From Candidatus Omnitrophota bacterium (GTDB taxonomy: Bacteria > Omnitrophota > Gorgyraeia > JABMSB01): a stretch of DNA of 64,000 bases. The translations under genes were made by a program, and so were the position numbers. Within the stretch, counting starts at the first letter, position 1, and each line of letters begins with the position of its first letter. Below are positions 1 to 64,000 of the stretch, piece by piece. The notes below the pieces were generated by a model. It was not told where the DNA came from, searched no databases, and was given only the letters and a program-made list of their open reading frames with translations. Location of the stretch: positions 310 through 64,309 of the forward strand of contig JABMSB010000031.1 in assembly GCA_013202205.1 (NCBI GenBank). The letters are read 5' to 3'.

Positions 1-2039
1 GGGATGGCAGTGATGTACAAAAAGGGACATATGAGGCGACCTTCACCGCGTCGAATAATGAGGAGGAGGTATCAGAAACCATAGAGATTGTAATTGGTGA
101 CGGGATTGTCAACAATCCGCCCGTTTTCACGCAAGTGCCCTCCGGCACCGTAACACTAAGGTGTTTCGAATATTGGGGATATACGATTAGGGCCGAGGAT
201 CGGGACACGATAGCGGCCGATGCAGTTACTATAGAGAGGTTGGCCCCTGCCCAGGAGGATTGGCCGTCATCATGGCTGACCGAATCGCGGCTACCCGTTG
301 AGGCCAATCCGGCGGAGTTTACTTTAAGCGCTTATCCTATGGTTGCTTTCGAGGGTTCTATTACGCTGACATATAAAGCCACGGATAAAAGAGGGGCTTC
401 GACTACAGCGAGCTTTAAGATAACGGTGTTAAACAACCCGCCTGAGCCGCACAATCAGCAAGTTACAACGGACGAGGATACGGCTGTAACGATAACCCTT
501 GATGCAAGGGATGTGGAGCAGCAACCTTTGACGTATATTATAATGACCCAGCCCTCGCACGGCACGTTGCAGCAGGTTGGGCAGACGGCGGAGCTGACTT
601 ATACGCCTGCCGTAGACTATAACGGCACGGATTCATTTACATTCAAGGCAAATGACGGCGTAGATAACAGCGAGGAGGCGGGGACGGTTACGATTACGGT
701 AAGGCCGGTCAACGATCCGCCCACCTTAGACCCCTTTGATCCGAGCGAATATAATATAGATGAGGACGATACACTGACGGTAACCACCGTTGCGAATGAT
801 GTCGATGGAGACAGTCTGAGTTTCAGATTTACGTCATCGCCCCGCATGCCGGGCAGCCCGGATATCAACAGGCAGACGGGGGTTTTCAGGTGGCGCGCGC
901 CTTACGGCTCGGGCGGGCAGGCGTACACCGTTACGGTGACCGCGCGCGATATGCGCATGGAGACCGCCCCTCAGAGTTTTATTATACACGTCGATGACGT
1001 TAATGATCCGCCGATGCTTACCCTTGATCCATCGGGAGAAATAACAGCGATAGAAGGCAAACAGATACGTATCCGTGTCGCCGCCACTGACCTGGATACG
1101 CCGGCTGTTGCGATTGATATGGGCGTGGAAGGGTCGCTGCCGCAATTCGCCACATTTACGCCGGGGCCGGTGCTTGCGGCTGCGGGATCGTCCCAAGAGA
1201 AAACTTATTATTTCAATTGGCAACCACGCTTCTGGCAGGCTGGCAAGTACGCGGTGACGTTCTTTGCGGACGACGGTGAAAGCCAACGCGTATCAAAGAC
1301 GGTGATTATCCATGTCCTGGACGCGCCGAATAATGCACCCGAACTCTGGCTGGGCGGCATACCGGGAGAGGGAATGGGTGAACCGACGATGCCAGATGAG
1401 CTGATGTGGGAGGTAGAGGTCTGTGAAGGCGACCGCCTAGCCTTTCCGGTAAGAGCAAGAGACTTCTTAGATCGTGATCCGGTCACCGTCAGGTGGAATA
1501 TCAGTTCGCTCCCCGGAGCTGCCTGTGAATATGATGAGGGGCGGACACCTCCAAATTGCGAATGGTATATAGTCTACTACTTCGAATGGACCGTGGGAGA
1601 CGACCTTGTAGGACCGGGAGAGACCCGTGAATATGACGCGACTTTTTACGCGCTTGATGGAAAAGATACCACAACGAGGACGATGCGTTTTATAGTCAAA
1701 GATAAGAATACCCCGCCCGCCTTTCCTCACGGGTATCAGTACAGATACGGCCCCGCGGGCGTGGAGCTGCGTTGCGATGTGGTGGTATATGACTGGGAGG
1801 GGGATGAGGTCGCCATAATATGCCATAATCTTCCGCAGGGCGCCGAACTTCTTCCCGCGGTACGGACACCCTTATGGCATGATCCTTTACGTCCTCATAT
1901 GGTAAGGGTCAGCCGCACCCTGGTGTGGACGCCCGCAGTTGACCAGGTAGGGTTTCGAGGTCTCCATTTTACGGCATCTGACGGAAGGGCCGAAGATGAG
2001 ACAATTCTGAATGTACTTGTCACCCCTTCCTTAAACTGA
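1..2039 (+). CDS. Large secreted/surface protein with tandem cadherin-like (Big/VCBS-type) repeats; 5' end lies outside the window (frame open from nt 3)
   Basis: The frame is open from nt 3 through the listed ATG at 135. The repeats are ~100 aa and end in VNNPP/VNDPP motifs (VNNPPVF, VNNPPEP, VNDPPTL, VNDPPML). This is typical of cadherin-like or VCBS adhesin repeats. Confidence 0.7.
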   Translation, partial: DGSDVQKGTYEATFTASNNEEEVSETIEIVIGDGIVNNPPVFTQVPSGTVTLRCFEYWGYTIRAEDRDTIAADAVTIERLAPAQEDWPSSWLTESRLPVEANPAEFTLSAYPMVAFEGSITLTYKATDKRGASTTASFKITVLNNPPEPHNQQVTTDEDTAVTITLDARDVEQQPLTYIIMTQPSHGTLQQVGQTAELTYTPAVDYNGTDSFTFKANDGVDNSEEAGTVTITVRPVNDPPTLDPFDPSEYNIDEDDTLTVTTVANDVDGDSLSFRFTSSPRMPGSPDINRQTGVFRWRAPYGSGGQAYTVTVTARDMRMETAPQSFIIHVDDVNDPPMLTLDPSGEITAIEGKQIRIRVAATDLDTPAVAIDMGVEGSLPQFATFTPGPVLAAAGSSQEKTYYFNWQPRFWQAGKYAVTFFADDGESQRVSKTVIIHVLDAPNNAPELWLGGIPGEGMGEPTMPDELMWEVEVCEGDRLAFPVRARDFLDRDPVTVRWNISSLPGAACEYDEGRTPPNCEWYIVYYFEWTVGDDLVGPGETREYDATFYALDGKDTTTRTMRFIVKDKNTPPAFPHGYQYRYGPAGVELRCDVVVYDWEGDEVAIICHNLPQGAELLPAVRTPLWHDPLRPHMVRVSRTLVWTPAVDQVGFRGLHFTASDGRAEDETILNVLVTPSLN

Positions 2040-2049
2040 GTTATAAACG

Positions 2050-2098
2050 CTTTACGTAACACAAACTATAATAATCGGTTACTGCCAAAATAATAATC
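2050..2098 (+). repeat. Conserved ~50-bp 3'-flanking element, copy 1 (CTTTACGTAACACAAAC ... GTTACTG..AAAATAA.ATC)
   Basis: The 17-nt core is identical to copy 2. It contains the inverted halves GTAAC / GTTAC. Confidence 0.6.
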
Positions 2099-2153
2099 TT
2101 ATAACAGAGATAGGTTGTTACTATAACAGTAAATAAAAAGGGGAGGGGCCAAG

Positions 2154-3257
2154 ATGATTAAGAAGATATTGAGTATGGTGTTGGTGATAGGGATAGTGAT
2201 GCTGAATGTACCCACAGGTGTATTTGCGGATCCGCCTCTGGCCCCGGAAGATGATATTATTCCCGAGGGAGTTGGAAGCGACCCGGACTATGATCCACCG
2301 GAGTACGTTCCACCAGAATACGGCAATATGGACTCAACCCCGGGCGAGGACGGCTCTACCGAAGCAGATGCTGCAAACGCGCCGACAGAGGGATCGATAC
2401 CAGAAGTAGATGCAGCAGATTCCGAATATGATGATCTGAATGATACCCTCGGTGGCTGTGACGGCTCCCCCCACACACAGGATTCCGACGGAGACGGTTA
2501 TACCGATGAAGAGGAGGAGTTAGCCGGTACGAATCCGGATGATTTCGACGATAATATCGAGACGCAATGCGATCTGGTAATCGTCATCATAGAGACCCCT
2601 GATCCTAACGATGAGGATCCCGAGTATTTTGTATTCGTACCCCACGAAGACTCCACTGTTGAGGAGCCGATTGTGCAACCCGCCGATCCTAACAGCGACC
2701 TATATGATCAGCTTCTTTTCGATCCAGATGCCTGGGTTTATATAACATTACCAGATGATATAGATCAGTGGGAAGATGATATGAATGATCTGGCAGATGG
2801 CCTTGAGGATTTTGCGGCCGATATTTATGGGATTGATATAACCGTTAATCCTGTGCCTGTAGACGAACCATCCGATCTGATGGAAAATGAGGATTTTGTA
2901 GGTGGTATAGGTGATAACCATCCTGCAGGTATGGCTGATGATGAGACTGGCACGATAGACTTATATTGTGTCGTCTGTAATGCATATTCTGCGGAATACA
3001 TAGGATGCCATGAGATAGTTCATATAGTGATCCCGGAGCTTGAACATGGTGACCTCTTTGATGAATGTACCGAAGTCGTATTAGATATGTTTGAGAGGTG
3101 GCAAGAAGAACAATTATCTGATTATGGCAGTGATGAGGCCGATATGAAAGATCTCCTCTATGGCGAGGAAGAGCCGCCACATACTCCAGGCTTTACTGAT
3201 GAGGAACTTGCGGAGATGGAGGCTGCAGCCGAGGCTGCTGCTGCAGAGGCAGAATAA
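2154..3257 (+). CDS. Secreted, extremely acidic (D/E-rich) protein with thrombospondin-type-3-like Ca-binding motifs and a C-terminal HExxH/Cys cluster
   Basis: RBS aaaaagggga upstream. N-terminal signal peptide MIKKILSMVLVIGIVMLNVPTGVFA. Motif DSDGDGYTDEEEELAGTNPDD. Motif CVVCNAYSAEYIGCHEIVHIVIPELEHGD...DEC near the C-terminus. Poly-Ala/Glu tail. Confidence 0.6.
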   Translation: MIKKILSMVLVIGIVMLNVPTGVFADPPLAPEDDIIPEGVGSDPDYDPPEYVPPEYGNMDSTPGEDGSTEADAANAPTEGSIPEVDAADSEYDDLNDTLGGCDGSPHTQDSDGDGYTDEEEELAGTNPDDFDDNIETQCDLVIVIIETPDPNDEDPEYFVFVPHEDSTVEEPIVQPADPNSDLYDQLLFDPDAWVYITLPDDIDQWEDDMNDLADGLEDFAADIYGIDITVNPVPVDEPSDLMENEDFVGGIGDNHPAGMADDETGTIDLYCVVCNAYSAEYIGCHEIVHIVIPELEHGDLFDECTEVVLDMFERWQEEQLSDYGSDEADMKDLLYGEEEPPHTPGFTDEELAEMEAAAEAAAAEAE

Positions 3258-3292
3258 AAAGATAGACGAAGAGTTATAGAGAGCTACAGACA

Positions 3293-3341
3293 CTTTACGT
3301 AACACAAACGGCGATAAGCTGTTACTGATAAAATAAGATCC
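3293..3341 (+). repeat. Conserved ~50-bp 3'-flanking element, copy 2
   Basis: CTTTACGTAACACAAAC is identical to copy 1. It is followed by GTTACTGATAAAATAAGATC; copy 1 reads GTTACTGCCAAAATAATAATC. Confidence 0.6.
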
Positions 3342-3397
3342 TAATGAGATAAGTTACCCAATAGAATAATGGGGTATCTTCCTTATGTGCCAGTGGC

Positions 3398-3420
3398 GCA
3401 AAGGGGGGTACCCCTTTTTA
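3398..3420 (+). terminator. Rho-independent terminator-like hairpin (AAAGGGGGGTACCCCTTTTT)
   Basis: GC-rich palindrome GGGGTACCCC flanked by A- and T-runs, downstream of the acidic protein gene. Confidence 0.5.
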
Positions 3421-3421
3421 G

Positions 3422-3450
3422 TTGACAATATAGATATAATTAGCTACAAT
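3422..3450 (+). promoter_or_regulatory. Near-consensus sigma70 promoter TTGACA-N17-TACAAT driving the hisG leader
   Basis: TTGACA at 3422-3427, 17-nt spacer, TACAAT at 3445-3450. Confidence 0.55.
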
Positions 3451-3609
3451 ATGTGGGCGTGAAGAAACGAAGAGCGAAAAAGATAAAGGTCAGGCGTACT
3501 TGGCGGATTAAGCCGATCACCAAGGTCAAAGAGAGCAATAAGCTCTACTCGCGCAGGAGGAGTAAGCGCAAGCTCAGAAAACGCCTGGAAAAAGAAGGAT
3601 TAATTTTCG

Positions 3610-4479
3610 ATGGGACTTAAGCTCGGTATACCTAAAGGCAGTCTGCAGGAAGCGACTGTGCGCATGTTCAAGAAGGCGGGGTTTAATGTAACTATAAGCT
3701 CGCGCTCATATTACCCGTCTATCGATGACCCGGAGATAGAAGCGGTACTCTTTCGCGCGCAGGAGATGTCACGCTATATCGAAGAGGGTGTGCTCGATTG
3801 TGGCTTAACCGGCAGCGATTGGATAAGAGAGAACTCCTCTAAAGTAGTCCATGTAGCAAAACTTGTATATGCCAAGCAGGGCGCGCGGCCGGTCCGATGG
3901 GTCCTTGCCGTACCTGTGAATTCCAACATAAAGAGCGTTAAAGATCTCAAGGGTAAGCGCATAGCTACAGAGCTCGTTAAGGCGACGAAGAAATATCTCA
4001 GAAAAAATAAGGTGCGTGCCGATGTAGAGTTTAGTTGGGGCGCCACAGAAGTTAAGACAAACCTCGGCATCGACGCCATAGTAGAACTTACAGAGACCGG
4101 CTCGAGCCTGCGCGCTAACAACCTAAGGATAGTAGATACTGTATGCGAATCGGTTACAGAGCTTATAGCCAACAAGTCCGCCTGGCGCAACAGACGCAAG
4201 CGCGCAAAGATAGAAGCGCTCGCCCTGCTTTTAAAAGGGGCTGTTCTTGCAGAGGGCAAGGTTGGGCTTAAGATGAACGTATCGGATAAGAATCTGAAGA
4301 GGGTTCTCAAGATACTGCCCGCCATGAAGAAACCTACCATCTCATGTTTGAGCCAGGACGGGTGGTTTGACGTAGATACGATCATAGACGAGGAGACGGT
4401 AAAGACTATTATACCCAGGCTTAAAGCAGCAGGCGCACAGGGTATAATAGAATATCCGCTGAATAAAGTTATTTATTGA
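3610..4479 (+). CDS. hisG: ATP phosphoribosyltransferase, long form with C-terminal regulatory domain
   Basis: 289 aa. N-terminus [14 protein letters not shown]. The length matches long-form HisG. RBS aagaagga upstream. Confidence 0.85.
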
Positions 4480-4507
4480 TATCCATGTAGTCTAAAGGAG
4501 AGAATCT

Positions 4508-4609
4508 ATGCCTTGCGGCAGGAAGAGAAAGAGAAAGAAGATGGCGAAGCACAAGAGGAAGAAGAGGCTTCGTCGCGATAGACATAAGAAAAAAGCCTGG
4601 TTTAAATAA
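4508..4609 (+). CDS. Unannotated 33-aa highly basic ORF, candidate bS22-like small ribosomal protein (MPCGRKRKRKKMAKHKRKKRLRRDRHKKKAWFK)
   Basis: Strong RBS AAAGGAGAG sits 7 nt upstream of the ATG. The composition and length resemble the mycobacterial/Bacteroidetes bS22 family. It is not in the ORF track because it is under 60 aa. Confidence 0.45.
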   Translation: MPCGRKRKRKKMAKHKRKKRLRRDRHKKKAWFK

Positions 4610-4625
4610 TAGATAGAGCCCTATT

Positions 4626-6206
4626 TTGACACCCGTTAGGTTTCGCTCAAAATTATTTCTATACCTCCAAGCAATAGCAATCGCCATGACTTTAAGTGGT
4701 GGTTTGTCTGAAGGGGCAATCGATCGTACCAACCTCCTTGACGCGATCAAGTCAGAGAAGGTCGTTCCGTTTAAGAAGACGGTCCACTCGGAAGCGCTGC
4801 GCCATTTTACAAAGGGCAGTCTCCACGACAGGGCAGGAGATATTACCAAGGCGATAGAGGAGTACGAGAAGGCGGCTGAGCTCGACAAAGAAGCAACACA
4901 TATCCGCATGCGCCTTGGCAAGACCTACGTCTTCATCGGAAGGTTCGAAGATGCCATCGTGGAGTTTGAGGCGGTCAAATCGCTCGACCCCGAAGATCCA
5001 AGACCCCGGTTTCTACTCGCCATAATATATACCAATCTGGGCAGATTTGATAATGCGGCTAGCCAGTATGAGGAGATACTCGATAGCTCCTCAGATAACC
5101 TATTGGCGCTTACGTCACTGGCCGATCTTTATGTATTGCAGGACAAGATAGAAGAGGCCGTCAGTCTTTATAATACGCTCATTGAAAAGGGCAATGCCTC
5201 ACCCCAGATCTACTTTAACCTCGGCATTATATACAGCAAGCTCGAGAGGATAGACGAGGCAATAGCGGCGGAGAAGAAGGCCCTTGAGATCGAACCCCAA
5301 TACCTCGAAGCGCAGCTGGCCTTAGGTGTCCTCTATGAAGCGAAAAAAGATTTCGAATCTGCGGTAAAGGCTTATGAGAAGGTCCTGGAGGTCGACCCAT
5401 TAAACATAAGGGTCTATCACAACTTAGGACGTGCCTACTATAAGCTTGATAGGATAGAAGATGCGGTTCACCAGTATGAGTTGCTTCTGAAGCTCAAGCC
5501 GGGCGATGTTGCGGCACTCCTTGAACTTACCCATATCTATGTGAGCAAGGAGAGGTTTAAAGAAGCGATAGAACTGCTAGAGACAGCCATTGACGAGGGC
5601 GCGGATCACAGAGAGATTTTGATGTCTCTCGGGTTTGCTCTGGGCCGCGACAAGAAATTCGATGATGCGATCAAGATCTATAAAGAGGTGCTTAAGAGAG
5701 AACCAAATAATCCTCATATCAGATTTTATTTGGGCGCGGCATATGAGAGAGCCGGCCAAAGAGAATCTGCCGTAACTGAATTCAGGAAGGCCATAGAGCT
5801 CGATTCAGGGATGGCGAACGCATATAATTATCTCGGTTACATGTATATAGAGCGCGGTGAAAATCTCAATGAATCGATAGAGCTGGTTAAGAAGGCCCTC
5901 GAGATGGAACCGGAGAATGGTGCTTTCATAGACAGCCTTGGTTGGGGGTATTTTAAAAAGGGGATGGTCGATGAGGCGATCAATGAGCTTGAGCGGGCCG
6001 CTGAGATTTATGGCGAGGATCCTGTCATACAGGACCACCTGGGGGATGTATACGAAAAGAAGGAATTGCACGAAAAGGCGATAGCGCAGTGGACAAAGTC
6101 TTTAAAGTTAGATCCGACCCAGAAAAAAGTCAGCAATAAATTGGAGAGGCTAAAAAAAGATATAAAAACCGAAAGACAAAAGGCGAATGCCAAGGCAGAG
6201 AATTAA
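4626..6206 (+). CDS. Tetratricopeptide-repeat protein (~12 TPRs), possibly secreted; start uncertain (TTG 4626 or ATG 4686)
   Basis: Repeated TPR consensus (A..Y..LG..Y......EA...Y..AL..DP) along the whole protein. There is an N-terminal hydrophobic stretch if the TTG start is used. Confidence 0.75.
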   Translation: MTPVRFRSKLFLYLQAIAIAMTLSGGLSEGAIDRTNLLDAIKSEKVVPFKKTVHSEALRHFTKGSLHDRAGDITKAIEEYEKAAELDKEATHIRMRLGKTYVFIGRFEDAIVEFEAVKSLDPEDPRPRFLLAIIYTNLGRFDNAASQYEEILDSSSDNLLALTSLADLYVLQDKIEEAVSLYNTLIEKGNASPQIYFNLGIIYSKLERIDEAIAAEKKALEIEPQYLEAQLALGVLYEAKKDFESAVKAYEKVLEVDPLNIRVYHNLGRAYYKLDRIEDAVHQYELLLKLKPGDVAALLELTHIYVSKERFKEAIELLETAIDEGADHREILMSLGFALGRDKKFDDAIKIYKEVLKREPNNPHIRFYLGAAYERAGQRESAVTEFRKAIELDSGMANAYNYLGYMYIERGENLNESIELVKKALEMEPENGAFIDSLGWGYFKKGMVDEAINELERAAEIYGEDPVIQDHLGDVYEKKELHEKAIAQWTKSLKLDPTQKKVSNKLERLKKDIKTERQKANAKAEN

Positions 6207-6210
6207 TACT

Positions 6211-7053
6211 ATGAAGAGACCCGATATAAAAAGTCTAAAGCGTAAGGCAGTAAGCATGCGTAAGGATATACTTATCATGCTTGAGCGCGCAGGTTCAGGA
6301 CACACAGGCGGCTCATTATCAGAGGTGGAGATCTTGCTGGGCCTTTACCAGTACAAGCTGAAACATGATCCCAAGAAGCCTGAGTGGGATGGCCGAGACC
6401 GTTTTATCCTCTCGAAAGGACATGGCTGCCCGGCCCTCTACGCAATCCTTGCGGATTGCGGATACTTTCCCAAGGAGGAGCTGGTTACTTTAAGGAAGTT
6501 TGGTTCGCGCTTGCAAGGCCACCCGCAATTGGGCTTGCCGGGGCTTGAGATATCGAGCGGCTCTTTGGGGCAGGGGCTTTCTATTGCGGCAGGGATGGCT
6601 CTTGGCGCCCATCTCGATAAGAAACCGATACGGGTCTACTGTCTCCTGGGAGACGGCGAAACGAACGAAGGCCAGATCTGGGAGGCAGTCATGACAGCCT
6701 CACATTATAGTCTCGATAGCCTGTGCGCGATCATAGATTATAACAAGCTGCAGATCGACGGGCTCTGTTGCGATACGATGAAGATGAACTCCATGCATAA
6801 GCAGTGGGAGTCGTTTGGTTGGCATGTAATAGAGGCGGATGGGCATGATATAGAAGCTATGATGGATGCCTATGATGAAGCAGAGAAGATAAAGGGCAAA
6901 CCGACTGTAATATTGGCGCACACAATAAAGGGCAAAGGCATATCCTTCATAGAGGGCAAGGCAAAGTGGCATGGTATAGCCCCTAAGAAGGATGAATTAG
7001 AGAAGGCCCTTGCTGAATTAGATGAAGAATTAAAGAGAGTCGAAAAGGGGTGA
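6211..7053 (+). CDS. Transketolase, N-terminal (TPP-binding) subunit of a split transketolase; ORF-track start 6187, ATG 6211 preferred
   Basis: GHTGGSLSEVEILLGLYQY and GHGCPALYAIL motifs. About 280 aa, as in split transketolases. The 6211 start avoids overlap with the upstream stop at 6206. Confidence 0.85.
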   Translation: MKRPDIKSLKRKAVSMRKDILIMLERAGSGHTGGSLSEVEILLGLYQYKLKHDPKKPEWDGRDRFILSKGHGCPALYAILADCGYFPKEELVTLRKFGSRLQGHPQLGLPGLEISSGSLGQGLSIAAGMALGAHLDKKPIRVYCLLGDGETNEGQIWEAVMTASHYSLDSLCAIIDYNKLQIDGLCCDTMKMNSMHKQWESFGWHVIEADGHDIEAMMDAYDEAEKIKGKPTVILAHTIKGKGISFIEGKAKWHGIAPKKDELEKALAELDEELKRVEKG

Positions 7054-7059
7054 TCCTAT

Positions 7060-8685
7060 ATGGCAACGAGCCGTAAGATAAAATTATTCTTATCAAATAA
7101 CTGGGGAATATTTGCAGTAATCATCTTTCTGGGTTTTATTCTCTTTGCTCCGATATACGCGCTTTCGAAGGTCGATTCATATCAGCGCGTCTATCTGGTC
7201 TCCTGGCTTTCAACGATGGGACTTCAGGCAACGGTCCACTCTGTAATATTTGTTACTTGTTTGTGGTGGCTCCAATATCGCGGAGGTTTTTCCAAGCTCT
7301 CAATCAAAAGGATTAAAAATCAATTTGTGAATGTCAGATGGGACGACGTAATAGGTATCGATGAAGCAAAACAAGAATCATGGGAAGTGGTCCAGCTCAT
7401 AAAGGACCGGGCACGCCTTCTGAAGATAGGGGGCAAAATCTTGCGCGGTCTCCTTTTGGTCGGGCCGCCCGGATGCGGCAAGACTATGCTGGCAAGGGCG
7501 ATAGCGACGGAGTCGAATGTACCATTCCTATCTATGTCCGCAAGCGGATTTGTTGAGGTCTATGTAGGTGTGGGCGCTTCACGCGTGCGGCAGCTCTTTA
7601 AGAATGCGCGCAAGCTCGCCTACGCATACGGGGCATGTATCGTCTTTATCGATGAGCTCGACGCGATAGCCCGTCGCAGGGTCTTCTCAGGTTCCGGTGG
7701 TTCGGAAGAGACAAACTCGACACAGAACCAGCTCCTTGCCGAAATGGATGGGTTGAAGGATAAAGATCACAACGTTATCGTCATAGGGGCCACAAATGCC
7801 GTTGAGGACATACTCGACTCGGCACTCCTTAGGCCCGGCAGGTTCGACCGTAGGGTATATGTAGATGTCCCCGGCCTTGAAGGAAGGGAAAAGTTATTCC
7901 ATCACTATTTAAAGAAGATCAAACACGATCCCGCACTCGATATAGGACGTCTCGCGAGAAAGACCGTTTACAAGTCACCGGCTGACATAGAGGGCATTAT
8001 CAAGGAGGCTGCACTTATTTCGATAAGAAACAAGAAAGACGTCGTTGATATGTCTGATATGTCGGAGGCGATAGAGCGCATAGATATGGGCATAAAACGC
8101 AAGCGGAAGATGACGGATCGCGAACGGGAGATGACGGCCTATCATGAGACGGGACATCTCGTCGTTCTCTGTGAACTCCATCCCACAGACGACGTCTTTA
8201 AGGCATCTATAATATTAAGACGTGAAACCCTAGGCGTAGTCTATCACCAGCCGCGGGAAGAAATTTTCACACATGACAGAGATAGGTTGATGGCTGAGAT
8301 AAAGGTTGCCCTCGGAGGTTATGTCGCGGAGAAGGTAAAGTTCAGCGTGACATCGAGCGGTGTCCAGTCAGATTTTCAAAAAGCTATGGCAGTTGCCCAT
8401 AACATGGTATGGCGTTTTGGCATGAGCGATGCAAATATGCTCGGTGATTACACAGTGATCCCTGCAGGACAGCTCTCGGATAATGTTAAAGAGAAGCTTA
8501 ATTCCGAGACCTCCAAGATAATCCAGCAATGCATGATTGAGGTAGAGGGGCTCTTCAAAAAAGAGTGGGGCCTCGTCGAGATCTTTGCCAAGGAGCTGCT
8601 TAAGAAAGAAGAATTGGAATACGACGAAATAGAGAAGATCTTCGCCGATTATCGTAAGACACACCCTCGCAAAAAAGAGGGATAG
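7060..8685 (+). CDS. FtsH-like membrane AAA+ zinc metalloprotease paralog (two N-terminal TM helices, short periplasmic loop)
   Basis: Walker A GPPGCGKT. AAA second region of homology. HETGH zinc motif. 541 aa. Confidence 0.8.
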   Translation: MATSRKIKLFLSNNWGIFAVIIFLGFILFAPIYALSKVDSYQRVYLVSWLSTMGLQATVHSVIFVTCLWWLQYRGGFSKLSIKRIKNQFVNVRWDDVIGIDEAKQESWEVVQLIKDRARLLKIGGKILRGLLLVGPPGCGKTMLARAIATESNVPFLSMSASGFVEVYVGVGASRVRQLFKNARKLAYAYGACIVFIDELDAIARRRVFSGSGGSEETNSTQNQLLAEMDGLKDKDHNVIVIGATNAVEDILDSALLRPGRFDRRVYVDVPGLEGREKLFHHYLKKIKHDPALDIGRLARKTVYKSPADIEGIIKEAALISIRNKKDVVDMSDMSEAIERIDMGIKRKRKMTDREREMTAYHETGHLVVLCELHPTDDVFKASIILRRETLGVVYHQPREEIFTHDRDRLMAEIKVALGGYVAEKVKFSVTSSGVQSDFQKAMAVAHNMVWRFGMSDANMLGDYTVIPAGQLSDNVKEKLNSETSKIIQQCMIEVEGLFKKEWGLVEIFAKELLKKEELEYDEIEKIFADYRKTHPRKKEG

Positions 8686-9714
8686 ATGCAGGGCTACTTC
8701 CGAACCCAAAGTTGGCTGTACACGCGCTCATTGACTGGTTTTTTTATCTGCGTATTATTCTTTGCCACAAGCGGTTGCGGCAGACCTACCTTTTCCAAAG
8801 AGCGGTTGGCGGAATCTCTTGTAGAATTATGCGAGAGAGATTACGGCCTTAAGGGAGTAAAAGCAAAACTGCACGGCAATGTGCTGGGCGCCTACTACTC
8901 GGCGGATAGATTGCTGAATGACAATTTTTGGCTCTCGGAGGAGTCGAGTGAAAAATCGTTCAGGCTTATTACGGCCATATCACGCGTAAGCGTATCAACA
9001 GATGCCGAGGTCGATTTCTATTGTGTCGTATACCAGGATACAAGGTTCCCCGAAGTAGAGTTAGTTCTATTGGGCGAAGTCGATGATGTCAAGAGGGCTG
9101 ACATGTGGGCCCTCTCACCGGATGAGCTGAATGCGCGCCGTCTTGTAGACCTGAAGGCCTCACCCGAGATAAAGAGGGGGGAGATGCTAAAAGCCCTCTT
9201 TACCAAGATGGGCCTTGAGACAACACTGGCCGACCAATTTATGGGCGGCTACTTATCCGGCGGCATCGCTGAGTCGATTGACGATATAGGATATTGGAAC
9301 GGAAGGTTCTTTCTTAAGGAAATAGAATTCGAGGAATTTCTGGCCAGTCAGGTAGCCAACCGCCTGCGACTCATGATATCGCAGGATACACGTTTTGTAG
9401 AGCTGGCTACGGTACAGGTTGATGGCGAGTTCGATCCGAATCCGCCTAATTCAGGGTTCACTCTTGATGTAAACCTCTTTACCGGTGACGCTGAAGTAAT
9501 TGACGCATCAATAAGCGAAGAGAAATTAAGAGAGCTCTTCGAAAGTTCATTTATACTGATCGCCGACATATTGGATGGGTATCACTTTTGGGATTTTGAT
9601 CGCGCCAGGATCTATGTAAAGAATACGGGTACAGAGCGAAGCGCCGATTCCGCAGGACTAAAGGAATTATACGAAAAAAAGAGAGAAGCTAGTGACATCA
9701 TACGAGGTAAATAA
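8686..9714 (+). CDS. Hypothetical lipoprotein (lipobox ATSGC)
   Basis: Signal peptide with an SGC lipobox. I recognise no family. Start and stop are coupled to the flanking genes. Confidence 0.6.
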   Translation: MQGYFRTQSWLYTRSLTGFFICVLFFATSGCGRPTFSKERLAESLVELCERDYGLKGVKAKLHGNVLGAYYSADRLLNDNFWLSEESSEKSFRLITAISRVSVSTDAEVDFYCVVYQDTRFPEVELVLLGEVDDVKRADMWALSPDELNARRLVDLKASPEIKRGEMLKALFTKMGLETTLADQFMGGYLSGGIAESIDDIGYWNGRFFLKEIEFEEFLASQVANRLRLMISQDTRFVELATVQVDGEFDPNPPNSGFTLDVNLFTGDAEVIDASISEEKLRELFESSFILIADILDGYHFWDFDRARIYVKNTGTERSADSAGLKELYEKKREASDIIRGK

Positions 9715-10661
9715 TGGCTAAAGAAGGATGGATTCCGACAAGAGACGGTTTTGGTCAAGGTTTAGTCGAGCTGGGCAAAAAAAGAGAAGACGTAGTCGTC
9801 CTCTGCGCAGATTTGACAGATTCGACACGCGCGGGCTGGTTTAAGAAAGAGTTTCCTGATCGGTTCTTCAGCATGGGCGTTGCAGAGCAGGATATGTTTG
9901 GCGCAGCCGCAGGATTGGCATTGATGGGGAAGACCCCGTTCGCCTGTACTTTCGGTGTATTTGCAAGCGGCAGGGGTTGGGACCAGATCCGGATCTCCTT
10001 AGCATACATGAATCTCAACGTCAAGGTGATAGGTACGCACGGAGGTATCGGTGTAGGCGAAGACGGCGCTACGCACCAGGCTATAGAGGAGATCTCTTTG
10101 ATGAGAATACTCCCTAATATGACCGTATTAGTCCCGGCAGATCACATAGAAGCGCGTAAGGCGACCATAGCGGCCGCTTCGTATCCGGGGCCTGTATATA
10201 TAAGACTTGGCAGAAATGGTGTGCCGGTTGTGACGGGTGAGGACGCGCCATTTGAGATAGGAAAACCATCGATCCTTGCCGACGGAAAGGACGTCGCGAT
10301 ATTCGCATGCGGTTATATGGTTTACGAATCACTCCTTGCCAAAGATATATTGGCCAAGGAAGGCATATCGGCTAAGGTAATAAATATCCATACCCCAAAG
10401 CCGCTCGATAGAAAGCTCATAATCAAGACAGCAAAAGATATAGGCGCGATCGTTACCGTCGAGGAGCATCTTCTGGCCGGTGGTTTAGGCAGCGCCATAG
10501 CCGAGGTCCTGGTAGAAGAGGAACCGGTCCCCATGAAGATGGTAGGGATAGACGATCGGTTTGGTGAATCCGGCGACCCCAACTTATTGCTTGACCACTT
10601 CGGTCTCAGGGCAAAGAATATCGCAAAGGCCGCTAAGGACGTATTGAAAAAGAAAAAATAG
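9714..10661 (+). CDS. Transketolase, C-terminal (pyrimidine-binding) subunit
   Basis: 315 aa. Transketolase Pyr and C-terminal domain motifs (GEDGATHQ). Confidence 0.85.
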   Translation: MAKEGWIPTRDGFGQGLVELGKKREDVVVLCADLTDSTRAGWFKKEFPDRFFSMGVAEQDMFGAAAGLALMGKTPFACTFGVFASGRGWDQIRISLAYMNLNVKVIGTHGGIGVGEDGATHQAIEEISLMRILPNMTVLVPADHIEARKATIAAASYPGPVYIRLGRNGVPVVTGEDAPFEIGKPSILADGKDVAIFACGYMVYESLLAKDILAKEGISAKVINIHTPKPLDRKLIIKTAKDIGAIVTVEEHLLAGGLGSAIAEVLVEEEPVPMKMVGIDDRFGESGDPNLLLDHFGLRAKNIAKAAKDVLKKKK

Positions 10662-10664
10662 ACC

Positions 10665-11546
10665 ATGGATACGATTATTGTCAAGGCTCCGGCCAAAGTA
10701 AATCTCTACCTCGAAGTGCTAAAGCGGCGCGATGACGGCTACCATGATATAGAGACGATCTTTGAACGCATAGACCTTTGTGATGAACTGACCTTCACGA
10801 AGAAGAGCGAGAAACACGGAATAAAGCTTATATGTGAAGGCGAGGATATAGATTGCAGCGAAGAAGAAAATATAATAGTCCGCTCAGCCAAGGCCTTGAC
10901 GCGCAAGGATGGCCGCAAGCTCGGAGTTGAGATCAGGCTGAAGAAGAATATACCCATAGCTGCCGGTTTGGGCGGTGGTTCAAGTAATGCCGCAGCCACA
11001 CTCTTTGTAGTGAACAATCTCTTTGAGTTGGGTTTTTCGCGCAGCGAATTGATGGATGTAGGTGGTACTGTAGGGGCAGATGTTCCCTTCTTCTTTTCAT
11101 ATTCACCCTTTGCTTTGGGTACGGAGATAGGTGATGAGATCACGGAGATAAAAAGCACGCTCCGTTTGTGGCATCTCATTGTCAGGCCAATGGTTAAAGT
11201 CAAAAGCGGCGATATTTATAGCCGCCTCAGTTTGGGCTTGACAAGGCCAAGAGGGAGTGCTAAAATGTTGCTCCGCATCATAGAGAAAGGCGATATGATT
11301 GCCCTTGCAAAAGGGCTGCGCAATAGGTTGGAAGATGTTATGCTGGAAAGTGTTAAGGAAATTCAGCGGGTCAAGGACAAGATCCTTTCGCATGGCGGGA
11401 AGGGGAGTCTTGTCTCCGGTAGCGGCCCGGCAACATTTGGAATTTTTTCAACACGAGAGGAGGCGATGGAGGCGAAGGAGAAGCTCGATCGGAGCGGATG
11501 GCAGACTTTCGTTGCAGGAACATATGAACCGAGCTTGTCCGCTTGA
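10665..11546 (+). CDS. ispE: 4-diphosphocytidyl-2-C-methyl-D-erythritol kinase
   Basis: GHMP kinase motif PIAAGLGGGSSNAAA. N-terminus KAPAKVNLYLEV. Confidence 0.85.
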   Translation: MDTIIVKAPAKVNLYLEVLKRRDDGYHDIETIFERIDLCDELTFTKKSEKHGIKLICEGEDIDCSEEENIIVRSAKALTRKDGRKLGVEIRLKKNIPIAAGLGGGSSNAAATLFVVNNLFELGFSRSELMDVGGTVGADVPFFFSYSPFALGTEIGDEITEIKSTLRLWHLIVRPMVKVKSGDIYSRLSLGLTRPRGSAKMLLRIIEKGDMIALAKGLRNRLEDVMLESVKEIQRVKDKILSHGGKGSLVSGSGPATFGIFSTREEAMEAKEKLDRSGWQTFVAGTYEPSLSA

Positions 11547-11591
11547 AGCTTGGCGGATAGGATTAACAAAACCAACAGGAGAGAGTGCAAA

Positions 11592-12119
11592 ATGGAAATC
11601 ACCGAGGTCAGGATCTTTCCAAAAGAAGGACAGCGTGATAAGAAGCTGAAGGCGTACGCGACGATAACGCTCGACAGCGCTTTCGTGGTCAGGAATGTAA
11701 AAGTGATCGAGGGCAACAAGGGTCTCTTTGTGGCCATGCCTTCGCGCAAACTAAAGGTACCATGCCCAAAGTGCGGACATAGAAATGACATCAGATCCAA
11801 ATATTGCAATCAATGCGCAGTGTCTATCCCGCCTCCGGAACCTTTGCCTCCGAGGGGAAGCGATGGAGAGAGGCAGTCAGAGCATAGGGATATAGCGCAT
11901 CCGATTACATTGGAATGCAGGGAGTATATCCAGAAGAAAGTATTGGATGCATACGGGGCGGAAAAGGGTACAGGTGGATCAGCGCCAAGCAGTTCACCGA
12001 AACCGAGCAGCGTTCCGCCAAGAAGAAGAGAACCGGAACCACCGAAAGCACCGGAACCATTGCAACCACCAGAACCACCGTCAATGCCGCAGGGACCGAC
12101 GCAGGATATCGAGCTTTAA
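11592..12119 (+). CDS. spoVG: SpoVG-family protein with an inserted C4 zinc ribbon and a Pro-rich C-terminal tail
   Basis: MEITEVRIFPK...ITLDSAFVVRNVKVIEGNKGLFVAMPSRK and RDIAHPIT match SpoVG. CPKCGH...CNQC is inserted between them. Start ATG 11592 with RBS caggagag. The ORF-track start at 11550 is probably too early. Confidence 0.75.
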   Translation: MEITEVRIFPKEGQRDKKLKAYATITLDSAFVVRNVKVIEGNKGLFVAMPSRKLKVPCPKCGHRNDIRSKYCNQCAVSIPPPEPLPPRGSDGERQSEHRDIAHPITLECREYIQKKVLDAYGAEKGTGGSAPSSSPKPSSVPPRRREPEPPKAPEPLQPPEPPSMPQGPTQDIEL

Positions 12120-12176
12120 TGTCTGTCCGTCTCTTTTGGACAAGGACAAGCGATTCGAAGTAATATATACGGTGAA

Positions 12177-12250
12177 TGGCGGATTGTGTAATGGCAGCAC
12201 AGCGGCCTTTGGAGCCGTTAGTGAAGGTTCGAATCCTTCTCCGCCAACCA
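12177..12250 (+). tRNA. tRNA-Gln: tRNA-Gln (anticodon UUG), with encoded CCA
   Basis: The sequence folds by hand into a cloverleaf. Acceptor stem TGGCGGA/TCCGCCA with the U1-A72 pair typical of bacterial tRNA-Gln. D-stem GTGT/GCAC. Anticodon stem GCGGC/GCCGT with loop CTTTGGA. T-arm GAAGG-TTCGAAT-CCTTC. Discriminator A, then CCA. Confidence 0.8.
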
Positions 12251-12390
12251 GGAGTTACAGCTGTTGTGATAGATGTCGATGAAGGATTCGAAAGGATTTT
12301 GCGCTGACCCTTAGGGAAGAAAAGCGCCAATCAGGCGCGACAGCAAAATCCCCGCCCAGAGCAAAACCTAATCAAGGTTTTGCGTAGGGC

Positions 12391-12417
12391 GAATCCTTGT
12401 CCGCCAACCAGAGTTAT
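12391..12417 (+). repeat. Degenerate direct repeat of the tRNA-Gln 3' end (GAATCCTTgTCCGCCAACCAgAGTTAtAG)
   Basis: About 27 bp match 12231-12260 with 3 mismatches. Both the T-arm and acceptor 5' strand are missing, so it is not a functional tRNA. Confidence 0.6.
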
Positions 12418-12464
12418 AGACATTGTTATTCTTTTTTATTTAACAGTTAATTAGGTGGTGAAAT

Positions 12465-13745
12465 ATGATTGCCAAATGTTCATTTTGCGGGAAGACGGGT
12501 ACTAAGGTCGGAAGGCTCTTTAAGGGCAAAGATGCCTATATCTGCGAGGGGTGTGTACACCTTTGCGGTGATCTTCTTGTCGGGGAAGGCAGCCAAAAGC
12601 GTAATGCAAAGACGGCCTCACCCATACCTGCTTTGGATAAGCTTCCCAAGCCGTCAGAAATAAAGGCGATGCTCGATGACTATATAATAGGCCAGGAGAG
12701 GGCCAAAAAGGTTCTGGCCGTAAGCGTCTATAACCATTATAAGAGGGTTCAAATAAGGCCTTCATCGCCAAAGAAAGATGAAAAAGATTCAGAAGACGTC
12801 GAGATAGATAAATCGAATATCTTGCTTATAGGGCCCACAGGCTGCGGCAAGACCCTGCTGGCCCAGACGCTCGCCAGGGTCTTACATGTACCTTTTGCCA
12901 TCTCTGATGCGACAACATTGACGCAGGCCGGCTATGTCGGTGAGGATGTGGAGAATGTTATACTGCGCCTCCTGCAGGCGGCCAACTATGACGTCGCGAA
13001 GGCGGAGTTGGGTATAATATATATTGACGAGATCGACAAGATAGGCAAGACCCAGGATAACGTCTCCATAACACGTGATGTCTCCGGAGAAGGTGTGCAA
13101 CAGGCGCTCCTTAAGATCCTTGAGGGGACGGTAGCAAATGTACCGCCCGGTGGCGGGAGAAAGCATCCGGAAGCGCGCTATATCCAGGTGAGGACGAAAG
13201 ATATTCTCTTTATCTGCGGAGGCACCTTCAGCACGCTCGACAAAATAATCCAGGATCGCAAGGGTAAGACAAAGATAGGATTCGGTTCAGATAATAAGGC
13301 AAAGTTCGAGCAGCCCCTCGGTGATATATTGGCCGAAGTCGAGACAGAAGATATACTCAAGTTCGGCATGATACCGGAATTCGTAGGAAGATTTCCCATA
13401 ATAGCTACTTTGAAGTCGCTAAAGGAAGAGGAGCTCGTAAAGATACTGACCACACCTCGTAATGCCCTCATCAAACAGTATAAGAAGTTCTTCGATGTCG
13501 AGGGGGTTAAGCTTACCTTTACCGAAGGCGCGCTTCTCAAGATAGCCAAAAAAGCGCTCACTAAAGGGACGGGTGCCCGCGGGCTCCGTTCGATCATAGA
13601 AGAGATGATGCTCGATCTTATGTATGAGCTGCCGCTTCTGAAGAATGTCGTTGAGTGCATTATCGATGAAGATTGTATAGCAATCGGGAAGAAGCCCACG
13701 CTGATAAAGTCAGAGCGGGGTACCCGACAGAAGGAGAGCGCGTGA
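12465..13745 (+). CDS. clpX: ATP-dependent Clp protease ATP-binding subunit ClpX
   Basis: N-terminal C4 zinc finger CSFCGK...CEGC. Walker A GPTGCGKT. 426 aa. Confidence 0.9.
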
Positions 13746-15031
13746 GCGCAAAACAGATCGAAGATATAGTTGCTGTAGTATTGGCTGCCGGCCGCGGGAC
13801 ACGCATGAAATCAGAGATGCTCAAGGCCATGGTCCCTTTGTGCGGTCTGCCGCTTATACGCCATATTGTGGATGCCCTCAAGGCCTCCGGCATAAAACGG
13901 ATAGTAGTCGTTACAGGATATAAGAAGGAGTTGCTTGAGAAAGCTCTTGATGGCCTGGCAGATACAGTCCACCAGAAGACGCTTCTGGGATCCGGAGACG
14001 CGGCAAAGACGGCGATGGCCAAATTGAAGAACTTCAAAGGCCACGTCTTAATAGTACCCGGTGATGTACCGCTATTTAAACCGGAAACTATTACTTCGCT
14101 GGTAGAGCGCCATAAGCGCGGCCGGTCGGACTGCACCCTGTTAACAATTTTCTTGTCCAACCCGGGTGAGTACGGAAGGATATTTAGAAGCATAACCGGA
14201 TCTATCGAGAAGATCATTGAAAAGGAAGATTTGGCAGAAAATCAGAGCAGGATAAACGAGATAAATACCGGCCTATATTGTTTCAAGGCCAAGGCCCTTT
14301 GTGACGCGCTCGAGGGGGTCAAGAAGAATAGCAAAAAGGGCGAATATTTCCTGACCGACACGATCGAGATCTTGCATGAGAAGGGCTGCAAGATAGATTC
14401 GCTCCTGTCGAATAATACCGATGAGATGCTGGGGGTCAATTCACAGCAGGATTATTCACGCGCCACGCAGATAATGAAGAATAGGATTTTGGATCGTCTT
14501 ATGTCGTCGGGTGTCACAGTAGTAGACCCGGCCTCCACATCAATAGATAAGAATGTAAAGATTATGCCGGACACCATAGTCTATCCACACACCACGATAG
14601 AGAAGGATGTCAACATTGCCGGGAGGTGCAAGGTAGGCCCTTACGCGCACCTGCGAGAAGGGGTTCAACTTGACGAAGGGGCTGAAGTGGGTAATTTTGC
14701 CGAACTCGTAAGGACGCGGGTTGGGGAGGGAACTAAGATAAAACATCAGGTATATATCGGCGACGCCGTAATAGGTAAGGATGTGAACATAGGGGCGGGG
14801 ACGATCATCGCCAACTATGACGGAAAGAATAAATATATTACGCGGATCGGCGACGGCGCCTTTATCGGAAGCGGTACGGTATTGGTAGCGCCGGTCAAGA
14901 TAGGCGCTAAGGCTGTGACGGGCGCCGGCTGTGTTGTGACAAAGGGCCATGATGTACCGGCGGGCGCTGTGGTCGTTGGCGTGCCGGCAAGAAAATTAGA
15001 GAAAAATAAGAAGAAAAGGGGTGGGCGATGA
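13742..15031 (+). CDS. glmU: Bifunctional UDP-GlcNAc pyrophosphorylase / GlcN-1-P acetyltransferase (GTG start overlapping the clpX stop)
   Basis: [15 protein letters not shown] nucleotidyltransferase motif plus C-terminal left-handed beta-helix hexapeptide repeats. The ORF-track ATG at 13673 would overlap clpX by 70 nt. Confidence 0.8.
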
Positions 15032-15990
15032 GTACCGAGACTCGTAACGGTAAGCTTTTAGTCTTTAGCGGCAATGGTAATAAGGCATTGGCTAAGAATA
15101 TATGCCGGAATCTCGGCGTACCTCTCGGCGGGGCAGTTGTAAACAGCTTTAGTGACGGAGAGATAAGGGTCAAGATCAGGGAAGACGTGAGAGGACAGGA
15201 TGTATTTATTATTCAGCCGACATGCCATCCCGTTAATGACAACATAATGGAGCTTTTAATAATGCTCGATGCGCTGCGCCGGGCATCGGCCAAACGCATC
15301 ACCGCAGTCCTTCCTTATTACGGATATGCAAGGCAAGACAGGAAGGACCAGCCGCGGGTACCCATAACGGCCAAGCTGTTAGCAAATCTCATCACATCAG
15401 CCGGCGCAAACAGGGTTTTAACGCTCGATCTGCACGCAGGCCAGATCCAGGGTTTCTTTGATATTCCGCTCGACCATCTTTATGCAATAAATACATTTGT
15501 TGAGTATTTCAAAAAGAATATAAAATTGAAAGCTAAGGACCTGGTAATTGTATCCCCCGATGTCGGAGGTGTCAAGACGGCCAGGGCCTATGCCAAGAGG
15601 TTCAGGGCAGATCTCGCAATCGTAGATAAACGGCGCGCCAATGATAAAGAGACCGAGGTTATGAATATCATAGGTGAGGTTGAAGGCAAAAATGTCATAC
15701 TGGTAGACGATATAGTTGCTACCGCCGGAAGCCTGGTCGAAGCGGTTGCGGCCTTGAAGAAGGCGGGTTCCAAGAATATATATGCGGCTATAACCCACCC
15801 CGTTTTATCAGGGCCCGCTATTGAGAGGATAAAACACTCGGATTTAAAAGAGCTGGTTGTGACTAATACCATACCATTAGGAAGCAACGGCAAGTGCAAG
15901 AAGGTAAAACAACTTTCGGTTGCACCGCTTTTGGCAGAAGCGATTATGCGCATACACCAGGAGCGATCGGTCAGTTCATTGTTCAATTGA
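15028..15990 (+). CDS. prs: Ribose-phosphate pyrophosphokinase
   Basis: PRPP synthetase motifs (YYGYARQDRK, DLHAGQIQGFF, PRPP-binding DDIVATAGS). Confidence 0.9.
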   Translation: MSTETRNGKLLVFSGNGNKALAKNICRNLGVPLGGAVVNSFSDGEIRVKIREDVRGQDVFIIQPTCHPVNDNIMELLIMLDALRRASAKRITAVLPYYGYARQDRKDQPRVPITAKLLANLITSAGANRVLTLDLHAGQIQGFFDIPLDHLYAINTFVEYFKKNIKLKAKDLVIVSPDVGGVKTARAYAKRFRADLAIVDKRRANDKETEVMNIIGEVEGKNVILVDDIVATAGSLVEAVAALKKAGSKNIYAAITHPVLSGPAIERIKHSDLKELVVTNTIPLGSNGKCKKVKQLSVAPLLAEAIMRIHQERSVSSLFN

Positions 15991-16007
15991 TAAAGGAAAG
16001 GTAAAAA

Positions 16008-16718
16008 ATGGAACGCGTAAATCTACAAGTTGAGACAAGAGAGAATGCCGGCAAGAGCCCCTCAAAAAAGTTGCGAAGAGCGGGGATGGTTCCCGCAGTC
16101 TTATATAAGCGAGGAGAGAAGACCCAGCATGTTTCAGTCGACGCCCGCACGTTAGATAAGATATTGCGCAAAGAGGGTGAAAACGTCTTATTGAATGTGA
16201 CGTTCAAGGGTGACAAGAAGCCTAAGGAGAGGGTGACTATGATAAAGGAGGTCCAGGTGCACCCCATAAGCGGCAACCTGCTCCATGTTGACTTCAATGA
16301 GATCTCCCTCACCGAGAAGATAAAGGTCAATGTACCCGTTGAGGCCAAGGGTGAAGCGGTTGGTGTTACCAGGGATAAGGGTGTGCTTGAGCATATCATG
16401 TGGGAGCTGGAAGTAGAGTGTCTGCCTACCCAGATACCTGATAATTTTGAGGTGGATGTGGCAGCGATGGAGATTGGTCACGCCGTCTTCGTTAAAGATA
16501 TACCCCCTCCGCCCGGGGTTGAGATATTGAATGATCTTGAGCTTACCGTATTTACGGTGAAGCCGCCTCACGAAATTGAAGAGGCTGCTCCTGTGGAAGA
16601 AGGCGCTGAGGAAGGGGTAGAGCCCGAGGTTATAGCAAAGGGCAAGAAGGAAGAGGAAGGAGTCCCTGAAGGCGAGGCTGAAAAGGCACCTGCGAAGGAA
16701 GAGAAGAAAAAAGACTGA
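16008..16718 (+). CDS. rplY: 50S ribosomal protein L25 / general stress protein Ctc, with an acidic C-terminal extension
   Basis: L25/Ctc N-terminal domain. 236 aa with a Glu/Lys-rich tail. Confidence 0.8.
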   Translation: MERVNLQVETRENAGKSPSKKLRRAGMVPAVLYKRGEKTQHVSVDARTLDKILRKEGENVLLNVTFKGDKKPKERVTMIKEVQVHPISGNLLHVDFNEISLTEKIKVNVPVEAKGEAVGVTRDKGVLEHIMWELEVECLPTQIPDNFEVDVAAMEIGHAVFVKDIPPPPGVEILNDLELTVFTVKPPHEIEEAAPVEEGAEEGVEPEVIAKGKKEEEGVPEGEAEKAPAKEEKKKD

Positions 16719-17281
16719 TGAAGATCATAGTCGGATTGGGTAACCCCGGCCTTCGATATAAAGCAACGCGCCATAATGTCGGGTTTGAAGCGATAGATAG
16801 ATTTGCTAAGGCAAATCGTCTCAGGTTCAAGGCGCGCCGGTACTTTGATTCGTGGATGGCTGAGGGAAAGTTTAAGGGTGAGTCGGTACTACTGCTCAAG
16901 CCCCTTACCTATATGAACCGCTCAGGCGTAGCAGTAGCGCCCGCTGTTGCGAATAAAGAGGTCAATCTTTCAGATCTGCTCGTTGTATGCGATGATGTCA
17001 ATCTCGAATTGGGCCAACTGAGGCTTAGGGCCCAGGGGAGTGCAGGGGGGCATAACGGCCTCATCTCGATTATAGAGCGTTTGGGCAATGAAGCTTTTTC
17101 GCGTCTGCGGATAGGTGTTGGCGGTAGCGAGAAGGAGGATTTAACAGGACATGTGCTGGGGCGATTTAAGCGCCAGGAGAACAAGGTTGTTGATGATATG
17201 CTCCAAAGGGCAGCTGATTGTATAGAAGTATGGTTTGAAGATGGTATAAAAGAGGCGATGAATCGGTTTAATAAAAAATAG
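16718..17281 (+). CDS. pth: Peptidyl-tRNA hydrolase
   Basis: MKIIVGLGNPG...RHNVGF. Confidence 0.9.
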   Translation: MKIIVGLGNPGLRYKATRHNVGFEAIDRFAKANRLRFKARRYFDSWMAEGKFKGESVLLLKPLTYMNRSGVAVAPAVANKEVNLSDLLVVCDDVNLELGQLRLRAQGSAGGHNGLISIIERLGNEAFSRLRIGVGGSEKEDLTGHVLGRFKRQENKVVDDMLQRAADCIEVWFEDGIKEAMNRFNKK

Positions 17282-17323
17282 GGATAAGTTTAAAGCTATA
17301 AGCCAAAAGATTAAGGAGGAAGA

Positions 17324-17626
17324 ATGACTGAAGAGGTGATATTGAATAATTACGAGGCGATATTTATAATAAAACCGACCCTCGACGAGGCAGGGTGTGA
17401 GAAGACCCAGAAAACGCTCGCTGAGGCTATAACGAACCTCGGAGGCAAGGTCCAAAAAGAGGATCCCTGGGGCAAGAGAGAGATCTCCCACCACGTAAAG
17501 AAGTTCAAAGAGGGTATTTACCACAGAGTCGAATTTGCCGCGCCGGCGGAGGCGATAAACAAACTAAACTCAACCTATCAGCTCAATACTGATATCTTGC
17601 GTGTTCTGATAACAAAGAGGAGTTAA
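17324..17626 (+). CDS. rpsF: 30S ribosomal protein S6
   Basis: 100 aa. YEAIFIIKP motif. First gene of the conserved rpsF-ssb-rpsR-rplI operon. RBS aaggagga. Confidence 0.9.
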   Translation: MTEEVILNNYEAIFIIKPTLDEAGCEKTQKTLAEAITNLGGKVQKEDPWGKREISHHVKKFKEGIYHRVEFAAPAEAINKLNSTYQLNTDILRVLITKRS

Positions 17627-17629
17627 ATC

Positions 17630-18124
17630 ATGGCAAGCAGCTTAAATAAAGTATTTTTGATGGGAAATCTGACCAGGGACCCCGAACTGCGCTATATACC
17701 GAGCGGTACAGCGGTGGCTACTTTCGGTTTAGCGGTCAACAGAAGATATACCTCGGCTACCGGTGAGAAGAAGGAAGATGTAGCTTTCTTGAGGATCGTA
17801 GTATGGGGCCGCCGCGCAGAGGTGTGCGGTGAGTATCTTTCCAAGGGAAGCCCGATCTTTGTCGAGGGGCGATTACAGAGCCGCAGCTGGGAAGGCAATG
17901 ACGGTGTCAAGCGCTCGACAGTAGAGATTGTAGCCGACAATATACAATTTCTCGGCAGAGGCAAGGGCGCTCCATCCAATACAGGCGCCGGGGCTTCATC
18001 GCAGGGAGGATCACAGGCAAATTCTGTGCCACAGATGGATGTTGACGCCGACATGAATGCTCCGGTAGGAAATAGTCAAGGAGAGAAACCTGTCGACGGC
18101 CCGTCCGATAAAGTACCATTTTAA
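17630..18124 (+). CDS. ssb: Single-stranded DNA-binding protein
   Basis: OB-fold N-terminus NKVFLMGNLTRDPELRY. Gly/Ser-rich tail ending in the acidic DKVPF. Confidence 0.9.
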   Translation: MASSLNKVFLMGNLTRDPELRYIPSGTAVATFGLAVNRRYTSATGEKKEDVAFLRIVVWGRRAEVCGEYLSKGSPIFVEGRLQSRSWEGNDGVKRSTVEIVADNIQFLGRGKGAPSNTGAGASSQGGSQANSVPQMDVDADMNAPVGNSQGEKPVDGPSDKVPF

Positions 18125-18165
18125 ACCAACCACAAAGAAGAGACATATGAGGAGAATCCAATCTT

Positions 18166-18456
18166 ATGAGAAGACCGACCAGTTCAAGGGATAAAGACAA
18201 AAGGGGAAGGAAGAAGGGCAAGGGCCCAAAAAAGGCCAGAAGGCCTTTTATGAAGAAGGTATGCAGGTTCTGCACCAGCGAGGGCAAGGCTTCCGCGGAT
18301 TATAAGGATACGCTTTTCTTAAGGAAGTTTATCACCGATCGCGGTAAGATGATCCCGAGAAGGATTACGGGCAATTGCGCCAAGCATCAGAGGGTGGTGG
18401 CCAGGGAGATAAGAAAATCGCGCATAATAGGGCTTCTGCCATTCGTGGCCGATTAA
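18166..18456 (+). CDS. rpsR: 30S ribosomal protein S18
   Basis: CRFC...DYKD...FITDRGKMIPRRITG. Confidence 0.9.
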   Translation: MRRPTSSRDKDKRGRKKGKGPKKARRPFMKKVCRFCTSEGKASADYKDTLFLRKFITDRGKMIPRRITGNCAKHQRVVAREIRKSRIIGLLPFVAD

Positions 18457-18470
18457 CAGGAGGATACGAC

Positions 18471-18914
18471 GTGAAGTTGATATTAATTAAGGATGTTGAA
18501 AATCTTGGCAAGACAGGCGAGGAGATCGATGTCAAGGATGGTTACGCGACCAATTATTTGATGCCCAGAAATCTCGCTGTGCGCTTGACAAAAGCCAATC
18601 TTAAAGTAGTAGAAGGAATAAAGCGCAAGGAAGGTCACAAGCTCAAGAAAGAGAAAGAGGCTGCCCAAAAGCTGGCGGATAAGATCGCCAGCGCATCATG
18701 CACGATTTCAGTCGAAGCCGGAGAAGAGGATAAGTTATTCGGTTCCGTTACATCTGAGATGATAGCTGAGGCATATGCGGCAGAAGGATTTGAGATAGAC
18801 AAAAAGAGGATAGAGCTGGAGACGCCCATAAAGAAGCTGGGTGTATACCATGCCTCTTTTAAGATACATCCTGAGGTCAGCGCGCAATTGAAGATATGGG
18901 TAGTTAAGAAGTAA
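18471..18914 (+). CDS. rplI: 50S ribosomal protein L9 (GTG start)
   Basis: (M)KLILIKDVENLGKTGEEIDVKDGYATNYL. GTG at 18471 is preceded by caggagga. The ORF-track start at 18375 overlaps rpsR. Confidence 0.85.
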   Translation: MKLILIKDVENLGKTGEEIDVKDGYATNYLMPRNLAVRLTKANLKVVEGIKRKEGHKLKKEKEAAQKLADKIASASCTISVEAGEEDKLFGSVTSEMIAEAYAAEGFEIDKKRIELETPIKKLGVYHASFKIHPEVSAQLKIWVVKK

Positions 18915-18937
18915 TCTCTAAATAAAGGGTAGAGTTT

Positions 18938-20299
18938 ATGCCTGCTACAAAAGAGAAGTTCGCGCAAGAGGTTCTTGGTAAGATGCCGCCGCAGTCTATC
19001 GAGTCCGAAGTCGGCGTTATTGGGTCGATGCTTATAGAGGAGGAGGCGATCGCCAAGGTCATAGAACTCCTCAAACCGTCCTCTTTTTATAAAGATGCCC
19101 ACAGAAAGATATTCGCGTCTATTTTAGATATCTATGCCAAGGGCGGGATGGTCGATATGGTGACCTTAAGTGAAGACCTGAGAAAGAAGAACCAGCTGGA
19201 TAGCGTCGGGGGAGTCAGCTATATCACGTCACTCACTACCATGATACCTACCGCGGCCAGCGTGGTCCATTACGCCAAGATAGTGCGTGAAAAAGCGACA
19301 TTGCGTAACCTCATCTCCGCGGCGACAGAGATCGCTTCCAATAGTTATGATGGGGCTGCCGACGCCGATACGATACTCGACAAGGCAGAACAGATGATAT
19401 TCGAGGTTACCGCCAACAAGGTAGATACGAATATCGCTTCCTTAAAAGATATAATAAAAGGCTCTATCGAGATGATAGACGGCCTTTACCAGCGCAAGGA
19501 GAACGTGACCGGCATACCGACGGGATTCCATGAGATAGATATCATGACAGCCGGCATGCAGCCCTCAGACCTGATAATCCTCGCCGGCCGTCCATCGATG
19601 GGAAAGAGCGCTTTGGCTACCTGTATAGCCGAACATGCCAGCGTTATTGAGAAGATCCCGGTGGCCTTCTTCAGCCTCGAAATGTCAAAAGAGATGCTCG
19701 TCCAGCGTATGCTCTGCTCTCACGCCAGGGTAAACGCGCATAAAGTACGCACGGGATTCCTTTCACAGTCCGATTGGCCCCGCCTGACAAGCGCGGCAGG
19801 GAGGCTCTCCGCCGCTCCGCTCTTTATCGACGATACCCCGGCCTGTTCGGCCTTGGAGATAAGGGCAAAGGCGCGACGTCTTAAGTCGATGCATGACATA
19901 CAATTGATAATCATAGATTACCTGCAGCTTATGCGGGGGGCCGCGAGATCGGAGAACAGGCAGCAGGAGATATCCGAAATATCCCGCTCACTAAAAGCGC
20001 TCGCGCGTGAATTGAGAGTGCCGATTATTGCTATAAGCCAGCTCTCAAGGGCGGTAGAACAGCGCTCAGACCACAGGCCGCAGCTTTCTGACTTGAGAGA
20101 GTCCGGCGCCATTGAGCAGGATGCGGACGTAGTCGCACTCCTTCTAAGAGAGGAATATTATGCCCCGACAGAGGAGAATAGGGGCCTTTCAGAGATTATA
20201 GTAGCCAAACAGCGTAATGGGCCGACGGGGTCCGTGACGCTCGCATTCCTATCGGAATATACACGTTTCGAAAACCTTTCAACCAGAGAGGGACGATGA
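18938..20299 (+). CDS. dnaB: Replicative DNA helicase
   Basis: 453 aa. Walker A GRPSMGKSA. DnaB C-terminal motifs. Confidence 0.9.
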   Translation: MPATKEKFAQEVLGKMPPQSIESEVGVIGSMLIEEEAIAKVIELLKPSSFYKDAHRKIFASILDIYAKGGMVDMVTLSEDLRKKNQLDSVGGVSYITSLTTMIPTAASVVHYAKIVREKATLRNLISAATEIASNSYDGAADADTILDKAEQMIFEVTANKVDTNIASLKDIIKGSIEMIDGLYQRKENVTGIPTGFHEIDIMTAGMQPSDLIILAGRPSMGKSALATCIAEHASVIEKIPVAFFSLEMSKEMLVQRMLCSHARVNAHKVRTGFLSQSDWPRLTSAAGRLSAAPLFIDDTPACSALEIRAKARRLKSMHDIQLIIIDYLQLMRGAARSENRQQEISEISRSLKALARELRVPIIAISQLSRAVEQRSDHRPQLSDLRESGAIEQDADVVALLLREEYYAPTEENRGLSEIIVAKQRNGPTGSVTLAFLSEYTRFENLSTREGR

Positions 20300-22608
20300 A
20301 AAAAATTCATTTTTTCGCTGTATATTTTGCAGTACTTTCCTGTTTTTCTTTATCTTTCTGCGGTGAAGCCTTTGCCAAAGACTCAGGGGCGGGTAAGGTA
20401 ATAAGATCAGTCGTCGTCAGAAACAATAGATCTGTAAGCGAGATGACGATACTTTCCAATGTGCGTACCAGGGTAGGGCAGGCCTTTTCCCAACCCCTGC
20501 TCAATGACGACTTAAAACGTCTGTACGCGCTGGGCTATTTTACGGATGTCTCCATAGACCTGGAGGATTTTCTCGACGGCGTCAAGGTGAGCTTTATAGT
20601 TAAGGAGAAACCGGTCCTTAAGTCCGTTACATTTAGCGGTAACCAGGCCTTAAGAAAGACCAAGCTTAAAAAAGAGATGAAGATTGTCATAGGCGAGATG
20701 TTCAATCCCTCCCAGCTCACAGCAGACCTCAAGGCAATAGAGGCGTTATATGAGTCGAAGGGTTTCGCCCTCACCAATATAGGCTATACAAAGAAGGTGG
20801 ATGAGCGGTCAAATGAGGTGAGCGTAACCGTAATCATAGATGAGAAGGAGCGCGTCAAGATCAAATCGATAACGGTTGAGGGAAACGAGCACATTGCGAC
20901 GAAGAAACTCTTAAAGATAATGTCTACAAAGAAGGACTCCTTTCTTACATCCGGCCACTTCAAAAGAGAAGATTTCGATATGGACTTGGAGAATTTAAGG
21001 CTTTACTACGAGAGGGCGGGTTTTCTCGACGTGGAGGTTACACCGGATCTCGATTACGACGATACCGGAAAGCGGATGCATATCACGATCAATGTCAAGG
21101 AAGGCAATCGTTATGAGGTAGGCCAGATTGCAATAGCCGGCAATAAGGTCTTCCCTGAGAAGCTGATCCGCCAATCCTTGAAGATGGCAACAGGTGAACC
21201 CTACAGCCCTTACGGTGCCAGGGTGGAAGTGCTGAATATACAGAAGTTCTATTCTCATCAAGGATATATGTTTGCCAGGATAAATGCAGACTCATCGCTC
21301 AATCCCAAGACGGGAAGGATCGATCTCACTTATCATATTGAGGAAAATGACCTTGCCTATATCGACAAGGTAAAGATACGGGGTAATTCGAAGACCAAGG
21401 ATGTAGTCATAAGAAGAGAGATGAGGGTCTATCCCGGCGAGCGCTTCGACGGAGATAAATTGCAGCGGTCCAAAGAGAGGTTGTATAATCTCGGTTTCTT
21501 TGAAGATGTGCAGATCGACACGGAAGATACGGACAAACCGAATAAGAAAGATCTCGTCGTGGAGGTAAAGGAAGCCAAGACAGGCGAATTCAGCTTTGGA
21601 GGCGGATATAGCTCGATCGATAAAGTTATAGGTTTTGTAGAGATAACCCAGCGAAATTTTGACTGGGCCAACTTTCCCAATTTCACCGGGGATGGACAGC
21701 ACATGTCGATACGCGCGGAGATGGGTAGCTCAAGACAAGATTATAATTTGAGCTGGACTGAGCCATGGATATTTGACTATCCGCTCTCCTTTGGTTTCGA
21801 TCTCTACCAGCGTACCCACAAACGCCGCTCGAGCGCCGGTTACGGTTATGACGAGAAGCGGCAGGGCGGAGACCTGCGCTTAGGAAAAGAGTTCACGGAA
21901 TACCTGACGGGAAATTTGACATATAAGTATGAGAACGTCCGTATATCCGACATAAGTGAGGATGCAACGGCAGACCTCAAGGCAGAGGCAGGGTCGAATA
22001 ATATAAGCAGCCTCCTCTTTGTCCTGACGCAGGATACGCGCGACAATGTATTTTCCCCGACGCGCGGCTATGTCTTAAAAGGCGGCATAGAGTGGGCAGG
22101 AGGCGCTATAGGAGGCGATAAGGATTTTATGAAGTACACAGGGGGCGCTCGACACTATCAAGAACTCTTTTTAAAGACAGTCCTTCAGTTAAGGCTTCGC
22201 TCAGGCATTGTGGAACCCTACGGGGATAGCCTCACAGTACCCATATATGAAAGATTTTACGCAGGGGGCACGCACACCATACGCGGATATGAAGAGAGGC
22301 GCGTAGGGCCGCGCGATGCGTCATCGAACGACCCCATCGGCGGAGAATCGATGCTGATAGGTAATGTGGAGCTTGTCTTTCCTATATTTCAGGATATCTT
22401 AAAGGGCGCTATCTTCTATGACGTAGGCAACGTATGGGAGAAGACAGGAGATTTTGCTTCAGGCAACTACAAATCGGGTACCGGCGTCGGCATAAGGGTC
22501 AAGACACCGATCGGTCCGGTGAGTATAGATTACGGTATTCCGCTCGATTCGATCGAGGGTGAGGATGAAGAGGGAAGAGTCCACTTTTCGATGGGGCAGG
22601 GATTTTAA
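20296..22608 (+). CDS. bamA: Outer membrane protein assembly factor BamA (POTRA domains + Omp85 barrel)
   Basis: 770 aa. Signal peptide. Five POTRA-like repeats. C-terminal barrel ending in QGF. Confidence 0.9.
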   Translation: MKKIHFFAVYFAVLSCFSLSFCGEAFAKDSGAGKVIRSVVVRNNRSVSEMTILSNVRTRVGQAFSQPLLNDDLKRLYALGYFTDVSIDLEDFLDGVKVSFIVKEKPVLKSVTFSGNQALRKTKLKKEMKIVIGEMFNPSQLTADLKAIEALYESKGFALTNIGYTKKVDERSNEVSVTVIIDEKERVKIKSITVEGNEHIATKKLLKIMSTKKDSFLTSGHFKREDFDMDLENLRLYYERAGFLDVEVTPDLDYDDTGKRMHITINVKEGNRYEVGQIAIAGNKVFPEKLIRQSLKMATGEPYSPYGARVEVLNIQKFYSHQGYMFARINADSSLNPKTGRIDLTYHIEENDLAYIDKVKIRGNSKTKDVVIRREMRVYPGERFDGDKLQRSKERLYNLGFFEDVQIDTEDTDKPNKKDLVVEVKEAKTGEFSFGGGYSSIDKVIGFVEITQRNFDWANFPNFTGDGQHMSIRAEMGSSRQDYNLSWTEPWIFDYPLSFGFDLYQRTHKRRSSAGYGYDEKRQGGDLRLGKEFTEYLTGNLTYKYENVRISDISEDATADLKAEAGSNNISSLLFVLTQDTRDNVFSPTRGYVLKGGIEWAGGAIGGDKDFMKYTGGARHYQELFLKTVLQLRLRSGIVEPYGDSLTVPIYERFYAGGTHTIRGYEERRVGPRDASSNDPIGGESMLIGNVELVFPIFQDILKGAIFYDVGNVWEKTGDFASGNYKSGTGVGIRVKTPIGPVSIDYGIPLDSIEGEDEEGRVHFSMGQGF

Positions 22609-22646
22609 GAGAGGCTTAATAGCTACAACTAAAAAGGGAGGCGGTT

Positions 22647-23177
22647 ATGAAGAAATTCAAGTTTGATATTTCGGCGGTGTTGTGTGCGGCAATCATATCC
22701 TCACTTATCTTTGGGTTTGCGGGTACCTCAGGGGCTGAAGAGAAGATGGGTGTTGTACAGCTTGAGAAGGTATTTAATGAGTATCAAAAGACGAAAGAAT
22801 TGGATAGTATACTTGAGGAGAAAGGTAAGAGCACACAGGATGAGAGGCAAAATAAGGTAGATGCTATCAGGAAGATGAAAGATGAACTCGAGCTCTTAAG
22901 TGAGAAGGGCAAAGAAGAGAAGCAGGCAAAGATAGACGAAAAGATACAGGAACTGCAGACCTTTGACCGCGACAAGACGAATACCTTGAAGAAAGAGCAC
23001 GATCAATATATGAGAGAGATCCTTAAAGAGATCAGCGATAAGATAGAGGCCTATGGTAAAGATAAAGGTTACAGTATGATACTCAGCGACCGCGCCATAC
23101 TCTATAGCGATGAGGAGATCGACCTGACCGACAAGGTGCTGGAAGACCTTAACAAGGGATACAAAAAATCAGAATAA
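22647..23177 (+). CDS. skp: Periplasmic chaperone Skp/OmpH
   Basis: 176 aa. Signal peptide. Coiled-coil OmpH family. Canonical position between bamA and lpxD. Confidence 0.8.
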   Translation: MKKFKFDISAVLCAAIISSLIFGFAGTSGAEEKMGVVQLEKVFNEYQKTKELDSILEEKGKSTQDERQNKVDAIRKMKDELELLSEKGKEEKQAKIDEKIQELQTFDRDKTNTLKKEHDQYMREILKEISDKIEAYGKDKGYSMILSDRAILYSDEEIDLTDKVLEDLNKGYKKSE

Positions 23178-23204
23178 TTAAACAGATATATCAATATAGG
23201 GTTA

Positions 23205-24254
23205 TTGAGAGAAGTTATGCCTGAGAAGACGATAAGAGAGATAGCAGAACATATAAACGGTGAAGTTGTCGGTGATAATAAGGCGGTTATCCGCGGCGTA
23301 TCCGGCATAAAGATAGCCAAGGAAGGCGATATCACTTTCCTTGCAAATACAAAATACGCGCCGCTTATGGAGAAGACAGCGGCTTCATGTATTATCGTAT
23401 CCCAGGATCTCTCTTATGACGGCAAAATCCCTATTATTAAGACCGAAAACCCCTCCATGGCATTCTCTAAAGCAATATCATTTTTAAATCCGGATAAGAC
23501 GAAACGGCCCAAGGGGATCCATCCAAGCGCTGTGGTAGGAGAGAAAATAAGGTTTGGCCAGGATGTCTCACTAGGCGCTCATGTCACGATAGAGGACGGG
23601 GTTCAGATCGGCGATGAGACGGCCATATATCCCGGTGTTTACATAGGCACCAATGCGCGCATAGGCAAGGATTGCACAATACATCCAAATGTTACCATTC
23701 GCGAGAACGTCACGATAGGCGATCGCGTTATAGTGCATAGCGGCACCGTCATAGGCAGCGATGGTTTTGGTTATATGGAAGTAGAAGGTGTACAGAATAA
23801 GATTCCCCAGATCGGTATCGTCGAGATCGAGGATGATGTCGAGATCGGGGCATGTGCCGCTATAGACCGCGCCAGGTTCGATAAGACGATCATCCGACGC
23901 GGTACCAAGATAGACAACCTTGTCCATATAGCACACAATGTTGAGATAGGGGCGGATTCGTTGATCCTTGCGCAGTGTGCTATCGCAGGCAGCACAAAAC
24001 TGGGGAAAGGTGTGATACTAGCAGGGCAGTCGGGCATCGTGGGGCATATCGAGATAGGAGATAAGGTCATAATAGGCTCACAGAGTGGTGTCACGAAAGA
24101 CGTACCGGCCGGTGAGATCATGTTAGGCAGCCCAGCGAAGCCCATATCTTTGTGGAAGAGGATAAATGCTTCAATGCAGCGGTTGCCAAAACTGTTTGCG
24201 AAGATAAAAGATCTGGAAAACAGGATAGAAAATATAGAGAAACAGAAGAGATAA
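23205..24254 (+). CDS. lpxD: UDP-3-O-acylglucosamine N-acyltransferase
   Basis: LpxD N-terminal domain plus hexapeptide-repeat beta-helix. 349 aa. Confidence 0.9.
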   Translation: MREVMPEKTIREIAEHINGEVVGDNKAVIRGVSGIKIAKEGDITFLANTKYAPLMEKTAASCIIVSQDLSYDGKIPIIKTENPSMAFSKAISFLNPDKTKRPKGIHPSAVVGEKIRFGQDVSLGAHVTIEDGVQIGDETAIYPGVYIGTNARIGKDCTIHPNVTIRENVTIGDRVIVHSGTVIGSDGFGYMEVEGVQNKIPQIGIVEIEDDVEIGACAAIDRARFDKTIIRRGTKIDNLVHIAHNVEIGADSLILAQCAIAGSTKLGKGVILAGQSGIVGHIEIGDKVIIGSQSGVTKDVPAGEIMLGSPAKPISLWKRINASMQRLPKLFAKIKDLENRIENIEKQKR

Positions 24255-24265
24255 CCAGGAGAAGA

Positions 24266-25603
24266 GTGGAGAAGCAGAAGACCATAAAAAAAGAAGTGAC
24301 GATAGAAGGCGCCGGGTTAAATACAGGCATCAACGTCAAATGCAAGTTTAAGCCCGCAAGCTTAAATTCCGGGATTAATTTTATCAGGACCGACTTGCCA
24401 AAGAGGCCTGCGATAAAGGCATGCATATCGAATGTCCTTGAGCTCTCAAAGAGCGTCAGGCATACCTCCATAGGCAATGATGGGGTAGAGATCCATACGA
24501 TAGAACATCTCATGGCCAGCATATCCGCCCTCTCGATAGATAACCTTGAGATCGAGATAAATGGCCGGGAGATGCCGGCCATAGACGGAAGCGCGCTATT
24601 ATATTTTGAAGTTTTAAGAGACGCCGGCATTGTGGAACAGGATGGGCCCCGCAAGAGGTTTGTGGTGAAGGAACCAATATGGGTCCAGGACAATAATTGC
24701 AAGCTTATGATCTTGCCCAGGGTTGCAGATGACTCCCTTGCTATATCATATACGCTCGATTATGACCATCCCATGATACGTACGCAACACATGAGCATCA
24801 CACCCACCGAAAAGTTCTTCGAGAAGGAGATTGCTCCCGCAAGGACATTTTGCCTTGAGCGGGAAGTGGAAGAGCTTAAAGGTTTAGGCCTTGGCAAAGG
24901 GGCTTCATATGATAATACGCTTGTTGTCGGTGAGGATGGTGTCATAAAGAATAAACTCCGTTTCGACGACGAATATACAAGGCACAAAATATCGGACCTC
25001 ATGGGCGATCTCTATCTTTTGGGAATGCCCATCACAGGACAGATAATCGGCATTAAGAGCGGCCACGTCCTTAATATAAAGATGCTAAAAAAAATCCAGA
25101 TGCATATAGAGAGAGGCGAGGCAGGCGCGATTAAGGCCGGAAGTGTCGGGCCGGATTTGAGCAAGGGCGAGCTCGATCGTGAAACTATTCAAAAGATACT
25201 CCCCCACAGGGATCCGTTTCTCTTTGTCGATCGTATCATAGAGATAGAGCCGGATAAGCGCGCGGTCGGTATAAAGAATCTGACGATGAACGACGACTTC
25301 TTCAGGGGCCATTTCCCGGGGAAACCTATTATGCCCGGGGTCTTGATGGTAGAAGCGATGGCTCAGGTTGTCGGTGTAATCCTTCTTGCAAAAGGAGAGC
25401 GCCACGGCAAGATCGCCTACTTTTTGTCTATGAATAATGTTAAATTTAGAAAGACGGTACTGCCGGGTGATCAACTTGTGATGGATGTTGAGATCATAAA
25501 GATGAAATTGAGGACGGGCCAGGCCAGAGGCCGTGCCTCGGTAGACGGCAATCTTGTATGTGAAGCCGATATGATGTTTTATGTGTCGAAAGACGAGGGA
25601 TAA
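24266..25603 (+). CDS. lpxC: Bifunctional LpxC (UDP-3-O-acyl-GlcNAc deacetylase) / FabZ (3-hydroxyacyl-ACP dehydratase) fusion; GTG start at 24266
   Basis: N-terminal half matches LpxC (TIKKEVTIEGAGLNTG...FIRTDL). C-terminal half matches FabZ (LPHRDPFLFVDRI...HFPGKPIMPGVL). RBS aggaga upstream of the GTG. The ORF-track ATG at 24152 would overlap lpxD by 100 nt. Confidence 0.85.
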   Translation: MEKQKTIKKEVTIEGAGLNTGINVKCKFKPASLNSGINFIRTDLPKRPAIKACISNVLELSKSVRHTSIGNDGVEIHTIEHLMASISALSIDNLEIEINGREMPAIDGSALLYFEVLRDAGIVEQDGPRKRFVVKEPIWVQDNNCKLMILPRVADDSLAISYTLDYDHPMIRTQHMSITPTEKFFEKEIAPARTFCLEREVEELKGLGLGKGASYDNTLVVGEDGVIKNKLRFDDEYTRHKISDLMGDLYLLGMPITGQIIGIKSGHVLNIKMLKKIQMHIERGEAGAIKAGSVGPDLSKGELDRETIQKILPHRDPFLFVDRIIEIEPDKRAVGIKNLTMNDDFFRGHFPGKPIMPGVLMVEAMAQVVGVILLAKGERHGKIAYFLSMNNVKFRKTVLPGDQLVMDVEIIKMKLRTGQARGRASVDGNLVCEADMMFYVSKDEG

Positions 25604-25605
25604 AG

Positions 25606-26388
25606 ATGGCTGTTAATATCCACAAGACCGCGATAGTTGATAAAAGGGCCAAGCTGGCTGACGGCGTATCCGTCGGCCCTTTTTCTATTATAGGGGGAGA
25701 TGTTGTGATAGGAGAGGGGACGACTATCGGGCCGTTTTCCATAATAGAAGGCTGGACGACTATCGGCAGGGAGAATAAGATATTTTCACATGTTGTGATA
25801 GGGACTATATCGCAGGATAAGAAGTATAAGGGTGAGAAGAGCTTTGTCGAGATAGGCGACAGAAATACGATACGTGAATTCACAACAATAAACCTCGGTA
25901 CGTCTGAGAAGGAAGGTTACGGCACGCGTGTCGGTAGTGACAACTTTATGATGGCCTATTCCCATATAGCGCACGATTGCCTCGTTGGTAACAGTAACGT
26001 CATAGCCAATATGGGTACGCTCGCCGGACATGTTACGCTCGAAGATGGTGTTGTCTTGGGAGGGCTCGCCGGTATCCATCAGTTTGTACGGATTGGGCGC
26101 CTGGCTGTAATCGGCGGTATCTCAAAGGTCGTCAAGGACGTGCCTCCCTATATGATGGTCGATGGCCAGCGGGCATCTGCATGCGGACTCAATCTCGTAG
26201 GCTTAAGAAGGGCCGGGATCAGCAAGAAGGCCCATTCCAGCTTAAAGCAGGCCTTTAAGATATTATTCAAATCAGAGCTCTCATTGCCGAATGCACTAGA
26301 GAAGGTCAAGACAGAAGTGCCTCCCTGCGACGAAATCACTCACCTTATAGAATTTATTAATGGATCTGAAAGAGGTATCTGCGGTTAA
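25606..26388 (+). CDS. lpxA: Acyl-ACP--UDP-GlcNAc O-acyltransferase
   Basis: 260 aa. Hexapeptide repeats. LpxA C-terminal helical domain. Confidence 0.9.
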   Translation: MAVNIHKTAIVDKRAKLADGVSVGPFSIIGGDVVIGEGTTIGPFSIIEGWTTIGRENKIFSHVVIGTISQDKKYKGEKSFVEIGDRNTIREFTTINLGTSEKEGYGTRVGSDNFMMAYSHIAHDCLVGNSNVIANMGTLAGHVTLEDGVVLGGLAGIHQFVRIGRLAVIGGISKVVKDVPPYMMVDGQRASACGLNLVGLRRAGISKKAHSSLKQAFKILFKSELSLPNALEKVKTEVPPCDEITHLIEFINGSERGICG

Positions 26389-26391
26389 CTT

Positions 26392-27195
26392 ATGCGGCGA
26401 ATCGGACTTATAGCAGGGCACGGAAGATACCCGATACTATTTGCCCAGGCTGCCAGGCGCAAAGGTGTTGAGGTGGTCTGTGTTGCCATAGAAGGTGAGA
26501 CTTCCCGCGAGATAGAAGGCCTGGTAGATAAGGTATCCTGGGTCCATCTATGGGAATTTAAGCGGCTCATTGAGGTATTCCAAAAAGAGAGAATACGCCA
26601 GGCCGTTATGGCAGGGAGTGTCACAAAGACAGAGATTTACAGAAAAGACGTAAAGCTCGACCAGGAAGCAGAGAAGCTTATAACTAACACGAAAGACCGC
26701 AAGGATAAGACACTCCTTAAGGCGGCAGCACTAAGATTGCGGTTGGCAGGGGTTAAACTTATAGATTCGAGGATATTCCTTGAAGATCTCCTGCCCCAAA
26801 AGGGCGTATTTACTAAGCGCCAGCCTACCGAGAGCGAGCTACAGGATGTGAAGTTTGGTCGCACTATCGCAAAAAAACTAGCAGATTTGGAGATAGGCCA
26901 GACAATAGTCGTTAAGAATAAGACCGTTGTGGCAGTTGAAGCTATAGAAGGGACTAACGATACAATAAGCCGGGCAGGCAAGCTTGGCAAAGGTGATATA
27001 GTAGTCGTCAAGGTCTCAAGGCCGAAGCAGGATGTGAGGTTTGACATACCTACCGTGGGGCCGGATACGATCAATGCCCTCGCGGATGCGGGAGGAGGGG
27101 TGCTTGCTATCGAAGCAAAGAAGATGTTCATGATAGACAAGGAAGAGACTATACGCCTGGCAGACCAAAAGAATATAGCAGTCATTGCGGTATGA
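26392..27195 (+). CDS. lpxI: LpxI-family (DUF1009) UDP-2,3-diacylglucosamine hydrolase
   Basis: MRRIGLIAGHGRYP... matches the DUF1009/LpxI architecture. Located in the lpx operon. Assigned from memory of the family. Confidence 0.6.
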   Translation: MRRIGLIAGHGRYPILFAQAARRKGVEVVCVAIEGETSREIEGLVDKVSWVHLWEFKRLIEVFQKERIRQAVMAGSVTKTEIYRKDVKLDQEAEKLITNTKDRKDKTLLKAAALRLRLAGVKLIDSRIFLEDLLPQKGVFTKRQPTESELQDVKFGRTIAKKLADLEIGQTIVVKNKTVVAVEAIEGTNDTISRAGKLGKGDIVVVKVSRPKQDVRFDIPTVGPDTINALADAGGGVLAIEAKKMFMIDKEETIRLADQKNIAVIAV

Positions 27196-27965
27196 ATAGA
27201 GAGTTGAAGATGAATACAGGTTCAGTAAAAAAGAAGCTGATAACATTCATTCGTTGTCAGACGAAAAGAGCAGGTGTCGGGCGAATGGTCATAGGCCTCT
27301 CAGGCGGTGTTGATTCTGCCGTGAGTGTTTATCTGGCCGCAGCCGCTCTTGGCCCTAAAAATGTCTTGGGTCTCATGATGCCATATAAGACGAGTAGCCC
27401 TATAGATACAAAAGATGCCCGCTTAGTCGTAAAGGCGCTCGGCATCAAATCGAAGACGATCTCTATTACGCCAATGGTCGATGCGTATTTTAAAAAATTC
27501 CCCAAGGCCAATCGAGTACGCCGGGGCAATAAGATGGCCCGTGAGCGCATGTCGATCCTTTATGATCAGTCAAAGGTATTCGACGCACTCGTCATGGGCA
27601 CAGGAAATAAGACAGAGATACTCCTTGGATATTACACCCTCCACGGTGATGCGGCCTGCTCGATAAATGCTATAGGATCTTTGTATAAGACCCAAGTGCG
27701 GCAGCTTGCTAAAAGCTTAGGTGTACCGGAGGGTATCATTACAAAGGCACCTTCGGCAGGATTGTGGCCCGGCCAGACCGATGAGGGTGAGCTTGGCATG
27801 ACCTATTGTGAAGTAGACAGTCTTCTCTATTATATGATCGATAGGGGATATTCTCAGTCGAGATTAGCCAAGATGGGTTTTAAGAAGAGTTTTATCAGGA
27901 AGGTTTCAAACCGGATTGCCTCCACCTGCTTCAAACGTCTCCCACCTGCCATAGCAGTTATCTAA
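27192..27965 (+). CDS. nadE: NH3-dependent NAD+ synthetase (start 27192 or ATG 27219)
   Basis: PP-loop GLSGGVDSAV. 257 aa. Confidence 0.85.
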   Translation: MNRELKMNTGSVKKKLITFIRCQTKRAGVGRMVIGLSGGVDSAVSVYLAAAALGPKNVLGLMMPYKTSSPIDTKDARLVVKALGIKSKTISITPMVDAYFKKFPKANRVRRGNKMARERMSILYDQSKVFDALVMGTGNKTEILLGYYTLHGDAACSINAIGSLYKTQVRQLAKSLGVPEGIITKAPSAGLWPGQTDEGELGMTYCEVDSLLYYMIDRGYSQSRLAKMGFKKSFIRKVSNRIASTCFKRLPPAIAVI

Positions 27966-27988
27966 AATCCCGCATAGTTTTATAATAA

Positions 27989-28046
27989 GATTACAATTGT
28001 AACCTTTTTTGGGTTACAATCGTAATATATAAAGGTTACAAAATAT
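27989..28046. promoter_or_regulatory. Three phased TTACAA-type sites (~22-23 bp apart); the first is the perfect palindrome TTACAATTGTAA
   Basis: GATTACAATTGTAACC at 27989-28004. GTTACAATCGTAA at 28013-28025. GGTTACAAAATAT at 28034-28046. Confidence 0.4.
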
Positions 28047-28126
28047 CGGAACAGGCTCAAGCTGCATTGCCTCTACCTGTTTAGGCATTTTCCACCCCAA
28101 AACTGTATATGCCAATTATTAACATA

Positions 28127-28155
28127 GCAAAACCACACAATTTATATAACATATT
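28127..28155. promoter_or_regulatory. Inverted repeat ATAACAT-N13-ATGTTAT in the AT-rich spacer
   Basis: tATAACATattttaatatataATGTTATg. Confidence 0.35.
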
Positions 28156-28291
28156 TTAATATATAATGTTATGTAAAATATACATCCGACCAAAATTAGA
28201 TATATTTAAAAATAGTCTTGACTAATTTAAGATATATGGTAAAATAGTCATAGTAACATATAGGGGATTCCAGACCAAAGGAGGTTTTGTA

Positions 28292-29500
28292 ATGAAGAGA
28301 GTATATGCATCTGTCATCAAGGAGCATTTTGATCGTTACCAACAGATGATCTTTCTTGTAGGCCCCAGGCAGGCCGGGAAGACTACAGTGGGCCTTATGG
28401 CTAAAGAATTTTCCGATCAATTCTCCTATCTGAATTGGGATAATTTGGATCATAGAAAGATTATTCTCGGGGGGGTAGATAGCATCGCAGATTTTTCCGG
28501 CTTGAATAAAATGACAAAAGAAATGCCCATTATTGTGTTTGACGAGATTCATAAATACAGCAAATGGAAGACCTTCTTGAAAGGTTTCTTCGATACCTAT
28601 AAGGGCAAGGCAAAGATTATTGTTACAGGCAGCTCCCGATTAGATGTTTATAAAAGAGGCGGAGATAGTTTAATGGGGAGATATTTTCCGTATCGTTTGC
28701 ATCAACTGTCGCTAGCAGAACTGGGACGTGTTGTTTTGTCAGATAAAGAAGTTCATGAACCTTTTAGAAATAAGAAGGGGGAGTTGGCAAGATTGCTAAA
28801 GAATGGCGGCTTCCCGGAGCCGTTTATCAAAGATGACCCCAGGTTTTTGAATCGTTGGAAGAGATTGCGTCAGGAACAGCTGATCCGGGAGGATATCAGG
28901 GATTTAAGCCGGGTCCAGGAGTTAGGCCAGATTGAACTTTTGGCCGAAATCTTAAAGCACCAGGCTGGGCAATTGACCAATTATTCGAAGCTGGCCAATA
29001 AAGTCAATGTATCTTCTGAAACGATACGCCGGTGGATCAAGACATTACAATCATTTTTTTATTGTTTCACTATACAACCATGGTCTAAGAATATTCCCCG
29101 TTCACTCATCAAGGAGCCAAAAACCTACCTGTGGGATTGGGCCAACGTCGATGAGGAAGGGAGTCGAGCTGAAAATTTGGTTGCCTCTCATCTTTTGAAA
29201 GCTGTTCACTTTTGGACAGATTGCGGACTGGGGCAATATGGTTTATGGTTTATCAGGGATAAGGAGAAGCGCGAGGTAGATTTTGTAGTTTCACGCGACA
29301 GAAAACCATGGTTTTTGGTTGAAGTTAAGCTATCGTCAAAAGGAGGGGTAGCTAAGAATCTGGTTTATTTTAAGGATAAGATTAAGGCAAAACATGCCTT
29401 CCAAGTAGCATTCGATATGGATTACATCTCTAAGGATTGTTTTAAACATCAAAACCCGATAATTGTTCCTGCCCAGACATTTTTGACACAGCTGGTTTGA
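28292..29500 (+). CDS. COG1373-type AAA+ ATPase (AAA_14 + DUF4143 architecture)
   Basis: Walker A LVGPRQAGKTT. Walker B IIVFDEIH. 402 aa. RBS aaaggagg. Confidence 0.75.
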   Translation: MKRVYASVIKEHFDRYQQMIFLVGPRQAGKTTVGLMAKEFSDQFSYLNWDNLDHRKIILGGVDSIADFSGLNKMTKEMPIIVFDEIHKYSKWKTFLKGFFDTYKGKAKIIVTGSSRLDVYKRGGDSLMGRYFPYRLHQLSLAELGRVVLSDKEVHEPFRNKKGELARLLKNGGFPEPFIKDDPRFLNRWKRLRQEQLIREDIRDLSRVQELGQIELLAEILKHQAGQLTNYSKLANKVNVSSETIRRWIKTLQSFFYCFTIQPWSKNIPRSLIKEPKTYLWDWANVDEEGSRAENLVASHLLKAVHFWTDCGLGQYGLWFIRDKEKREVDFVVSRDRKPWFLVEVKLSSKGGVAKNLVYFKDKIKAKHAFQVAFDMDYISKDCFKHQNPIIVPAQTFLTQLV

Positions 29501-29520
29501 AGATTACCCTAAGAGACTAT

Positions 29521-30648
29521 TTATAGAAGCTTGAGGATAGCTTGGGCGGCGCGCATGGAGGCACCGGGTGAGCCGAGTTTTTTCTTCACAAGATTGAGCT
29601 CAGACTTCATCTGGATCTGTTTCATGGGATCATTTAGGATAGAGACGGTTTCGTAGGCTATTGAATCGGGTTTTGCATCACCTTGCAGGAATTCAGGTAC
29701 GATTCTTTTTCCGGCCACGACATTGACAAGGCCCACATAGGGCAGGGTTATGAGAAGACGGACCATAAGAGCTGTTATGGGTGACACCTTGTAGACGATA
29801 ACCATTGGCTTACCCATGACGGCCGTCTCAAGTGTCGAGCTTCCCGATGCCACAATGACGAAATCGGCCGCGGTGAGAGATTCGAGGTTCTTTTTGGAAG
29901 TGAGCTTGATGGGTAAGTCATATTTACGCAATTCTGACTCATAAAGCTCATCGGCCATGGACGACGGCTTAGATATGAGAAATTGTACATCCTGCCTTCT
30001 TTTGCAAACTCCTACAGCAGCTTCCAACATTATGGGGAGTATCTTCTCAACCTCTTTCCGGCGGGATCCGGGCAGGAGTAGTATAGTTTTTTTCTCTTTC
30101 GCAAGGCCCAGCATATCGAGTACTATCTCTTTTGGGCCGGTCGGTGTTATGGAATCCACAAAGGGGTGCCCTACCCACTCAACAGGCACTCCTTCTTTTT
30201 CATATAACTCCTTCTCAAAATCGAAGAAGACGACCATGAGATCTACAGTCTCGCGTATCGTCTTAATTCTTTTTTTACCCCATGCCCATATCTGAGGGCT
30301 TATGTAGTAGACGAGGGGGATATTGCGTTTTTTTACTTCCCTTGCAAGACGCATGTTGAATCCCGGATAGTCTATCAATATGACCATATCAGGCCTATCC
30401 GAATCGAGTGTCGAAACCAAGTCCTTAAAGATCTTTTTAAATTCACTATAGTGCTTAAGGACTTCTATGAATCCCACGACGGCAATCTCTGTCATGTCGC
30501 GATAGAGTTTGGCACCGGCTGTGGCCATCAATGGCCCACCGAGACCGGTGAAAGAGATATCCTGGCGCAAGGACTTCATATCCCTGATGAGGTTTGCGCC
30601 GTGCCTATCCCCGGAATGTTCTCCCGCAACTATAAGGATCTTCTTCAT
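29521..30648 (-). CDS. lpxB: Lipid-A-disaccharide synthase
   Basis: MKKILIVAGEHSGDRHGANL... GT19 family. 375 aa. Confidence 0.85.
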   Translation of the reverse strand: MKKILIVAGEHSGDRHGANLIRDMKSLRQDISFTGLGGPLMATAGAKLYRDMTEIAVVGFIEVLKHYSEFKKIFKDLVSTLDSDRPDMVILIDYPGFNMRLAREVKKRNIPLVYYISPQIWAWGKKRIKTIRETVDLMVVFFDFEKELYEKEGVPVEWVGHPFVDSITPTGPKEIVLDMLGLAKEKKTILLLPGSRRKEVEKILPIMLEAAVGVCKRRQDVQFLISKPSSMADELYESELRKYDLPIKLTSKKNLESLTAADFVIVASGSSTLETAVMGKPMVIVYKVSPITALMVRLLITLPYVGLVNVVAGKRIVPEFLQGDAKPDSIAYETVSILNDPMKQIQMKSELNLVKKKLGSPGASMRAAQAILKLL

Positions 30649-30661
30649 AACAAGGTCTATC

Positions 30662-31582
30662 TTACTTTTTTCTGTGGATTATGTTAGTGATCTCAAGGGC
30701 GGCCTCAAGCGCGCGACGGCCTTCAATCCCCGAGACGAGGGGTTTCTTTTTGTGGTGCAGGCAATGGATGAACGATTCCAGCTCAAGCTTAAGGGGTTCC
30801 TCTTTTTTGATATTTATACGTTTCCGCTTTATCCGTTTTCCTTCCTTTGTATATATTTGGGCATCCTGCCTGACATAATCGAGTGAGATGTAAGCATTCT
30901 CCCGGAAGATCCGTATCTTGCGCATCTCTTTATTGGATACACGGCTTGCCGTGATATTAGCGACGGCACCGTTTTGGAAAGTCAATCGGGCATTAGCTAA
31001 GTCCTCATGTTTTGTTAGGATCGGTATGCCAATGGCTGAGATATTCTCTATCTCAGAGCCTACAAGGTCGAGTATTATGTCGATATCGTGTATCATGAGA
31101 TCGAGTACGACACCGACATCGAGGCTCCTCTTCTTATATGGCGCAAGGCGATGGCACTCGATAAAACCGACCTTTCCCTGGTACTGCTCTATGGCGCGCA
31201 CGGCAGAATTGAACCTCTCTATATGGCCTACCTGAAGGATAAGGTTATTCTCTTTTGCCAGAAAGAGGAGTTCATCAGCCTCTTCTACCGTCGATGTCAT
31301 CGGTTTTTCGATTAGGATGTTTATCCCGAGCTCTATAAGGCCTTTTGCTACTTCAAAATGTGTTACAGTGGGTGTAGCTATGCTGACAGCATCTACCATC
31401 TTGGCCAATTTACGCCAATCTGTAAAATATTGGGTACGATAGTTTTTGGCGACCTTCCTGGCCCTTTTTGGACTAAGATCACAGACCCCAACAAGCTCAA
31501 CATCTTTTAGCTTCGAATAGATGCGCGCATGTTGTGATCCAAGATGGCCGACGCCTATTACAGCTACCCTCTTCTTCATCAC
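30662..31582 (-). CDS. gnnA: Gfo/Idh/MocA NAD-dependent oxidoreductase, candidate UDP-GlcNAc 3-dehydrogenase (GnnA-like)
   Basis: Rossmann N-terminus VAVIGVGHLG. Operon position between lpxB and a DegT aminotransferase. The substrate assignment is an inference. Confidence 0.55.
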   Translation of the reverse strand: MMKKRVAVIGVGHLGSQHARIYSKLKDVELVGVCDLSPKRARKVAKNYRTQYFTDWRKLAKMVDAVSIATPTVTHFEVAKGLIELGINILIEKPMTSTVEEADELLFLAKENNLILQVGHIERFNSAVRAIEQYQGKVGFIECHRLAPYKKRSLDVGVVLDLMIHDIDIILDLVGSEIENISAIGIPILTKHEDLANARLTFQNGAVANITASRVSNKEMRKIRIFRENAYISLDYVRQDAQIYTKEGKRIKRKRINIKKEEPLKLELESFIHCLHHKKKPLVSGIEGRRALEAALEITNIIHRKK

Positions 31583-32670
31583 TTTTTACCCCAGCTTCTT
31601 ATACCATTTATTATTGTAGAGAGATCTTTTTTAGTTAATCCAGGATGGATAGGCAGGCAAACGACTTCACGCGCAGCCGCTTCTGCATTTGGAAAGCGCA
31701 ATTTGCCATAGCCAAGTTTTTTATAAAGCGGTTGTTTATGGAGAGGGACAGGATATAGCGGGACACCTTCAACGCCCTTGGTTTTAAGGTGTTCTATAAA
31801 ACTGCCTCTATTTTTTACACGAACCGTATATTGGTGGTATATGTGTTTTCTTCCCGTTGGAACTTCGGGTATTTTCAAGAAATTCAAATCTTTTAACCCT
31901 TTCGATAAGACTTTTGCATTGTGAATCCTTTTTCTGTTTAATGAGTCGATGCGTTTAAGCTGTTCGATACCCATCGCAGCTTGAAAATCCGTCATTCTAT
32001 AATTATAGCCTAAGCGGTCATGCAGAAAACGGGAAGCCCTACCGTGGTTTATCAGACGTTTACAAAGATCAGAGACCTTCTTCTTATTTGTCGTTATCAT
32101 GCCGCCTTCACCCGTAGTCATATTCTTTGTGCCATAGAGGCTGAAGGTCCCTGCATCACCAAAGGAACCGGCTCGTCTTTTGCCATGCTCGGCCCCAACT
32201 GCCTGCGCGCAATCTTCAATAAGCAAGAGTTTATGTTTTTTAGCGATCCGCATGATTTCCCGCATATCACAAGGAAGGCCGTATAGATGGACGATGAGAA
32301 GCGCCTTTATACGCGGATTACGCCGAAGCGCCTTCTCAATTTCGTAAGGGGAGATGTTAAAGGTGAGAGGGTCTATATCACAGAAGAGGGGTTTAGCACC
32401 GCAGTAAAGGACAGAATTTGCAGTTGCGATAAATGTAAAAGGTGTCGTCAGGATAAGATCACCCTTTTTTACACCCGTAGCTAAAAGAGCAGCATGCAGG
32501 GCTGTTGTTCCGCTTGAGACCGCAATAGCGTGTCTAACGCCCGCATATTGGGCAAAGAGATTTTGGAACCGCTCAACCTGGGGCCCGCTACATATCATCC
32601 CTGAGCGTATGACCTTGCCCATAGCCCTCTTTTCCTGCTCACCTACCTGAAGCCTGATAAGCCGTATCAT
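31579..32670 (-). CDS. gnnB: DegT/DnrJ/EryC1/StrS PLP aminotransferase, candidate UDP-3-oxo-GlcNAc aminotransferase (GnnB-like)
   Basis: 363 aa. DegT family motifs. Translationally coupled to the upstream oxidoreductase. Confidence 0.55.
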   Translation of the reverse strand: MIRLIRLQVGEQEKRAMGKVIRSGMICSGPQVERFQNLFAQYAGVRHAIAVSSGTTALHAALLATGVKKGDLILTTPFTFIATANSVLYCGAKPLFCDIDPLTFNISPYEIEKALRRNPRIKALLIVHLYGLPCDMREIMRIAKKHKLLLIEDCAQAVGAEHGKRRAGSFGDAGTFSLYGTKNMTTGEGGMITTNKKKVSDLCKRLINHGRASRFLHDRLGYNYRMTDFQAAMGIEQLKRIDSLNRKRIHNAKVLSKGLKDLNFLKIPEVPTGRKHIYHQYTVRVKNRGSFIEHLKTKGVEGVPLYPVPLHKQPLYKKLGYGKLRFPNAEAAAREVVCLPIHPGLTKKDLSTIINGIRSWGKK

Positions 32671-32782
32671 AATAAGCTGCCTCCATAGTGTAATAGGGGA
32701 TTATAGCACTACCTCAAATAGGAAGCAAGGATTTTTTAGAAAACTAACGTTTGAAGAATTTAACCGATTTGACCAGAATTGC

Positions 32783-32811
32783 TTGACATATATTGACTTA
32801 TAGACTATAAT
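32783..32811 (+). promoter_or_regulatory. Perfect consensus sigma70 promoter TTGACA-N17-TATAAT
   Basis: TTGACA at 32783-32788. Spacer of 17 nt. TATAAT at 32806-32811. A second TTGACT lies inside the spacer. Confidence 0.55.
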
Positions 32812-32842
32812 TCTATATAAAGCTATATTATTAGGAGACTAT

Positions 32843-33028
32843 ATGTTAATAGGGCCGTTCGATATGCGTGAGCATATTTACGGTAGGGAAAGACGCCTTG
32901 TTAAATACAAATATAGGGAAAAGGGCTTTTGGTTTCTAAGAAGCTCTCTGGTAGCAGTATCATCACCAGGGAGCTATTTTTATATACAGAATAGAGATTA
33001 TCGTATTAACCAGGGTGAATTGAGCTAA
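32843..33028 (+). CDS. Small hypothetical protein (61 aa), first ORF behind the consensus promoter
   Basis: RBS taggagact sits 7 nt before the ATG. No recognisable family. Confidence 0.35.
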   Translation: MLIGPFDMREHIYGRERRLVKYKYREKGFWFLRSSLVAVSSPGSYFYIQNRDYRINQGELS

Positions 33029-33059
33029 AAAAAGACGCATAATTATAAGGTGAAACTTT

Positions 33060-33488
33060 ATGTTTAAATGGCTCATAGACAGGCGCATGTATGTACGCAT
33101 GAGGGCCCATGATCTTGCTCGATATAGATACGAGAAGGCTGCTTTGGAAACCGAAAAGGTATCAAGTATAAAGGATATAAGCGCCGGGGGTGTCTTATTA
33201 ATTACCGATGAGCCTATAGAGGAGGGGACGATCTTAGAATTAAAGATAAATGTCCCTTTTAAGAAGGAGCCACTGGCTTGCCGCGCAAAAGCTTTAAGGT
33301 ATAAAGAGCGCAAAACAGCCACAGGGATTGCCTATGAAACAGGTTGCCTTTTTCTTGATATAACAGAGAAAGACAAAAAGGATGTGGTGATATTTCTTGA
33401 TCATGTCCTGAAGAAGGTCTCATTGCCAAAGTATATCTTAACGAAGATGCGCAGAAAGTGGCGCGGGCTGATAGGAAGAAAGGCATAG
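33060..33488 (+). CDS. PilZ-domain (c-di-GMP-binding) protein
   Basis: RMYVRMRAH carries the RxxxR motif. DISAGGVLL carries the D/NxSxxG motif. 142 aa. Confidence 0.7.
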   Translation: MFKWLIDRRMYVRMRAHDLARYRYEKAALETEKVSSIKDISAGGVLLITDEPIEEGTILELKINVPFKKEPLACRAKALRYKERKTATGIAYETGCLFLDITEKDKKDVVIFLDHVLKKVSLPKYILTKMRRKWRGLIGRKA

Positions 33489-33495
33489 ATCAACA

Positions 33496-34632
33496 ATGAA
33501 AATTGGCATATTTTTTATATTCTCGGCCGTTCTTATCTCACTATCAGCACCCACGTATGCTGCGGAGCGTTTTACGCTGGGGCCATGGGATGTCCAGCCC
33601 TATATTACTACAGAGATGACATATAATGACAATATCTTTCAGCGGGAGAACGATGTGGATGGGGAGACGTATTTTACTACCACTCCCGGGGTCAGATTGG
33701 ATCTTCCATGGGATGAACATGCCGTTACGCTTGATTACAAGCTTAACATAGTCCATTTCCTGGAGATGTGGAATGAAGACCAGCAGCAGAATGACATATA
33801 TCTTTTGTATAATTTCGAGTTTAATAAGTTTTCCTTTAGGTTTTCAGACCGCTTTTATGAAGATTACGGTGTCCCGACAGGTTCGGAACGCCAGGATATA
33901 GACCCTTATTACGCCAATGTGGCAAACGTGAATTTCGGTATGGAGTTTAACCGTCTTATATTCGACATAGGATACACCAATACCATTTATGAATATCATC
34001 AAGTGGATAGTACTGGTAGTCAACAAGAAGACGAATTACGCATAACCGGATATGTGAGACCTTTTCCAAAGACGAAAATTTTATTTGAAACAAACCTAAC
34101 TCGCAAGAAATATGATAACAAAAACGATGGAAATGCCGATGCGCTTGAATTATATATTGGCGCCGACGGCAAGATAGCACCGAAGACAACAGGGATAATC
34201 AAACTCGGCTATCAGTGGTGGGACTATACAGAGTCGGGCAACTTTAAGGGGGACGGTGTATACGTCGATTTAAACCACAGATTCAATGATTATAACTGGC
34301 TTGATATGAATATCGAGCGCAGGGAAGATGCAAACCTTTATGCTGAAGAGAGTTATTATACTATAAGCAAAATTCTCTTAAGATATTCAAGGAAGATGAG
34401 CTGGCGCCTCACAGGATTTTTAGGCGGATATTATCAACTCGATGAATACCCGACAAGAGGGTCGCTTACGAGAGAAGATACCGTCTATAATGCCAATCTG
34501 GGTTTTAGTTACCAGTTTTGGGAAGATCTGAGATTCAACGCAGGATACGATTTTACAAAGAAGATATCAAATTCCACAAACGCAGATTATACGGCGAACA
34601 AGGTAACCTGGAAATATGACCTCCTCTTCTGA
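33496..34632 (+). CDS. Outer-membrane beta-barrel protein (EPS-locus associated), signal peptide, C-terminal Phe
   Basis: Signal peptide ending in AAE. Alternating amphipathic strands rich in Y/W/N. Terminal ...YDLLF. Confidence 0.6.
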   Translation: MKIGIFFIFSAVLISLSAPTYAAERFTLGPWDVQPYITTEMTYNDNIFQRENDVDGETYFTTTPGVRLDLPWDEHAVTLDYKLNIVHFLEMWNEDQQQNDIYLLYNFEFNKFSFRFSDRFYEDYGVPTGSERQDIDPYYANVANVNFGMEFNRLIFDIGYTNTIYEYHQVDSTGSQQEDELRITGYVRPFPKTKILFETNLTRKKYDNKNDGNADALELYIGADGKIAPKTTGIIKLGYQWWDYTESGNFKGDGVYVDLNHRFNDYNWLDMNIERREDANLYAEESYYTISKILLRYSRKMSWRLTGFLGGYYQLDEYPTRGSLTREDTVYNANLGFSYQFWEDLRFNAGYDFTKKISNSTNADYTANKVTWKYDLLF

Positions 34633-36157
34633 TATACACAAAGATATGGCCAAAAAAGCGGCAAAAAAACCGCCAAAGGGACTATTATTCGCTGCGATTG
34701 TAGTTATAACCATCGCAGTAGCCATCTTTATAGGAAATATACTTAACAATTGGACCACAGCCCTTAAGGAGCGCAAAAAAGCAGAATTTGCCGCTGATTT
34801 CGAAAGAAAAGCCGGCCCATCGCTCGATATCGAACTGACAAAGGATGAGGAGAAGGAGATATCGAGTATCATAAGGGATAAGCTTATCCCGCCGGAAGCA
34901 GAGATCCTGAAAGAGAAGTTAAAAGAGATGGAACTCTCCAAGATAACCGCAGACATAGAGGCGCTAAGAGGGGAATTGTCGAGAATTAGAGAAGCCAAGA
35001 AGGAAGCAACTGACGAGACCGCAGAAGTGCTGAAGGCGACTACGGAGAAGATCGAAGAAGTTTTTGGCCAGAGATTAGATTTAATAACGAAGAGGGTACA
35101 AGAGGAGATATCAGAGAAGGTCATAACGAAGGAGGAGTTTGACCAGTTAAGGGGTTCTATAGACAACATGAAAAATGAGTTGCGTGCAGAGATGCAAAAG
35201 GACCCGGTAGCGGTTGCAACAACCAAAGAAGTATCTACCACAGCCTTATTATCTGAGGAGATTGGGGTGAAATTGTCGGAACCTGAGGGTATTGAGGGAG
35301 AAGGGGAAGTGTCGCAAGAACCATATGATGCAACCGAGGGATATAAAAAAGACGAAGAGAAGACCAAAGAGGCCGTCCCCATTGAAGAGAGACTCCCACC
35401 GCCAAAACCGGGCGAATACGTAATCAGCCCGGGAGATTTGATTGAGGTAACGGTATACGAAGAACCCGATTTAAGCAGAACAGTCAAAGTGTCGCCCAGC
35501 GGCGATATATCTTATCCGTTATTAGGCCGTATGAAATTAGCAGGATTGTCCATATCGCAAGTTGAAAGTAAATTCAGGCGTTTTCTTGATAGGGAATACT
35601 TGGTAAACTCACAGGTTACGGTATTTGTGAGAGAATATGGTAAGGTATCTGTTCTCGGATCTGTGAATAAGCCAGGTGCTTATGAGCTCAAAGATAACCT
35701 GACCCTTCTCGACGCCATTGCCTTAGCAGGTGGTTTTAAAGAAGTAGCCGATTTGACAAATGTCAAAGTTATACGCACAGAAAGTGGCAAAGAAAATACC
35801 ATTTATATAAATGCCGAGGACATAACAGTGAGGGGAGACAGCGGTAAGAACATTTCACTCAGATCCTCAGACACGGTTTATGTCAGTCAGGTAGGCAAGG
35901 TGACTATAATAGGTGAGGTTAATAGGCCGGGTACTTACGACATCAAGCCGAATATGAAAGCAGTAGAAGCTATAACCATGGCAGGTGGCTTTACGAAGAT
36001 CGCAGCCCCCAAGAAGATAAAGATAGCCCGCACAGAAGACGGCATTGAAAAGACGATAATGGTAAACGTAGACGAAATAACAAAGAAGGGGCGTAAAGAT
36101 AAGGACGTCCTACTCAAATCGGGCGACATCATAATGGTCCCGGAGAGTTTCTTTTAA
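34616..36157 (+). CDS. Wza-like polysaccharide export protein (Poly_export + SLBB domains) with an unusual N-terminal TM helix and ~230-aa coiled-coil/acidic region
   Basis: Poly_export motif PGDLIEVTVYEEPDLSRTVKVSPSGDISYPLLGRMKLAGLS. Two SLBB-like repeats. The N-terminal LLFAAIVVITIAVAIFIGNIL is a TM helix, not a lipoprotein signal. Confidence 0.7.
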   Translation: MTSSSDIHKDMAKKAAKKPPKGLLFAAIVVITIAVAIFIGNILNNWTTALKERKKAEFAADFERKAGPSLDIELTKDEEKEISSIIRDKLIPPEAEILKEKLKEMELSKITADIEALRGELSRIREAKKEATDETAEVLKATTEKIEEVFGQRLDLITKRVQEEISEKVITKEEFDQLRGSIDNMKNELRAEMQKDPVAVATTKEVSTTALLSEEIGVKLSEPEGIEGEGEVSQEPYDATEGYKKDEEKTKEAVPIEERLPPPKPGEYVISPGDLIEVTVYEEPDLSRTVKVSPSGDISYPLLGRMKLAGLSISQVESKFRRFLDREYLVNSQVTVFVREYGKVSVLGSVNKPGAYELKDNLTLLDAIALAGGFKEVADLTNVKVIRTESGKENTIYINAEDITVRGDSGKNISLRSSDTVYVSQVGKVTIIGEVNRPGTYDIKPNMKAVEAITMAGGFTKIAAPKKIKIARTEDGIEKTIMVNVDEITKKGRKDKDVLLKSGDIIMVPESFF

Positions 36158-36166
36158 GAGGTTATT

Positions 36167-38017
36167 ATGCTACCAAGCGCACAAGGGCACGAAGCAGAAC
36201 TTAAAGATTATATCCAAATCGTAAAAAAGCAGAAGTGGCTAATTGCGTTAGTTGCCTTTGTGCTAGTAATAGTTGTGGCTATAGCCTCATTTAGGATGAC
36301 GCCTATATATAAGGCAGTAACGGTTCTTTTGATAGAAAAGGTTACACCCAAGATCGTCAATATAGAAGATATATACGGTACCGGTCCGGCAGACAGGGAG
36401 TATTACGAGACGCAGTACAAGATTTTGGCATCCCGCTCCCTGGCAAAATTGGTCTTTGATGAACTCAATCTATGGAAGGACGGAATGTTTGCTAAAAGCG
36501 CCGATCCTATAAGTTCTTTTTTGGGACATCTTGATATAGTACCGATTAGGAACAGCAGATTGGTCAATATTGGGTTTAAGGGAGCGGATCCCCTGAAGAT
36601 CACCAAGATAGTAAATGCCCTGGCCAAGGTATATATACGTGAGGATTTAGAACGGCGCCTAACGAGTTCCCGCGAAGCCATTGAGCGGCTATCCGTGCAG
36701 CTCGATTTGCTCAAGGACAAGGTTGAGGAATCTGATAAGGCGCTTCAGGATTACAAGGAAAAAGAGAATATAATCACGCTGCCAGCCGAACAAGAGAAGG
36801 TAAATTCTTTTATTGAGAACATGAGGAAGGAAAAGGCGCGCCTTGAGGCGGAAACTGCTGAGATGGAGAAGCGATACTTGCCGAAACACCCCAAGACAAT
36901 TCGTATTAAATCGGAGTTTAAGTCGGTCGAGCAGAAGATAAAAGACGAGGAAAAGAAAATACTGGGACTCAATAAGAAAACGATCCAGTACAATGTGCTA
37001 CTGAGAGAGATGGAGACGAACAGGGAGCTTTACAATTCACTCCTCAAGCGCGCCAAGGAGACGGGTGTATCCGAAGAGCTCAAATCGACCAATATACGCG
37101 TTATCGATGCGGCAGAAGTCCCAAAAAGTCCTATAAGTCCCAAAAAGAAGAGGAATATAATATTGGCGCTTATGATCGGTTTAATAATAGGGACGAGCGG
37201 TGCATTCTTCGTAGAATATTTAGACAACACGATCAAGACAGCCGATGACATAGAACAGTTTATCGGCCTTCCTTTCCTCGGGTATATACCCAATACAGGG
37301 AAGGAGGCGAAAAAGGGTATTCAAAAAGATATCGACCTTATAGCGCATAATAAGCCGCGATCAACCATAACGGAGGCCTACCGCAATATACGCACAGGGG
37401 TATTGTTCTCAGTGCTTGATAAGCCGATAAAAACCATCTTAGTTACCAGCGGTCTCCCGGGAGAAGGCAAGACAACCGTATCTATAAATCTCGCTACGGT
37501 CATGGCTCAGGCAGGGGACAAGGTTTTGTTGGTCGAAACGGATATGCGCAAGCCGCGTTTTCATAAGACATTTAATACAATCGTGAAGGAGGGGCTGAGC
37601 AGCGTACTTGTGGGAGAAGCAAAACTCGAAGACTGCATTAAGGCGACAGATGTGCCAAACCTTTTTGTCCTGGTATCCGGCCTCATACCGCCAAACCCCT
37701 CGGAGCTGCTTAACTCACAAAAGATGAGAGAGTTCTTACAGGGCCAGAAAGGCAGTTTTGACCGCCTGATCCTTGATTCACCGCCTATCCTTACAGTTAC
37801 CGACTCGGCTATTTTGGCCAACATAGTGGATGGCGTAATAGATGTGATACAGGGCGGCAAAACGGAGGCCGAAACGGTTCTGCGCACAAAACAGAAGCTC
37901 ACAGATGCCCGGGCACATATTCTCGGCCTTGTTATAAATAATATAAATATCCGCCGAGAAGATTACAATTATTATTCATATTACTATTATGGGAAGAGCG
38001 AAGAGAAGAATGTATGA
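36167..38017 (+). CDS. Wzc-type polysaccharide co-polymerase / BY tyrosine autokinase
   Basis: Wzz N-terminal TM and coiled coil. Second TM. Walker A SGLPGEGKTT. Tyr-rich tail YNYYSYYYYG. Confidence 0.85.
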   Translation: MLPSAQGHEAELKDYIQIVKKQKWLIALVAFVLVIVVAIASFRMTPIYKAVTVLLIEKVTPKIVNIEDIYGTGPADREYYETQYKILASRSLAKLVFDELNLWKDGMFAKSADPISSFLGHLDIVPIRNSRLVNIGFKGADPLKITKIVNALAKVYIREDLERRLTSSREAIERLSVQLDLLKDKVEESDKALQDYKEKENIITLPAEQEKVNSFIENMRKEKARLEAETAEMEKRYLPKHPKTIRIKSEFKSVEQKIKDEEKKILGLNKKTIQYNVLLREMETNRELYNSLLKRAKETGVSEELKSTNIRVIDAAEVPKSPISPKKKRNIILALMIGLIIGTSGAFFVEYLDNTIKTADDIEQFIGLPFLGYIPNTGKEAKKGIQKDIDLIAHNKPRSTITEAYRNIRTGVLFSVLDKPIKTILVTSGLPGEGKTTVSINLATVMAQAGDKVLLVETDMRKPRFHKTFNTIVKEGLSSVLVGEAKLEDCIKATDVPNLFVLVSGLIPPNPSELLNSQKMREFLQGQKGSFDRLILDSPPILTVTDSAILANIVDGVIDVIQGGKTEAETVLRTKQKLTDARAHILGLVINNINIRREDYNYYSYYYYGKSEEKNV

Positions 38018-38128
38018 TATCTATGAGCATAGTAGAGATCAAAAGGCCTTCCGTATTCGCTGTTTGTGATTTCTTTTTTTCGCTGATACTGCTACCTAAA
38101 TCTCTATCGCTCATCTTATCGCCATGGG

Positions 38129-38332
38129 TTGCATCTTATCGATAATAACCCTCGCAGAGAAATACGGCATTTCTTTCCAGCACTTTATGACATCACTGAA
38201 TCTTATAGAAAGCTTGGGCGGTTACATCAAGCCATGTTTTATTATCAGCGCGCCCTCAATGTTAACCCTAATGATAAGAAGGTCTTACATGGGTTAAGCA
38301 TTATAGATAAAGCTATACCTCATGGTAAGTAA
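38129..38332 (+). pseudogene. Remnant TPR fragment, paralogous to the C-terminus of the Wzy-TPR protein at 43602-46118
   Basis: ALYDITESYRKLGRLHQAMFYYQRALNVNPNDKKVLHGLSIIDKAI aligns with AYYGIGESYNKLEQFNRALFYYQETLRLKPDGKDILQKIESI at roughly 45% identity. No upstream domain and no RBS. Confidence 0.5.
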
Positions 38333-38379
38333 AAAAAGTAGATATTAAATGCAGGTCAAGTTCTAATTTAAAAGGGATA

Positions 38380-39645
38380 ATGAGAGGATATATCAAAAGC
38401 GCTTATTTTCTTTATAAAAAATATATACATAACTTTTCCTGGAGATATTTTGGATATTTTGCAAGAACATGTATAGCTTTTTTTATCTTTCTTATCGCCG
38501 CTAGACTTTTGACACCAGAGGCATTTGGAAAATATAATTACTTTATAGCTATAGCCTCTCTGCTGGCTATATTTGGAGATTTTGGAATAAGCACCTCTGT
38601 CAGCAAATATGTACCAGAGTATAGAATAAAGAACAGAGGAAAGATAAAGTCTATACTTTTTTCTTCATTAACAATTTGTTTTATTTTGTCTTTTTCTGTT
38701 TCGATATTTGTTTTGATTTTCGGGAAAGAGCTTTTTTCCGAGGACTACATATATATTTTATATACGATACCTCTAATATTTCTGATCAGCGGGGTTAGGG
38801 TTTTTGATGGATTTTATAGGGGTTCTGAAAGATTTAAAGAACTCGCCATCATTTCTTTGATTTCTGGTTTGGTTGGTTTGGGAAGTGCCTATTTCTTAAT
38901 CCTTCTTTACGGAGTTGCAGGAGCAATATTTACTCAAGTCTTATCTTATCTTGTACTTTTTACTGTGCTGACAAAATTTACAAAAGAAAGCTTCACGCCT
39001 TTTGATAAGAAAATAGCAAAAACAATTTCTAAATACGCCTTAGTTGTAGGTCTTTCAGGGTTAGCTTATTTTCTTTATACGCGTATTGATATTATAATTT
39101 TGGGATATTATGGATATACAATAGAGATCGGATATTATAGTATTATTGATAAATTTTTTCAATTTTTATTTATACCTTTTGTTTTATTTGGTCAGGTGAT
39201 TGCTCCCGATGTAACTAAATTGGTAACTCAAAAAAAATATCAAAAGGTTAAACAGCGTGGATTAAATATAATTTATTTATTCATTCTTGGAATATGTATC
39301 AGTATTTTTGTTTATTTTCTGGTGCCTCCAATAATCAAGAGCATACTCCCCGAATATTTTAAAAGAGATCTTTTGATGATTTTAAACGTTTTGCTTTTTT
39401 TGTTACCTTTTAAGATTTGTGGTGTGCTAATAGTCAACGGTTTTGTGGTGCCCTCAGGTTTAGCTAAAATAGTAACCGTCATTACAGGCATAGGCGGCAT
39501 CCTTAATGTCTTACTAGATTTTCTTTTTATAAAATGGTATGGGTTTATAGGAGTTTTCTATGTTACTGCGTTACTACATAGTTTAGCCATCATTTTTACA
39601 TATATTATATATTATAGAAGTATCTCAAAAAGGGCATTAGGGTAA
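38380..39645 (+). CDS. Polysaccharide flippase (Wzx / MOP superfamily), 12+ TM
   Basis: 421 aa. Entirely hydrophobic helices. AT-rich membrane-protein codon usage. Confidence 0.7.
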   Translation: MRGYIKSAYFLYKKYIHNFSWRYFGYFARTCIAFFIFLIAARLLTPEAFGKYNYFIAIASLLAIFGDFGISTSVSKYVPEYRIKNRGKIKSILFSSLTICFILSFSVSIFVLIFGKELFSEDYIYILYTIPLIFLISGVRVFDGFYRGSERFKELAIISLISGLVGLGSAYFLILLYGVAGAIFTQVLSYLVLFTVLTKFTKESFTPFDKKIAKTISKYALVVGLSGLAYFLYTRIDIIILGYYGYTIEIGYYSIIDKFFQFLFIPFVLFGQVIAPDVTKLVTQKKYQKVKQRGLNIIYLFILGICISIFVYFLVPPIIKSILPEYFKRDLLMILNVLLFLLPFKICGVLIVNGFVVPSGLAKIVTVITGIGGILNVLLDFLFIKWYGFIGVFYVTALLHSLAIIFTYIIYYRSISKRALG

Positions 39646-40367
39646 TGAAGCCAAGCAAAGTATATTCAAAGATTCGAAATAAGTTATTCAGAAAATTTAT
39701 TATTCTGCATTATTACCTTTATAGAGATGAGCTAAGGACGAAGATAAACCATGTGTTTCAGTATGATGATTTAGATATAGGGTTGTTTTTCGAAGAACAA
39801 GAAGAAGGTGCTTTGCCTGGGGATAAAAAATATAGCGCAGCCGACTATTATAAGTATATGGTTTCTCGATATATATTTTCTATCAGATATATAAAAAACA
39901 AGACTGTACTGGATTCAGGATGTGGTTTTGGTTGGGGATCTTATTTAGTCTGTAATTATCCCGAAAAGATAATTTCAATTGATTTAAATGAAAAGGCCTT
40001 AGATTTTGCAAAGAGCCATTGGGATGATAAAAAATTACATTTTTTAAAATGTTCTTTATTGAATATAGATTCCTTAAACGAGACCTTCGACGTTATTTTA
40101 GGAATGGAGATAATAGAACATCTATCTAGCAAGGATGGAGAGACATATTTATATCAGTGTTTCAGAAATTTAACAGATGGCGGAATTTTAATACTAAGCT
40201 CTTTCTTTCCAGACTTAAGAAAAGAATCAGAGAAGGCAGAAAAGAGGAATAAATTCCACCTAAAGATATTTACAAAACAGGAAATAAAAAAGCTGGCACA
40301 GCATGTGGGTTTTTCAAAAATCCAGTTTTTGGGTAACTTATTAGTAATATTAAAGAAAAGACCATAG
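39645..40367 (+). CDS. Class I SAM-dependent methyltransferase
   Basis: Motif I LDSGCGFGWGS. Motif post-I ISIDLN. Confidence 0.75.
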   Translation: MKPSKVYSKIRNKLFRKFIILHYYLYRDELRTKINHVFQYDDLDIGLFFEEQEEGALPGDKKYSAADYYKYMVSRYIFSIRYIKNKTVLDSGCGFGWGSYLVCNYPEKIISIDLNEKALDFAKSHWDDKKLHFLKCSLLNIDSLNETFDVILGMEIIEHLSSKDGETYLYQCFRNLTDGGILILSSFFPDLRKESEKAEKRNKFHLKIFTKQEIKKLAQHVGFSKIQFLGNLLVILKKRP

Positions 40368-40493
40368 ATCCATTGAAAAATGAATTAAAAGTATATTTGG
40401 CTTGTCATAATCGGGTAGGAGTCAACGCATTTTTAGTTTAAATTGGTAAGGCCCCGTAATTCATTTTAAAAATAAACCGATGGAATAAGCAGG

Positions 40494-41168
40494 ATGAGCA
40501 TAAAAACATCAAAGACTGTACATGAAGATGACTGGAGAAATATAAAGAAAGATTATACTTTTTTAAAAAAGAATAAAGACATTTCAGAAAGGATGGCGTT
40601 ATTAATTAATTTTTTTAAAAGAGTTAAACCTCGAAAGATGTTGGATATTGGGTGTGGTTCGGGCTATTTGGGGTATTTGATTAAGAGAATGGATATGGAT
40701 AGAGATTTAATAATTAAAGGTTTTGATATTTCCGAATATGCTATTAGCCAGATAACATCTTATGATAAAACATATTTATTAGATATCGATAAAAAAGATA
40801 TTCCCGAAGAGAGCGATTATTTCGATATGGTGGTTTGTGGCGAAGTGTTAGAACATATTTATGATGTTGACCATTGCTTGGATGAGATAAAAAGAGTTCT
40901 TAAACCAGGCGGTAAGGCTATTATTACAACTCCAAATTTCAGTTATTGGAAATATCGAATTGTTTGTCTTTTTGGTGGCATTCCAAGCATAACAAAAGAT
41001 CCCCGGCATATTCGCAACTTTAATCATAATTTTCTATTCAGCAAATGTTCTGGTAAAGATTTTGATGTTACATATTCTGTTAGAGAAAAGAAAGATCCTT
41101 TGACTAAAATATTGGGAATAATTTTTAGTAAAATGGTTGTATTAACTTTGACTAAACGAGAGAAATAA
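40494..41168 (+). CDS. Class I SAM-dependent methyltransferase
   Basis: Motif I LDIGCGSGYLG. VVCGEVLEHIYD. LKPGGKAIITTPN. Confidence 0.75.
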   Translation: MSIKTSKTVHEDDWRNIKKDYTFLKKNKDISERMALLINFFKRVKPRKMLDIGCGSGYLGYLIKRMDMDRDLIIKGFDISEYAISQITSYDKTYLLDIDKKDIPEESDYFDMVVCGEVLEHIYDVDHCLDEIKRVLKPGGKAIITTPNFSYWKYRIVCLFGGIPSITKDPRHIRNFNHNFLFSKCSGKDFDVTYSVREKKDPLTKILGIIFSKMVVLTLTKREK

Positions 41169-41287
41169 AATCATGAATAGATCAAAAGAAAACAATGCAA
41201 AATATGGCGAACCATATAAGATTTTTTAGAGATGCTTTTTAGGTGATCCGCTAGTGATATTTACAAAAGAAACATAGGCCCAGCAAA

Positions 41288-42685
41288 ATGAATAAAAAAA
41301 TATGTTTGGTCTACCCTAATTTAATGAAACTCCCCAAGTTTTTTAATAAAGTGACCAATATTCCACAGAGCTCTACCCTTCTTCCGCCTTTAGGATTATT
41401 ATATATAGCTTCAAACTCAAAATACAAAATTGATATAATTGATAATAGGATAGAGAAACTTGCTGAGTTTAAATTATATAGCAGATTAAAAATTTATGAT
41501 ATAGTAGGTTTTGGTGGAACAATATTTGAGGTTCAAGAGGCAAGAAATATTTCTATGCGGTTAATGAAAGAGGGTAAAATTACCATATATGGCGGGCCAA
41601 ATGCCACTGTCAACTGGGAACTTTATGTTGGAGATTTCTCAATCATTATCAGGGGAGAAGGCGAAAATATCTTTGATAAGATAATAGAAAATTATAAGTT
41701 CATAAGAAATATAGAACACTTAGGTTTTAAAGAAATTAGAGGTTCTCTCGTTAATTTGGCTATATTCAGAATAAAGAATCTGGATAGCTTAAAATTTCCA
41801 AATAGAACCTTGATTAAGCTTGAGAGCTATAATAGGATAGAGGAGAATTATTTACCAAACACATATCCGGTAGATACGATTTCAAGCAGCCGTGGATGCC
41901 CCTTTGATTGTTATTTTTGTTCTTCCCAACATATTTGGCAAAGAAGATACACATATAGAACGCCAGACAATATTGTTAGAGAAATTAAAGAATTAATGGA
42001 TGTGTTTGGCACCAGAGGAATATATTTTAGAGAAGATAATTTTACTTTTTCAAAAAAAAGAACAAAAGAATTTTGTAAAAAAATCAAGCCTCTTAGCGTT
42101 AAGTGGGTTTGTGAATCCAGAATAGATGCTATTGATAAATCCTTAGCTATGGAGATGGCCGAGTCTGGATGTAGAGGCATTTGGTTTGGTATAGAGTCCA
42201 CATCCAATCAATCGTTGCGCAAGATTAAGAAAGGAATAACGATAGAGCAAGCAAAAAAAACAATACTTTTATGCAAGAAATATGGGATAATCACGGGGGG
42301 AGGGTTTATGATTGGCTTTCCTTGGGAAGATATTGATGATATGAAAAGGACTTTTGTAGAAAGTAAAAAATTAGGATTAGACAACATTTTCTATAACAGG
42401 ATCTATGCATTTCCGCACTCCGAGATGTATGAAGATATCAGAAAGAAACATCTAAATAGCTGCGAATATAATAATATCATCATCCCCGATACTGAATATA
42501 TTTCCTCAAAAGATGTTACCGAGTTTTATTATAAATGTCAATATAATTGGAAAAAGAGATTAATAAAGATGTTTATTCCCGAGATGCATAGAACACATTT
42601 TAAAAAGAGACACCCAATCTTAACTATGCTGATAAAAAAAAATAGCACAAATATAAAGCACAAGAACCAAGGAACATCGGCATGA
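41288..42685 (+). CDS. B12-binding-domain radical SAM protein
   Basis: N-terminal B12-binding-like Rossmann domain. CxxxCxxC in SSSRGCPFDCYFCSS. 465 aa. Confidence 0.7.
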   Translation: MNKKICLVYPNLMKLPKFFNKVTNIPQSSTLLPPLGLLYIASNSKYKIDIIDNRIEKLAEFKLYSRLKIYDIVGFGGTIFEVQEARNISMRLMKEGKITIYGGPNATVNWELYVGDFSIIIRGEGENIFDKIIENYKFIRNIEHLGFKEIRGSLVNLAIFRIKNLDSLKFPNRTLIKLESYNRIEENYLPNTYPVDTISSSRGCPFDCYFCSSQHIWQRRYTYRTPDNIVREIKELMDVFGTRGIYFREDNFTFSKKRTKEFCKKIKPLSVKWVCESRIDAIDKSLAMEMAESGCRGIWFGIESTSNQSLRKIKKGITIEQAKKTILLCKKYGIITGGGFMIGFPWEDIDDMKRTFVESKKLGLDNIFYNRIYAFPHSEMYEDIRKKHLNSCEYNNIIIPDTEYISSKDVTEFYYKCQYNWKKRLIKMFIPEMHRTHFKKRHPILTMLIKKNSTNIKHKNQGTSA

Positions 42686-43485
42686 ATGACAATCCTAAGA
42701 TATCAGTTGTTATGGCAGCTTACAACGAAGAGAAATATTTAAGAAAAGCTATTGAGAGTATTTTAAACCAAACATTTTCTGATTTTGAGTTTATTATCAT
42801 AAACGACGGCTCAACTGATACTACTTCAAAGATTATTAAAGAGTATATTTCACGGGATTCACGTATTAAGACAAAAGATACAGGAAATTCTGGACTAACA
42901 CGTGCAAAAAATATAGCGCTAGAAATGGCTAAGGGAGATTTGATCGCCATGATGGATGCTGATGATATATCTCTGCCAGACAGGCTGGAAAAGCAAAGGA
43001 GATTCTTAGAGTATAATCAAGATGTAGGATTGCTCGGATCAGGATATTACCGAATAGATGAACAAGGCAATATTTTATATGAGCACAATCCTGTAACCGG
43101 CAGCAAAGAAATACATAAAAATCTTATAAAACGCAATATATTCTGCCATTCAACGATAGTAGTAAGAAGAGGAGTTTTTGATAAAGTAGGCTTTTATAAT
43201 GAGAATTGGCGCACTTCACAAGATTACGAGTTTTACTTTCGGGTGACGAAAGACTTCAAATTAGCTAATCTAAAAATCCCTTTAGTATGCTGGAGGTTGA
43301 GCAAGACAAGCATCTCTTTTACTAGGCAAAAAGACCAGTTAAAAGATGCTCTTCGGGCCCAGCTAAATGCCATGAGAGAGAGGCAATATCCTTTTTACTC
43401 TTATCTGTTTTTAATCCGTCCAGCACTAAAATTAATGTTCTACAACTTAGCCGATAACCAAAAGGATTTTTCGTCTCCACGGTAG
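42682..43485 (+). CDS. Family 2 glycosyltransferase
   Basis: ISVVMAAYNEEKYL. DGSTD. MDADD (DxD). Confidence 0.8.
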   Translation: MNDNPKISVVMAAYNEEKYLRKAIESILNQTFSDFEFIIINDGSTDTTSKIIKEYISRDSRIKTKDTGNSGLTRAKNIALEMAKGDLIAMMDADDISLPDRLEKQRRFLEYNQDVGLLGSGYYRIDEQGNILYEHNPVTGSKEIHKNLIKRNIFCHSTIVVRRGVFDKVGFYNENWRTSQDYEFYFRVTKDFKLANLKIPLVCWRLSKTSISFTRQKDQLKDALRAQLNAMRERQYPFYSYLFLIRPALKLMFYNLADNQKDFSSPR

Positions 43486-43601
43486 GAACAGATGAGGCGA
43501 TGATCAGGAAGTACATTCAGTTACAGGAAAAGGAAGGCACAGGACAAACGAAATTTGAATTTTGATTTGAGCACCCCACCTGTAAAGGCGAGGGAATTTA
43601 T

Positions 43602-46118
43602 ATGACAGCCGCAATATTAAAAATCCCATCTATATCTGAAGCTTGTAATTTTTTTATCTTTGCTTCACTTATTTTTCTTATCATTTTTACACCCTTAACT
43701 TTTGGCGCGGTAGAGACATGGTCAATAATGACAATGGAATTATGCATCCTTTTCATGGTTTTATGCTGGTTTCTAAAGATGCTTCACAAGGGTGAACTTT
43801 CTTTTGTTAAGAATCCCATAGTGTTACTTATCGCTTGTTTCATAGGATTGATTTTATTTTCGCTCATCCCATTGCCTAAATTCTCATTGGCTTTATTATC
43901 CCCCAACACAGTTAAATTATACACCATGAGCCTCGGAGACCTGTACAGTTCCTGTCGCTCAATCAGCGTTTATAAATGGCAGACCGCATTCGAACTACAT
44001 AAGGTATTGGCTTATATAGGTGTCTTCTTTATTATTCTAAATAATATGCGGCACAGAAAGGAAATCGACCGTATAGTGATATGCATTATCGCCGTAGGAA
44101 CTTTTCTCGCTATGGTTGGGGTCGCTGAGAGATATGGCCCCGGGAAGATCGTTTTTTTAAGAACGGGGTTTGGGGAGGATGGGTTTTTTGGCCTGTTTGT
44201 CAACAAAAACCACCTCGCTGGATATCTGGAAATGGTAATACCTTTGGCCATAGCGAAGACATTCATTGATAGTAAGAATATAAGGGGTATCTTGTGGGGT
44301 TTCGCTTCCTGCCTTATGTTATCGCAGCTTTTTTTGACATATTCCAGAGCGGGGATTATAAGTTTTTCGATGTCGTTCCTTATGTGCATTGTTCTCCTCT
44401 CTGTTTTAGGGATGCGTAAAGAAAAAAGATATAAGAGGCATTTTTTTATTATTTTGGTTTGCTTAGCCATAACGTTATTGATGGTGGCGTCCGCGTTAAA
44501 GATAACAACAAACCACATGAACAATACGTTACAAACGGATTTATCAACTAGGTTGCAGCTCTACAAGGATATTTTTCGATTGATTCAAAGATTCCCGATA
44601 TTTGGTGTGGGTTTGGGTAATTTTCAAACGGTGTTTCCGATATACCAATCTTTTGCATATAGAAGTATATTTATTTACGCCCACAACGATTACCTACAAC
44701 TTTTTTCGGAATTGGGTATATTTGGTTTTATTATAGTTTTTTGCGGAGGTTTTTATTTTTTTAAGGGTGTTTTAAGTGCCATCTTGGAAAGTTACAATAG
44801 AAACCCGGAGAGCGACCGCTACGTGGTTAGTCTATTGTTTGGATGTTTAGCCGGTTTTTTGTCTATATCTTTTCATAGTTTGCTGGATTTTAATATGCAA
44901 ATCCCTGCAAACGCCCTACTATTTACGATAATAATAAGCATCACGCTGAAATTGATTATTAAAGAACATGGCGAGGTGGAAGATAAAAATGATTATAAAG
45001 TGACAAAAGCGCTTATTGGAAGAAACCGCATAATAGCATATTTTTCCTTTCCCGCCCTGATGATATATGCCCTTTTTCCCATAAGGGTGTTTTTAACGAA
45101 TACCTTTGCGGAAAAGATAAAGGAAGAAACAAAACCCATTTCTGTTTCTATAGATCTCGAGAAACCCCTACATCTCTCTTCCGGCAATAGCGAACTATAT
45201 TATCACTTAGCGGACTTGTACGAGGCCTCAGGAGATAAACACACAGCGATAAGAAATTATATGAGGTCTATAAAGCTCAACCCGCTAAATAGCAAATATC
45301 ATTTTCGGCTTGGATTGATTTCTGGCGTACAAAGAGATTTTGAAAGGGCGACCTTGCTGAATCCAGCCGGAGAAGACATTTATTATGAAACAGGAGTTTT
45401 TTATCTGAAGGGTCATCAACCCATAAAAGGGGCAGAGCAATTTAAGAAGGCTTTGTCTTTGTCTACACATTATGAAGAAGCAATTTTTGACCAAATATGG
45501 GGCTCTTCCGCCGTTTTTGATCATGATAAATATAAAGTTATGGCTGAGGTGATACCCGATAGCCCTGAAGCAAAAGCTAAGCTTGCGAGATATCTTAAGG
45601 ACAAGCAACTGTGGGATGAATCTGAAAGGGAATATCGCGTTGCGATCGACATGGCGAATGGAAAGGAAAAATTGCGCTATATGGCCGATTTTGCGCATAA
45701 TTTTCTCATGAGGGGACGCCGTAGGTTTGGGGATGCCAAAGAGATATGGCTTAAATATATCGCCCTTAATGATACTAATATCCATGCCTTTTTTAACCTC
45801 GGAAGGTGTTATGAATATGAGGGCGAGCTGGATAAAGCTGCCGAATTCTATGCATACGCAATTCAAATGGCTCCAGAGAGAGTATATTATGACAAACTTG
45901 CGCAAGTCTTGTTTAGAAAAGGGGATTATGAAGGGGCGATTGAGACGTGGCAAGAGTGCATTAAAATTTCTCCAAATTTTTCACCCGCCTATTATGGCAT
46001 AGGAGAGTCATATAATAAGCTCGAACAATTTAATCGCGCTCTGTTTTATTATCAAGAAACATTAAGGCTTAAACCAGATGGTAAAGACATCCTGCAGAAG
46101 ATAGAATCTATTAGATGA
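43602..46118 (+). CDS. O-antigen ligase/polymerase (Wzy_C) domain membrane protein fused to C-terminal TPR repeats
   Basis: About 12 TM helices. Wzy_C motif YAHNDYLQLFSELGIFG. About 330-aa TPR tail. Confidence 0.7.
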   Translation: MTAAILKIPSISEACNFFIFASLIFLIIFTPLTFGAVETWSIMTMELCILFMVLCWFLKMLHKGELSFVKNPIVLLIACFIGLILFSLIPLPKFSLALLSPNTVKLYTMSLGDLYSSCRSISVYKWQTAFELHKVLAYIGVFFIILNNMRHRKEIDRIVICIIAVGTFLAMVGVAERYGPGKIVFLRTGFGEDGFFGLFVNKNHLAGYLEMVIPLAIAKTFIDSKNIRGILWGFASCLMLSQLFLTYSRAGIISFSMSFLMCIVLLSVLGMRKEKRYKRHFFIILVCLAITLLMVASALKITTNHMNNTLQTDLSTRLQLYKDIFRLIQRFPIFGVGLGNFQTVFPIYQSFAYRSIFIYAHNDYLQLFSELGIFGFIIVFCGGFYFFKGVLSAILESYNRNPESDRYVVSLLFGCLAGFLSISFHSLLDFNMQIPANALLFTIIISITLKLIIKEHGEVEDKNDYKVTKALIGRNRIIAYFSFPALMIYALFPIRVFLTNTFAEKIKEETKPISVSIDLEKPLHLSSGNSELYYHLADLYEASGDKHTAIRNYMRSIKLNPLNSKYHFRLGLISGVQRDFERATLLNPAGEDIYYETGVFYLKGHQPIKGAEQFKKALSLSTHYEEAIFDQIWGSSAVFDHDKYKVMAEVIPDSPEAKAKLARYLKDKQLWDESEREYRVAIDMANGKEKLRYMADFAHNFLMRGRRRFGDAKEIWLKYIALNDTNIHAFFNLGRCYEYEGELDKAAEFYAYAIQMAPERVYYDKLAQVLFRKGDYEGAIETWQECIKISPNFSPAYYGIGESYNKLEQFNRALFYYQETLRLKPDGKDILQKIESIR

Positions 46119-46220
46119 CAGGTATAATAATAGCTAATTGTAAGATTTTTGGTATTTCATCGATTTCCCTTTATTTAAAAAAGTGGAGTTTAGATATGGT
46201 AACCAGCGGTTATTTTCGAT

Positions 46221-47444
46221 ATGAGCAATAAATCCGTAATATGTATTATAAGAACTCCGCTTCCTTCTTCGAGCAGGGAAGAGGCATGTCTTTTTTTGAG
46301 AGATTTGGTAGAGATGTTTATCCCGATAACGCATAAAATTTACGTAGTTACAGCAAATGCTCCTAAAGAGGAGGTTCTCAGATTTGTAAGCGGAAGGGAA
46401 GGGAAAATAAAATTTATAAATCCCGATCTGAAGAAGGAATACGAAAGAGGACATATCTTTTTGGTGTCATTTTTTATATGGTGTTTTAAGCACTTAAAGA
46501 TACAGATGCGGATGTCTTTCGATGTGTATAAAATAATACGGGGAATTGATATCGCTTTTTTCTACACAGGGTATCCGTGGTTATTGTCTCCTATGGCGAT
46601 TTTCAAGTTGTTCAGGAAAAAAGTAGTTATATTGGAGACCGGATCATTGTTGCAAGCACAGGATGTGATAAGAGAGCTCAAAGATGAACCATTTTTTAAA
46701 GAAACCTCTATGCAAAACAACATTTTTATGCTAGTCCTCAACTTGCTGGAGAATATATCATTTTTTTTAGCAGATTATATTATACCCGAATCCAGGACCA
46801 TAGGATTGTCAAGGAGATTTTCCAAATACAAGAAAAAGATCCTGCCCCCATTAGCGAGATTTGTGAGATTGGAGAAATTTAATATAATAAAAAGCACTTC
46901 GCAGAAAGATAAAACCATTGGTTATATTGGCCGATTTAGCTGGGAAAAAGGAATTACGAATTTTGTTAACGCGATTCCGCTTATTGCCAAAGAAGCGAGG
47001 GATGCGAAATTTATTCTGGTTGGCGATGGACCACTGTATCCTTATGCCGTAGATCTTGTGAAGGATCACGGTTTTAATAACAAAGTTATATTTAAGGGGT
47101 GGGTATCTCATCAAGAGATACCACATATTTTGAATGAGATGAAATTAATAGTATGCCCCTCTTACGTAGAAGGTTTGTCCACATTGCTATTAGAGGCCAT
47201 GGCCTGCGGAAGCATTGCAATAACAACACCTGTTGGCGGCGTGCTTGATGTGATAAAAGAAGGGGAAACCGGCTATTTGTTAGAAGACAACTCGCCTCCT
47301 TGCATATCTTCCAAGGTTGTATCAGCTTTGAAATCCCGCGAGTTAGACAAAATTGCTAAAAACGCACGTAGTTTGATTGAAGAGAATTATACTTTTTTGG
47401 CGGCAGTTCAGAGGGCACAAGATACTATACAAAAAATCTCATAA
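46221..47444 (+). CDS. Family 4 (GT-B) glycosyltransferase
   Basis: EGLSTLLLEAMACGSIAITTPVGG (E-x7-E motif region). Confidence 0.75.
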   Translation: MSNKSVICIIRTPLPSSSREEACLFLRDLVEMFIPITHKIYVVTANAPKEEVLRFVSGREGKIKFINPDLKKEYERGHIFLVSFFIWCFKHLKIQMRMSFDVYKIIRGIDIAFFYTGYPWLLSPMAIFKLFRKKVVILETGSLLQAQDVIRELKDEPFFKETSMQNNIFMLVLNLLENISFFLADYIIPESRTIGLSRRFSKYKKKILPPLARFVRLEKFNIIKSTSQKDKTIGYIGRFSWEKGITNFVNAIPLIAKEARDAKFILVGDGPLYPYAVDLVKDHGFNNKVIFKGWVSHQEIPHILNEMKLIVCPSYVEGLSTLLLEAMACGSIAITTPVGGVLDVIKEGETGYLLEDNSPPCISSKVVSALKSRELDKIAKNARSLIEENYTFLAAVQRAQDTIQKIS

Positions 47445-47505
47445 GTACCCGATAGAAAAACAGGTATTTTTGTTTCAACAAAATAAAAGCAAAGGATAGT
47501 TCGAT

Positions 47506-48852
47506 ATGGTGTTATTTTCTGATCTAAGAATTTTAGCAATAGTATTTGGTGGGTGTCTGTTGGTATTGTCATTTTTTAGACCCTGGCGGGGGTTATTGAT
47601 TTTTAGTGCCGCACTTTTTTATGAGGCGGCGATTGATATGAAATTATTCGTTATAGAATCGTCACATTTGTATAGATCATGGGACGCCCTTGGGAGCTTT
47701 AAGCTTTTTGGCATGGCCATTGTTATTGGCTGGTTTTTGCAGGCCTTGATTAAGAAGAGAGTTAAGTTGCCGCCGCCCAGCCGAATCTGGTTGCTTATCG
47801 GCATTTTTATGATTATCGTGATTTCAGGGATGTTCTCTATATATAAAGCCAACACTTTAGTATATATTTATTCTTTTTTGGGCGTGGTCGGGATATATTT
47901 TATGATCTGTGATTTATGTTTTGAGCATAAACGAATCGAGCAACTATTGTTGGTTGTGGCGATAGCCGCTTTAATAAACGCACTCATTGCAATAGTTCAA
48001 TATATATTTAAGATAGATGTCCCATGGGATCTGGGCTACAAGTTCGGACAATATAGAGTGGTTGGCGGAATGTCTGATCCAAATTATTTTGGATATCAAA
48101 TTCTCACAGTCTTTCCTATCATCTTCTTTTTCTTTTATAGGACCAGGTCTAAACTGAAAAAAATCGTATTGTTTGCTATAGAGATGATTATGGTTACGTC
48201 AATTGTACTTACATTTTCAAGAGCAGCTTTTATTACATTGTGTGTAGTCTTATTCTTTTTAATGATAATCTTCATAAAACACAAGAAACTTTCTTACGTC
48301 ATAGTTATTATTTTGATGACCTCGCTATTGGGAGTAGTTATTTTTGCTAACCCCAAATATTCCGAAAGATTATCAACCCTGTTTGGGGTCGCGGAGATAG
48401 GCCAGTATGGTGAAACTTCGGAAAGAACTCTTAAAACTAGGGAAGATATTTTCTTCACCGGAACGAAAATGTTTCTCGATCATTTCTGGCTTGGCGTGGG
48501 GCCTAATAACTTTCCCATATACTTAGAATCATATGCACACAGAAGTCTATTAATATCAAGAGGAAGAGGAGCACACAATTCTTTTTTGGGCGTATCTGCC
48601 GAACTTGGCATATTCGGCCTGTGCTTATTTTTACTTTGGATTCTGTTTATATTAAAAGGATTGCGTTTTACACGCAAGAGAGTTCCAAATGATCCTTCTT
48701 CTGCGTTATTATCCGAAGTACTACAGATAAGCATTTTTGCCAATCTGTTTATGTTGACAACGTTAGGTACTTCTTTTAATGTGAAATTATTATGGATATG
48801 GTTTGGTTTAGCCGAAGCCATGAGACAGGTATCTATTTCCGGTAGGACATAA
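47506..48852 (+). CDS. Second O-antigen ligase/polymerase-like (Wzy_C) membrane protein
   Basis: Multi-TM. GAHNSFLGVSAELGIFG motif. Confidence 0.65.
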   Translation: MVLFSDLRILAIVFGGCLLVLSFFRPWRGLLIFSAALFYEAAIDMKLFVIESSHLYRSWDALGSFKLFGMAIVIGWFLQALIKKRVKLPPPSRIWLLIGIFMIIVISGMFSIYKANTLVYIYSFLGVVGIYFMICDLCFEHKRIEQLLLVVAIAALINALIAIVQYIFKIDVPWDLGYKFGQYRVVGGMSDPNYFGYQILTVFPIIFFFFYRTRSKLKKIVLFAIEMIMVTSIVLTFSRAAFITLCVVLFFLMIIFIKHKKLSYVIVIILMTSLLGVVIFANPKYSERLSTLFGVAEIGQYGETSERTLKTREDIFFTGTKMFLDHFWLGVGPNNFPIYLESYAHRSLLISRGRGAHNSFLGVSAELGIFGLCLFLLWILFILKGLRFTRKRVPNDPSSALLSEVLQISIFANLFMLTTLGTSFNVKLLWIWFGLAEAMRQVSISGRT

Positions 48853-49018
48853 GACTATTAAGATGAGTTACGGAAAAAGATTGAGCAAGATGGGGAAAAG
48901 ATTGCAAGGGGTCGATGGAAATCCGGCTTGGTGACACAGAAGACAATAGATGTGCACAAGAAGGTTTTAATGGACGCAACAGAATAAGTAAGGACTACAA
49001 AATTGACAAGGAGAGATC

Positions 49019-50035
49019 ATGGATTGGAAGAGATGTAAGGTTCTTGTAACGGGAGGCCTTTCCTTTATAGGCTCGCATCTGGTTGACGCTCTGGTGAAAC
49101 GAGGCGCAACCGTTCGTGTAGTAGATGATGTAAGCAGTGGCAAGATTGATAACATCCAAGGACACCTCAAAGTGGGACGGGTCGAGTTCATTAAGGGAGA
49201 TCTCAAAGTGCAAGATATAGCACTCAAGGCAGTTGAGGGGATGGATATTGTTTTCCATCTCGCGGCTGACCACGGCGGACGTGGTTACGTCGATCTGCAC
49301 CAGGCGGCATGTTCAACAAACCTTCTTTTAGATGGCCTTCTCTTTCAAGCATGTTATAAGTCGGGGATAAAAAAAGTTATATACGCCTCATCAGGTTGCG
49401 TGTATCCCGACTATCTGCAGAAGGACCCGAAAGAAATATTGTATCTCAAGGAGGAGATGGCTGGACCGCCCTATGAAGCTGATAAGATGTACGGCTGGGC
49501 CAAGCTCATGGGGGAGATGACGCTTAAAGCGTATTATAAAGATTATGGTATGAAATCAGCATCCTGTCGTTATTTTACAGTTTATGGCGAACGAGGTGTA
49601 GAGAATCATGCCGTTATCGCTATGATCGCCCGCGCTTTTATTAAGCAGGATCCTTTCATTGTTTGGGGCAGCGGAGAGCAGATACGCAACTGGACATATA
49701 TTGACGATATCGTATGCGGTACTATCTTAGCAGCTGAGAATATTGACGATGGCACAGCGATTAATTTAGGTACTATGGAAAGAATCCGGGTTATCGATGC
49801 AGTCAATGAGGTATTGCATCGCACCGGACATAAAGCAGAGGTTAAATTGCGCCCGGAGATGCCAACCGGACCATATAATCGGGTGGCCGATAATACTCTG
49901 GCAAAGAAATTACTGAATTGGGAGCCACAGGTCAAATTTATGGATGGCCTATACCGTACCATCGATTGGTATTTCTCAACCAAGGATCGGAAGAAGGTTA
50001 AAAAGATCCTGTCGAAGATGCTTACAGAGCGGTAA
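49019..50035 (+). CDS. NAD-dependent sugar-nucleotide epimerase/dehydratase (extended SDR)
   Basis: VLVTGGLSFIGSHL. YASSGCVY. YxxxK. Confidence 0.75.
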   Translation: MDWKRCKVLVTGGLSFIGSHLVDALVKRGATVRVVDDVSSGKIDNIQGHLKVGRVEFIKGDLKVQDIALKAVEGMDIVFHLAADHGGRGYVDLHQAACSTNLLLDGLLFQACYKSGIKKVIYASSGCVYPDYLQKDPKEILYLKEEMAGPPYEADKMYGWAKLMGEMTLKAYYKDYGMKSASCRYFTVYGERGVENHAVIAMIARAFIKQDPFIVWGSGEQIRNWTYIDDIVCGTILAAENIDDGTAINLGTMERIRVIDAVNEVLHRTGHKAEVKLRPEMPTGPYNRVADNTLAKKLLNWEPQVKFMDGLYRTIDWYFSTKDRKKVKKILSKMLTER

Positions 50036-50226
50036 TGAACAGAGGAGATAACAAGCCGTTGCTGAAAGTATCTGTACTGTTTTTAAAAAAGGAAATGACC
50101 TATTCGTCAATAGGGTCCAGTATATAATATAACATAGCACTATTTATCTTTGTTTCCAGCCAGCAAAGCAAAATTAGCTATGTTGATCTCAAGAATCAGG
50201 CAAAAACCATAAAAAAGGAGTTAAGG

Positions 50227-51354
50227 ATGGGGTTTATAAAAGACGCCTACACCATTTTTAGAATAGGCGCGCGCACCGTGTCGAATACCTATCTTAAATC
50301 TAGCAGGCCAAGCCATGTCTCTATAGCTGTAACCAACCGATGCAACTCGCGATGTATTTACTGCGAGACATATCTGTGTGATTTTTCGAAGGAGCTCACC
50401 ACCCAACAGATGATCTCTATTATTGACGAGATCAGTAGGGACGGAAGTTGTTATATAACGCTTACCGGCGGTGAGCCGTTTATGCGGCAGGATATTTTCG
50501 ACATCATAAAACACTGCTATAAGCGCAACCTCATTGTTAATATACCGACAAATGGCCTTAAAATACATAATTTTAACGCAGGCCAAATAAACACAATCGT
50601 AAAATGCGTAAGAAATATTCAACTTTCCATCGATTCGGCCGATACAAAGGAGAACGACTTTATACGAGGCGTAGATGGATCGTTGGATTTGGCAATCCAG
50701 GGGGTCAAGAGACTCAAAGATGGGGGGTTCGATAAAATCGGAATATTAACTGTTATAAGCAGATATAATTATAAAAAGCTAAAGGGCCTTTTGTATCTTA
50801 CAAGAGACCTTGGCCTTAAAAGGATACGATTTCAACCTGTGGGTATCAATTCTAACTATCCCAGCATAGCACCGCTCAAGGACAAAAGGGAAGTTTTAAT
50901 AAGAGGGAAGCAGATAGACGAGCTCAGGGACACCCTATCAGAGTATATAAGGCTAGAAAATAGATTAGGTTTAACTACTAACTTAAAATTTTTAAAGACA
51001 TGGATCGGTCCGTACTTCAAGTTTATCGAAAGCGAAAAGTTTTTTATGAAAGAGGTTAACAGATGCTTCAGATGCATTTATCCAGCTACGGCATTATTCA
51101 TAGACAGCAATGGGAGGCTGCAACCGTGCCAATTCTTGAACAACGTTGGAAGCGGTCTCAAAGAAGTTGTTTATAATTGGCGACATAATAAAAAATTAAA
51201 TGAGATAAGAAAGAGTCTAAAGAAGGGCAATTTTTTTCAGGAATGTCGAAGGTGCATGTGTACGTTTGAGTTCAGCTCTACCTATCAGCCATTTAGTAAA
51301 TCACAGCCGCCTTTGTTAATCTCAAAGGTCAGGCAAAAGATCAAGGATTCTTAA
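50227..51354 (+). CDS. Radical SAM protein with C-terminal SPASM-type Cys cluster
   Basis: CNSRCIYCE (CxxxCxxC). C-terminal CFRC...C...C...CRRCMC. Confidence 0.7.
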   Translation: MGFIKDAYTIFRIGARTVSNTYLKSSRPSHVSIAVTNRCNSRCIYCETYLCDFSKELTTQQMISIIDEISRDGSCYITLTGGEPFMRQDIFDIIKHCYKRNLIVNIPTNGLKIHNFNAGQINTIVKCVRNIQLSIDSADTKENDFIRGVDGSLDLAIQGVKRLKDGGFDKIGILTVISRYNYKKLKGLLYLTRDLGLKRIRFQPVGINSNYPSIAPLKDKREVLIRGKQIDELRDTLSEYIRLENRLGLTTNLKFLKTWIGPYFKFIESEKFFMKEVNRCFRCIYPATALFIDSNGRLQPCQFLNNVGSGLKEVVYNWRHNKKLNEIRKSLKKGNFFQECRRCMCTFEFSSTYQPFSKSQPPLLISKVRQKIKDS

Positions 51355-52259
51355 TGTCCCGAAGACAAAAACCATACATTATTACTAAATATAACAGGAT
51401 TGTTCCGGCGCCACCTCCCACATTGCAAGAACAGATTATCCTCAGAAGAAAGCTATTCCAGACAGAGAGACATGTTTCTATTCGGAAGATGGCAGAGGGA
51501 ACTTGTGAGCATCTCTCTCGGTATAAGTTTGCTCTTCAATACGCTAAAGGCAGATCTGTATTAGATGCCGGCTGTGGTTCTGGATATGGTGCACATTTTC
51601 TGAAGTTGGAAGGTGCCTCGATGGTGTATGGTATCGACATATCTGCTAGGGCTATAGGTTACGCAAGACAGAATTTTTTGGCCGAGGGCTTAGATTTTGA
51701 ATGTACCGACCTAACCAAGACGCTAAATCTGAAAGATAGATATTTTGATGTGATTATTTCTTTCGAGATCATAGAACACATAAAAGATACAGCTGCTTAC
51801 TTGTCAAATTTAGCGAGATTGCTGAAAGGGGATGGATATTGCATATTTTCAACCCCAAACCGGGATATTAACTCTCCCGGATGGTCTATTCCACACAACT
51901 CCTATCATGTGAAAGAATATAATGCCAGTGAGTTTCAAGATCTTCTAAATGGATATTTTTCAACGTCGGTTTTATTTGGCCAGTACCCCTCGAGGCGAAT
52001 AATAGATTTACGGAAGAGAAAACTCGGATTGCGCAAGATGGCATATGACGGTAAATTGGCTCATATTTATCAATCCATAGCACCTATTTTGCCTAACAGG
52101 TTGAGAAGAAACTTGGTTGATGTGGCAGGGGCTATATATTTGATGTTCAAGAAACCATCAAGTGCAGGACTTGGAGAGAAGCTTGATTTTTCCGATTTTC
52201 TTTTTATTGAGGACGATTTTAAAGATGCCGAACATCTGTTAGCCATTTGTAGAATATAA
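51354..52259 (+). CDS. Class I SAM-dependent methyltransferase
   Basis: LDAGCGSGYGA. ISFEIIEH. Confidence 0.75.
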   Translation: MSRRQKPYIITKYNRIVPAPPPTLQEQIILRRKLFQTERHVSIRKMAEGTCEHLSRYKFALQYAKGRSVLDAGCGSGYGAHFLKLEGASMVYGIDISARAIGYARQNFLAEGLDFECTDLTKTLNLKDRYFDVIISFEIIEHIKDTAAYLSNLARLLKGDGYCIFSTPNRDINSPGWSIPHNSYHVKEYNASEFQDLLNGYFSTSVLFGQYPSRRIIDLRKRKLGLRKMAYDGKLAHIYQSIAPILPNRLRRNLVDVAGAIYLMFKKPSSAGLGEKLDFSDFLFIEDDFKDAEHLLAICRI

Positions 52260-52408
52260 AACAGTAAGAATAAAGCTCGATGTATAAAAAATGAAACGAT
52301 ATTTGTCGGAAGGGATACAAAAGCTTACGTCGGACCCATCATTTGCAAGGAAGATAGAAGTTTAAAAAGGTTGGTGGAATAAGCGGAGCAGTTTATAGAG
52401 GATATTGC

Positions 52409-53455
52409 ATGAGCAGGATTGCCCTTGCCTTATGGATGCAAAAAATTTCTGAACATTTTTTGGGGAAATCGTACGCCATATGCGCTCGATTGCTTCCCCT
52501 CTCGAAAACTATCCACCGTTTCAATTCAAAGCCGACTGAGCTGCATCTGGAATTTACAAATACCTGTAATTGCAGTTGTATTTTTTGTGGCTATCAATAT
52601 CAGAAGCGCAAAAAAATAATTATGTCCGAAGAAATATTAATAAAAGCAATCTCTGATTTTAGTAATATAGGTGGTGGAGATGTTATAGTTACCCCTATAG
52701 TAGGAGAAGCGTTGGTTGATCCTGATTTTATTAAAAAGATCAAGATGATTAGGGCTTATGCGAGTATCAAGAAGATTTTACTTACCACAAACGCTACGCT
52801 TATTCACCACTATGGCATAGATGACATATTAACAACAGGTTTGACAGATATTTACATAAGTACGGCGGGGTTTGATAAAGAAACATACACGAAACTTTAT
52901 CGCGCGCCCTACTATGACTTAATGCGGGACAATACTATTGCCCTTCTTTCCCGAAACGAAGAACTTGGAAAGCCAGTAAATATAACTATACTTATCCGAG
53001 CAGGCAGGTCTCTTTCCGAGGTTTTAGGCACCGTAGACGCACAGCGCGTTCTGAGATTTAAGCCAAAGATAGATTTTGCGTATTATTTTCACGATTTCGG
53101 AGGTAGGATAAAAAAGGAGGATCTCTGGCCAGGGGCAAAGATAAGAGATCCGGGCAAAAAGAAAGAACCTTGTTTTAGCTTGTACAATGGCCCAGTTGTT
53201 CTGCCGGATGGCGAGGTTTGGATGTGTGACTGCGCCGCCGCTATGGATTCTGGTACCAATCTTTTTATAGGCGATATTAAAAAAGAGACCCTTATGAACA
53301 TATGGCAAGGCAAGCTACGCAGAAACCTTATCGCACAATTCTATAAGCAAGGAAAGCTAAATCCAACTTGTTTTAAGTGTACTGCATACCAAAATCTTGA
53401 TCGCTATCGCCATTTTAATCCGTATTTAAAATCTGGCTGGAACTTTTTTAAATGA
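52409..53455 (+). CDS. Second radical SAM/SPASM-type protein
   Basis: TNTCNCSCIFCGY. C-terminal C..C...C cluster (CFSL...CDCAA...CFKC). Confidence 0.65.
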   Translation: MSRIALALWMQKISEHFLGKSYAICARLLPLSKTIHRFNSKPTELHLEFTNTCNCSCIFCGYQYQKRKKIIMSEEILIKAISDFSNIGGGDVIVTPIVGEALVDPDFIKKIKMIRAYASIKKILLTTNATLIHHYGIDDILTTGLTDIYISTAGFDKETYTKLYRAPYYDLMRDNTIALLSRNEELGKPVNITILIRAGRSLSEVLGTVDAQRVLRFKPKIDFAYYFHDFGGRIKKEDLWPGAKIRDPGKKKEPCFSLYNGPVVLPDGEVWMCDCAAAMDSGTNLFIGDIKKETLMNIWQGKLRRNLIAQFYKQGKLNPTCFKCTAYQNLDRYRHFNPYLKSGWNFFK

Positions 53456-55128
53456 AAATTTTATTATTAGGCAACACAACAGGCTATCTCGATGAAGGGA
53501 TGAAAAACATCACCCACAATCTCAGAAGGGTGTTGGCAAAATTTCATGAAGTTAAGGTTATCCATCCTAGGCAAGCCATCAACCTGGAGACGTTAAGAAG
53601 CATACATCTGTTTAATCCCGATATAATCCATTATATGCAAGGCCCGACCATAAGAAGCTTTCTTTTAGTTAAATTGCTTTCCGTGCTTAATCCTGATGCT
53701 GCGACGGTAATCTCTGCTCCTCGTCCTAGCATTTCAAAAATCCATCACTGGTTTTTGTCCGCACTTAAAGTCGACCTGATTCTATTGCAATCTAAAAGAT
53801 ATAAAGATGTCTTTAAAAAATTAGCACTATATGTCGAATTTTTTTATCCAGGGATAGATGCAGAGAAGTTCAGGCCCGTGCCCTCTTCAACAAAAAACTC
53901 TTTACGTCTAAAATATAACTTACCAAAAGATAAATACATCGTCTTACATGTTGGCCAAGTCACATCTGTCAGAAATGTTAATACCCTTGGACAGATCCAG
54001 AAAAAACGACATAAAGATGTGCAGGTACTTATTGTGGCAGCATCAACCATCAAGCCGGATCAGCGTATTGTAAGGCGGCTTAAGAATTGTGGCTGCATTA
54101 TACGGGAAGGATATCACGAGGAACTTCAGGAGATATTCCAACTTGCCGATTGTTATATATTTCCAGGGATTAAAAGAACCCCTGCCATAGAAGTTCCTTT
54201 GACTATTCTGGAGGCCGCAGCATGTAATCTGCCAATCATATGCGGTTATTTCGGTGGCCTCCCAGACATATTCAAAGAGGAAGATGGATTTTTCTTTGTC
54301 AAAAGCGAGGTTGAAATCAGACAAAAGCTGGATCTCCTGATGGAAAATGGAAGTATTGATATAAAGAACAGAGAAAAGATAAACAAGTTTACGTGGTTCA
54401 AGGTATCCGCGCGACTTATGAAGTTATATGAGGAGTGTTTGAAAATACATCGGCTACGCAGACAGAAGAGATTGCCCAGGTTGATATGTTTTATAGGGGT
54501 AGACGGTTCGGGCAAGACGGCCATAGCAAAACAATTAACACATTCTCCTATAGCAGGTGTAAGATATAATTATGTGTGGGGTAGCGCACAACCGATTTTT
54601 ATGAGGCCATTGAGAAAATTAGTGCATACAATTATACTAAACAAAGTAGATATGTTTAAGGATTATCAGGAATATGATAAGACTAAGAAAAGGGTCGCTA
54701 AGAGATTTTTGATATTTTCCAAATTTTACAGTTTCATCTTCGTGATAGATTATTTTTTATGGATGCTATTTTGCGTGAGGATTCCGCTTGCGTTAGGTAA
54801 AAACATAATTTGCGATAGATACATCTTCGATATGGCCATTAATATCCATTTTTTATATGCGAACTTATTTTATAATGTTGACGATGCGATAAAGTTCTTT
54901 CTAAAGATATTTCCCACTCCTGAGATGGTTTATCTAATAGACCTTCCTGAAGAAATAGCATTTTCACGCAAAGATGATATACCTTCTATCGAATATTTAA
55001 GGCAACGCAGGATAGTATACAGGGAGGTCGCAAAAAGGTATGGGGCGAAGATTATCGAAGGGACAAAACCATTACGCGTTCTTGCGGATATCGTACGTAA
55101 CGATATCATAAAAACATATATGCGGTGA
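53452..55128 (+). CDS. GT4 glycosyltransferase fused to a C-terminal P-loop dTMP-kinase-like domain with intervening hydrophobic segment
   Basis: GT4 motif LTILEAAACNLPIICGYFGGLPDIF. P-loop ICFIGVDGSGKT. Tmk-like ICDRYIFD and the lid region. Confidence 0.6.
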   Translation: MKILLLGNTTGYLDEGMKNITHNLRRVLAKFHEVKVIHPRQAINLETLRSIHLFNPDIIHYMQGPTIRSFLLVKLLSVLNPDAATVISAPRPSISKIHHWFLSALKVDLILLQSKRYKDVFKKLALYVEFFYPGIDAEKFRPVPSSTKNSLRLKYNLPKDKYIVLHVGQVTSVRNVNTLGQIQKKRHKDVQVLIVAASTIKPDQRIVRRLKNCGCIIREGYHEELQEIFQLADCYIFPGIKRTPAIEVPLTILEAAACNLPIICGYFGGLPDIFKEEDGFFFVKSEVEIRQKLDLLMENGSIDIKNREKINKFTWFKVSARLMKLYEECLKIHRLRRQKRLPRLICFIGVDGSGKTAIAKQLTHSPIAGVRYNYVWGSAQPIFMRPLRKLVHTIILNKVDMFKDYQEYDKTKKRVAKRFLIFSKFYSFIFVIDYFLWMLFCVRIPLALGKNIICDRYIFDMAINIHFLYANLFYNVDDAIKFFLKIFPTPEMVYLIDLPEEIAFSRKDDIPSIEYLRQRRIVYREVAKRYGAKIIEGTKPLRVLADIVRNDIIKTYMR

Positions 55129-55132
55129 TTTA

Positions 55133-56287
55133 ATGGAAAACCATTCGGCCAAAAGAACCTTTCTTAATAGCTACAACCAGCGCAGGCTGAAGATAGGTCT
55201 TTTGTGCGATAAAATAGTGAGATTCTTTTTTCACCCTCCGACGCCAAAGAAACCTCCCAAAGTTTTCTCTAAGATATTAGTTATTCAATCTCACCTTATC
55301 GGCGATCTTGTTATGACCACGCCCATACTGCAGACCCTTAGAAAAGCTTATCCCGACGCACGCATATATCTTTTGGCAAACAAATTCGCTTCAGATTTAT
55401 TAAAAGGAGCCTATTTTGTCGATAAGATCTATACCATTAGATTTCCCTGGTCCACTTATGATTATAGCTGGGGAAACCTGAGAAGCATTTACTCAGTCGT
55501 CAGGTCTTTGCGGAAAGAAAATATAGATCTTGCGATAGACGCCAAAATAGATGCGAGAAATGCATTTTTGATGTTTCTGATTGGTGCAAAAAGGCGTCTC
55601 GGCTACGATATAACAGGTGGAGGATCTTTTTTGACCGACACGCCTGATTTCCCCGCAAATTCGGAAAATATGACCGAAATTAGACTGTCTCTACTAAAAC
55701 ATCTAGGCATAGAGATTAGCGACAAGGCACCAGTTATACCCCTAAGCAAAGAAGATATGACTGTTGCAGAGAACTTTTTGGAAAGTAGACATTTGAATCG
55801 TAATAACCTTGTGGGGATTCATCCTGGAGCAAGCTATAAGGCAAGGATATGGCTTCCTGAAAATTTGGCTGTTGTTATAAGAGGGCTTAAAAAAGAGGGA
55901 GTAGACGTCATTTTGATAAAAGGCCCCAAAGACGAGAGAATAGTCACACAGATACAGGGGATGCTGAAGGAGCCCATAGAGATTTTTGAGGGCACACTTA
56001 AAGGTGTTACCGCCTTACTTTGTTACTGTCGGTTGCTCATATGTATGGATAGCGCGATTCTGCAATTGTCCGCCGCCACAAAAACGCCGACACTGGCAAT
56101 ATATGGATCCACATCACCGCTGAGGACTAAACCACTTACTTCAAACATAGTGATTAGCTATCATAAAGAGTTTGACTGTCAGCCATGCGACTATAACAAA
56201 CCTTTTTGTACAGATAAAAAATGTATGTCAGCAATAACGCCAGAGGAAGTGCTGCGAAAAGCACGGCAAATGCTTAGAAGCAACTAG
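55133..56287 (+). CDS. Family 9 glycosyltransferase (heptosyltransferase-like)
   Basis: ILVIQSHLIGDLVMTTPILQTLRKAYPDARIYLLA. Confidence 0.75.
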   Translation: MENHSAKRTFLNSYNQRRLKIGLLCDKIVRFFFHPPTPKKPPKVFSKILVIQSHLIGDLVMTTPILQTLRKAYPDARIYLLANKFASDLLKGAYFVDKIYTIRFPWSTYDYSWGNLRSIYSVVRSLRKENIDLAIDAKIDARNAFLMFLIGAKRRLGYDITGGGSFLTDTPDFPANSENMTEIRLSLLKHLGIEISDKAPVIPLSKEDMTVAENFLESRHLNRNNLVGIHPGASYKARIWLPENLAVVIRGLKKEGVDVILIKGPKDERIVTQIQGMLKEPIEIFEGTLKGVTALLCYCRLLICMDSAILQLSAATKTPTLAIYGSTSPLRTKPLTSNIVISYHKEFDCQPCDYNKPFCTDKKCMSAITPEEVLRKARQMLRSN

Positions 56288-56323
56288 GTAAGAATTATTA
56301 ATACAAACTCAGCTTGAGGGAAG

Positions 56324-57832
56324 ATGACAAAAAATAGAAAGAGACTTATCGTCCTCGGAATAGATAGTTTAGATTCAGTTTTGCTGAATAGATTCGAACC
56401 CTTCTTACCTAATTTTAAGAGACTAAAAGAACAAATGCCGACTCTAAAATATTCCTCTGTTTTACCTCCTGATTCTATAACTGCATGGGCCAGTATATAT
56501 ACGGGTTGCGATCCCGCAAAACACGGGAGAGTTTATTTTATTGCCGTAGATAAGGTCAATGAGGCCATATATAACGAAATAGATAATAATGACTTTCATG
56601 GAAAGACGTTTTGGGATATAGCAAGCGATGCCAAAAAGAAAGTGTGTGTCCTTTTTCCCCATATAGGGTATCCACCGTGGAAGGTCAATGGTCTAATGGT
56701 GTCGAAAGCCATAACCAAAGAAGAAATAAGAAGTTACCCTGAATCAGCAATCAGGGGTTACGATCTATCAGATGTTAAAAGGTTAAGAGGCGTTCCGACA
56801 GTTTTTCAACGTAAACGTTATATAAAAGATGCACAGCGCCTACTTTTAAATGAAGAGAGTTTTGGATTGCGTATATATGAAGATTATAAGCCAGATCTAT
56901 TTTTCCTTTATTCCAGCGTCTTAGATTTTATAGAACATAACTTTTGGAGTCTTTGCGACAAAGATGACCCTGCTTACCCAGGATCAAATTCATATGAGGA
57001 AGTGATTAAAAAGTTCTACAAGCTCTATGATAATATGCTGGGCAAGTTTTTAAAGTTGCTTGACTCCGAGACAACACTTATGGTATTAAGTGACCATGGC
57101 CACGGTATGAGGCCGGTTAAGTTATTCAATATAAACGAATTCTTAAGACGTGAGGGGGCCTTAGCATCAAAGATAAAAAGCACCCACTTCTACGACCCAT
57201 ATTTCGCAATAGAGCAGCTAAAACACTGCCTTACATTTTTAATAGACAAATTTAGTAAATACGGACTGGGTAATTTGGCAATTTCTGTACTCCACTATTT
57301 TACGGCCGGCAGGAAGCTTTACAAGGCACCATCATATATAGATTGGGATAAGACATTAGCGCATCTGGCAGACCTATCAGGAGTAAAGGCATATTCTTAT
57401 GGAGGGATCGTTATCCGGATGGATAACCTGAAGCAGCAAAACTACGAACAGATACGAACTGAGATAATAGAGAAACTACGAAACATAAAAATTCCTTCCT
57501 CGGGGAAGGCATTATTTAAACTGGTTTGCAGAAGAGAGGATCTTTACAAAGGCAAACACATTTCTAAGTTTCCCGATATACTTTTTGAGCTCTCAGATGA
57601 GTATGGGGCGGGGTGGAGTGTCAATTCCTCGTTATTTGGCAGGACCTATTCACATAAGCTGCATGCCGGAACTCACAAAAGAGATACAGGGGTATTTTTG
57701 ATATCCAACCCTGATAAAATAAGCAAAGATCTTAATGAAATAAGCTGTATGGATATAGCACCTACCGTGTTAGGTTTGCTAGATGTAAAAGGTGATTATT
57801 CTTTTGATGGAAGATGTATAGTGGAGGATTGA
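56324..57832 (+). CDS. Alkaline-phosphatase-superfamily protein of the type I phosphodiesterase / nucleotide pyrophosphatase (NPP) type
   Basis: LIVLGIDSLD. S..P..S..AWASIYTG..P..HG. VLSDHGHG. Confidence 0.65.
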   Translation: MTKNRKRLIVLGIDSLDSVLLNRFEPFLPNFKRLKEQMPTLKYSSVLPPDSITAWASIYTGCDPAKHGRVYFIAVDKVNEAIYNEIDNNDFHGKTFWDIASDAKKKVCVLFPHIGYPPWKVNGLMVSKAITKEEIRSYPESAIRGYDLSDVKRLRGVPTVFQRKRYIKDAQRLLLNEESFGLRIYEDYKPDLFFLYSSVLDFIEHNFWSLCDKDDPAYPGSNSYEEVIKKFYKLYDNMLGKFLKLLDSETTLMVLSDHGHGMRPVKLFNINEFLRREGALASKIKSTHFYDPYFAIEQLKHCLTFLIDKFSKYGLGNLAISVLHYFTAGRKLYKAPSYIDWDKTLAHLADLSGVKAYSYGGIVIRMDNLKQQNYEQIRTEIIEKLRNIKIPSSGKALFKLVCRREDLYKGKHISKFPDILFELSDEYGAGWSVNSSLFGRTYSHKLHAGTHKRDTGVFLISNPDKISKDLNEISCMDIAPTVLGLLDVKGDYSFDGRCIVED

Positions 57833-57866
57833 GCGCGCAGGCAGGAAGGATAAGGTTTATTTAAGT

Positions 57867-58700
57867 ATGATAAACGTTCTAACTTTTGATACAGAAGAGT
57901 GGTTTCAATCGCATGAGCTGGGGATAGAACCACGCAATTGGCAGCATTTGGAATGCAGGGTTTGCGAGAGCGTGAAGAGGATCCTCGCTATCTTAAACGA
58001 GCGCGGTATCAAAGCGACATTTTTTGTTGTTGGATGGATTGCGCAGCGGTATCCAGAATTGGTGAGGGAGATAGTTAATGCGGGTCACGAGGTAGGCAGC
58101 CATGGCTATGCTCATGAGATAGTATATGAACAGACGCCTGAGGATTTTGAAGAAGATCTTAAAAAATCGCTGAATATATTAAAAGACATAACAGGCAAAG
58201 ATGTAATAGGCTATCGAGCGCCATATTATTCTATCACAAAAGATTCTTTGTGGGCCTTGGATATACTACAGAGGTATGGCCTGAAATACGATTCGAGTAT
58301 CTATCCTATTAGCTTAAGGATGTTTACCAAAGGAGGTATTAAGGGATATATATCGAAGCCATGTATAATAAAAGAAGGTTTATTCGAATTTCCTATGCCA
58401 GTTACAGAATTATGCAATTTCAAATTACCGGTGGCCACAGGCATCTATTTTCGTCTATTTCCTTATCGATTTACCAGGTGGGCAATAGAAAAGGCTAATA
58501 AAAGAGGCCTATTCGTAACCGTTAATCTTCACCCCTGGGAATTTGATCCTCTTCAGCCCAGGGTTAAGATGTCATTACCCTATAGCATAAAGCGTTATAC
58601 CAACTTGCATAAGACGGAACAAAGATTTCGCAGGTTGCTTGACGATTTCGACTTTACCAGTTGTAAACACAAGCTCAAGGAGATTTTTGAAGAAAGATGA
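57867..58700 (+). CDS. Polysaccharide deacetylase family protein (EPS-locus subtype)
   Basis: LTFDTEEWF. GHEVGSHGYAHE. 277 aa. Confidence 0.7.
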   Translation: MINVLTFDTEEWFQSHELGIEPRNWQHLECRVCESVKRILAILNERGIKATFFVVGWIAQRYPELVREIVNAGHEVGSHGYAHEIVYEQTPEDFEEDLKKSLNILKDITGKDVIGYRAPYYSITKDSLWALDILQRYGLKYDSSIYPISLRMFTKGGIKGYISKPCIIKEGLFEFPMPVTELCNFKLPVATGIYFRLFPYRFTRWAIEKANKRGLFVTVNLHPWEFDPLQPRVKMSLPYSIKRYTNLHKTEQRFRRLLDDFDFTSCKHKLKEIFEER

Positions 58701-59922
58701 AGATAGCCTTTTTTAATCGCTCATTCCATCCTGATGTTGAAGCAGTGGGTTTGCTTTTAACGGAACTATGCGAAGAACTCACTAAGCGATACAACATCTC
58801 TACTACCGTTGTTGCGGGGTTACCCTATTATTCTGAAAATTCTCAATATCATAAGAAATTCCCTTTTGCGCGCGAACATTATCAAGGTACAAAGATTTTA
58901 AGGGTTTGGTCTCTTAGTTTGGACAAAAGCAAAACTTTTTGCAGATTCGCAAATTATGTCAGTTTTACCATTCTTTCTGTATTGGCAGGTTTTCGATTGG
59001 GGAAGCAAGATATCATAATTGCTCACACCAACCCTCCGACGGTTCCGATAGTTGCGTTTCTATTTGCTAAATTATATAGAGCAAAATTTATCTATTGGTG
59101 CAAAGAGATATTTCCTGAAACAGCAAATTTGCTCAAAGATTATCACAATAGACATATGGATAATATCTTGAATCGAGTTAATCGTTTCCTTTTTAAGAGA
59201 GCGGATAAGATAGTGGTGATTGGAGAGATGATGAAAAAACGTCTAGTGGAAGAGAAGGGTGCACCCGAAGAAAAGATAACAATAATACGCGACTGGGCGC
59301 GGTGTGACCGCATATATCCTGTGAAGGAAAGCAACCCTTTTAAGCTTAAATATGGCCTCGACGGAAAATTAGTAATAATGCATTCGGGAAATATAGGATT
59401 GGCGCAAGAGGTGGAAACGGTGGTAGAGGTGGCCAAGGCTTTCAATGATAGAAAAGATATAGTTTTTTTAATTGTAGGCGACGGGGCCAGGAAAAGGAAT
59501 TACAGAAAAAAGCCGAATCTTATGGTTTGACCAACGTGACCTTTTTGCCATTTCAACCAACTGAGACATTAAAATTTTCTCTTTCGGCAGCGGACATACA
59601 TATCGTTTCTTTAAAAAAAGGTTTTTCGGGTTATTTGGTACCCAGCAAGATATACAATATTCTGGCAACTGGCTGCGCCCTTATAGCCGCGGGGGATGCA
59701 GAATGTGAAATGGTAGATATGGTGCAAAAGTACGAATGTGGTTTTACGTGCCGCCCTGGAGATATTGAAGCTATAGTTTCTTTTATAGAAAAGTGCTATA
59801 ATAATCGCTCATTTCTTAAGCGGATTAGTGAAAATGCACGCAACACAGCGCTTCACTACGATTTTGAAAAGCCTCTTGATACAGCACATAAATTATTTTT
59901 GGAACTAACGCAACAAGGATAA
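58697..59922 (+). pseudogene. GT4 glycosyltransferase disrupted by a single-nucleotide frameshift near 59491-59497 (ORFs 58697-59530 and 59527-59922)
   Basis: Frame 2 reads ...LIVGDGARKRNYRKKPNLMV*. Frame 1 continues ...ELQKKAESYGLTNVTFLPFQ. Adding one base in the GAAAAGG tract restores a full-length GT4. Confidence 0.6.
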
Positions 59923-59933
59923 GGGCATCTAAT

Positions 59934-60962
59934 ATGAGTAGCATAATACAAGCTTTTTTGATAGCGCTAACTTTCGCAATTGTAATTACACCGATTGCAC
60001 GATATCTTGCTTTAAAATCTAATTTTGTCGATATACCAAATGATGAAAGAAAAATTCACAAAAAATCAATTCCTTTGCTGGGGGGATGGGCAATCTATCT
60101 TAGCATTGTTCTCACTTGTTTGTTTAAGTGGGATCTTTTGGCTGATAAGAACTTAATTTTTACTCTCGGGGCAATTACCCTCCTTTTAATAATAGGGACT
60201 CTCGACGATAAAGGAATGCTTAATTCGCAGACAAAACTTATAATCGGAATGCCCATAGCATCTTTGGTGCTTATATCTATCGGCATAAGAATCGATTTTT
60301 TCTCTATGTTTTTAAAACCCCCGTATGGAAATATTCTAGATATCTTATTTACGCTTTTTTGGATAACGGGGTTTACGGCATCTTTTTCAATACTGGATCA
60401 TATGGATGGTTTAAACGTTGGCATAACCGCAATCGCATCAGCTTTCTTTTTGGTTCATTTTATTAATTGCGGTTATGATATGCTGGCAGTAATTTCTGCA
60501 ATTTGTTTAGGTAGTTCGGTTGGTTTTTTGGTCTTTAATTTTCATCCAGCAAAAATATTTCTTGGGGATGGAGGTGCCATGATAACCGGTTTCCTCATGG
60601 CATTTTTGAGTTTAAAAATGCCGGTTCAGAATAGGTATATTGTCTCGAGAGTCGTCACACCGCTGTTGATACTGGTTGTCCCATTTTTCGATACTTCTCT
60701 TTGTATTTTTTCTCGTTCACGCAGAGGTTTGTTGCCTCCTACTGCGCCCGGCAAGGACCATATAGCCCATAGGCTAATGAAATCAGGTTTTGGACAGAAA
60801 AAAACCGCAATGATTTTGTATACCATGGCAATCTTGGGAGGTGTGCTTTCCCTGTTTCTCTCAGCGCTTAGCAAGACAACAACCTGTATTTTTATACTCA
60901 TATCTATCGTTATCTATGTGTCAACAATTTTAAGTATAGAACGATTGCCATATGAAAAATAG
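59934..60962 (+). CDS. Polyprenyl-phosphate sugar-1-phosphate transferase (WecA/MraY family)
   Basis: About 10 TM helices. LGTLDDKGML. 342 aa. Confidence 0.8.
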   Translation: MSSIIQAFLIALTFAIVITPIARYLALKSNFVDIPNDERKIHKKSIPLLGGWAIYLSIVLTCLFKWDLLADKNLIFTLGAITLLLIIGTLDDKGMLNSQTKLIIGMPIASLVLISIGIRIDFFSMFLKPPYGNILDILFTLFWITGFTASFSILDHMDGLNVGITAIASAFFLVHFINCGYDMLAVISAICLGSSVGFLVFNFHPAKIFLGDGGAMITGFLMAFLSLKMPVQNRYIVSRVVTPLLILVVPFFDTSLCIFSRSRRGLLPPTAPGKDHIAHRLMKSGFGQKKTAMILYTMAILGGVLSLFLSALSKTTTCIFILISIVIYVSTILSIERLPYEK

Positions 60963-60998
60963 TCGAGACATATCTTTCTAACGTAAAAGAGGGTAATT

Positions 60999-62003
60999 AT
61001 GGGTCTTCATCAAGGTAAGAAAATTCTAGTAACGGGTGGGTGCGGTTTTATCGGTTCCTACCTCGTAGAGAGATTGATTTCCGAAGGGAACGAAGTCGTC
61101 GTTATTGATGATTTATCGACAGGAATAAAGACGAATATAGAGCATCTGTTGAATAATAAGTATTTTCAGTTCATAAATGACACAATATTTAACTATAGGA
61201 AGATGGAAGAGGTTCTGCAAGGCTGTGACGAGATATATCACCTCGCGGCCTCTGTGGGCGTGAAATATGTAGTAGAGCATCCTGTGGAATCGATCAGGAT
61301 TAATATTAGAGGGACCGAGATAGTGCTTGAGTTAGCAAACCGGTATCACAAGAAGATATTTATCGTTTCATCATCGGAGGTGTATGGAAAGAATATGAAA
61401 CGTATTTTAAATGAAGATGACGATTCCCTCTTAGGTGGCCCAAAGGTACTCCGCTGGAATTATGGACATGCGAAAGCGATAGACGAATTCCTGGCGTTAG
61501 CATATCATATGGAAAAGGGGTTAGAGGTTGTTGTGGGGAGGCTTTTTAATACTTGTGGACCCAGACAGGTTGGGACATACGGAATGGTTATTCCTCGCTT
61601 CATAGAACAGGCATTGAAGGGTGATCCGATAATGGTATATGGTAACGGAAAGCAGGTCAGGGCATTCTGTCATGTGTCAGATACAATAGAAGGCATATTG
61701 CGATTGATGAATCATCCGAAAGCCGTGGGGGATGTATTCAATATTGGCAATCCAGAAGGTATTACCATTTTTAAATTGGCTAAAAAGATCCGAGAGATGA
61801 CGAATAGCAAATCAAAAATTATACTCGTACCCTACAAAAAGGTATTCAGTCAAAATTTTGAAGATATACGTTATCGAGTCCCCGACATAAGGAAGATCGG
61901 AAAGTTAACGGGATATTCGCCAAGAGTGACTCTGGATCAGCTACTCGAGCAGACGATAGCATGGTTTAAAGAGGAGCTCAAAAAGGTCAAGGAGGGCGTG
62001 TAG
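60999..62003 (+). CDS. NAD-dependent sugar-nucleotide epimerase/dehydratase (UDP-glucuronate decarboxylase-like)
   Basis: ILVTGGCGFIGSYL. SSSEVYG. YxxxK. Confidence 0.75.
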   Translation: MGLHQGKKILVTGGCGFIGSYLVERLISEGNEVVVIDDLSTGIKTNIEHLLNNKYFQFINDTIFNYRKMEEVLQGCDEIYHLAASVGVKYVVEHPVESIRINIRGTEIVLELANRYHKKIFIVSSSEVYGKNMKRILNEDDDSLLGGPKVLRWNYGHAKAIDEFLALAYHMEKGLEVVVGRLFNTCGPRQVGTYGMVIPRFIEQALKGDPIMVYGNGKQVRAFCHVSDTIEGILRLMNHPKAVGDVFNIGNPEGITIFKLAKKIREMTNSKSKIILVPYKKVFSQNFEDIRYRVPDIRKIGKLTGYSPRVTLDQLLEQTIAWFKEELKKVKEGV

Positions 62004-62022
62004 TGAAGAGGGGCTTATATAC

Positions 62023-63192
62023 ATGAGGGATGTTGCTATTATCGGGGCGGGGCCCATAGGGAACTACGTGGGATATCTGCTTGCTACGGCCGGACTGGAT
62101 GTTGTGCTTCTTGAAGAACATGCTGTGGTAGGGGAGCCGGCGCACTGTACCGGGATTATAGGGATGGATGCCTTTGAGCAATTTGACCTGCCGCGCAACG
62201 CTGTGGTGGGCGAGCTTAAGAAGGTCAAGATTATCTCTCCCCATAGAAAGATCTTTGATTATGATTTTGATACATCGCAGGCATTAGTTGTGGATCGCTC
62301 AAAGTTCGATAGAGGGATAGCCCAGATGGCTATCCTCAACGGTGCACAGCTGATGATGGATGCCACGGCAACGGGCATTGAGGTGTTGAAGGATCGTGTC
62401 GATATTAAAATCAGAAAAGATGGCAGGATCAAGCGGATAGCGGCTAAGATGGCCGTGATATCGACAGGACTGCATTACGGTCTTCAAGAGCGGCTCGGGA
62501 TGGGCAAGCCGCGGGATTTTTTGAAATGTGCCCAGGTTGAAACGGATGTTATGGACCGCAATGATTACGTTGAGGTCTATTTCGGCAAGAGGTTGGCGCC
62601 GGGCTCATTCGCCTGGGTCGTCCCCATTGAGACGGGTAATGGGCCTAGGGCTCGAATAGGATTAAGTAGTACGCAGTCGGCATCTGCGTATCTTGATAAA
62701 TTTCTTGTTTCGCTTAATTCCAGGGTGTTGAATGCCGAACATCTAGATGTTAAACGCAGCGCCATACCGCTTACGCCCATCGCCAGGACATTTCATAATA
62801 GAGTACTTGCCGTCGGCGATGCGGCCGGGGTCGTGAAGCCGAGCACAGGAGGAGGTGTATTTTATGGCCTGATATGTGCCGGCATAGCTGCTGAAGTTGT
62901 AAAGAAGGCCTTCAAGATAGGGCGGTTTGATCAAAGGGTTTTGAGTGAATATGAGAGGCAGTGGAAGAAGAGGTTGGGGCTTGAATTGAAGATAGGATAC
63001 TATTTTCGGAGAGTCGCTTCTAAATTTACAGATGCGCAACTCAATGATTTGTTTGAGGTTATAACTTCCGATGAGGTGTTGCCGCTTTTAAGGCGTAAAG
63101 CTAAGTTCGATTGGCATAAGGACTTAATGCTTTCCATAGTAAAGCAGGCAGCGGTGAGAAATCTCTTTTTTGGCAGTTTAATGAAGATGTAA
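62023..63192 (+). CDS. FAD-dependent oxidoreductase of the geranylgeranyl-reductase family
   Basis: AIIGAGPIGNYVGYLLA dinucleotide fold. LAVGDAAGVVKPSTGGG. 389 aa. Confidence 0.65.
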   Translation: MRDVAIIGAGPIGNYVGYLLATAGLDVVLLEEHAVVGEPAHCTGIIGMDAFEQFDLPRNAVVGELKKVKIISPHRKIFDYDFDTSQALVVDRSKFDRGIAQMAILNGAQLMMDATATGIEVLKDRVDIKIRKDGRIKRIAAKMAVISTGLHYGLQERLGMGKPRDFLKCAQVETDVMDRNDYVEVYFGKRLAPGSFAWVVPIETGNGPRARIGLSSTQSASAYLDKFLVSLNSRVLNAEHLDVKRSAIPLTPIARTFHNRVLAVGDAAGVVKPSTGGGVFYGLICAGIAAEVVKKAFKIGRFDQRVLSEYERQWKKRLGLELKIGYYFRRVASKFTDAQLNDLFEVITSDEVLPLLRRKAKFDWHKDLMLSIVKQAAVRNLFFGSLMKM

Positions 63193-63283
63193 TATACTTT
63201 AACCCTTTTATTTATAATAAGTTACAAAATTATGAATCAAACTTGCTAAATCCCCATTCTTGTGATATACTTAATAATAGGGG

Positions 63284-63580
63284 GTGAGGGAGATGCGAAA
63301 ATTAAGAGTACTATGTTTGGTTGTAGTAGCCACTATCTGGTTGGGAAGTGTAACTTGTTATGGTGAGAATATAGTTTCACCCCATACTTCGAAACAGGAT
63401 ACCACGGATGTCTTGACAGTTTCTGATGGTAAGCCAGAGCAAACAGAAGCGAACTACCAAATCATAAAAATGTCAAAATTAATTGAGGGGTATACGTTAC
63501 TTCTTGTAGGAAAGATAAAAGACTTTTTGGATTCTATGCAAGAAAATATGTCAACTACCAAAGAAGAGCTGTCACGCTAA
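63284..63580 (+). CDS. Small secreted hypothetical protein (98 aa)
   Basis: RBS ggggtgagggag. Signal peptide MREMRKLRVLCLVVVATIWLGSVTCYG. Confidence 0.5.
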   Translation: MREMRKLRVLCLVVVATIWLGSVTCYGENIVSPHTSKQDTTDVLTVSDGKPEQTEANYQIIKMSKLIEGYTLLLVGKIKDFLDSMQENMSTTKEELSR

Positions 63581-63607
63581 TTTTTACCTTAACTTGAATT
63601 TTAAAAT

Positions 63608-63637
63608 AACCGCTTCAAAAAAGCGGTTATTTTTATG
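63608..63637. terminator. Bidirectional rho-independent terminator AACCGCTT-caaaaa-AAGCGGTT followed by TTTTTAT
   Basis: Perfect 8-bp stem flanked by A-run and T-run. It lies between convergent genes. Confidence 0.7.
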
Positions 63638-64000
63638 CTCGCTTATCAAGAACGAAAGAGCTAATATTGAGCGATTTGGCCTTCTTCTTTACTTCGGCGC
63701 ATATGTTGGTTACTTCCGCGTAGCTCTGGATGGGTCTCTGCTCATTTGTAACACCTGCTAAGGATATGGTCATTATAGGGAATTTTTTTATCTGGCTATC
63801 CCTTGAGCTCGCCATTATAAACCCCTGGTCAAGGTCTTCTTTGCTGTAAAACTGCCTTATACGCTTGTCAAATTCTTTGCATATATAATCTGTGATTGTC
63901 TTCGTTTTATCCGGTGTGGTTATCATCACAAAGTCATCTCCGCCTTCATGGCCAAGAAGGTCATCCGAGTTGCCGTGCTTTAAACTCTCTTTCAGTATAT
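63633..64000 (-). CDS. GGDEF-domain (diguanylate cyclase-like) protein, C-terminal part; N-terminus beyond window end
   Basis: The reverse-strand frame is open to nt 64000. It reads ...GHEGGDDFVMITTPD...ISLAGV, a GG(D/E)EF-like signature with a GGDDF variant. Confidence 0.6.
   Translation of the reverse strand, partial: ILKESLKHGNSDDLLGHEGGDDFVMITTPDKTKTITDYICKEFDKRIRQFYSKEDLDQGFIMASSRDSQIKKFPIMTISLAGVTNEQRPIQSYAEVTNICAEVKKKAKSLNISSFVLDKRA

Follow-up and report, generated by a model that had tools for sequence, protein, structure and literature searches.

In Omnitrophota genomes, polysaccharide cassettes of 25 kb are already on record as hypervariable regions (bioRxiv 10.64898/2026.06.07.730766). 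Among characterized radical SAM enzymes, AprD4, a non-methylating sugar diol-dehydratase, is the closest relative in both sequence and fold of one of the proteins considered below, and the sugar-directed enzyme BlsE is found among the matches of a second. The window analyzed here, a stretch of 64,000 nucleotides, derives from a Candidatus Omnitrophica MAG contig. With a probability of about 0.7, positions 33060-63192 represent a Wzx/Wzy-dependent, Wza/Wzc-exported heteropolysaccharide locus (capsule/EPS, possibly also lipid-A-core-linked) in which a strain-variable, horizontally assembled center carries tailoring modules.

All components of the core polysaccharide pathway were found co-directionally within 33060-63192, with short intergenic gaps and a single direction throughout, and the locus adjoins a lipid A cluster. 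Bases 1-28000 have a GC content of 0.486 vs 0.30-0.42 in most genes of the locus. The lowest values (0.30-0.36) characterize the cassette from the Wzx to the GT2 gene, and nearly all of the remainder lies at 0.37-0.42, the exceptions being SDR1 (0.46) and the geranylgeranyl reductase (GGR) homolog (0.49). This low GC fits the hypervariable cassettes described for Omnitrophota. HMM searches bore out the polysaccharide gene inventory of the original prediction for 38380-63192, comprising Wzx, two Wzy_C proteins, GT2, GT4s, GT9, a WecA-like protein and two SDR enzymes. The inventory was incomplete as it overlooked a deacetylase (57867-58700) and the export genes that precede 38380: the functional unit begins at 33060, and its first four genes encode PilZ, a barrel of the outer membrane, Wza and Wzc. 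The export and core assembly genes are:

33060..33488, + strand: PilZ-domain protein, first gene of the unit, candidate c-di-GMP receptor (PF07238)
33496..34632, + strand: outer-membrane beta-barrel, BBP2_2 (PF10082, 56.1 bits)
34616..36157, + strand: Wza-type outer-membrane polysaccharide export protein, OPX (Poly_export and SLBB domains)
36167..38017, + strand: Wzc-type co-polymerase/tyrosine autokinase, PCP-2a (Wzz, GNVR and AAA_31 domains)
38380..39645, + strand: Wzx-type flippase that opens the lowest-GC cassette (Polysacc_synt, 89.7 bits)
43602..46118, + strand: Wzy_C membrane protein with C-terminal TPR domain, polymerase or ligase (Wzy_C, 80.8 bits; TPR)
47506..48852, + strand: second Wzy_C protein, polymerase or ligase (Wzy_C, 75.3 bits)
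59934..60962, + strand: WecA/MraY-family initiating phosphoglycosyl transferase (Glycos_transf_4, 92.6 bits)

The Wzc-type protein exceeded its curated threshold (TIGR01007, 202.7 vs 108), and the Wza-type protein (TIGR03027, 164.6; cut-off 180), the beta-barrel (TIGR03016, 57.6; cut-off 90.85), the second Wzy_C protein (TIGR03097, 38.3; cut-off 188) and the WecA-like protein (TIGR02380, 111.6; cut-off 326) scored below theirs. The beta-barrel has a signal-peptide-like N-terminus. Eleven TM-like segments were observed in both Wzx (GC 0.307) and the TPR-bearing Wzy_C protein, and nine in the WecA-like transferase. At the level of family assignment, the WecA-like transferase would begin the repeat unit on polyprenyl phosphate, the GT2, three GT4 and one GT9 enzymes would extend it on the cytoplasmic face, and Wzx would flip the unit for polymerization by one Wzy_C protein, the TPR-bearing member being either polymerase or ligase. 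Wzc, Wza and the outer-membrane barrel would then export the polymer.

The PilZ protein (PF07238, 40.1 bits vs a cut-off of 22.5) has intact RxxxR (R9-R13) and DxSxxG (DISAGG) motifs, and its gene ends 7 nt before the next. A sigma-70-like site that matches at 12/12 positions, a consensus match only, is located at 32783-32811. Binding of c-di-GMP by PilZ may tune export. The locus was initially considered to be bracketed by c-di-GMP components. The upstream side of this proposal stands, with PilZ as first gene of the operon, but the downstream GGDEF was rejected: the candidate, at about 63640-64000 on the minus strand, is truncated to 121 aa of C-terminal sequence. It is convergent with the unit and outside it, past a hairpin terminator and an ORF of 95 aa. 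The fragment carries a GGDDF motif, and Pfam GGDEF gave no match to it even at E<=1.

The locus is enriched in non-standard tailoring enzymes, as predicted originally, and in an NCBIfam profile search none of the radical SAMs, methyltransferases, NPP or kinase fusion exceeded the cut-off of any curated functional (equivalog) family. Because no tailoring enzyme reached this level, we infer every substrate assignment, and the tailoring chemistry of the locus, from sequence. The tailoring enzymes are predicted to be cytoplasmic and all lack a signal peptide; thus, their probable substrates are nucleotide sugars or lipid-linked intermediates that have yet to be flipped. Four of the genes in the low-GC cassette follow Wzx:

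39645..40367, + strand: class I SAM methyltransferase MT1, CMAS/UbiG-like in fold only (Methyltransf_25/31/11)
40494..41168, + strand: class I SAM methyltransferase MT2 (Methyltransf_11/31/23)
41288..42685, + strand: class-B-like radical SAM, N-terminal Rossmann-like domain and radical SAM barrel (Radical_SAM, 69.6 bits)
42682..43485, + strand: GT2 glycosyltransferase (Glycos_transf_2, 133 bits)

The GT2, which is EpsE/TuaG-like but under cut-off, is encoded by a gene sharing 4 nt with that of the radical SAM. The radical SAM family comprises about 100 clusters at 45-57% identity, and a GT2 lies beside it in every context with enough flanking sequence. Wzx homologs also flank its relatives. 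MT1, for which no NCBIfam match above cut-off was obtained, has orthologs that adjoin the radical SAM in three related loci (L003, L004, L005), and an MT2 ortholog (336 bits) does so in L097. Overall the cassette of Wzx, one or two methyltransferases, radical SAM and GT2 recurs in about ten independent glycan loci, and its gene order is identical in the window, L003/L004, L005/L006/L100 and L096. The cassette may be a working unit for the addition of a single radical-SAM-modified sugar, whose modification would be C-methylation or, on the AprD4 model, deoxygenation or rearrangement.

The class-B-like protein had been described as a B12-binding radical SAM. It is a radical SAM protein with a CxxxCxxC motif (CPFDCYFC), but PF02310 (B12-binding) was found neither in the whole protein nor in its N-terminal 197 aa. 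Its top NCBIfam matches (HpnJ, ApyD, BchE and the Sden_1168 family; ~125 bits) all are far under their cut-offs. The top PDB sequence match is AprD4 (77.7 bits), and the structural model (pLDDT 87.8) matches the fold of AprD4, then those of TsrM, MgmA and OxsB. Class B architecture is suggested only by the modeled fold and by alignments with class B families that all score under cut-off. As no B12-binding Pfam domain is detectable, the evidence for methylation is no stronger than that for dehydration or rearrangement. The claim that the glycan is heavily methylated does not hold, since it counted this protein as a methylase and the nearest relative is non-methylating. The three predicted class I SAM methyltransferases (39645, 40494 and 51354) were recovered in HMM searches and may O- or N-methylate.

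Two further radical SAMs, both SPASM-type as predicted, surround the third methyltransferase:

50227..51354, + strand: radical SAM/SPASM protein A, a near-orphan (Radical_SAM, 62.3 bits; SPASM, 21.8 vs cut-off 21.5)
51354..52259, + strand: class I SAM methyltransferase MT3 (Methyltransf_23/31/11)
52409..53455, + strand: radical SAM/SPASM protein B (Radical_SAM, 45.5 bits; SPASM, 39.4 bits)

Protein A matched PqqE (50.5 bits), SkfB and BlsE (38 bits) in the PDB. Among 5.8 billion clusters searched, it has a single homolog at 50% identity, followed by sequences at 30% or less. The MT3 and protein A genes overlap by 1 nt, and in the locus of that close homolog (L007) a methyltransferase likewise follows; a relative at 30% identity sits in a glycan locus (L008). 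As protein A is almost without relatives, its context evidence rests on these two loci. Protein B has 126 representative clusters at E<=1e-30 and no PDB sequence match. The two SPASM radical SAMs and MT3 may carry out an oxidative or C-C/C-H modification of a sugar.

The possibility of phosphorylation centers on two genes:

53452..55128, + strand: GT4 with C-terminal thymidylate-kinase-fold P-loop kinase domain, residues ~335-558 (Glycos_transf_1, 49.6 bits)
56324..57832, + strand: cytoplasmic NPP-family (alkaline-phosphatase superfamily) enzyme (Phosphodiest, 105.3 bits)

The predicted fusion of GT4 to a dTMP-kinase-like (TMK) domain falls under the PF02223 cut-off of 27 when the whole protein is searched (23.7), but the domain alone barely passes (27.7). 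Motifs and fold support the TMK-like assignment: the Walker A (GVDGSGKT) and DRY motifs are invariant across fusion proteins, and the top 50 PDB fold matches of the model (pLDDT 84.7) are without exception TMKs, with query-normalized TM scores of 0.53-0.71. Independent proteins elsewhere carry the domain N- or C-terminal to GT4, or fused to GT2. The kinase domain may act on the sugar installed or accepted by its GT partner, phosphorylating it, perhaps at the membrane by way of a hydrophobic helical insertion. [quoted passage not shown] The enzyme may act on a phospho-sugar or phosphodiester of the same branch. GT4-TMK occurs together with Phosphodiest-family (NPP) genes in L093 and L094, the former of which also has a GT9, radical SAMs, methyltransferases and a GGR homolog. 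Phmmer did not detect these NPPs as homologs of the enzyme in the window, and thus the co-occurrence is at superfamily level only. The suggestion of a possibly phosphorylated glycan is plausible in view of the conserved GT-fused kinase and the co-occurring NPP genes.

The remaining genes specify sugar supply, ordinary glycosyltransferases, a deacetylase and a flavoprotein:

46221..47444, + strand: GT4 glycosyltransferase (Glycos_transf_1, 123 bits)
49019..50035, + strand: SDR nucleotide-sugar epimerase, GDP-mannose 3,5-epimerase (GME)/GalE-like (Epimerase, 158.9 bits)
55133..56287, + strand: GT9 (heptosyltransferase-family) glycosyltransferase (Glyco_transf_9, 107.4 bits)
57867..58700, + strand: XrtA-system-type polysaccharide deacetylase (TIGR03006; Polysacc_deac_1 and DUF3473)
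58697..59922, + strand: WcaI-like GT4 split into 277-aa and 131-aa ORFs (WcaI matches)
60999..62003, + strand: SDR, UDP-glucuronate decarboxylase (UDP-xylose synthase, UXS)-like (PDB match 4lk3)
62023..63192, + strand: geranylgeranyl-reductase-family flavoprotein, last gene of the unit (TIGR02032)

Both predicted epimerases are SDR proteins. The first is epimerase-like (top PDB match 2c59, GDP-mannose 3',5'-epimerase; 140.9 bits), but an epimerase role was rejected for the second, which is a UXS-like decarboxylase (top PDB match 4lk3, UXS1; 205.7 bits, E 1e-59). By family, they would provide modified nucleotide sugars, the UXS-like enzyme suggesting UDP-xylose and the other being GME/GalE-like. 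The locus has no gene for UDP-glucose dehydrogenase, the enzyme expected to provide the substrate of the UXS-like protein. The GT9 scored 121.2 with TIGR02195 (cut-off 134.6). The deacetylase (TIGR03006, 296.6 vs 276.2) may remove N-acetyl groups. The two GT4 genes reported originally (46221 and the fusion at 53452) are present, but a third was missed: its two ORFs align with WcaI positions 1-274 and 283-388, the break between them being the loss of 1 bp from an A-run at about 59491-59495. The counterpart on a 99.99% identical JGI contig (L001) is whole (408 aa). As this GT4 is frameshifted in the present assembly, the locus may not be fully functional. The flavoprotein assignment was upheld (TIGR02032, 193.5 vs 158.8; top PDB match 3oz2, 92.3 bits). 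The gene has a GC content of 0.487, equal to that of the genome, and a full-length homolog (110 bits) ends L093 beside its Bac_transf gene.

In the literature searched, no named pathway with these genes came to light, and thus the original view that it maps onto no described pathway stands. Judged by gene neighborhoods, modules of the locus are also present in other uncultivated lineages, so that it is no isolated case. Its assembly and export machinery is ordinary; beside it stand several recurring, uncharacterized tailoring modules of radical SAMs, methyltransferases and a GT-kinase fusion.

The polysaccharide unit was found to open further upstream than the original prediction had placed it (38380), at a PilZ gene that is followed on the same strand by genes for an outer-membrane barrel, Wza and Wzc; only 362 nt separate Wzc from Wzx. 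All 21 ORFs within 38380-63192 are on the forward strand with intergenic spacing of -4 to 191 nt. Pfam and NCBIfam models bore out nearly all of the gene inventory that had been drawn up for this interval, but five corrections were needed. A JGI metagenome contig, L001, matches the central 21 kb at 99.99% identity. The features are as follows.

1-28000: GC 0.486
upstream of the locus: housekeeping genes hisG, split transketolase, FtsH-like gene, clpX, dnaB and bamA
23205-32670: lipid A cluster with lpxD, fused lpxC-fabZ (24152-25603), lpxA and lpxI (26392-27195), then lpxB, a GFO/IDH/MocA oxidoreductase and a DegT aminotransferase on the minus strand (29521-32670)
33060, plus strand: PilZ; GC from PilZ to Wzc 0.41-0.45
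33496, plus strand: BBP2_2 outer-membrane barrel
34616, plus strand: Wza
36167, plus strand: Wzc
38380-43485, plus strand: five-gene cassette of Wzx, methyltransferases MT1 and MT2, class-B-like radical SAM (41288-42685) and GT2; GC 0.30-0.36, and 0.37-0.42 in most of the remaining locus
49019-50035, plus strand: SDR1; GC 0.461
50227-51354, plus strand: radical SAM/SPASM protein rSAM A
51354-52259, plus strand: methyltransferase MT3
52409-53455, plus strand: radical SAM/SPASM protein rSAM B
53452-55128, plus strand: GT4-TMK fusion
55133-56287, plus strand: GT9
56324-57832, plus strand: NPP
57867-58700, plus strand: polysaccharide deacetylase
58697-59922, plus strand: WcaI-like GT4, split into two ORFs
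60999-62003, plus strand: SDR2
62023-63192, plus strand: GGR flavoprotein, last gene of the unit; GC 0.487

The stepped low GC of the locus, as read from the sequence, is what a serotype-type variable region that undergoes horizontal exchange usually shows. In a 2026 preprint, 25-kb polysaccharide cassettes of complete Omnitrophota genomes were reported to be population-variable hypervariable regions (10.64898/2026.06.07.730766). Several observations were made in the upstream flank. The first 2 kb of the window (GC 0.54) includes a large Ig-like protein (135-2039) with Big_9, cadherin-like and He_PIG domains that is probably a surface adhesin. Transketolase is encoded by separate N-terminal (6187-7053) and C-terminal (9714-10661) genes between which lie an FtsH-like AAA protease (7060-8685) and a 342-aa ORF (8686-9714) with no Pfam match. 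An AAA_14/DUF4143 ATPase (28292-29500) is located inside the lpx cluster where GC dips to 0.416 (28001-30000), and is possibly an inserted element. The GFO/IDH/MocA and DegT pair resembles GnnA/GnnB, the makers of 2,3-diamino-2,3-dideoxyglucose lipid A.

The assembly and export machinery is of the Wzx/Wzy plus OPX/PCP kind. The initiating phosphoglycosyl transferase is WecA-like (PF00953, 92.6 bits) with nine TM-like segments, the Wzx flippase matched Polysacc_synt at 89.7 bits, and two Wzy_C proteins (80.8 and 75.3 bits) are candidates for polymerase and ligase roles. The PCP-2a tyrosine autokinase Wzc possesses Wzz, GNVR and AAA_31 domains and exceeded the cut-off of TIGR01007 (202.7 vs. 108), and the OPX export protein Wza has Poly_export and SLBB domains. 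In the proposed pathway, the WecA-like transferase would start a repeat unit that five glycosyltransferases would lengthen, Wzx would flip the completed unit, and one Wzy_C protein would polymerize the units into a polymer that would leave via Wzc, Wza and the outer-membrane barrel. The tailoring enzymes all are predicted to lack signal peptides and TM segments, so modification should occur on nucleotide sugars or Und-PP-linked intermediates; candidate modifications are de-N-acetylation, O- or N-methylation, radical SAM chemistry, phosphorylation and phosphodiester processing. We infer everything in this pathway that lies beyond family-level assignment, and the locus itself is an annotation-level prediction from a MAG.

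The second Wzy_C protein might act as a ligase onto lipid A-core, and as the locus adjoins the lipid A cluster and carries a GT9 gene, an LPS-linked form is plausible. Taken further, the cluster might serve mainly LPS (outer core and O-antigen) and not capsule or EPS, with one of the two Wzy_C proteins as a WaaL-type ligase to lipid A-core and GT9 acting on the core. This possibility, which we regard as tentative, draws on the position of the locus directly downstream of lpxD, lpxC-fabZ, lpxA, lpxI, lpxB and the GnnA/B-like pair, on the membership of GT9 in the heptosyltransferase family (121 bits with the heptosyltransferase II model, just under the cut-off of 134.6), on the WecA-type initiator, and on the pair of Wzy_C paralogues whose family bears the Pfam label 'O-antigen ligase'. 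However, Wza, Wzc and the outer-membrane barrel at the head of the same co-directional unit denote capsule/EPS export instead of O-antigen export, and the polysaccharide deacetylase, a gene that was absent from the original list, passes the cut-off of an XrtA EPS-system family (TIGR03006, 296.6 vs. 276.2 bits). The two readings are mutually compatible. Group 1 capsules of E. coli, for example, have an LPS-linked form as well.

The recurring five-gene block, which has the lowest GC in the locus, behaves as a module and is the best-supported new result of the analysis. Its class-B-like radical SAM protein matched PF04055 at 69.6 bits and carries the CxxxCxxC core as CPFDCYFC. The top NCBIfam matches (HpnJ, ApyD, BchE and a P-methyltransferase family) scored ~125 bits against cut-offs of 480-750, and no named equivalog (HpnJ, BchE, PhpK/Sden_1168, GenK-like and others) was reached, the best score being 129.9 vs. 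577.6 and all 19 matches lying far below. The protein had been described as a B12-binding radical SAM, a designation that was not sustained: PF02310 was undetected both in the whole protein (E<=1e-3) and in residues 1-197 (E<=1), and nor does the framing of the product as a heavily methylated glycan hold. Some homologues at 45-52% identity do have PF02310. Among solved structures, AprD4 is the closest in sequence (77.7 bits, 18-19% identity). An AlphaFold model of the protein built with 15 family members (pLDDT 87.8) has a Rossmann-like N-terminal domain, and its best fold match again was AprD4 (E 1e-22, TM 0.69) followed by the cobalamin enzymes TsrM, MgmA, OxsB and TokK. These fold matches imply that the modelled two-domain class B architecture is real, with the enzyme remaining putative as to cobalamin binding and methylation. 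In apramycin biosynthesis, AprD4 serves as a radical SAM 1,2-diol dehydratase with the aminoglycoside intermediate paromamine as its substrate, and it is not known to use cobalamin.

The class-B-like radical SAM family comprises ~100 clusters at 45-57% identity, all of metagenome or MAG origin and none characterized; named sources are Omnitrophota, Nanoarchaeota, Deltaproteobacteria and Desantisbacteria. Neighborhoods were drawn from contigs encoding close members and from one metagenome scan, and covered every close family member with usable flanks (L003/L004, L005/L006/L100, L090/L095, L091, L092, L096-L099 and L101). A glycan locus surrounds the radical SAM homologue in all of these contexts. 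A GT2 gene adjoins or is near to the homologue in every context with flanking sequence, a Wzx-type flippase gene occurs in eight of the nine contexts whose flanks are long enough, and a class I methyltransferase adjoins the homologue in most. The order Wzx, methyltransferase, (methyltransferase), radical SAM, GT2 is common to the window, L003/L004, L005/L006/L100 and L096. In the simplest reading, the cassette would supply one modified sugar together with a flippase that accepts the resulting unit.

Large PMT_2/PMT-family (GT-C, ArnT-like) membrane proteins are encoded near to the radical SAM/GT2/Wzx cassette in the related contigs L003, L004 and L091, an arrangement suggestive of a periplasmic transfer step with a polyprenyl-phosphate sugar as donor; the window has no gene of this type. 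A scan of GTDB species representatives with the radical SAM family profile was set aside as a source of orthologue context as it returned only relatives of <=33% identity, many of them in tandem arrays of archaeal MAGs and in mixed contexts. Many MAG loci contain class B radical SAM paralogues in tandem, three to six per array, among them L093 (13883-18133), L010, L011, L017 and L073; some of the arrays are within glycan clusters, and the sources are Bathyarchaeia, Nanoarchaeia, Bacteroidales and one metagenome contig.

The second recurring element is the GT4-TMK fusion, the kinase domain of which spans residues ~335-558 and possesses GVDGSGKT and DRY motifs. PF02223 scored 27.7 on the kinase domain alone vs. 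a cut-off of 27, and 23.7 on the full protein. The domain model (pLDDT 84.7) matched thymidylate kinases in all of its top 50 PDB fold matches (E ~1e-8, query-normalized TM 0.53-0.71) at 16-20% sequence identity, and between its P-loop and DRY lies an additional segment of ~60 residues that is helical and in part hydrophobic. Full-length GT4-kinase homologues occur at 33-38% identity (P0242, P0247, P0248 and P0250), and the same kinase domain is positioned N-terminal to GT4 in P0304, P0307 and P0313, is fused to GT2 in P0321 and to another domain in P0315. Ten fusion proteins all retain Walker A (GVDGSGKT) and DRY, and D460, R506 and Y523 likewise are invariant across the fusions. That the domain has been joined repeatedly to glycosyltransferases, in either order, is evidence of the Rosetta-stone type that the two share a pathway step, and together with the hydrophobic segment the fusion argues for an acceptor other than dTMP; we infer that a glycan or lipid-linked acceptor is used.

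The gene combination, which the original prediction had deemed unusual, recurs in two contigs that carry the fusion. In L093 it is accompanied by a Phosphodiest-family gene, GT9, a 367-aa radical SAM, four B12-domain radical SAMs, methyltransferases, Bac_transf and a full-length homologue of the GGR protein (110 bits), and in L094, a Desulfotalea MAG contig, by a Phosphodiest gene, a PRK-family kinase, GT2s, GT4, a HAD gene, Wzy_C and Wzz. However, phmmer found no match between the NPP genes of L093 and L094 and the NPP of the window, so co-occurrence of NPP and GT4-TMK is claimed at the superfamily level only. The NPP of the window, for which a PDB sequence search returned no match, is predicted to be cytoplasmic and retains what we take, as a lead, to be metal-ligand and Thr-nucleophile-like motifs. 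Two epimerases also had been proposed: SDR1 fits in being closest to GDP-mannose 3,5-epimerase, whereas SDR2 is closest to UDP-glucuronate decarboxylase (205.7 bits).

Drawing the modules together, we assign a probability of roughly 0.3 to a joint reading in which the five-gene cassette would be a mobile, self-contained module that adds a radical-SAM-modified sugar (e.g. C-methylated or deoxygenated at an unactivated carbon) to lipid-linked surface glycans of uncultivated anaerobes, and the GT-TMK fusions would constitute an unrecognized family of glycan or glycolipid kinases, the two together providing radical and phospho tailoring that is undescribed for Wzx/Wzy-dependent polysaccharides.

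It is improbable that the targets of the radical SAM, methyltransferase and GGR enzymes are lipids and not sugars, whether polyprenyl carrier, glycolipid anchor or membrane lipid, to yield saturated, methylated isoprenoid or alkyl chains. The GGR flavoprotein belongs to a family that reduces isoprenoid double bonds: it exceeds the cut-off of TIGR02032 (193.5 vs. 158.8), has GxGxxG at residues 8-13 in an FAD-binding N-terminus, is matched best in the PDB by digeranylgeranylglycerophospholipid reductase, and has its homologue in L093 again beside the initiating transferase. However, GGR is the last gene of the unit with a genome-like GC, and may be a mere neighbor. CMAS-type matches for MT1, a score of 35.5 bits for rSAM A against GDGT-MAS, weak matches of the class-B-like radical SAM to HpnJ, HpnR and 'lipid biosynthesis B12-binding/radical SAM' families, and the hydrophobic helical insertion in the TMK-like domain also would suit a lipid substrate, but the family matches all are far below cut-offs, the genes conserved beside the radical SAM are GT2 and Wzx and not lipid-synthesis genes, and the enzyme closest to it in structure has a sugar substrate.

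A WcaI-like GT4 gene that the earlier inventory had missed is split into two ORFs by a one-base deletion, the window having A4 where L001 has A5 (~59491-59495) and encodes an intact 408-aa protein; across the 21 kb the two differ otherwise only by a C/T SNP (58444). As the change affects one base of a homopolymer and is not shared by the independent L001 assembly, it may be an assembly error or strain variant, and phase variation could also be responsible. The frameshift, the stepwise GC (0.30-0.36, then 0.37-0.42, then 0.49) and the population-variable polysaccharide cassettes of Omnitrophota would be expected if the locus was a decaying mosaic of piled-up, horizontally acquired cassettes, in part non-functional and with no single coherent glycan pathway. 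We consider this improbable: of the 24 genes of the unit, 23 are intact, share one direction and follow each other closely or overlap, the lesion concerns one homopolymer base and is not found in L001, and the catalytic motifs are intact among those checked.

Cys motifs are present in both SPASM proteins. The rSAM A protein (PF04055, 62.3 bits) has a marginal SPASM match (PF13186, 21.8 vs. a cut-off of 21.5), and rSAM B scored 45.5 and 39.4 bits with the same two models. A search of 5.8 billion clusters revealed rSAM A as a near-orphan with one homologue at 50% identity and the rest at <=30%. The former (L007) is followed by a class I methyltransferase and then the contig end, and a ~30% relative (L008) is within a glycan locus with Bac_transf, a MurJ/Wzx-type flippase, two GT4s, a FemAB-like acetyltransferase and a deacetylase-TPR protein. 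The solved relatives of rSAM A all are weak: PqqE, SkfB, BlsE (a sugar-nucleoside decarboxylase), GDGT-MAS and MoaA. The rSAM B family is broader and unnamed, with 126 representative clusters at E<=1e-30, and a PDB sequence search with rSAM B gave no match. The rSAM B gene overlaps the GT4-TMK gene by 4 nt, and six-frame translation of the gaps at 48853-49018, 50036-50226 and 52260-52408 gave no plausible candidate for a precursor-peptide ORF, for which reasons a sugar substrate is rated, on gene context, more likely than a peptide. In the distant contigs L063 and L087 a SPASM-B-like gene, a methyltransferase, an SDR and a class B radical SAM again are found together, with GT2 in L087. That rSAM A, MT3 and rSAM B are a RiPP peptide or cofactor maturation cassette inserted by chance in a glycan locus is very unlikely, for although SPASM radical SAMs are best known as such maturases and the top NCBIfam and PDB matches are AhbD/NirJ, MftC, PqqE, SkfB and MoaA, these matches all fall far under cut-offs, no plausible precursor ORF lies in the gaps around the SPASM genes, which overlap or abut glycan genes, the relative of rSAM A in L008 is within a glycan locus, and L063 and L087 repeat the gene combination.

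The PilZ protein at the head of the unit is a putative c-di-GMP receptor (PF07238, 40.1 bits vs. a cut-off of 22.5) that retains RxxxR as RRMYVR and D/NxSxxG as DISAGG. The intact binding motifs and the position of the gene suggest post-translational control of the locus by c-di-GMP. A site matching the promoter consensus at 12 of 12 positions precedes PilZ; counts in the promoter and terminator scan were not clearly above those of shuffled controls (72 vs. 60.5±7.5 and 19 vs. 14.1±3.2, respectively). An Rfam search of the window yielded tRNA-Gln (12177-12250) as its sole match, with no c-di-GMP or cobalamin riboswitch. A GGDEF protein had been thought to bracket the locus downstream, but the gene concerned (~63640-64000) is a convergent fragment on the opposite strand, beyond a 95-aa ORF (63293-63580) with a signal-peptide-like N-terminus and no family match, and beyond a GC-rich hairpin and T-run (63607-63634) that form a terminator. 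The C-terminal 121 aa encoded before the window edge contain HEGGDDFVMI, thus an active site of GGDDF and not GG[DE]EF, gave no match to PF00990 at E<=1 and a weak 13-bit match to the Cas10/Cmr2 palm2 domain. The fragment may be a divergent palm-domain cyclase.

No described pathway for the gene set was found in literature on radical SAM/cobalamin polysaccharide tailoring, SPASM proteins, Omnitrophota and TMK-GT fusions, and on model scores none of the predicted tailoring enzymes is in a curated functional family. The locus nevertheless is less singular than was first thought, as its modules recur and its type is a known hypervariable cassette. Three uncharacterized modules that recur in independent loci are good experimental targets: the class-B-like radical SAM with methyltransferases and GT2, the GT-fused TMK-like domain, and the cytoplasmic NPP. 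If the proposed roles of the radical SAM cassette and GT-kinase are true, radical C-H functionalization and P-loop-kinase phosphorylation would join the known tailoring reactions of polysaccharides. Omnitrophota are largely ultra-small, host-dependent bacteria, and surface glycans govern interactions with phages, predators and hosts; in this phylum the polysaccharide cassette is a hypervariable locus.

Among known enzymes, the class-B-like radical SAM is like AprD4, TsrM, MgmA, OxsB, TokK and GenK in combining an N-terminal Rossmann-like domain with a radical SAM barrel bearing CxxxCxxC; unlike AprD4, it has no conserved AprD3-like reductase partner, its conserved partners being methyltransferases, GT2 and Wzx. 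The kinase domain shares the Walker A GxDGxGKT, the DRY motif and the fold with TMK, but differs in its glycosyltransferase fusion and extra helical segment. The glycolipid kinase LpxK and WbdD, the kinase-methyltransferase terminator of E. coli O9a, belong to families different from the TMK-like domain. As in the WbdD system, kinase and methyltransferases are combined in one glycan pathway, whereas that system uses an ABC transporter and the locus has Wzx/Wzy. The outer-membrane barrel, Wza and Wzc have XrtA-system models as best or near-best match, as in XrtA/PEP-CTERM EPS loci, but the window differs from these in lacking an exosortase, an EpsI-type asparagine synthase and a PEP-CTERM protein, neither the first nor the last being recognized among the annotated ORFs of the 64 kb. 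Assignment of the locus to the XrtA/PEP-CTERM systems is unproven and was not adopted: the deacetylase is the only tested marker family to pass, with TIGR03027 at 164.6 (cut-off 180), TIGR03018 at 137 (230.65), TIGR03007 at 118.5 (278.85) and TIGR03016 at 57.6 (90.85). The locus resembles the hypervariable 25-kb cassettes of Omnitrophota in phylum, size class, content of LPS/capsule glycosyltransferase and polysaccharide biosynthesis genes, and as a low-GC island; that report covers variability and not enzymology, and does not analyze radical SAM or kinase modules in the cassettes (10.64898/2026.06.07.730766). With the group 1 capsule and EPS loci of E. coli (K30 cps and colanic acid wca) it has in common the initiating transferase, GT2s and GT4s including a WcaI-like enzyme, Wzx, Wzy_C, the Wzc autokinase, the Wza OPX protein, SDR nucleotide-sugar enzymes and a low-GC variable center. 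It differs at its head, where a PilZ gene and an additional outer-membrane barrel are present, in that no Wzb phosphatase was seen, and in its extra enzymes: three radical SAMs, three class I methyltransferases, the GT4-kinase fusion, the cytoplasmic NPP and the GGR flavoprotein.

Follow-up and report, generated by a model that had tools for sequence, protein, structure and literature searches.

We find that a class I SAM-dependent methyltransferase (MT), a B12-type radical SAM enzyme (hereafter rSAM) and a GT2 glycosyltransferase form a recurrent gene module, usually accompanied by a Wzx flippase; this is a new result, obtained from a 64,000-nucleotide stretch of DNA (the window) and the loci of orthologues and relatives of its rSAM. 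The rSAM, MT(s) and GT2 very probably constitute a glycan-tailoring module, and our best reading is that the tailoring takes place in the cytoplasm on a sugar installed by the GT2. As members of the rSAM family recur beside an MT and a sugar-adding enzyme, and are in some cases fused to them, the rSAM itself is very likely to edit a sugar. Cobalamin-dependent C-methylation is the single likeliest chemistry for it, and the complete reading, a glycan-tailoring module with a C-methylating rSAM, is offered tentatively, as the leading candidate rather than the probable answer.

In the window these genes constitute a five-gene cassette, Wzx-MT1-MT2-rSAM-GT2, entirely on the + strand of a surface-polysaccharide locus that holds genes for Wza, Wzc, Wzx, GT2, GT4 and two Wzy_C proteins; the polysaccharide context proposed in an initial sequence-only reading is thus borne out. 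The first gene, 5' of MT1, encodes a Wzx-type flippase of 421 aa (38380..39645; PF01943 Polysacc_synt, 89.7 bits, and also MatE), and the last base of its ORF is part of the MT1 start codon. MT1 (39645..40367; 240 aa) matches Methyltransf_25 (50 bits), Methyltransf_31 (47.5) and Methyltransf_11 (47), all above their cut-offs, and displays a motif I of the form LDSGCGFG. It reaches no NCBIfam equivalog cut-off, the best being UbiG, where its 52 bits fall short of the 103 required, and its top PDB matches are phosphoethanolamine N-methyltransferases, recovered weakly at 42 bits. MT2 (40494..41168; 224 aa), with the motif I LDIGCGSG, likewise matches Methyltransf_11 (61.5 bits), Methyltransf_31 (60.8) and Methyltransf_23 (57.4); the two MTs share 27% identity over 108 aa and are only distant paralogues. 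They are followed by the rSAM (41288..42685; 465 aa; PF04055, 69.6 bits against a cut-off of 29.5) and a GT2 of 267 aa (42682..43485; PF00535, 133 bits), which is closest to EpsE and TuaG, and in which a search for a GtrB-like C-terminal pair of transmembrane helices found none. The rSAM/GT2 junction reads directly as an ATGA stop/start overlap, by which the GT2 is translationally coupled to the rSAM gene. MT1, MT2 and rSAM are all real genes: their ORFs coincide exactly with those initially delineated, and together with the Pfam matches they confirm the order of two SAM methyltransferases followed by a radical SAM protein ahead of a GT2. The cassette coincides with a sharp, discrete low-GC block (38100..43000, no strand), with the GC content going from about 0.45 upstream to 0.30-0.34 inside and 0.35-0.41 downstream, and there are no terminator-like sites within its five genes. 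The locus further includes a type I phosphodiesterase-family gene (56324-57832).

The association extends well beyond this locus. A GT2 gene occurs within 3 kb of the rSAM in 9 of the 13 other loci with a close rSAM orthologue (the GT2 orthologues scoring 100-188 bits), as against 14 of 79 loci of distant relatives (18%; Fisher p = 3e-4); for an MT within the same distance the figures are 7/13 and 4/79 (5%; Fisher p = 5e-5). Examination of the individual loci showed that: 1) the order is Wzx-MT1-rSAM-GT2 in L081 and L082, Wzx-MT-MT-rSAM-GT2-GT2 in L085, Wzx-MT-MT-rSAM in L093, GT2-MT2 orthologue-rSAM in L094 and MT-rSAM-orf-GT2 in L090. 2) Five loci have MT and rSAM genes that are 0-5 bp apart or overlap. 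3) An MT1 orthologue lies directly 5' of the rSAM orthologue in L081 and L082 (242 bits in both) and L085 (146 bits), and an MT2 orthologue (336 bits) lies 1 bp 5' of it in L094. 4) Wzx orthologues (179-369 bits) are found just 5' of the MT and rSAM genes in L081, L082, L085, L093 and L095. 5) Single ORFs combine a B12-rSAM with a class I MT and a GT2 (P0166) or with a GT2 (P0176 and P0127), and all three are intact, with zero internal stops under table 11. We hence propose that this rSAM subfamily acts with one or two class I MTs and a GT2, usually beside a dedicated Wzx, in surface-polysaccharide loci of the Wzx/Wzy type. 

One could instead regard the rSAM and MTs as independent passengers whose adjacency has no functional meaning, given that polysaccharide loci are mosaic, that several orthologue loci have no MTs and that the types of rSAM-adjacent MT vary between loci. 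This explanation is strongly disfavoured, and we regard it as very improbable, in the face of the gene order, which five independent loci repeat with 0-5 bp between the genes, the significant enrichment of GT2 and MT near close orthologues relative to distant relatives, and the verified single-ORF fusions. An MT lies near the rSAM in 7-9 of the 13 loci and is missing from the other 4-6, so that the rSAM is not dependent on the MTs. Conserved order, translational coupling elsewhere and intact fusions thus make the functional link between MT, rSAM and GT2 much stronger than first thought.

The rSAM displays the CxxxCxxC motif for the [4Fe-4S] cluster and SAM (C204 P F D C208 Y F C211; 41897..41920, + strand), and the cysteines of this C204-x3-C208-x2-C211 arrangement are invariant in 62/62 aligned relatives. 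An identical protein has been deposited under the name [quoted passage not shown], orthologues are found at 45-57% identity with E-values down to 1e-169, and the AF2 model has a pLDDT of 93.4 and a pTM of 0.90. We accordingly predict that the protein works as a radical SAM enzyme and place it in the superfamily with B12-binding domains ("class B"). Its NCBIfam matches are led by HpnJ (129.9 bits), ApyD (128.5), BchE (127.0) and the SD_1168 P-methyltransferase (122.2), with the PhpK P-methyltransferase (97) and AprD4 (70, cut-off 500) scoring lower; the curated cut-offs of the top families are 480-750, so that all scores amount to about a quarter of these or less, and neither the window rSAM nor any of its 62 relatives reaches a cut-off. 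In Foldseek searches with the model, AprD4 is the nearest solved structure (TM 0.71), with TsrM, QCMT, OxsB and TokK close behind. By these comparisons no characterised family lays claim to the rSAM, which belongs to an uncharacterised subfamily. The name "anaerobic Mg-protoporphyrin IX monomethyl ester cyclase" that JGI gives to some relatives is an over-annotation.

The N-terminal domain (aa 1-170; 41288..41797, + strand) is predicted, from the AF2 model and family homology, to be a Rossmann-like domain of the B12-binding type with five strands and five helices, in which the motifs LPPLGLLY, VGFGGTIFE, YGGPNAT and RGEGE are found. PF02310 is matched by 40/62 relatives (best E-value 2e-26), and is unmatched in most of the closest orthologues and, even at E<=10, in the window rSAM itself. 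With the family profile the domain can be aligned to the cobalamin domains of TokK (residues 57-237), OxsB, CysS, QCMT and 4Q37; taken over cobalamin domain and cluster motif, the profile covers 59-235 of TokK, 42-361 of OxsB, 91-239 of CysS and 96-385 of QCMT. On the N-terminal domain of AprD4 it obtains 0.6 bits, with no alignment. In the rSAM alignment 20 columns of the domain are at least 90% conserved, and its identity among close orthologues (53%) equals that of the rSAM core. Hence, the domain is probably homologous to genuine cobalamin domains and strongly constrained. The position below the corrin is ambiguous between T78 and F80: W76 of TokK aligns to the mostly hydrophobic F80 column, and N186 of OxsB to T78, which is polar and nearly invariant. 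The B12-binding domain that had been called at the outset therefore stands by family homology and predicted fold, and as the window rSAM has no PF02310 match, it is to be read as a family-level assignment.

We envisage the following course for the pathway, in which substrate, cobalamin binding and methyl transfer are all predictions. At the cytoplasmic face of the membrane, the GT2 would extend the undecaprenyl-diphosphate-linked repeat unit by a sugar, and MT1 and MT2 would use SAM to methylate hydroxyl or amino groups of this sugar. The reduced [4Fe-4S] cluster of the rSAM would cleave SAM to a 5'-deoxyadenosyl radical, which would abstract hydrogen from an unactivated carbon of the sugar. 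In the likeliest version, methylcobalamin in the N-terminal domain would donate a methyl group to the sugar radical, giving a C-methyl (branched) sugar, after which cob(II)alamin would be re-reduced and then re-methylated by a second SAM. The tailored unit might then be flipped by the cassette's own Wzx.

A serious alternative, which we consider quite possible, is that the rSAM carries out radical chemistry other than methylation on the sugar supplied by the GT2, cobalamin serving as an electron sink or being absent, and that the neighbouring class I MTs provide every methyl group. Candidate reactions are dehydration of a 1,2-diol to a deoxy sugar, as by AprD4, epimerisation, oxidation, or a ring contraction that yields a carbocycle or an oxetane-type product; OxsB has been shown to bring about such a contraction, and HpnJ and Cds are proposed to do so. 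AprD4 is the top match by both sequence profile (129 bits) and fold, and three cysteines outside the cluster motif that are conserved in the rSAM family (C263, C275 and C295) align with cysteines of AprD4, not of QCMT. In L091 the rSAM orthologue is translationally coupled to a gene of the SDR epimerase/dehydratase family, recalling the AprD4/AprD3 pair. HpnJ, the top NCBIfam match, with its presumed glycosyltransferase partner HpnI, also speaks for this alternative. Like the absence of a PF02310 match and the presence of the non-methylases HpnJ and BchE among the top NCBIfam matches, the AprD4 likeness counts against C-methylation, as do the ambiguous position below the corrin, the small genomes of many orthologue hosts (Omnitrophota and DPANN archaea), the lack of any cobalamin gene in the window and the 4-6 orthologue loci that have no MT. 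Against non-methylating chemistry speak the N-terminal domain, which aligns with true cobalamin domains rather than that of AprD4 and is conserved like the catalytic core, an NCBIfam AprD4 score below those of HpnJ, BchE and SD_1168, the lack of an adjacent reductase partner in the window and most orthologue loci, and the absence of hopanoid genes near the rSAM gene. Non-methylating B12-rSAMs are not distinguishable from methylases by their features, and each functionally characterised group of B12-rSAMs contains C-methyltransferases (PMC12931638). As all family scores are below cut-off and AprD4 is the best structural match, the two classes are inseparable for this rSAM; a class B methylase producing a C-methyl or branched sugar, as originally suggested, is thus not established, and the accompanying caution that not every B12-rSAM is a methylase was the correct position. 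A best match to HpnJ or BchE, named at that time as refuting a methylase, was nominally obtained, but with scores this far below the cut-offs the lead of HpnJ over SD_1168 is meaningless. Overall, the initial observation is confirmed and its interpretation partly supported.

It is also conceivable, if unlikely, that the rSAM targets something other than a carbon of the repeat-unit sugar: the polyprenyl carrier, a protein or peptide glycosylated later, or a non-carbohydrate substituent such as a phosphonate or phosphoethanolamine-type group, whose P- or C-methylation would resemble that by Fom3, PhpK or SD_1168. SD_1168 and PhpK are among the better NCBIfam matches, and the phosphoethanolamine N-methyltransferase matches of MT1, weak as they are, and the phosphodiesterase-family gene of the locus point in the same direction. 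The fusion protein of L135 adjoins fliD and flhA, and for this one a protein, flagellin, is suggested as the target of glycosylation. However, neither PEP mutase nor any further phosphonate gene is seen in the annotated parts of the window, no conserved precursor peptide or lipid-synthesis gene is found beside the rSAM orthologues, and the tightest partners of the rSAM, covalent fusions included, are GT2 and MT domains. 

Sugar C-methylation, the reading we prefer, has a close parallel in GenD1 and GenK (also Fms7 and MoeK5). These cobalamin-dependent rSAM enzymes C-methylate sugars in aminoglycoside and moenomycin pathways, and by description likewise have a B12-type Rossmann domain at the N-terminus and a CxxxCxxC rSAM core behind it. 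They act on glycosides, and in the gentamicin pathway GenD1 acts on the same sugar right after the class I N-methyltransferase GenN (PMC4340712), a parallel to the MT-rSAM pair here. Unlike the Wzx/Wzy polysaccharide intermediates proposed for the window rSAM, their substrates are small-molecule antibiotics; coupling or fusion to a GT2 is not known for them, and methyl transfer by the window rSAM is a prediction. The structurally characterised class I B12-dependent enzymes TokK, QCMT (MgmA), TsrM, OxsB and CysS resemble the window rSAM in having a Rossmann cobalamin domain of five strands and five helices ahead of a partial TIM barrel (Foldseek TM 0.60-0.69), but sequence identity is only 11-18%, they carry extra C-terminal domains that it lacks, and their substrates (carbapenem, protein glutamine, tryptophan, nucleotide) differ. 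AprD4 (PDB 6FD2), the radical SAM 1,2-diol dehydratase of apramycin biosynthesis, also has a sugar substrate and resembles our protein in the rSAM core by family profile, over the full length by fold (E = 1e-22) and in the three aligned cysteines; it differs in its unaligned N-terminal domain and in its AprD3 reductase, the like of which is not adjacent to the rSAM in the window, and it does not bind cobalamin (PMC12931638). BchE, the anaerobic Mg-protoporphyrin monomethyl ester cyclase, provides the only NCBIfam model that spans nearly the whole rSAM (20-388) and is the best match across the family (3e-72 for one relative), but its 127 bits compare with a cut-off of 481 and its bacteriochlorophyll context is absent. 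HpnJ, which functions with HpnI and HpnK in formation of the hopanoid cyclitol ether, is matched only over residues 119-389 and at 22% of its cut-off (577.6). A B12-domain rSAM of putative chemistry, it is presumed to rework the glucosamine installed on a lipid by the glycosyltransferase HpnI (PMC13459092), and this presumed pairing mirrors the logic of a glycosyltransferase coupled to an rSAM that we observe here.

The gene content that a sequence-only reading had assigned to positions 39645-42685, namely two methyltransferases followed by a radical SAM enzyme, proved correct, with three + strand open reading frames at identical coordinates. These encode MT1 (39645-40367, +, 240 aa) and MT2 (40494-41168, +, 224 aa), both with Pfam matches to class I SAM methyltransferases, and a 465 aa radical SAM protein (41288-42685, +; PF04055), hereafter the window rSAM. 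Together with Wzx (38380-39645), the first gene, which precedes MT1, and a GT2 glycosyltransferase gene (42682-43485; PF00535) they make up a five-gene cassette. MT1 and MT2 each exceed the cut-offs of several class I Methyltransf Pfam families with a Rossmann methyltransferase profile, and the GxGxG SAM motif takes the forms LDSGCGFG and LDIGCGSG across the pair, which are only distant paralogs (27% identity across 108 aa). Neither reached an NCBIfam equivalog, UbiG being the best model for each at 52-54 bits versus a cut-off of 103, and the search for a more specific identity returned generic matches only (UbiG, phosphoethanolamine N-methyltransferases and equally generic PDB matches). The window rSAM matches PF04055 with 69.6 bits (cut-off 29.5), and the three cysteines of its CxxxCxxC [4Fe-4S] motif, C204-x3-C208-x2-C211, are invariant in all 62 aligned relatives. 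Its AF2 model (pLDDT 93.4, pTM 0.90) contains a partial TIM barrel and retrieves radical SAM structures with a Foldseek probability of 1.00, and the identical database record is named [quoted passage not shown]. The GT2 scores 133 bits against PF00535, the GT-A fold family 2 (cut-off 23.3).

The cassette lies in a surface-polysaccharide locus with the order porin, Wza, Wzc, Wzx, MT1, MT2, rSAM, GT2, Wzy_C-TPR, GT4 and a second Wzy_C; housekeeping genes and genes for lipid A (FtsH, ClpX, GlmU, DnaB, BamA, LpxD, LpxC-FabZ, LpxA, LpxI, LpxB) lie upstream of this locus. Genes farther downstream encode an SDR, a further pair of radical SAM proteins, a third methyltransferase, GT4 and GT9 enzymes, a phosphodiesterase-family protein, a polysaccharide deacetylase and an initiating transferase resembling WecA. 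The MT1 start codon begins at the final base of the Wzx frame, the GT2 start overlaps the rSAM stop in an ATGA, and a scan of the five genes found no terminator-like site inside the cassette; promoter-like matches in it were at chance level. GC content falls to 0.30-0.33 over 38.1-43.0 kb, from about 0.45 upstream and with 0.35-0.41 downstream, a dip that coincides with the cassette. Given the Wzx/MT1 and rSAM/GT2 overlaps, the lack of an internal terminator and the GC drop, Wzx-MT1-MT2-rSAM-GT2 looks like one co-transcribed, laterally acquired cassette, and the coincidence of the low-GC island with it suggests acquisition as a unit. In the same locus, an SDR epimerase/dehydratase (49019-50035) precedes two further radical SAM genes, one at 50227-51354 (375 aa, AhbD/NirJ/SPASM-like core, best NCBIfam score 93 bits) and one at 52409-53455 (348 aa, rSAM plus SPASM domain), with a third class I methyltransferase (51354-52259) between them; these genes at 50227-53455 bring the locus to three radical SAM enzymes and three methyltransferases. 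Its two Wzy_C (O-antigen ligase/polymerase-like) membrane proteins lie at 43602-46118 and 47506-48852, the former an 838 aa protein with a long TPR region fused at its C terminus. The lipid A genes form a compact run of LpxD, LpxC-FabZ, LpxA, LpxI, then NAD synthase, an AAA-domain gene and LpxB, in which LpxC-FabZ (24152-25603) is a single 483 aa frame with LpxC and FabA/FabZ-like domains.

The call of a B12-binding domain finds support at the level of family homology and predicted fold, but the window rSAM itself has no PF02310 match: neither the full-length protein nor its N-terminal 191 aa gave one even at E<=10. Most of its closest orthologs match PF04055 only, and the domain therefore has to be argued from the family. 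1) PF02310 is matched in 40 of the 62 aligned relatives (32-57% identical), with a best E-value of 2e-26. 2) The N-terminal region of the family profile aligns with the cobalamin domains of enzymes whose structures include the bound cofactor, namely TokK (profile positions 59-235), OxsB (42-361), CysS (91-239) and QCMT (96-385), and likewise with the isolated domain 4Q37; AprD4 is an enzyme that binds no cobalamin (PMC12931638), and against its N-terminal domain the profile reaches only 0.6 bits. [quoted passage not shown] 4) Identity among the close orthologs is 53% in the N-terminal domain and 53% in the catalytic core, and 20 columns of the former are conserved at >=90%, including YGGPNAT and RGEGE, with the GGP and GEGE motifs kept. 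As judged from alignment and model, the N-terminal domain is a diverged but constrained homolog of cobalamin-binding domains. A Rossmann-like N-terminal domain is no guarantee of cobalamin binding, as AprD4 and ArsL illustrate (PMC12931638).

With regard to the reaction, the curated NCBIfam models give the window rSAM 129.9 bits for HpnJ, 128.5 for ApyD, 127.0 for BchE, 122.2 for the SD_1168 P-methyltransferase, 97 for PhpK, 87 for QCMT and 70 for AprD4, with cut-offs of 360-750 for these models. A best match to a non-methylating type such as BchE or HpnJ had been named as evidence against a methylase, and HpnJ does come out nominally on top, but with a margin of 8 bits, and at roughly a quarter of the thresholds or less, this decides nothing; as HpnJ, ApyD, BchE and SD_1168 all fall within those 8 bits and far under their cut-offs, the ranking has no discriminating power. 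The window rSAM exceeds the cut-off of none of the curated methylase families (score/cut-off: SD_1168 122/575, PhpK 97/600, QCMT 87/360, HpnR 61/650, RiPP C-MT 51/282, KedN5 24/700, TsrM 21/500), and none of the 62 relatives comes near any NCBIfam cut-off. Three specific assignments were rejected. HpnJ (TIGR03471) is matched over residues 119-389 only, with 129.9 bits versus 577.6 for the equivalog, and the neighbors are polysaccharide and lipid A genes, with no hpn gene among them. For BchE (TIGR02026) the 127 bits compare with 481 for the equivalog, and photosynthesis genes are absent from the window. The AprD4 diol-dehydratase (NF033070) is matched with 70 bits versus 500 for the equivalog and with the 0.6 bits of its N-terminal domain, and the cassette has no SDR that could act as a partner reductase, the nearest being at 49019. 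When the family profile was compared with the PDB by sequence, the radical SAM core matched AprD4 best (129 bits), then QCMT (105 bits), and by fold the order was AprD4 (TM 0.71), TsrM (0.65), QCMT (0.61), OxsB (0.60-0.69) and TokK (0.61-0.64). Methylases and non-methylases are thus interleaved among the nearest families and no characterized family is convincingly nearest. Beneath the corrin, radical methylases carry a hydrophobic residue and TsrM and OxsB a polar one (review); in our alignment, where the loop register is ambiguous, TokK W76 corresponds to F80 (hydrophobic in 52/62) and OxsB N186 to T78 (Thr in 53/62). Given this ambiguity, and with TokK W215 aligned to S213, the lower-axial and "stacked" residues were dropped as predictors of radical methylation. 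[quoted passage not shown] The family of the window rSAM, one of many uncharacterized class B (B12-binding-domain) subfamilies, has no characterized member and is covered by no curated NCBIfam model. The earlier methylase interpretation is reasonable, its key chemical claim being unproven.

Gene order around the orthologs bears on the partners of the enzyme. Close orthologs (45-57% identity) were found at 13 non-redundant loci besides the window, with arrangements such as Wzx-MT1-rSAM-GT2 (L081, L082), Wzx-MT-MT-rSAM-GT2-GT2 (L085), Wzx-MT-MT-rSAM (L093), GT2, MT2 ortholog (336 bits) and rSAM (L094), MT-rSAM-orf85-GT2 (L090) and the minimal cluster GT2-rSAM-GT2-Wzx-GT2 (L087, L089). A class I methyltransferase overlaps the rSAM gene or sits 0-5 bp upstream of it in five of the 13, and at least three different subfamilies are represented among the adjoining methyltransferases. 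Nine loci carry an orthologous GT2 (100-188 bits); with window proteins as probes and within 3 kb, GT2 was recovered in 9/13 and a methyltransferase in 7/13, the latter count rising to 9/13 once L088 and L090 are added from Pfam and PHROG annotation. The background set came from a genome-contig search and comprised distant relatives only (<=36% identity), often in multi-paralog radical SAM arrays; among its 79 members GT2 was found 14 times and a methyltransferase four times, giving Fisher p-values of 3e-4 (GT2) and 5e-5 (methyltransferase), which are indicative only because the loci are not phylogenetically independent. Such arrays consist of 3-6 adjacent paralogous B12-type radical SAM genes at L001, L005, L006, L028 and L073, in Bathyarchaeia, Omnitrophota and other MAGs. 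At L085/L086/L097, which are the same Omnitrophota locus, a second B12-type radical SAM enzyme (1781-3996) is called as two genes, a 113 aa B12-binding part and a 320 aa Radical_SAM part, representing a split gene or a frameshift; as its translation is likewise coupled to that of a GT2, this locus carries two rSAM-GT2 pairs. L090 (JGI 3300002231 KVRMV2_100016184, 6423-9272) has a close ortholog scoring 468 bits, preceded by the MT-like orf193, on a 47.5 kb contig with many small co-directional ORFs, a helicase, a DnaA-like gene and a pair of IS605-family transposase genes. The ORFs that were scanned against PHROG gave no match beyond orf193, GT2, rSAM, the helicase and the DnaA-like protein, and the contig may be a plasmid or virus carrying a glycan-tailoring module. 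Viral contigs, when searched, yielded relatives at <=36% identity only.

When 1.84 billion representative proteins were searched with the profile, 28,790 clusters were recovered at E<=1e-30, a number that mirrors how large the superfamily is. Among the best 150 of this search are natural fusions: B12 domain, rSAM, class I methyltransferase and GT2 in P0166; B12 domain, rSAM and GT2 in P0176 and P0127; B12 domain, rSAM, Methyltransf_24 and a TOD1/MUCI70 GT-like domain in P0124; and B12 domain, rSAM, the C-terminal domain of NDP-sugar C-methyltransferases and a SPASM rSAM in P0196. P0166, P0176 and P0127 are each encoded by one unbroken frame in the standard bacterial code, free of N bases, and their rSAM domains share 31-35% identity with the window rSAM. 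As independent evidence from predicted proteins, these fusions show rSAM, class I methyltransferase and GT2 to be apparent working partners in this branch of the superfamily; that rSAM and methyltransferase adjoin by mere chance is very improbable. P0196 joins the B12-type and SPASM types in one chain, and can be set beside the window locus and L091, where a B12-type enzyme occurs together with two SPASM rSAMs. Other predicted proteins include P0123, P0125, P0126, P0142 and P0202 (1,800-2,300 aa, 3-4 tandem B12-type units) and P0151 (1,879 aa, rSAM-MT-GT2-MT-GT2-rSAM). At L135 (6001-11394) the rSAM-GT2 fusion P0127 lies directly upstream of fliD, with TPR-glycosyltransferase genes upstream of it and flhA just past, on the opposite strand; the module of that organism may act in flagellin glycosylation and not on a polysaccharide. 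For the window rSAM, flanked by a methyltransferase and a GT2, a non-sugar target appears quite unlikely.

Taking these observations together, we propose that the GT2 would attach a sugar to the lipid-linked repeat unit, that MT1/MT2 and the rSAM would then tailor this sugar in the cytoplasm, and that the tailored unit would be exported by the cassette's own Wzx. The GT2 is probably a peripheral repeat-unit transferase, since the C-terminal transmembrane helix pair of GtrB- and ArnC-like enzymes is absent from it and from its orthologs. Its action as a GtrB/ArnC-like polyprenyl-phosphate sugar synthase, with the rSAM working on a lipid-linked monosaccharide later transferred by a GT-C enzyme, is on this ground weakly rejected; PMT- and YfhO-type GT-C genes do exist in some ortholog loci. 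As motif and fold are intact, the rSAM step would open with reductive SAM cleavage followed by hydrogen abstraction. Cobalamin-dependent radical SAM methylases proceed through methylcobalamin and use two SAM per turnover, yielding 5'-deoxyadenosine and S-adenosylhomocysteine. [quoted passage not shown] Non-methylating chemistry, be it AprD4-like dehydration or an HpnJ-, Cds- or OxsB-like ring contraction, is a serious rival with a substantial minority chance; the similarity to AprD4 and the analogy with HpnI-HpnJ (PMC13459092) speak for it. A particular form of it, which we regard as unlikely, is that the rSAM is a glycan editor rearranging the GT2-attached sugar while the neighboring class I methyltransferases cap the new functional groups; a ring contraction of the above kinds, for example, would then place a carbocyclic or non-canonical residue in a bacterial or archaeal surface polysaccharide.

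If the favored C-methylation is true, branched sugars could form once the glycosyl transfer is complete, with no need for a keto-sugar nucleotide intermediate; other chemistry would constitute a new reaction type for glycan biosynthesis. Under the glycan-editor alternative, Omnitrophota, DPANN archaea and further uncultivated lineages would share a widespread, undescribed route, the MT-rSAM-GT2 module with its single-polypeptide fusions, by which non-standard monomers arise as the polymer is assembled. Family members come mostly from uncultivated lineages, among them Omnitrophota and Nanoarchaeota. The hypothesis is directly testable, given the compactness of the five-gene cassette and the single-polypeptide versions that the natural fusions offer. 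A full-text literature search for B12-type radical SAM enzymes in O-antigen, EPS, capsule or glycan loci or the Wzx/Wzy pathway found nothing relevant. Antibiotic sugars are tailored by the B12-type radical SAM enzymes GenK, GenD1 and MoeK5; the new element added by this analysis is the recurrent and sometimes fused MT-rSAM-GT2 module, in which conserved gene order and natural fusions tie an rSAM family to a methyltransferase and a GT2.

Follow-up and report, generated by a model that had tools for sequence, protein, structure and literature searches.

The window, by which we mean the whole 64-kb stretch of Candidatus Omnitrophota DNA analysed here, contains a surface-polysaccharide locus with a radical SAM trio inside it (Table 1). 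The locus begins with genes for Wza, Wzc, Wzx, two methyltransferases, a B12-type radical SAM protein, GT2, a Wzy_C+TPR protein, GT1, Wzy_C and an epimerase. These are followed by a radical SAM protein (rSAM1), a methyltransferase, another radical SAM protein (rSAM2), a GT1-kinase fusion, GT9, a phosphodiesterase, an XrtA-type deacetylase, a split GT4, a WecA-like transferase and a further epimerase. All + strand ORFs between 34.6 and 62 kb are glycan-assembly genes, and lipid A genes adjoin the cluster.

Table 1. Features of the surface-polysaccharide locus and the radical SAM trio (positions in the window).
Feature	Position	Strand	Length	Remarks
Surface-polysaccharide locus	34616..62003	+	~27 kb	All on one strand; contains the radical SAM trio
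Third radical SAM gene of the locus	41288..42685	+		Best scores are B12-binding radical SAM families; preceded by two class I methyltransferases
NAD-dependent sugar epimerase/dehydratase	49019..50035	+		Immediately 5' of rSAM1
rSAM1, radical SAM with Twitch-like C-terminal domain	50227..51354	+	375 aa	Pfam, alignments of relatives, AlphaFold2, Foldseek, PDB profile search
Class I SAM-dependent methyltransferase (Methyltransf_23/11/31)	51354..52259	+	301 aa	Pfam, NCBIfam
Spacer	52260..52408	+	149 bp	Contains a 24-codon ORF and the GAGG ribosome-binding site of rSAM2
rSAM2, BtrN-like Twitch radical SAM	52409..53455	+	348 aa	Large unnamed family linked to FkbM methyltransferases
GT1/GT4 glycosyltransferase fused to P-loop thymidylate-kinase-like domain	53452..55128	+		Start overlaps rSAM2 stop (ATGA)

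We compared the locus to XrtA/PEP-CTERM exopolysaccharide loci (TIGR03006, TIGR03027 and related models). The deacetylase is a shared marker, scoring 296.6 bits against the cut-off of 276.2 for TIGR03006, the NCBIfam XrtA-system polysaccharide deacetylase. The exporter scores 164.6 bits against a cut-off of 180 for its XrtA-system NCBIfam model, and the remaining XrtA markers also fall under their cut-offs. XrtA-system families are the best or near-best NCBIfam matches of the exporter, the tyrosine kinase, a glycosyltransferase and the Wzy-like ligase. Unlike XrtA/PEP-CTERM loci, the window lacks an exosortase gene; neither an exosortase nor a PEP-CTERM protein was found within its 64 kb. A radical SAM model named for XrtA/PEP-CTERM is absent among the NCBIfam matches listed for rSAM1 and rSAM2.

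The three ORFs of the trio were recovered as originally predicted, and Pfam domains confirmed that two radical SAM proteins flank a methyltransferase. Radical_SAM (PF04055) scores 62.3 bits in rSAM1 and 45.5 bits in rSAM2 (cut-off 29.5), and both proteins carry the CX3CX2C motif of the superfamily, which is invariant in their relatives. Translational coupling within the trio had also been proposed. The rSAM1 stop codon does overlap a methyltransferase ATG (TAATG), but this overlap depends on the long methyltransferase start. The NCBI gene model is a protein of 256 aa beginning at the alternative start M46 (51489), and homologs of full length start to align near residue 46. The ATGA coupling of rSAM2 to the glycosyltransferase-kinase fusion was absent from the original prediction.

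The description of the trio as a cassette did not hold up. Its three genes are distributed independently, and the arrangement was seen again only in identical contigs. Three of the nearest methyltransferase homologs (P0292, P0294 and P0299), those on contigs long enough to read, belong to glycan clusters that have no radical SAM gene. These data indicate that the gene order is a local juxtaposition and not a conserved cassette.

Both radical SAM proteins had been described as SPASM-type. The Pfam SPASM model matches rSAM1 at 21.8 bits (cut-off 21.5) and rSAM2 at 39.4 bits, but the seven-cysteine motif is missing from both. This motif, CX9-15GX4C-gap-CX2CX5CX3C-gap-C, defines SPASM domains, which have two auxiliary clusters (PMC6231123). 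In rSAM1 and rSAM2 only CX12GX4C ... CX2C is conserved and the CX5CX3C stretch is missing, and we therefore rejected a SPASM domain for either protein. The Pfam scores arise because the model also spans the part common to Twitch domains. Twitch domains of the BtrN/MoaA/SkfB type are recognised by cysteines flanking a glycine-bearing beta-hairpin and cysteines after the next helix, and have one cluster. Both proteins have this ligand set and are predicted from their sequences to bind a single auxiliary cluster. In rSAM1, the SAM-cluster cysteines are C39/C43/C46 and the auxiliary cysteines are C283, C301, C340 and C343 (plus C345). The corresponding residues of rSAM2 are C53/C57/C60 and C255, C273, C321 and C324, together with a family-specific C275 that is kept in 92% of 124 family members. 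Membership in the anSME family was rejected as well, as neither a target motif nor the full SPASM motif was found. A sugar substrate does not follow from a Twitch domain, since SkfB also has one, and function in SkfB's subfamily is described as unpredictable from similarity (SkfB paper, PMC6231123).

The spacer upstream of rSAM2 contains the reported 24-codon ORF (MKRYLSEGIQKLTSDPSFARKIEV, 52291-52365), which indeed has no Shine-Dalgarno sequence and no cysteine. Its proposed role as a precursor peptide found no support in a conservation check. A tblastn search with the 24-aa sequence against 88 loci, including all 75 rSAM2-family genome loci, returned no homolog; outside identical contigs the best E-value was 0.86, at a site about 2.3 kb upstream of an rSAM2 homolog and not in that homolog's spacer. 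The spacers 5' of rSAM2 orthologs measure 11-143 bp. Around 57 of these orthologs no small ORF is conserved, and only out-of-frame shadows of real genes recur. When the spacer was shuffled, an ATG ORF of 24 codons or more arose on the same strand in 12.6% of the sequences, and sibling spacers within the cluster contain ORFs of 18-57 codons. No promoter-like or terminator-like site and no Rfam match was found in the 149 bp. Together, these results indicate that the 24-codon ORF is a chance ORF.

rSAM1 is a near-orphan, although it has a 50% relative (L011). In its AlphaFold2 model (pLDDT 83), 28 residues precede the first core strand and include a single helix of about 22 residues (2-22). The peptide maturases SkfB, SuiB, CteB and PqqE are its top structural (Foldseek) and PDB profile matches, and BlsE ranks among them (seventh in structure). 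The fold does not discriminate. The BtrN Twitch domain is among the profile matches of rSAM1 as well (E = 1.6e-13). SkfB resembles rSAM1 in being a Twitch enzyme. However, SkfB, SuiB and CteB have an N-terminal RRE peptide-binding domain and adjacent precursor genes (PMC6231123), whereas rSAM1 has a lone helix before the core and no precursor. Its relatives are found among glycan genes. A 30% relative (P0023) belongs to a polysaccharide cluster that also has genes for a priming transferase, a flippase, a deacetylase and two GT4 enzymes, and a 29% relative (P0024) adjoins genes for an SDR, a GT2 and a B12-type radical SAM protein. Distant relatives occur in Wzc-Wzy-rSAM arrangements and, in L122 and L158, in GT2-rSAM-epimerase arrangements. 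The functional evidence for rSAM1 is its glycan context alone.

rSAM2 belongs to a family of at least 792 cluster representatives (50% identity, E <= 1e-30). The family occurs in Planctomycetota, Myxococcota, Melainabacteria and Omnitrophota and is concentrated in Acidobacteriota. One distant relative was auto-named AslB by JGI. Since neither the rSAM1 nor the rSAM2 family has a characterised member or an NCBIfam model that reaches its cut-off, substrate and reaction can be proposed by analogy only. The top Foldseek matches of rSAM2 are, in order, BtrN, DesII and BlsE, each a radical SAM enzyme that modifies sugars, and BlsE is a sequence match for both families. When the rSAM2 family profile was compared to PDB sequences, BtrN was the best match, in the Twitch domain, with 4/4 auxiliary-cluster cysteines aligned.

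BtrN, the 2-deoxy-scyllo-inosamine dehydrogenase of the butirosin pathway (PDB 4M7T), combines a radical SAM core with a Twitch domain as rSAM2 does, and its auxiliary cysteines align with C255/C273/C321/C324. It has one fully ligated auxiliary [4Fe-4S] cluster and acts on a carbohydrate-like carbinol carbon (PMC9012708). The two proteins are only about 15% identical, and rSAM2 is about 100 residues longer. In contrast to BtrN, rSAM2 has two helices (residues 3-40) ahead of the core, with 43 residues before the first strand, a 4-residue insertion bearing C275 and, in most relatives, a basic C-terminal tail. Their settings also differ: the substrate of BtrN is a free aminocyclitol of an antibiotic pathway, whereas rSAM2 is found in surface glycan loci and its conserved partner is an FkbM methyltransferase.

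NeoN and HygY are Twitch radical SAM epimerases of aminoglycoside pathways that carry out late-stage epimerisation of a sugar carbon on a glycosylated molecule, with a cysteine as hydrogen donor (PMC10991966). The donor in NeoN is Cys249 (PMC10991966), and the title of a HygY study cited there states that a single-cysteine mutation reveals latent dehydrogenase activity. rSAM2 has one extra conserved cysteine, C275, whose equivalence to the donor cysteine of these enzymes is a guess. NeoN and HygY serve secondary metabolite pathways, whereas rSAM2 lies in a surface-polysaccharide locus. Fold, cysteine pattern and gene context suggest that rSAM2 may work like a BtrN-type dehydrogenase or a NeoN/HygY-type epimerase, as distinct from belonging to either group. 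BlsE (cytosylglucuronate decarboxylase) and DesII, which act on nucleoside- or nucleotide-linked sugars, match both radical SAM proteins in sequence and structure. However, this similarity is mostly confined to the radical SAM core, and we saw no sign of a uronic-acid (BlsE) or 4-amino-sugar (DesII) substrate for rSAM1 or rSAM2.

We examined 57 non-redundant orthologous rSAM2 loci, identifying the neighbours by Pfam. An FkbM methyltransferase gene lies directly beside the rSAM2 ortholog in 30 of the 57, and a carbamoyltransferase gene does so in 9 and lies within 5 kb in 17. Within the same distance, GT4 occurs in 24/57 loci and GT2 in 20/57. At least one of these four markers is found within 5 kb in 39 loci and none in 18; at least seven of the latter are Terriglobales-type loci with the rSAM2 gene amid housekeeping genes (accD, pdxT, cobO). 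In about a dozen loci the FkbM methyltransferase is the sole linked gene. Therefore, the conserved unit is the rSAM2-FkbM pair, and its substrate need not be a polysaccharide. The family also includes fusions to FkbM (P0286) and to a rhamnosyltransferase-like domain (P0270), as well as a multi-domain protein of the order rSAM, TPR, Methyltransf_24, rSAM2 and GT2 (P0260). The rSAM2 family is thus linked, by adjacency and fusion, to sugar O-methyltransferases, carbamoyltransferases and glycosyltransferases. FkbM enzymes of characterised pathways are nearly all O-methyltransferases; one, EreM, N-methylates a peptide, and its cluster also encodes a radical SAM epimerase and a B12 radical SAM enzyme (PMC9259500). 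No FkbM gene was found anywhere in the window.

Together, these data suggest that the trio probably provides tailoring enzymes for the Wzx/Wzy-type (XrtA/PEP-CTERM style) surface-polysaccharide locus of an anaerobic Candidatus Omnitrophota. The original prediction had offered radical sugar chemistry as its alternative, and this is the reading that domains, cysteines, glycan context and the rSAM2 family linkage favour, with the chemistry drawn by analogy. The most likely activity would be anaerobic radical oxidation or epimerisation of sugars together with methylation, with both substrate and exact chemistry inferred. Each radical SAM protein would bind one [4Fe-4S] cluster that cleaves SAM and a single auxiliary cluster in its Twitch domain. 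Reductive cleavage of SAM would generate a 5'-deoxyadenosyl radical that takes a hydrogen atom from a sugar carbon. The substrate could be a nucleotide sugar, a repeat unit linked to a lipid or a residue that has just been transferred. The sugar radical could then be oxidised to a keto sugar via the auxiliary cluster, as by BtrN, or re-protonated by a cysteine on the opposite face to give an epimer, as by NeoN and HygY. In rSAM2, the hydrogen may be donated by C275, which is conserved in the family, and the class I methyltransferase may O-methylate a sugar in the same glycan.

A variant that shares this general claim places the chemistry on free nucleotide sugars, where deoxygenation or deamination (as by DesII) or decarboxylation of a uronic acid (as by BlsE) would supply an unusual monomer. 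DesII and BlsE are the second and third structural matches of rSAM2, BlsE is seventh for rSAM1 and matches both families in sequence, and NAD-dependent epimerase/dehydratase genes flank rSAM1 or its relatives in the window, L122 and L158. We nevertheless consider the variant unlikely, if well short of negligible: the glycosyltransferase fusions of the rSAM2 family and the tight coupling in the window fit action at or after transfer, and DesII is not known to have an auxiliary cluster, whereas rSAM1 and rSAM2 each keep four auxiliary cysteines. Modification of a membrane lipid, lipid A/core or a cofactor by the rSAM2-FkbM pair, with glycan clustering reflecting envelope co-localisation only, appears improbable. 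It would fit the roughly dozen loci in which the pair stands without a glycosyltransferase within 5 kb, the at least seven placements between housekeeping genes, the concentration in Acidobacteriota, the lipid A genes next to the window's cluster and the presence of the lipid-modifying GDGT-MAS among the structural matches of both proteins. However, most rSAM2 loci have GT4, GT2 or a carbamoyltransferase within 5 kb, the family is fused to a rhamnosyltransferase-like domain and to GT2, rSAM2 is translationally coupled to a glycosyltransferase in the window, and its best match in both sequence and structure is the carbohydrate enzyme BtrN.

Maturation of a protein by one or both radical SAM proteins, for example formylglycine formation in the alkaline-phosphatase-family enzyme at 56324 or action on PEP-CTERM-sorted proteins, is very improbable. 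The resemblance of the locus to the XrtA/PEP-CTERM type, the AslB auto-name and the SPASM enzyme anSME among the structural matches of both proteins speak for it. Against this, the phosphodiesterase-family protein lacks a C/S-x-P/A-x-R motif, no sulfatase is present, and none of the 22 annotated cluster proteins (34.6-62 kb) has a sulfatase-type C/S-x-P-x-R target. In addition, anSME uses the full seven-cysteine motif for its two auxiliary clusters, the window yielded neither exosortase nor PEP-CTERM protein, and the rSAM2-family fusions carry glycosyltransferases and a sugar-type methyltransferase instead of protein-binding modules. Least credible of all is a RiPP cassette, in which the 24-aa or another small ORF would encode a precursor that is cross-linked or epimerised by both radical SAM proteins and methylated by the methyltransferase. 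RiPP pathways commonly rely on SPASM/Twitch enzymes (PMC6231123), SkfB, SuiB and CteB are the best structural matches of rSAM1, a small ORF lies directly 5' of rSAM2, and the pythonamide pathway brings a radical SAM epimerase, a B12 radical SAM enzyme and a methyltransferase to bear on one peptide (PMC9259500). However, the ORF lacks a ribosome-binding site, is no longer than chance can explain and has neither homologs nor conserved counterparts in related loci. The few residues ahead of the first core strand leave both proteins without an RRE domain, and a Pfam scan of the cluster's ORFs, except a few assigned by NCBIfam, gave no PqqD-type domain. The cluster has no peptidase, peptidase-domain exporter or intergenic ORF of at least 60 aa, and the neighbours are all glycan genes. 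The maturase cassette of the original prediction is thus left without a conserved precursor, RRE, peptidase, exporter or sulfatase-type target. That prediction had named non-conservation of the small ORF and grouping with carbohydrate enzymes as findings that would tell against it. Both were observed for rSAM2: conservation of the small ORF is lacking, and the top structural matches place the protein with BtrN, DesII and BlsE.

Sugar-modifying Twitch radical SAM enzymes are familiar from antibiotic pathways (BtrN, NeoN, HygY and SpeY). To our knowledge, no such enzyme has been described in cell-surface polysaccharide assembly, and our full-text literature searches returned no report of one that edits surface glycans. 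We tentatively propose, as a plausible but somewhat less than probable extension of sugar tailoring, that rSAM2-family proteins and the FkbM methyltransferases they are mostly paired with or fused to form a widespread and unrecognised two-enzyme module for radical editing of surface glycans, for example by epimerising or oxidising a sugar after its transfer and then O-methylating or carbamoylating it. If so, no radical SAM enzyme would have been assigned to the assembly of surface polysaccharides before them, and the window locus would stand out for its richness in radical chemistry, having three radical SAM genes. The linkage of the rSAM2 family points to a class of glycan modifications that need no oxygen and at present escape both compositional analysis and annotation pipelines, and rSAM2 with FkbM offers enzymologists a defined pair. 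For genome mining, the locus illustrates that a SPASM Pfam match and a nearby small ORF are insufficient for a RiPP call.

The two radical SAM genes and the methyltransferase gene they flank (rSAM1, methyltransferase and rSAM2) are real ORFs in which Pfam finds the Radical_SAM and methyltransferase domains originally predicted. They lie on the + strand between 34.6 and 62 kb, where each ORF is a glycan-assembly gene. This locus begins with Wza, Wzc, Wzx and two class I methyltransferases, followed by a radical SAM gene with its best scores against B12-binding radical SAM families. Next are a GT2, a Wzy_C protein with TPR, a GT1, a second Wzy_C protein and an NAD-dependent epimerase; then rSAM1, the methyltransferase, rSAM2 and a GT1 fused to a P-loop kinase-like domain; then a GT9, a type I phosphodiesterase and a polysaccharide deacetylase; and finally a split GT4, a WecA-like transferase and a second epimerase. 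The original prediction favored a peptide or protein maturase and gave radical sugar chemistry as its alternative. By analogy, the alternative is the best reading of a BtrN-like rSAM2 in a glycan locus, with family links to glycosyltransferases and FkbM methyltransferases, and we consider it probable that these genes tailor a glycan and not a peptide.

Features of the glycan locus and of the block upstream of it (Pfam cut-offs: Radical_SAM, 29.5 bits; SPASM, 21.5 bits)
Feature	Position	Strand	Description
Outer-membrane biogenesis block	20296-32670		BamA, LpxD, LpxC-FabZ fusion, LpxA, LpxI, NadE, LpxB; UDP-GlcNAc 3-dehydrogenase and aminotransferase pair
Tyrosine kinase and exporter	34616-38017	+	near-threshold matches to XrtA/PEP-CTERM families
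Third radical SAM gene	41288-42685	+	follows two class I methyltransferases; GT2 overlaps its end
rSAM1	50227-51354	+	375 aa; Radical_SAM 62.3 bits, SPASM 21.8 bits (borderline)
Methyltransferase	51354-52259	+	301 aa; class I methyltransferase models, 57-76 bits
Small ORF	52291-52365		24 codons, in the 149-bp spacer before rSAM2
rSAM2	52409-53455	+	348 aa; Radical_SAM 45.5 bits, SPASM 39.4 bits
GT1-kinase fusion	53452-55128	+	GT1 with C-terminal P-loop thymidylate-kinase-like domain; Walker A GVDGSGKT
Polysaccharide deacetylase	57867-58700	+	296.6 bits, above the curated cut-off (276.2) for the XrtA-system enzyme
Split GT4, first ORF	58697-59530	+	Glyco_transf_4 domain (N-terminal)
Split GT4, second ORF	59527-59922	+	Glycos_transf_1 domain (C-terminal)

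Both radical SAM proteins had been called SPASM-type. Their Pfam SPASM scores are above the cut-off, but their cysteines follow a different pattern. The SPASM motif, CX9-15GX4C-gap-CX2CX5CX3C-gap-C, binds two clusters (PMC6231123), whereas Twitch domains are a shortened form of SPASM with one (PMC6231123; PMC9012708). Across rSAM2 and 123 family representatives, C53/C57/C60 are kept, as are C255, C273, C321 and C324 (98-99%) and C275 (92%). rSAM1 and its relatives keep C39/C43/C46 plus C283, C301, C340 and C343/C345. The CX5CX3C part is absent from both proteins, which we predict to be Twitch-type rather than SPASM enzymes.

The proposed translational coupling of rSAM1 and the methyltransferase depends on where the latter starts. 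The rSAM1 stop does overlap the methyltransferase ATG (TAATG), but coupling needs this long start, and the NCBI gene model (256 aa) begins at M46 (51489 versus 51354), near where full-length homologs begin to align (about residue 46). For rSAM2, the NCBI model is 339 aa and starts at M10 (52436 versus 52409); the ATG at 52409 is preceded by GAGG six bases upstream, and the rSAM2 stop overlaps the start of the GT1-kinase fusion (ATGA).

rSAM2 falls far short of every NCBIfam cut-off (best, 59 bits versus 380). Searched against 1.84 billion proteins, the rSAM2 family profile retrieves 792 representatives of 50%-identity clusters at E ≤ 1e-30, and its top match among PDB sequences is BtrN, in the Twitch domain. 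All four auxiliary-cluster ligand cysteines of BtrN align with the profile. C275 sits in a four-residue insertion of rSAM2 relative to BtrN. An AlphaFold2 model of rSAM2 (pLDDT 84.7) is nearest to BtrN, then DesII and BlsE, all sugar-modifying radical SAM enzymes, followed by SkfB, EpeE, SuiB and anSME; because the E-values are close together, this ranking is supportive and not decisive.

Relatives of rSAM2 occur at 75 loci in GTDB species genomes, nearly all MAGs and mainly Acidobacteriota, with others in Planctomycetota, Myxococcota, Melainabacteria, Alphaproteobacteria and Omnitrophota. Among 57 non-redundant loci (at least 40% identity, neighbors identified by Pfam), an FkbM-family methyltransferase was adjacent to rSAM2 in 30 and within 5 kb in 31. 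The corresponding counts were 9 and 17 for carbamoyltransferases, 8 and 24 for GT4, and 4 and 20 for GT2. One or more of these four markers lay within 5 kb in 39 loci, and FkbM was the sole marker partner in about a dozen. Fusion proteins strengthen the tie: P0286 joins FkbM to rSAM2, P0270 joins a rhamnosyltransferase-like domain to rSAM2, and P0260 (1977 aa) contains rSAM, TPR, Methyltransf_24, rSAM2 and GT2. FkbM enzymes of characterized pathways are nearly all O-methyltransferases, with one exception, a peptide N-methyltransferase (PMC9259500). The window contains no FkbM gene, and the neighbors of rSAM2 here are the class I methyltransferase and GT1. A literature search on radical SAM enzymes with O-antigen, exopolysaccharide or FkbM found nothing relevant except the pythonamide FkbM case. 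These data indicate that rSAM2 belongs to a large, unnamed and putatively BtrN-like Twitch family that is linked both to FkbM methyltransferases and to glycosyltransferases. This family is a by-product of some value; the finding as originally stated is ordinary.

The other 18 of the 57 loci have none of the four markers within 5 kb, and in at least 7 of them, of a Terriglobales type, the rSAM2 gene lies between accD, pdxT or cobO. In L017, L018, L023 and L025, loci from MAGs of Terriglobales or other Acidobacteriota, the ortholog (at about 8000-10000) stands alone among housekeeping genes, with no glycan genes within 5 kb. accD is downstream in the first three, pdxT is downstream in L025 and five others, and cobO is upstream in three loci. 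The family's role thus need not be linked to a polysaccharide cluster nearby.

A peptide substrate had been proposed partly on account of the small ORF, as a possible precursor. The ORF is present, with no Shine-Dalgarno sequence ahead of it, and 12.6% of spacer shuffles (n = 20,000) yield a complete ATG ORF of 24 codons or more on the same strand. Other spacers of the same glycan cluster hold ORFs of 18, 21, 23 and 57 codons. Because the spacer is identical in the two other public contigs carrying these genes, those contigs hold no evolutionary information on the ORF. Beyond them, tblastn of the 24-aa peptide against 88 related loci found no homolog; the best E-value was 0.86, for a match about 2.3 kb upstream of an rSAM2 homolog and not in the spacer. 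Spacers 5' of rSAM2 orthologs span 11-143 bp, and when small ORFs around 57 orthologs were compared all against all, none was conserved and only out-of-frame shadows of real genes appeared. On these grounds we reject the precursor peptide, and the sequence evidence identifies the small ORF as a chance ORF. A regulatory element in the spacer was likewise rejected: Rfam gave no match, and nothing resembling a promoter or terminator lies there.

The closest approach to peptide enzymes is the fold of rSAM1, whose AlphaFold2 model (pLDDT 83) and profile are nearest to SkfB, SuiB, BlsE, CteB and PqqE. This set cannot separate a peptide from a sugar substrate, and the SkfB paper cautions, for this subfamily, against fold or similarity as a guide to substrate (PMC6231123). 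Ahead of its core rSAM1 has one helix of about 22 residues and no RRE (leader-binding) domain, and a peptide substrate is disfavored because this domain and a precursor gene are lacking and the setting is a glycan operon. Throughout the glycan cluster we found no peptidase, peptidase-domain exporter, RRE domain or intergenic ORF of at least 60 aa, and the RiPP maturase reading is not supported. Formylglycine-type protein maturation was also rejected: the alkaline-phosphatase-family neighbor (the phosphodiesterase) lacks the C/S-x-P/A-x-R target motif, and no sulfatase is present.

The three genes do not form a conserved cassette. No rSAM2 ortholog has an rSAM1 neighbor, and three of the nearest methyltransferase homologs, the ones whose contigs are long enough to read, lie in glycan clusters with no radical SAM gene. 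rSAM1 and rSAM2 share 26% identity over only 104 residues and are not close paralogs. Outside the window the gene order is found solely in identical contigs, so the arrangement is local.

rSAM1 is a near-orphan. Its only relative as close as 50% identity is encoded on a contig of 3.5 kb, ahead of a class I methyltransferase that shares only the SAM-binding core with that of the window (27%, 98 residues). Among the next relatives (about 30%), P0023 is in a polysaccharide cluster and P0024 adjoins an SDR, a B12-type radical SAM gene and a GT2. No relative from a metagenome scan exceeded 36% identity in partial alignment or 28% over the full length, and the contexts were mixed (among them GT2-rSAM-epimerase, Wzc-Wzy-rSAM-rSAM and radical-SAM-crowded loci). 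About 25 of 80 such loci had identifiable glycan markers, a suggestive result, though not a decisive one. Two of the metagenome loci, L100 (1-16000; Ga0172371_10000334) and L154 (1-16700; Ga0172371_10001695), are dense in radical SAM genes; within 16 kb, L100 holds nine rSAM1-like ORFs and one resembling the B12-type radical SAM protein of the window.

What the data establish is the domain make-up, the sets of cysteine ligands, the glycan setting and the linkage through adjacency and fusion. By analogy with BtrN, NeoN and HygY, a 5'-deoxyadenosyl radical would take hydrogen from a sugar carbon, and the sugar radical would be oxidized to a keto sugar through the Twitch cluster; alternatively, a cysteine would quench it, yielding an epimer. 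The methyltransferase would then cap a hydroxyl on the same glycan. Oxidation or epimerization specifically is a tentative assignment that we regard as somewhat doubtful. Both the ATGA coupling and the fusions to glycosyltransferases favor action at or after sugar transfer over action on a nucleotide sugar.

Elsewhere in the cluster, the exporter scores slightly below the cut-off of the XrtA exporter model (164.6 versus 180), and the 64-kb window yielded neither an exosortase nor a PEP-CTERM protein. The best NCBIfam matches of the third radical SAM protein are HpnJ, ApyD and BchE (127-130 bits, all far under cut-offs). The GT1-kinase fusion may phosphorylate a sugar or glycan. The two GT4 ORFs overlap by 4 nt and reflect a frameshift, a sequencing error or a truly split gene. 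In the block upstream of the locus, which carries BamA and the lipid A genes, the 3-dehydrogenase/aminotransferase pair hints at GlcN3N-type lipid A. At about 38 kb the G+C content drops from about 0.48 to 0.31-0.39 and is near 0.40 up to 62 kb, which is consistent with a variable portion of the glycan locus having been exchanged horizontally.
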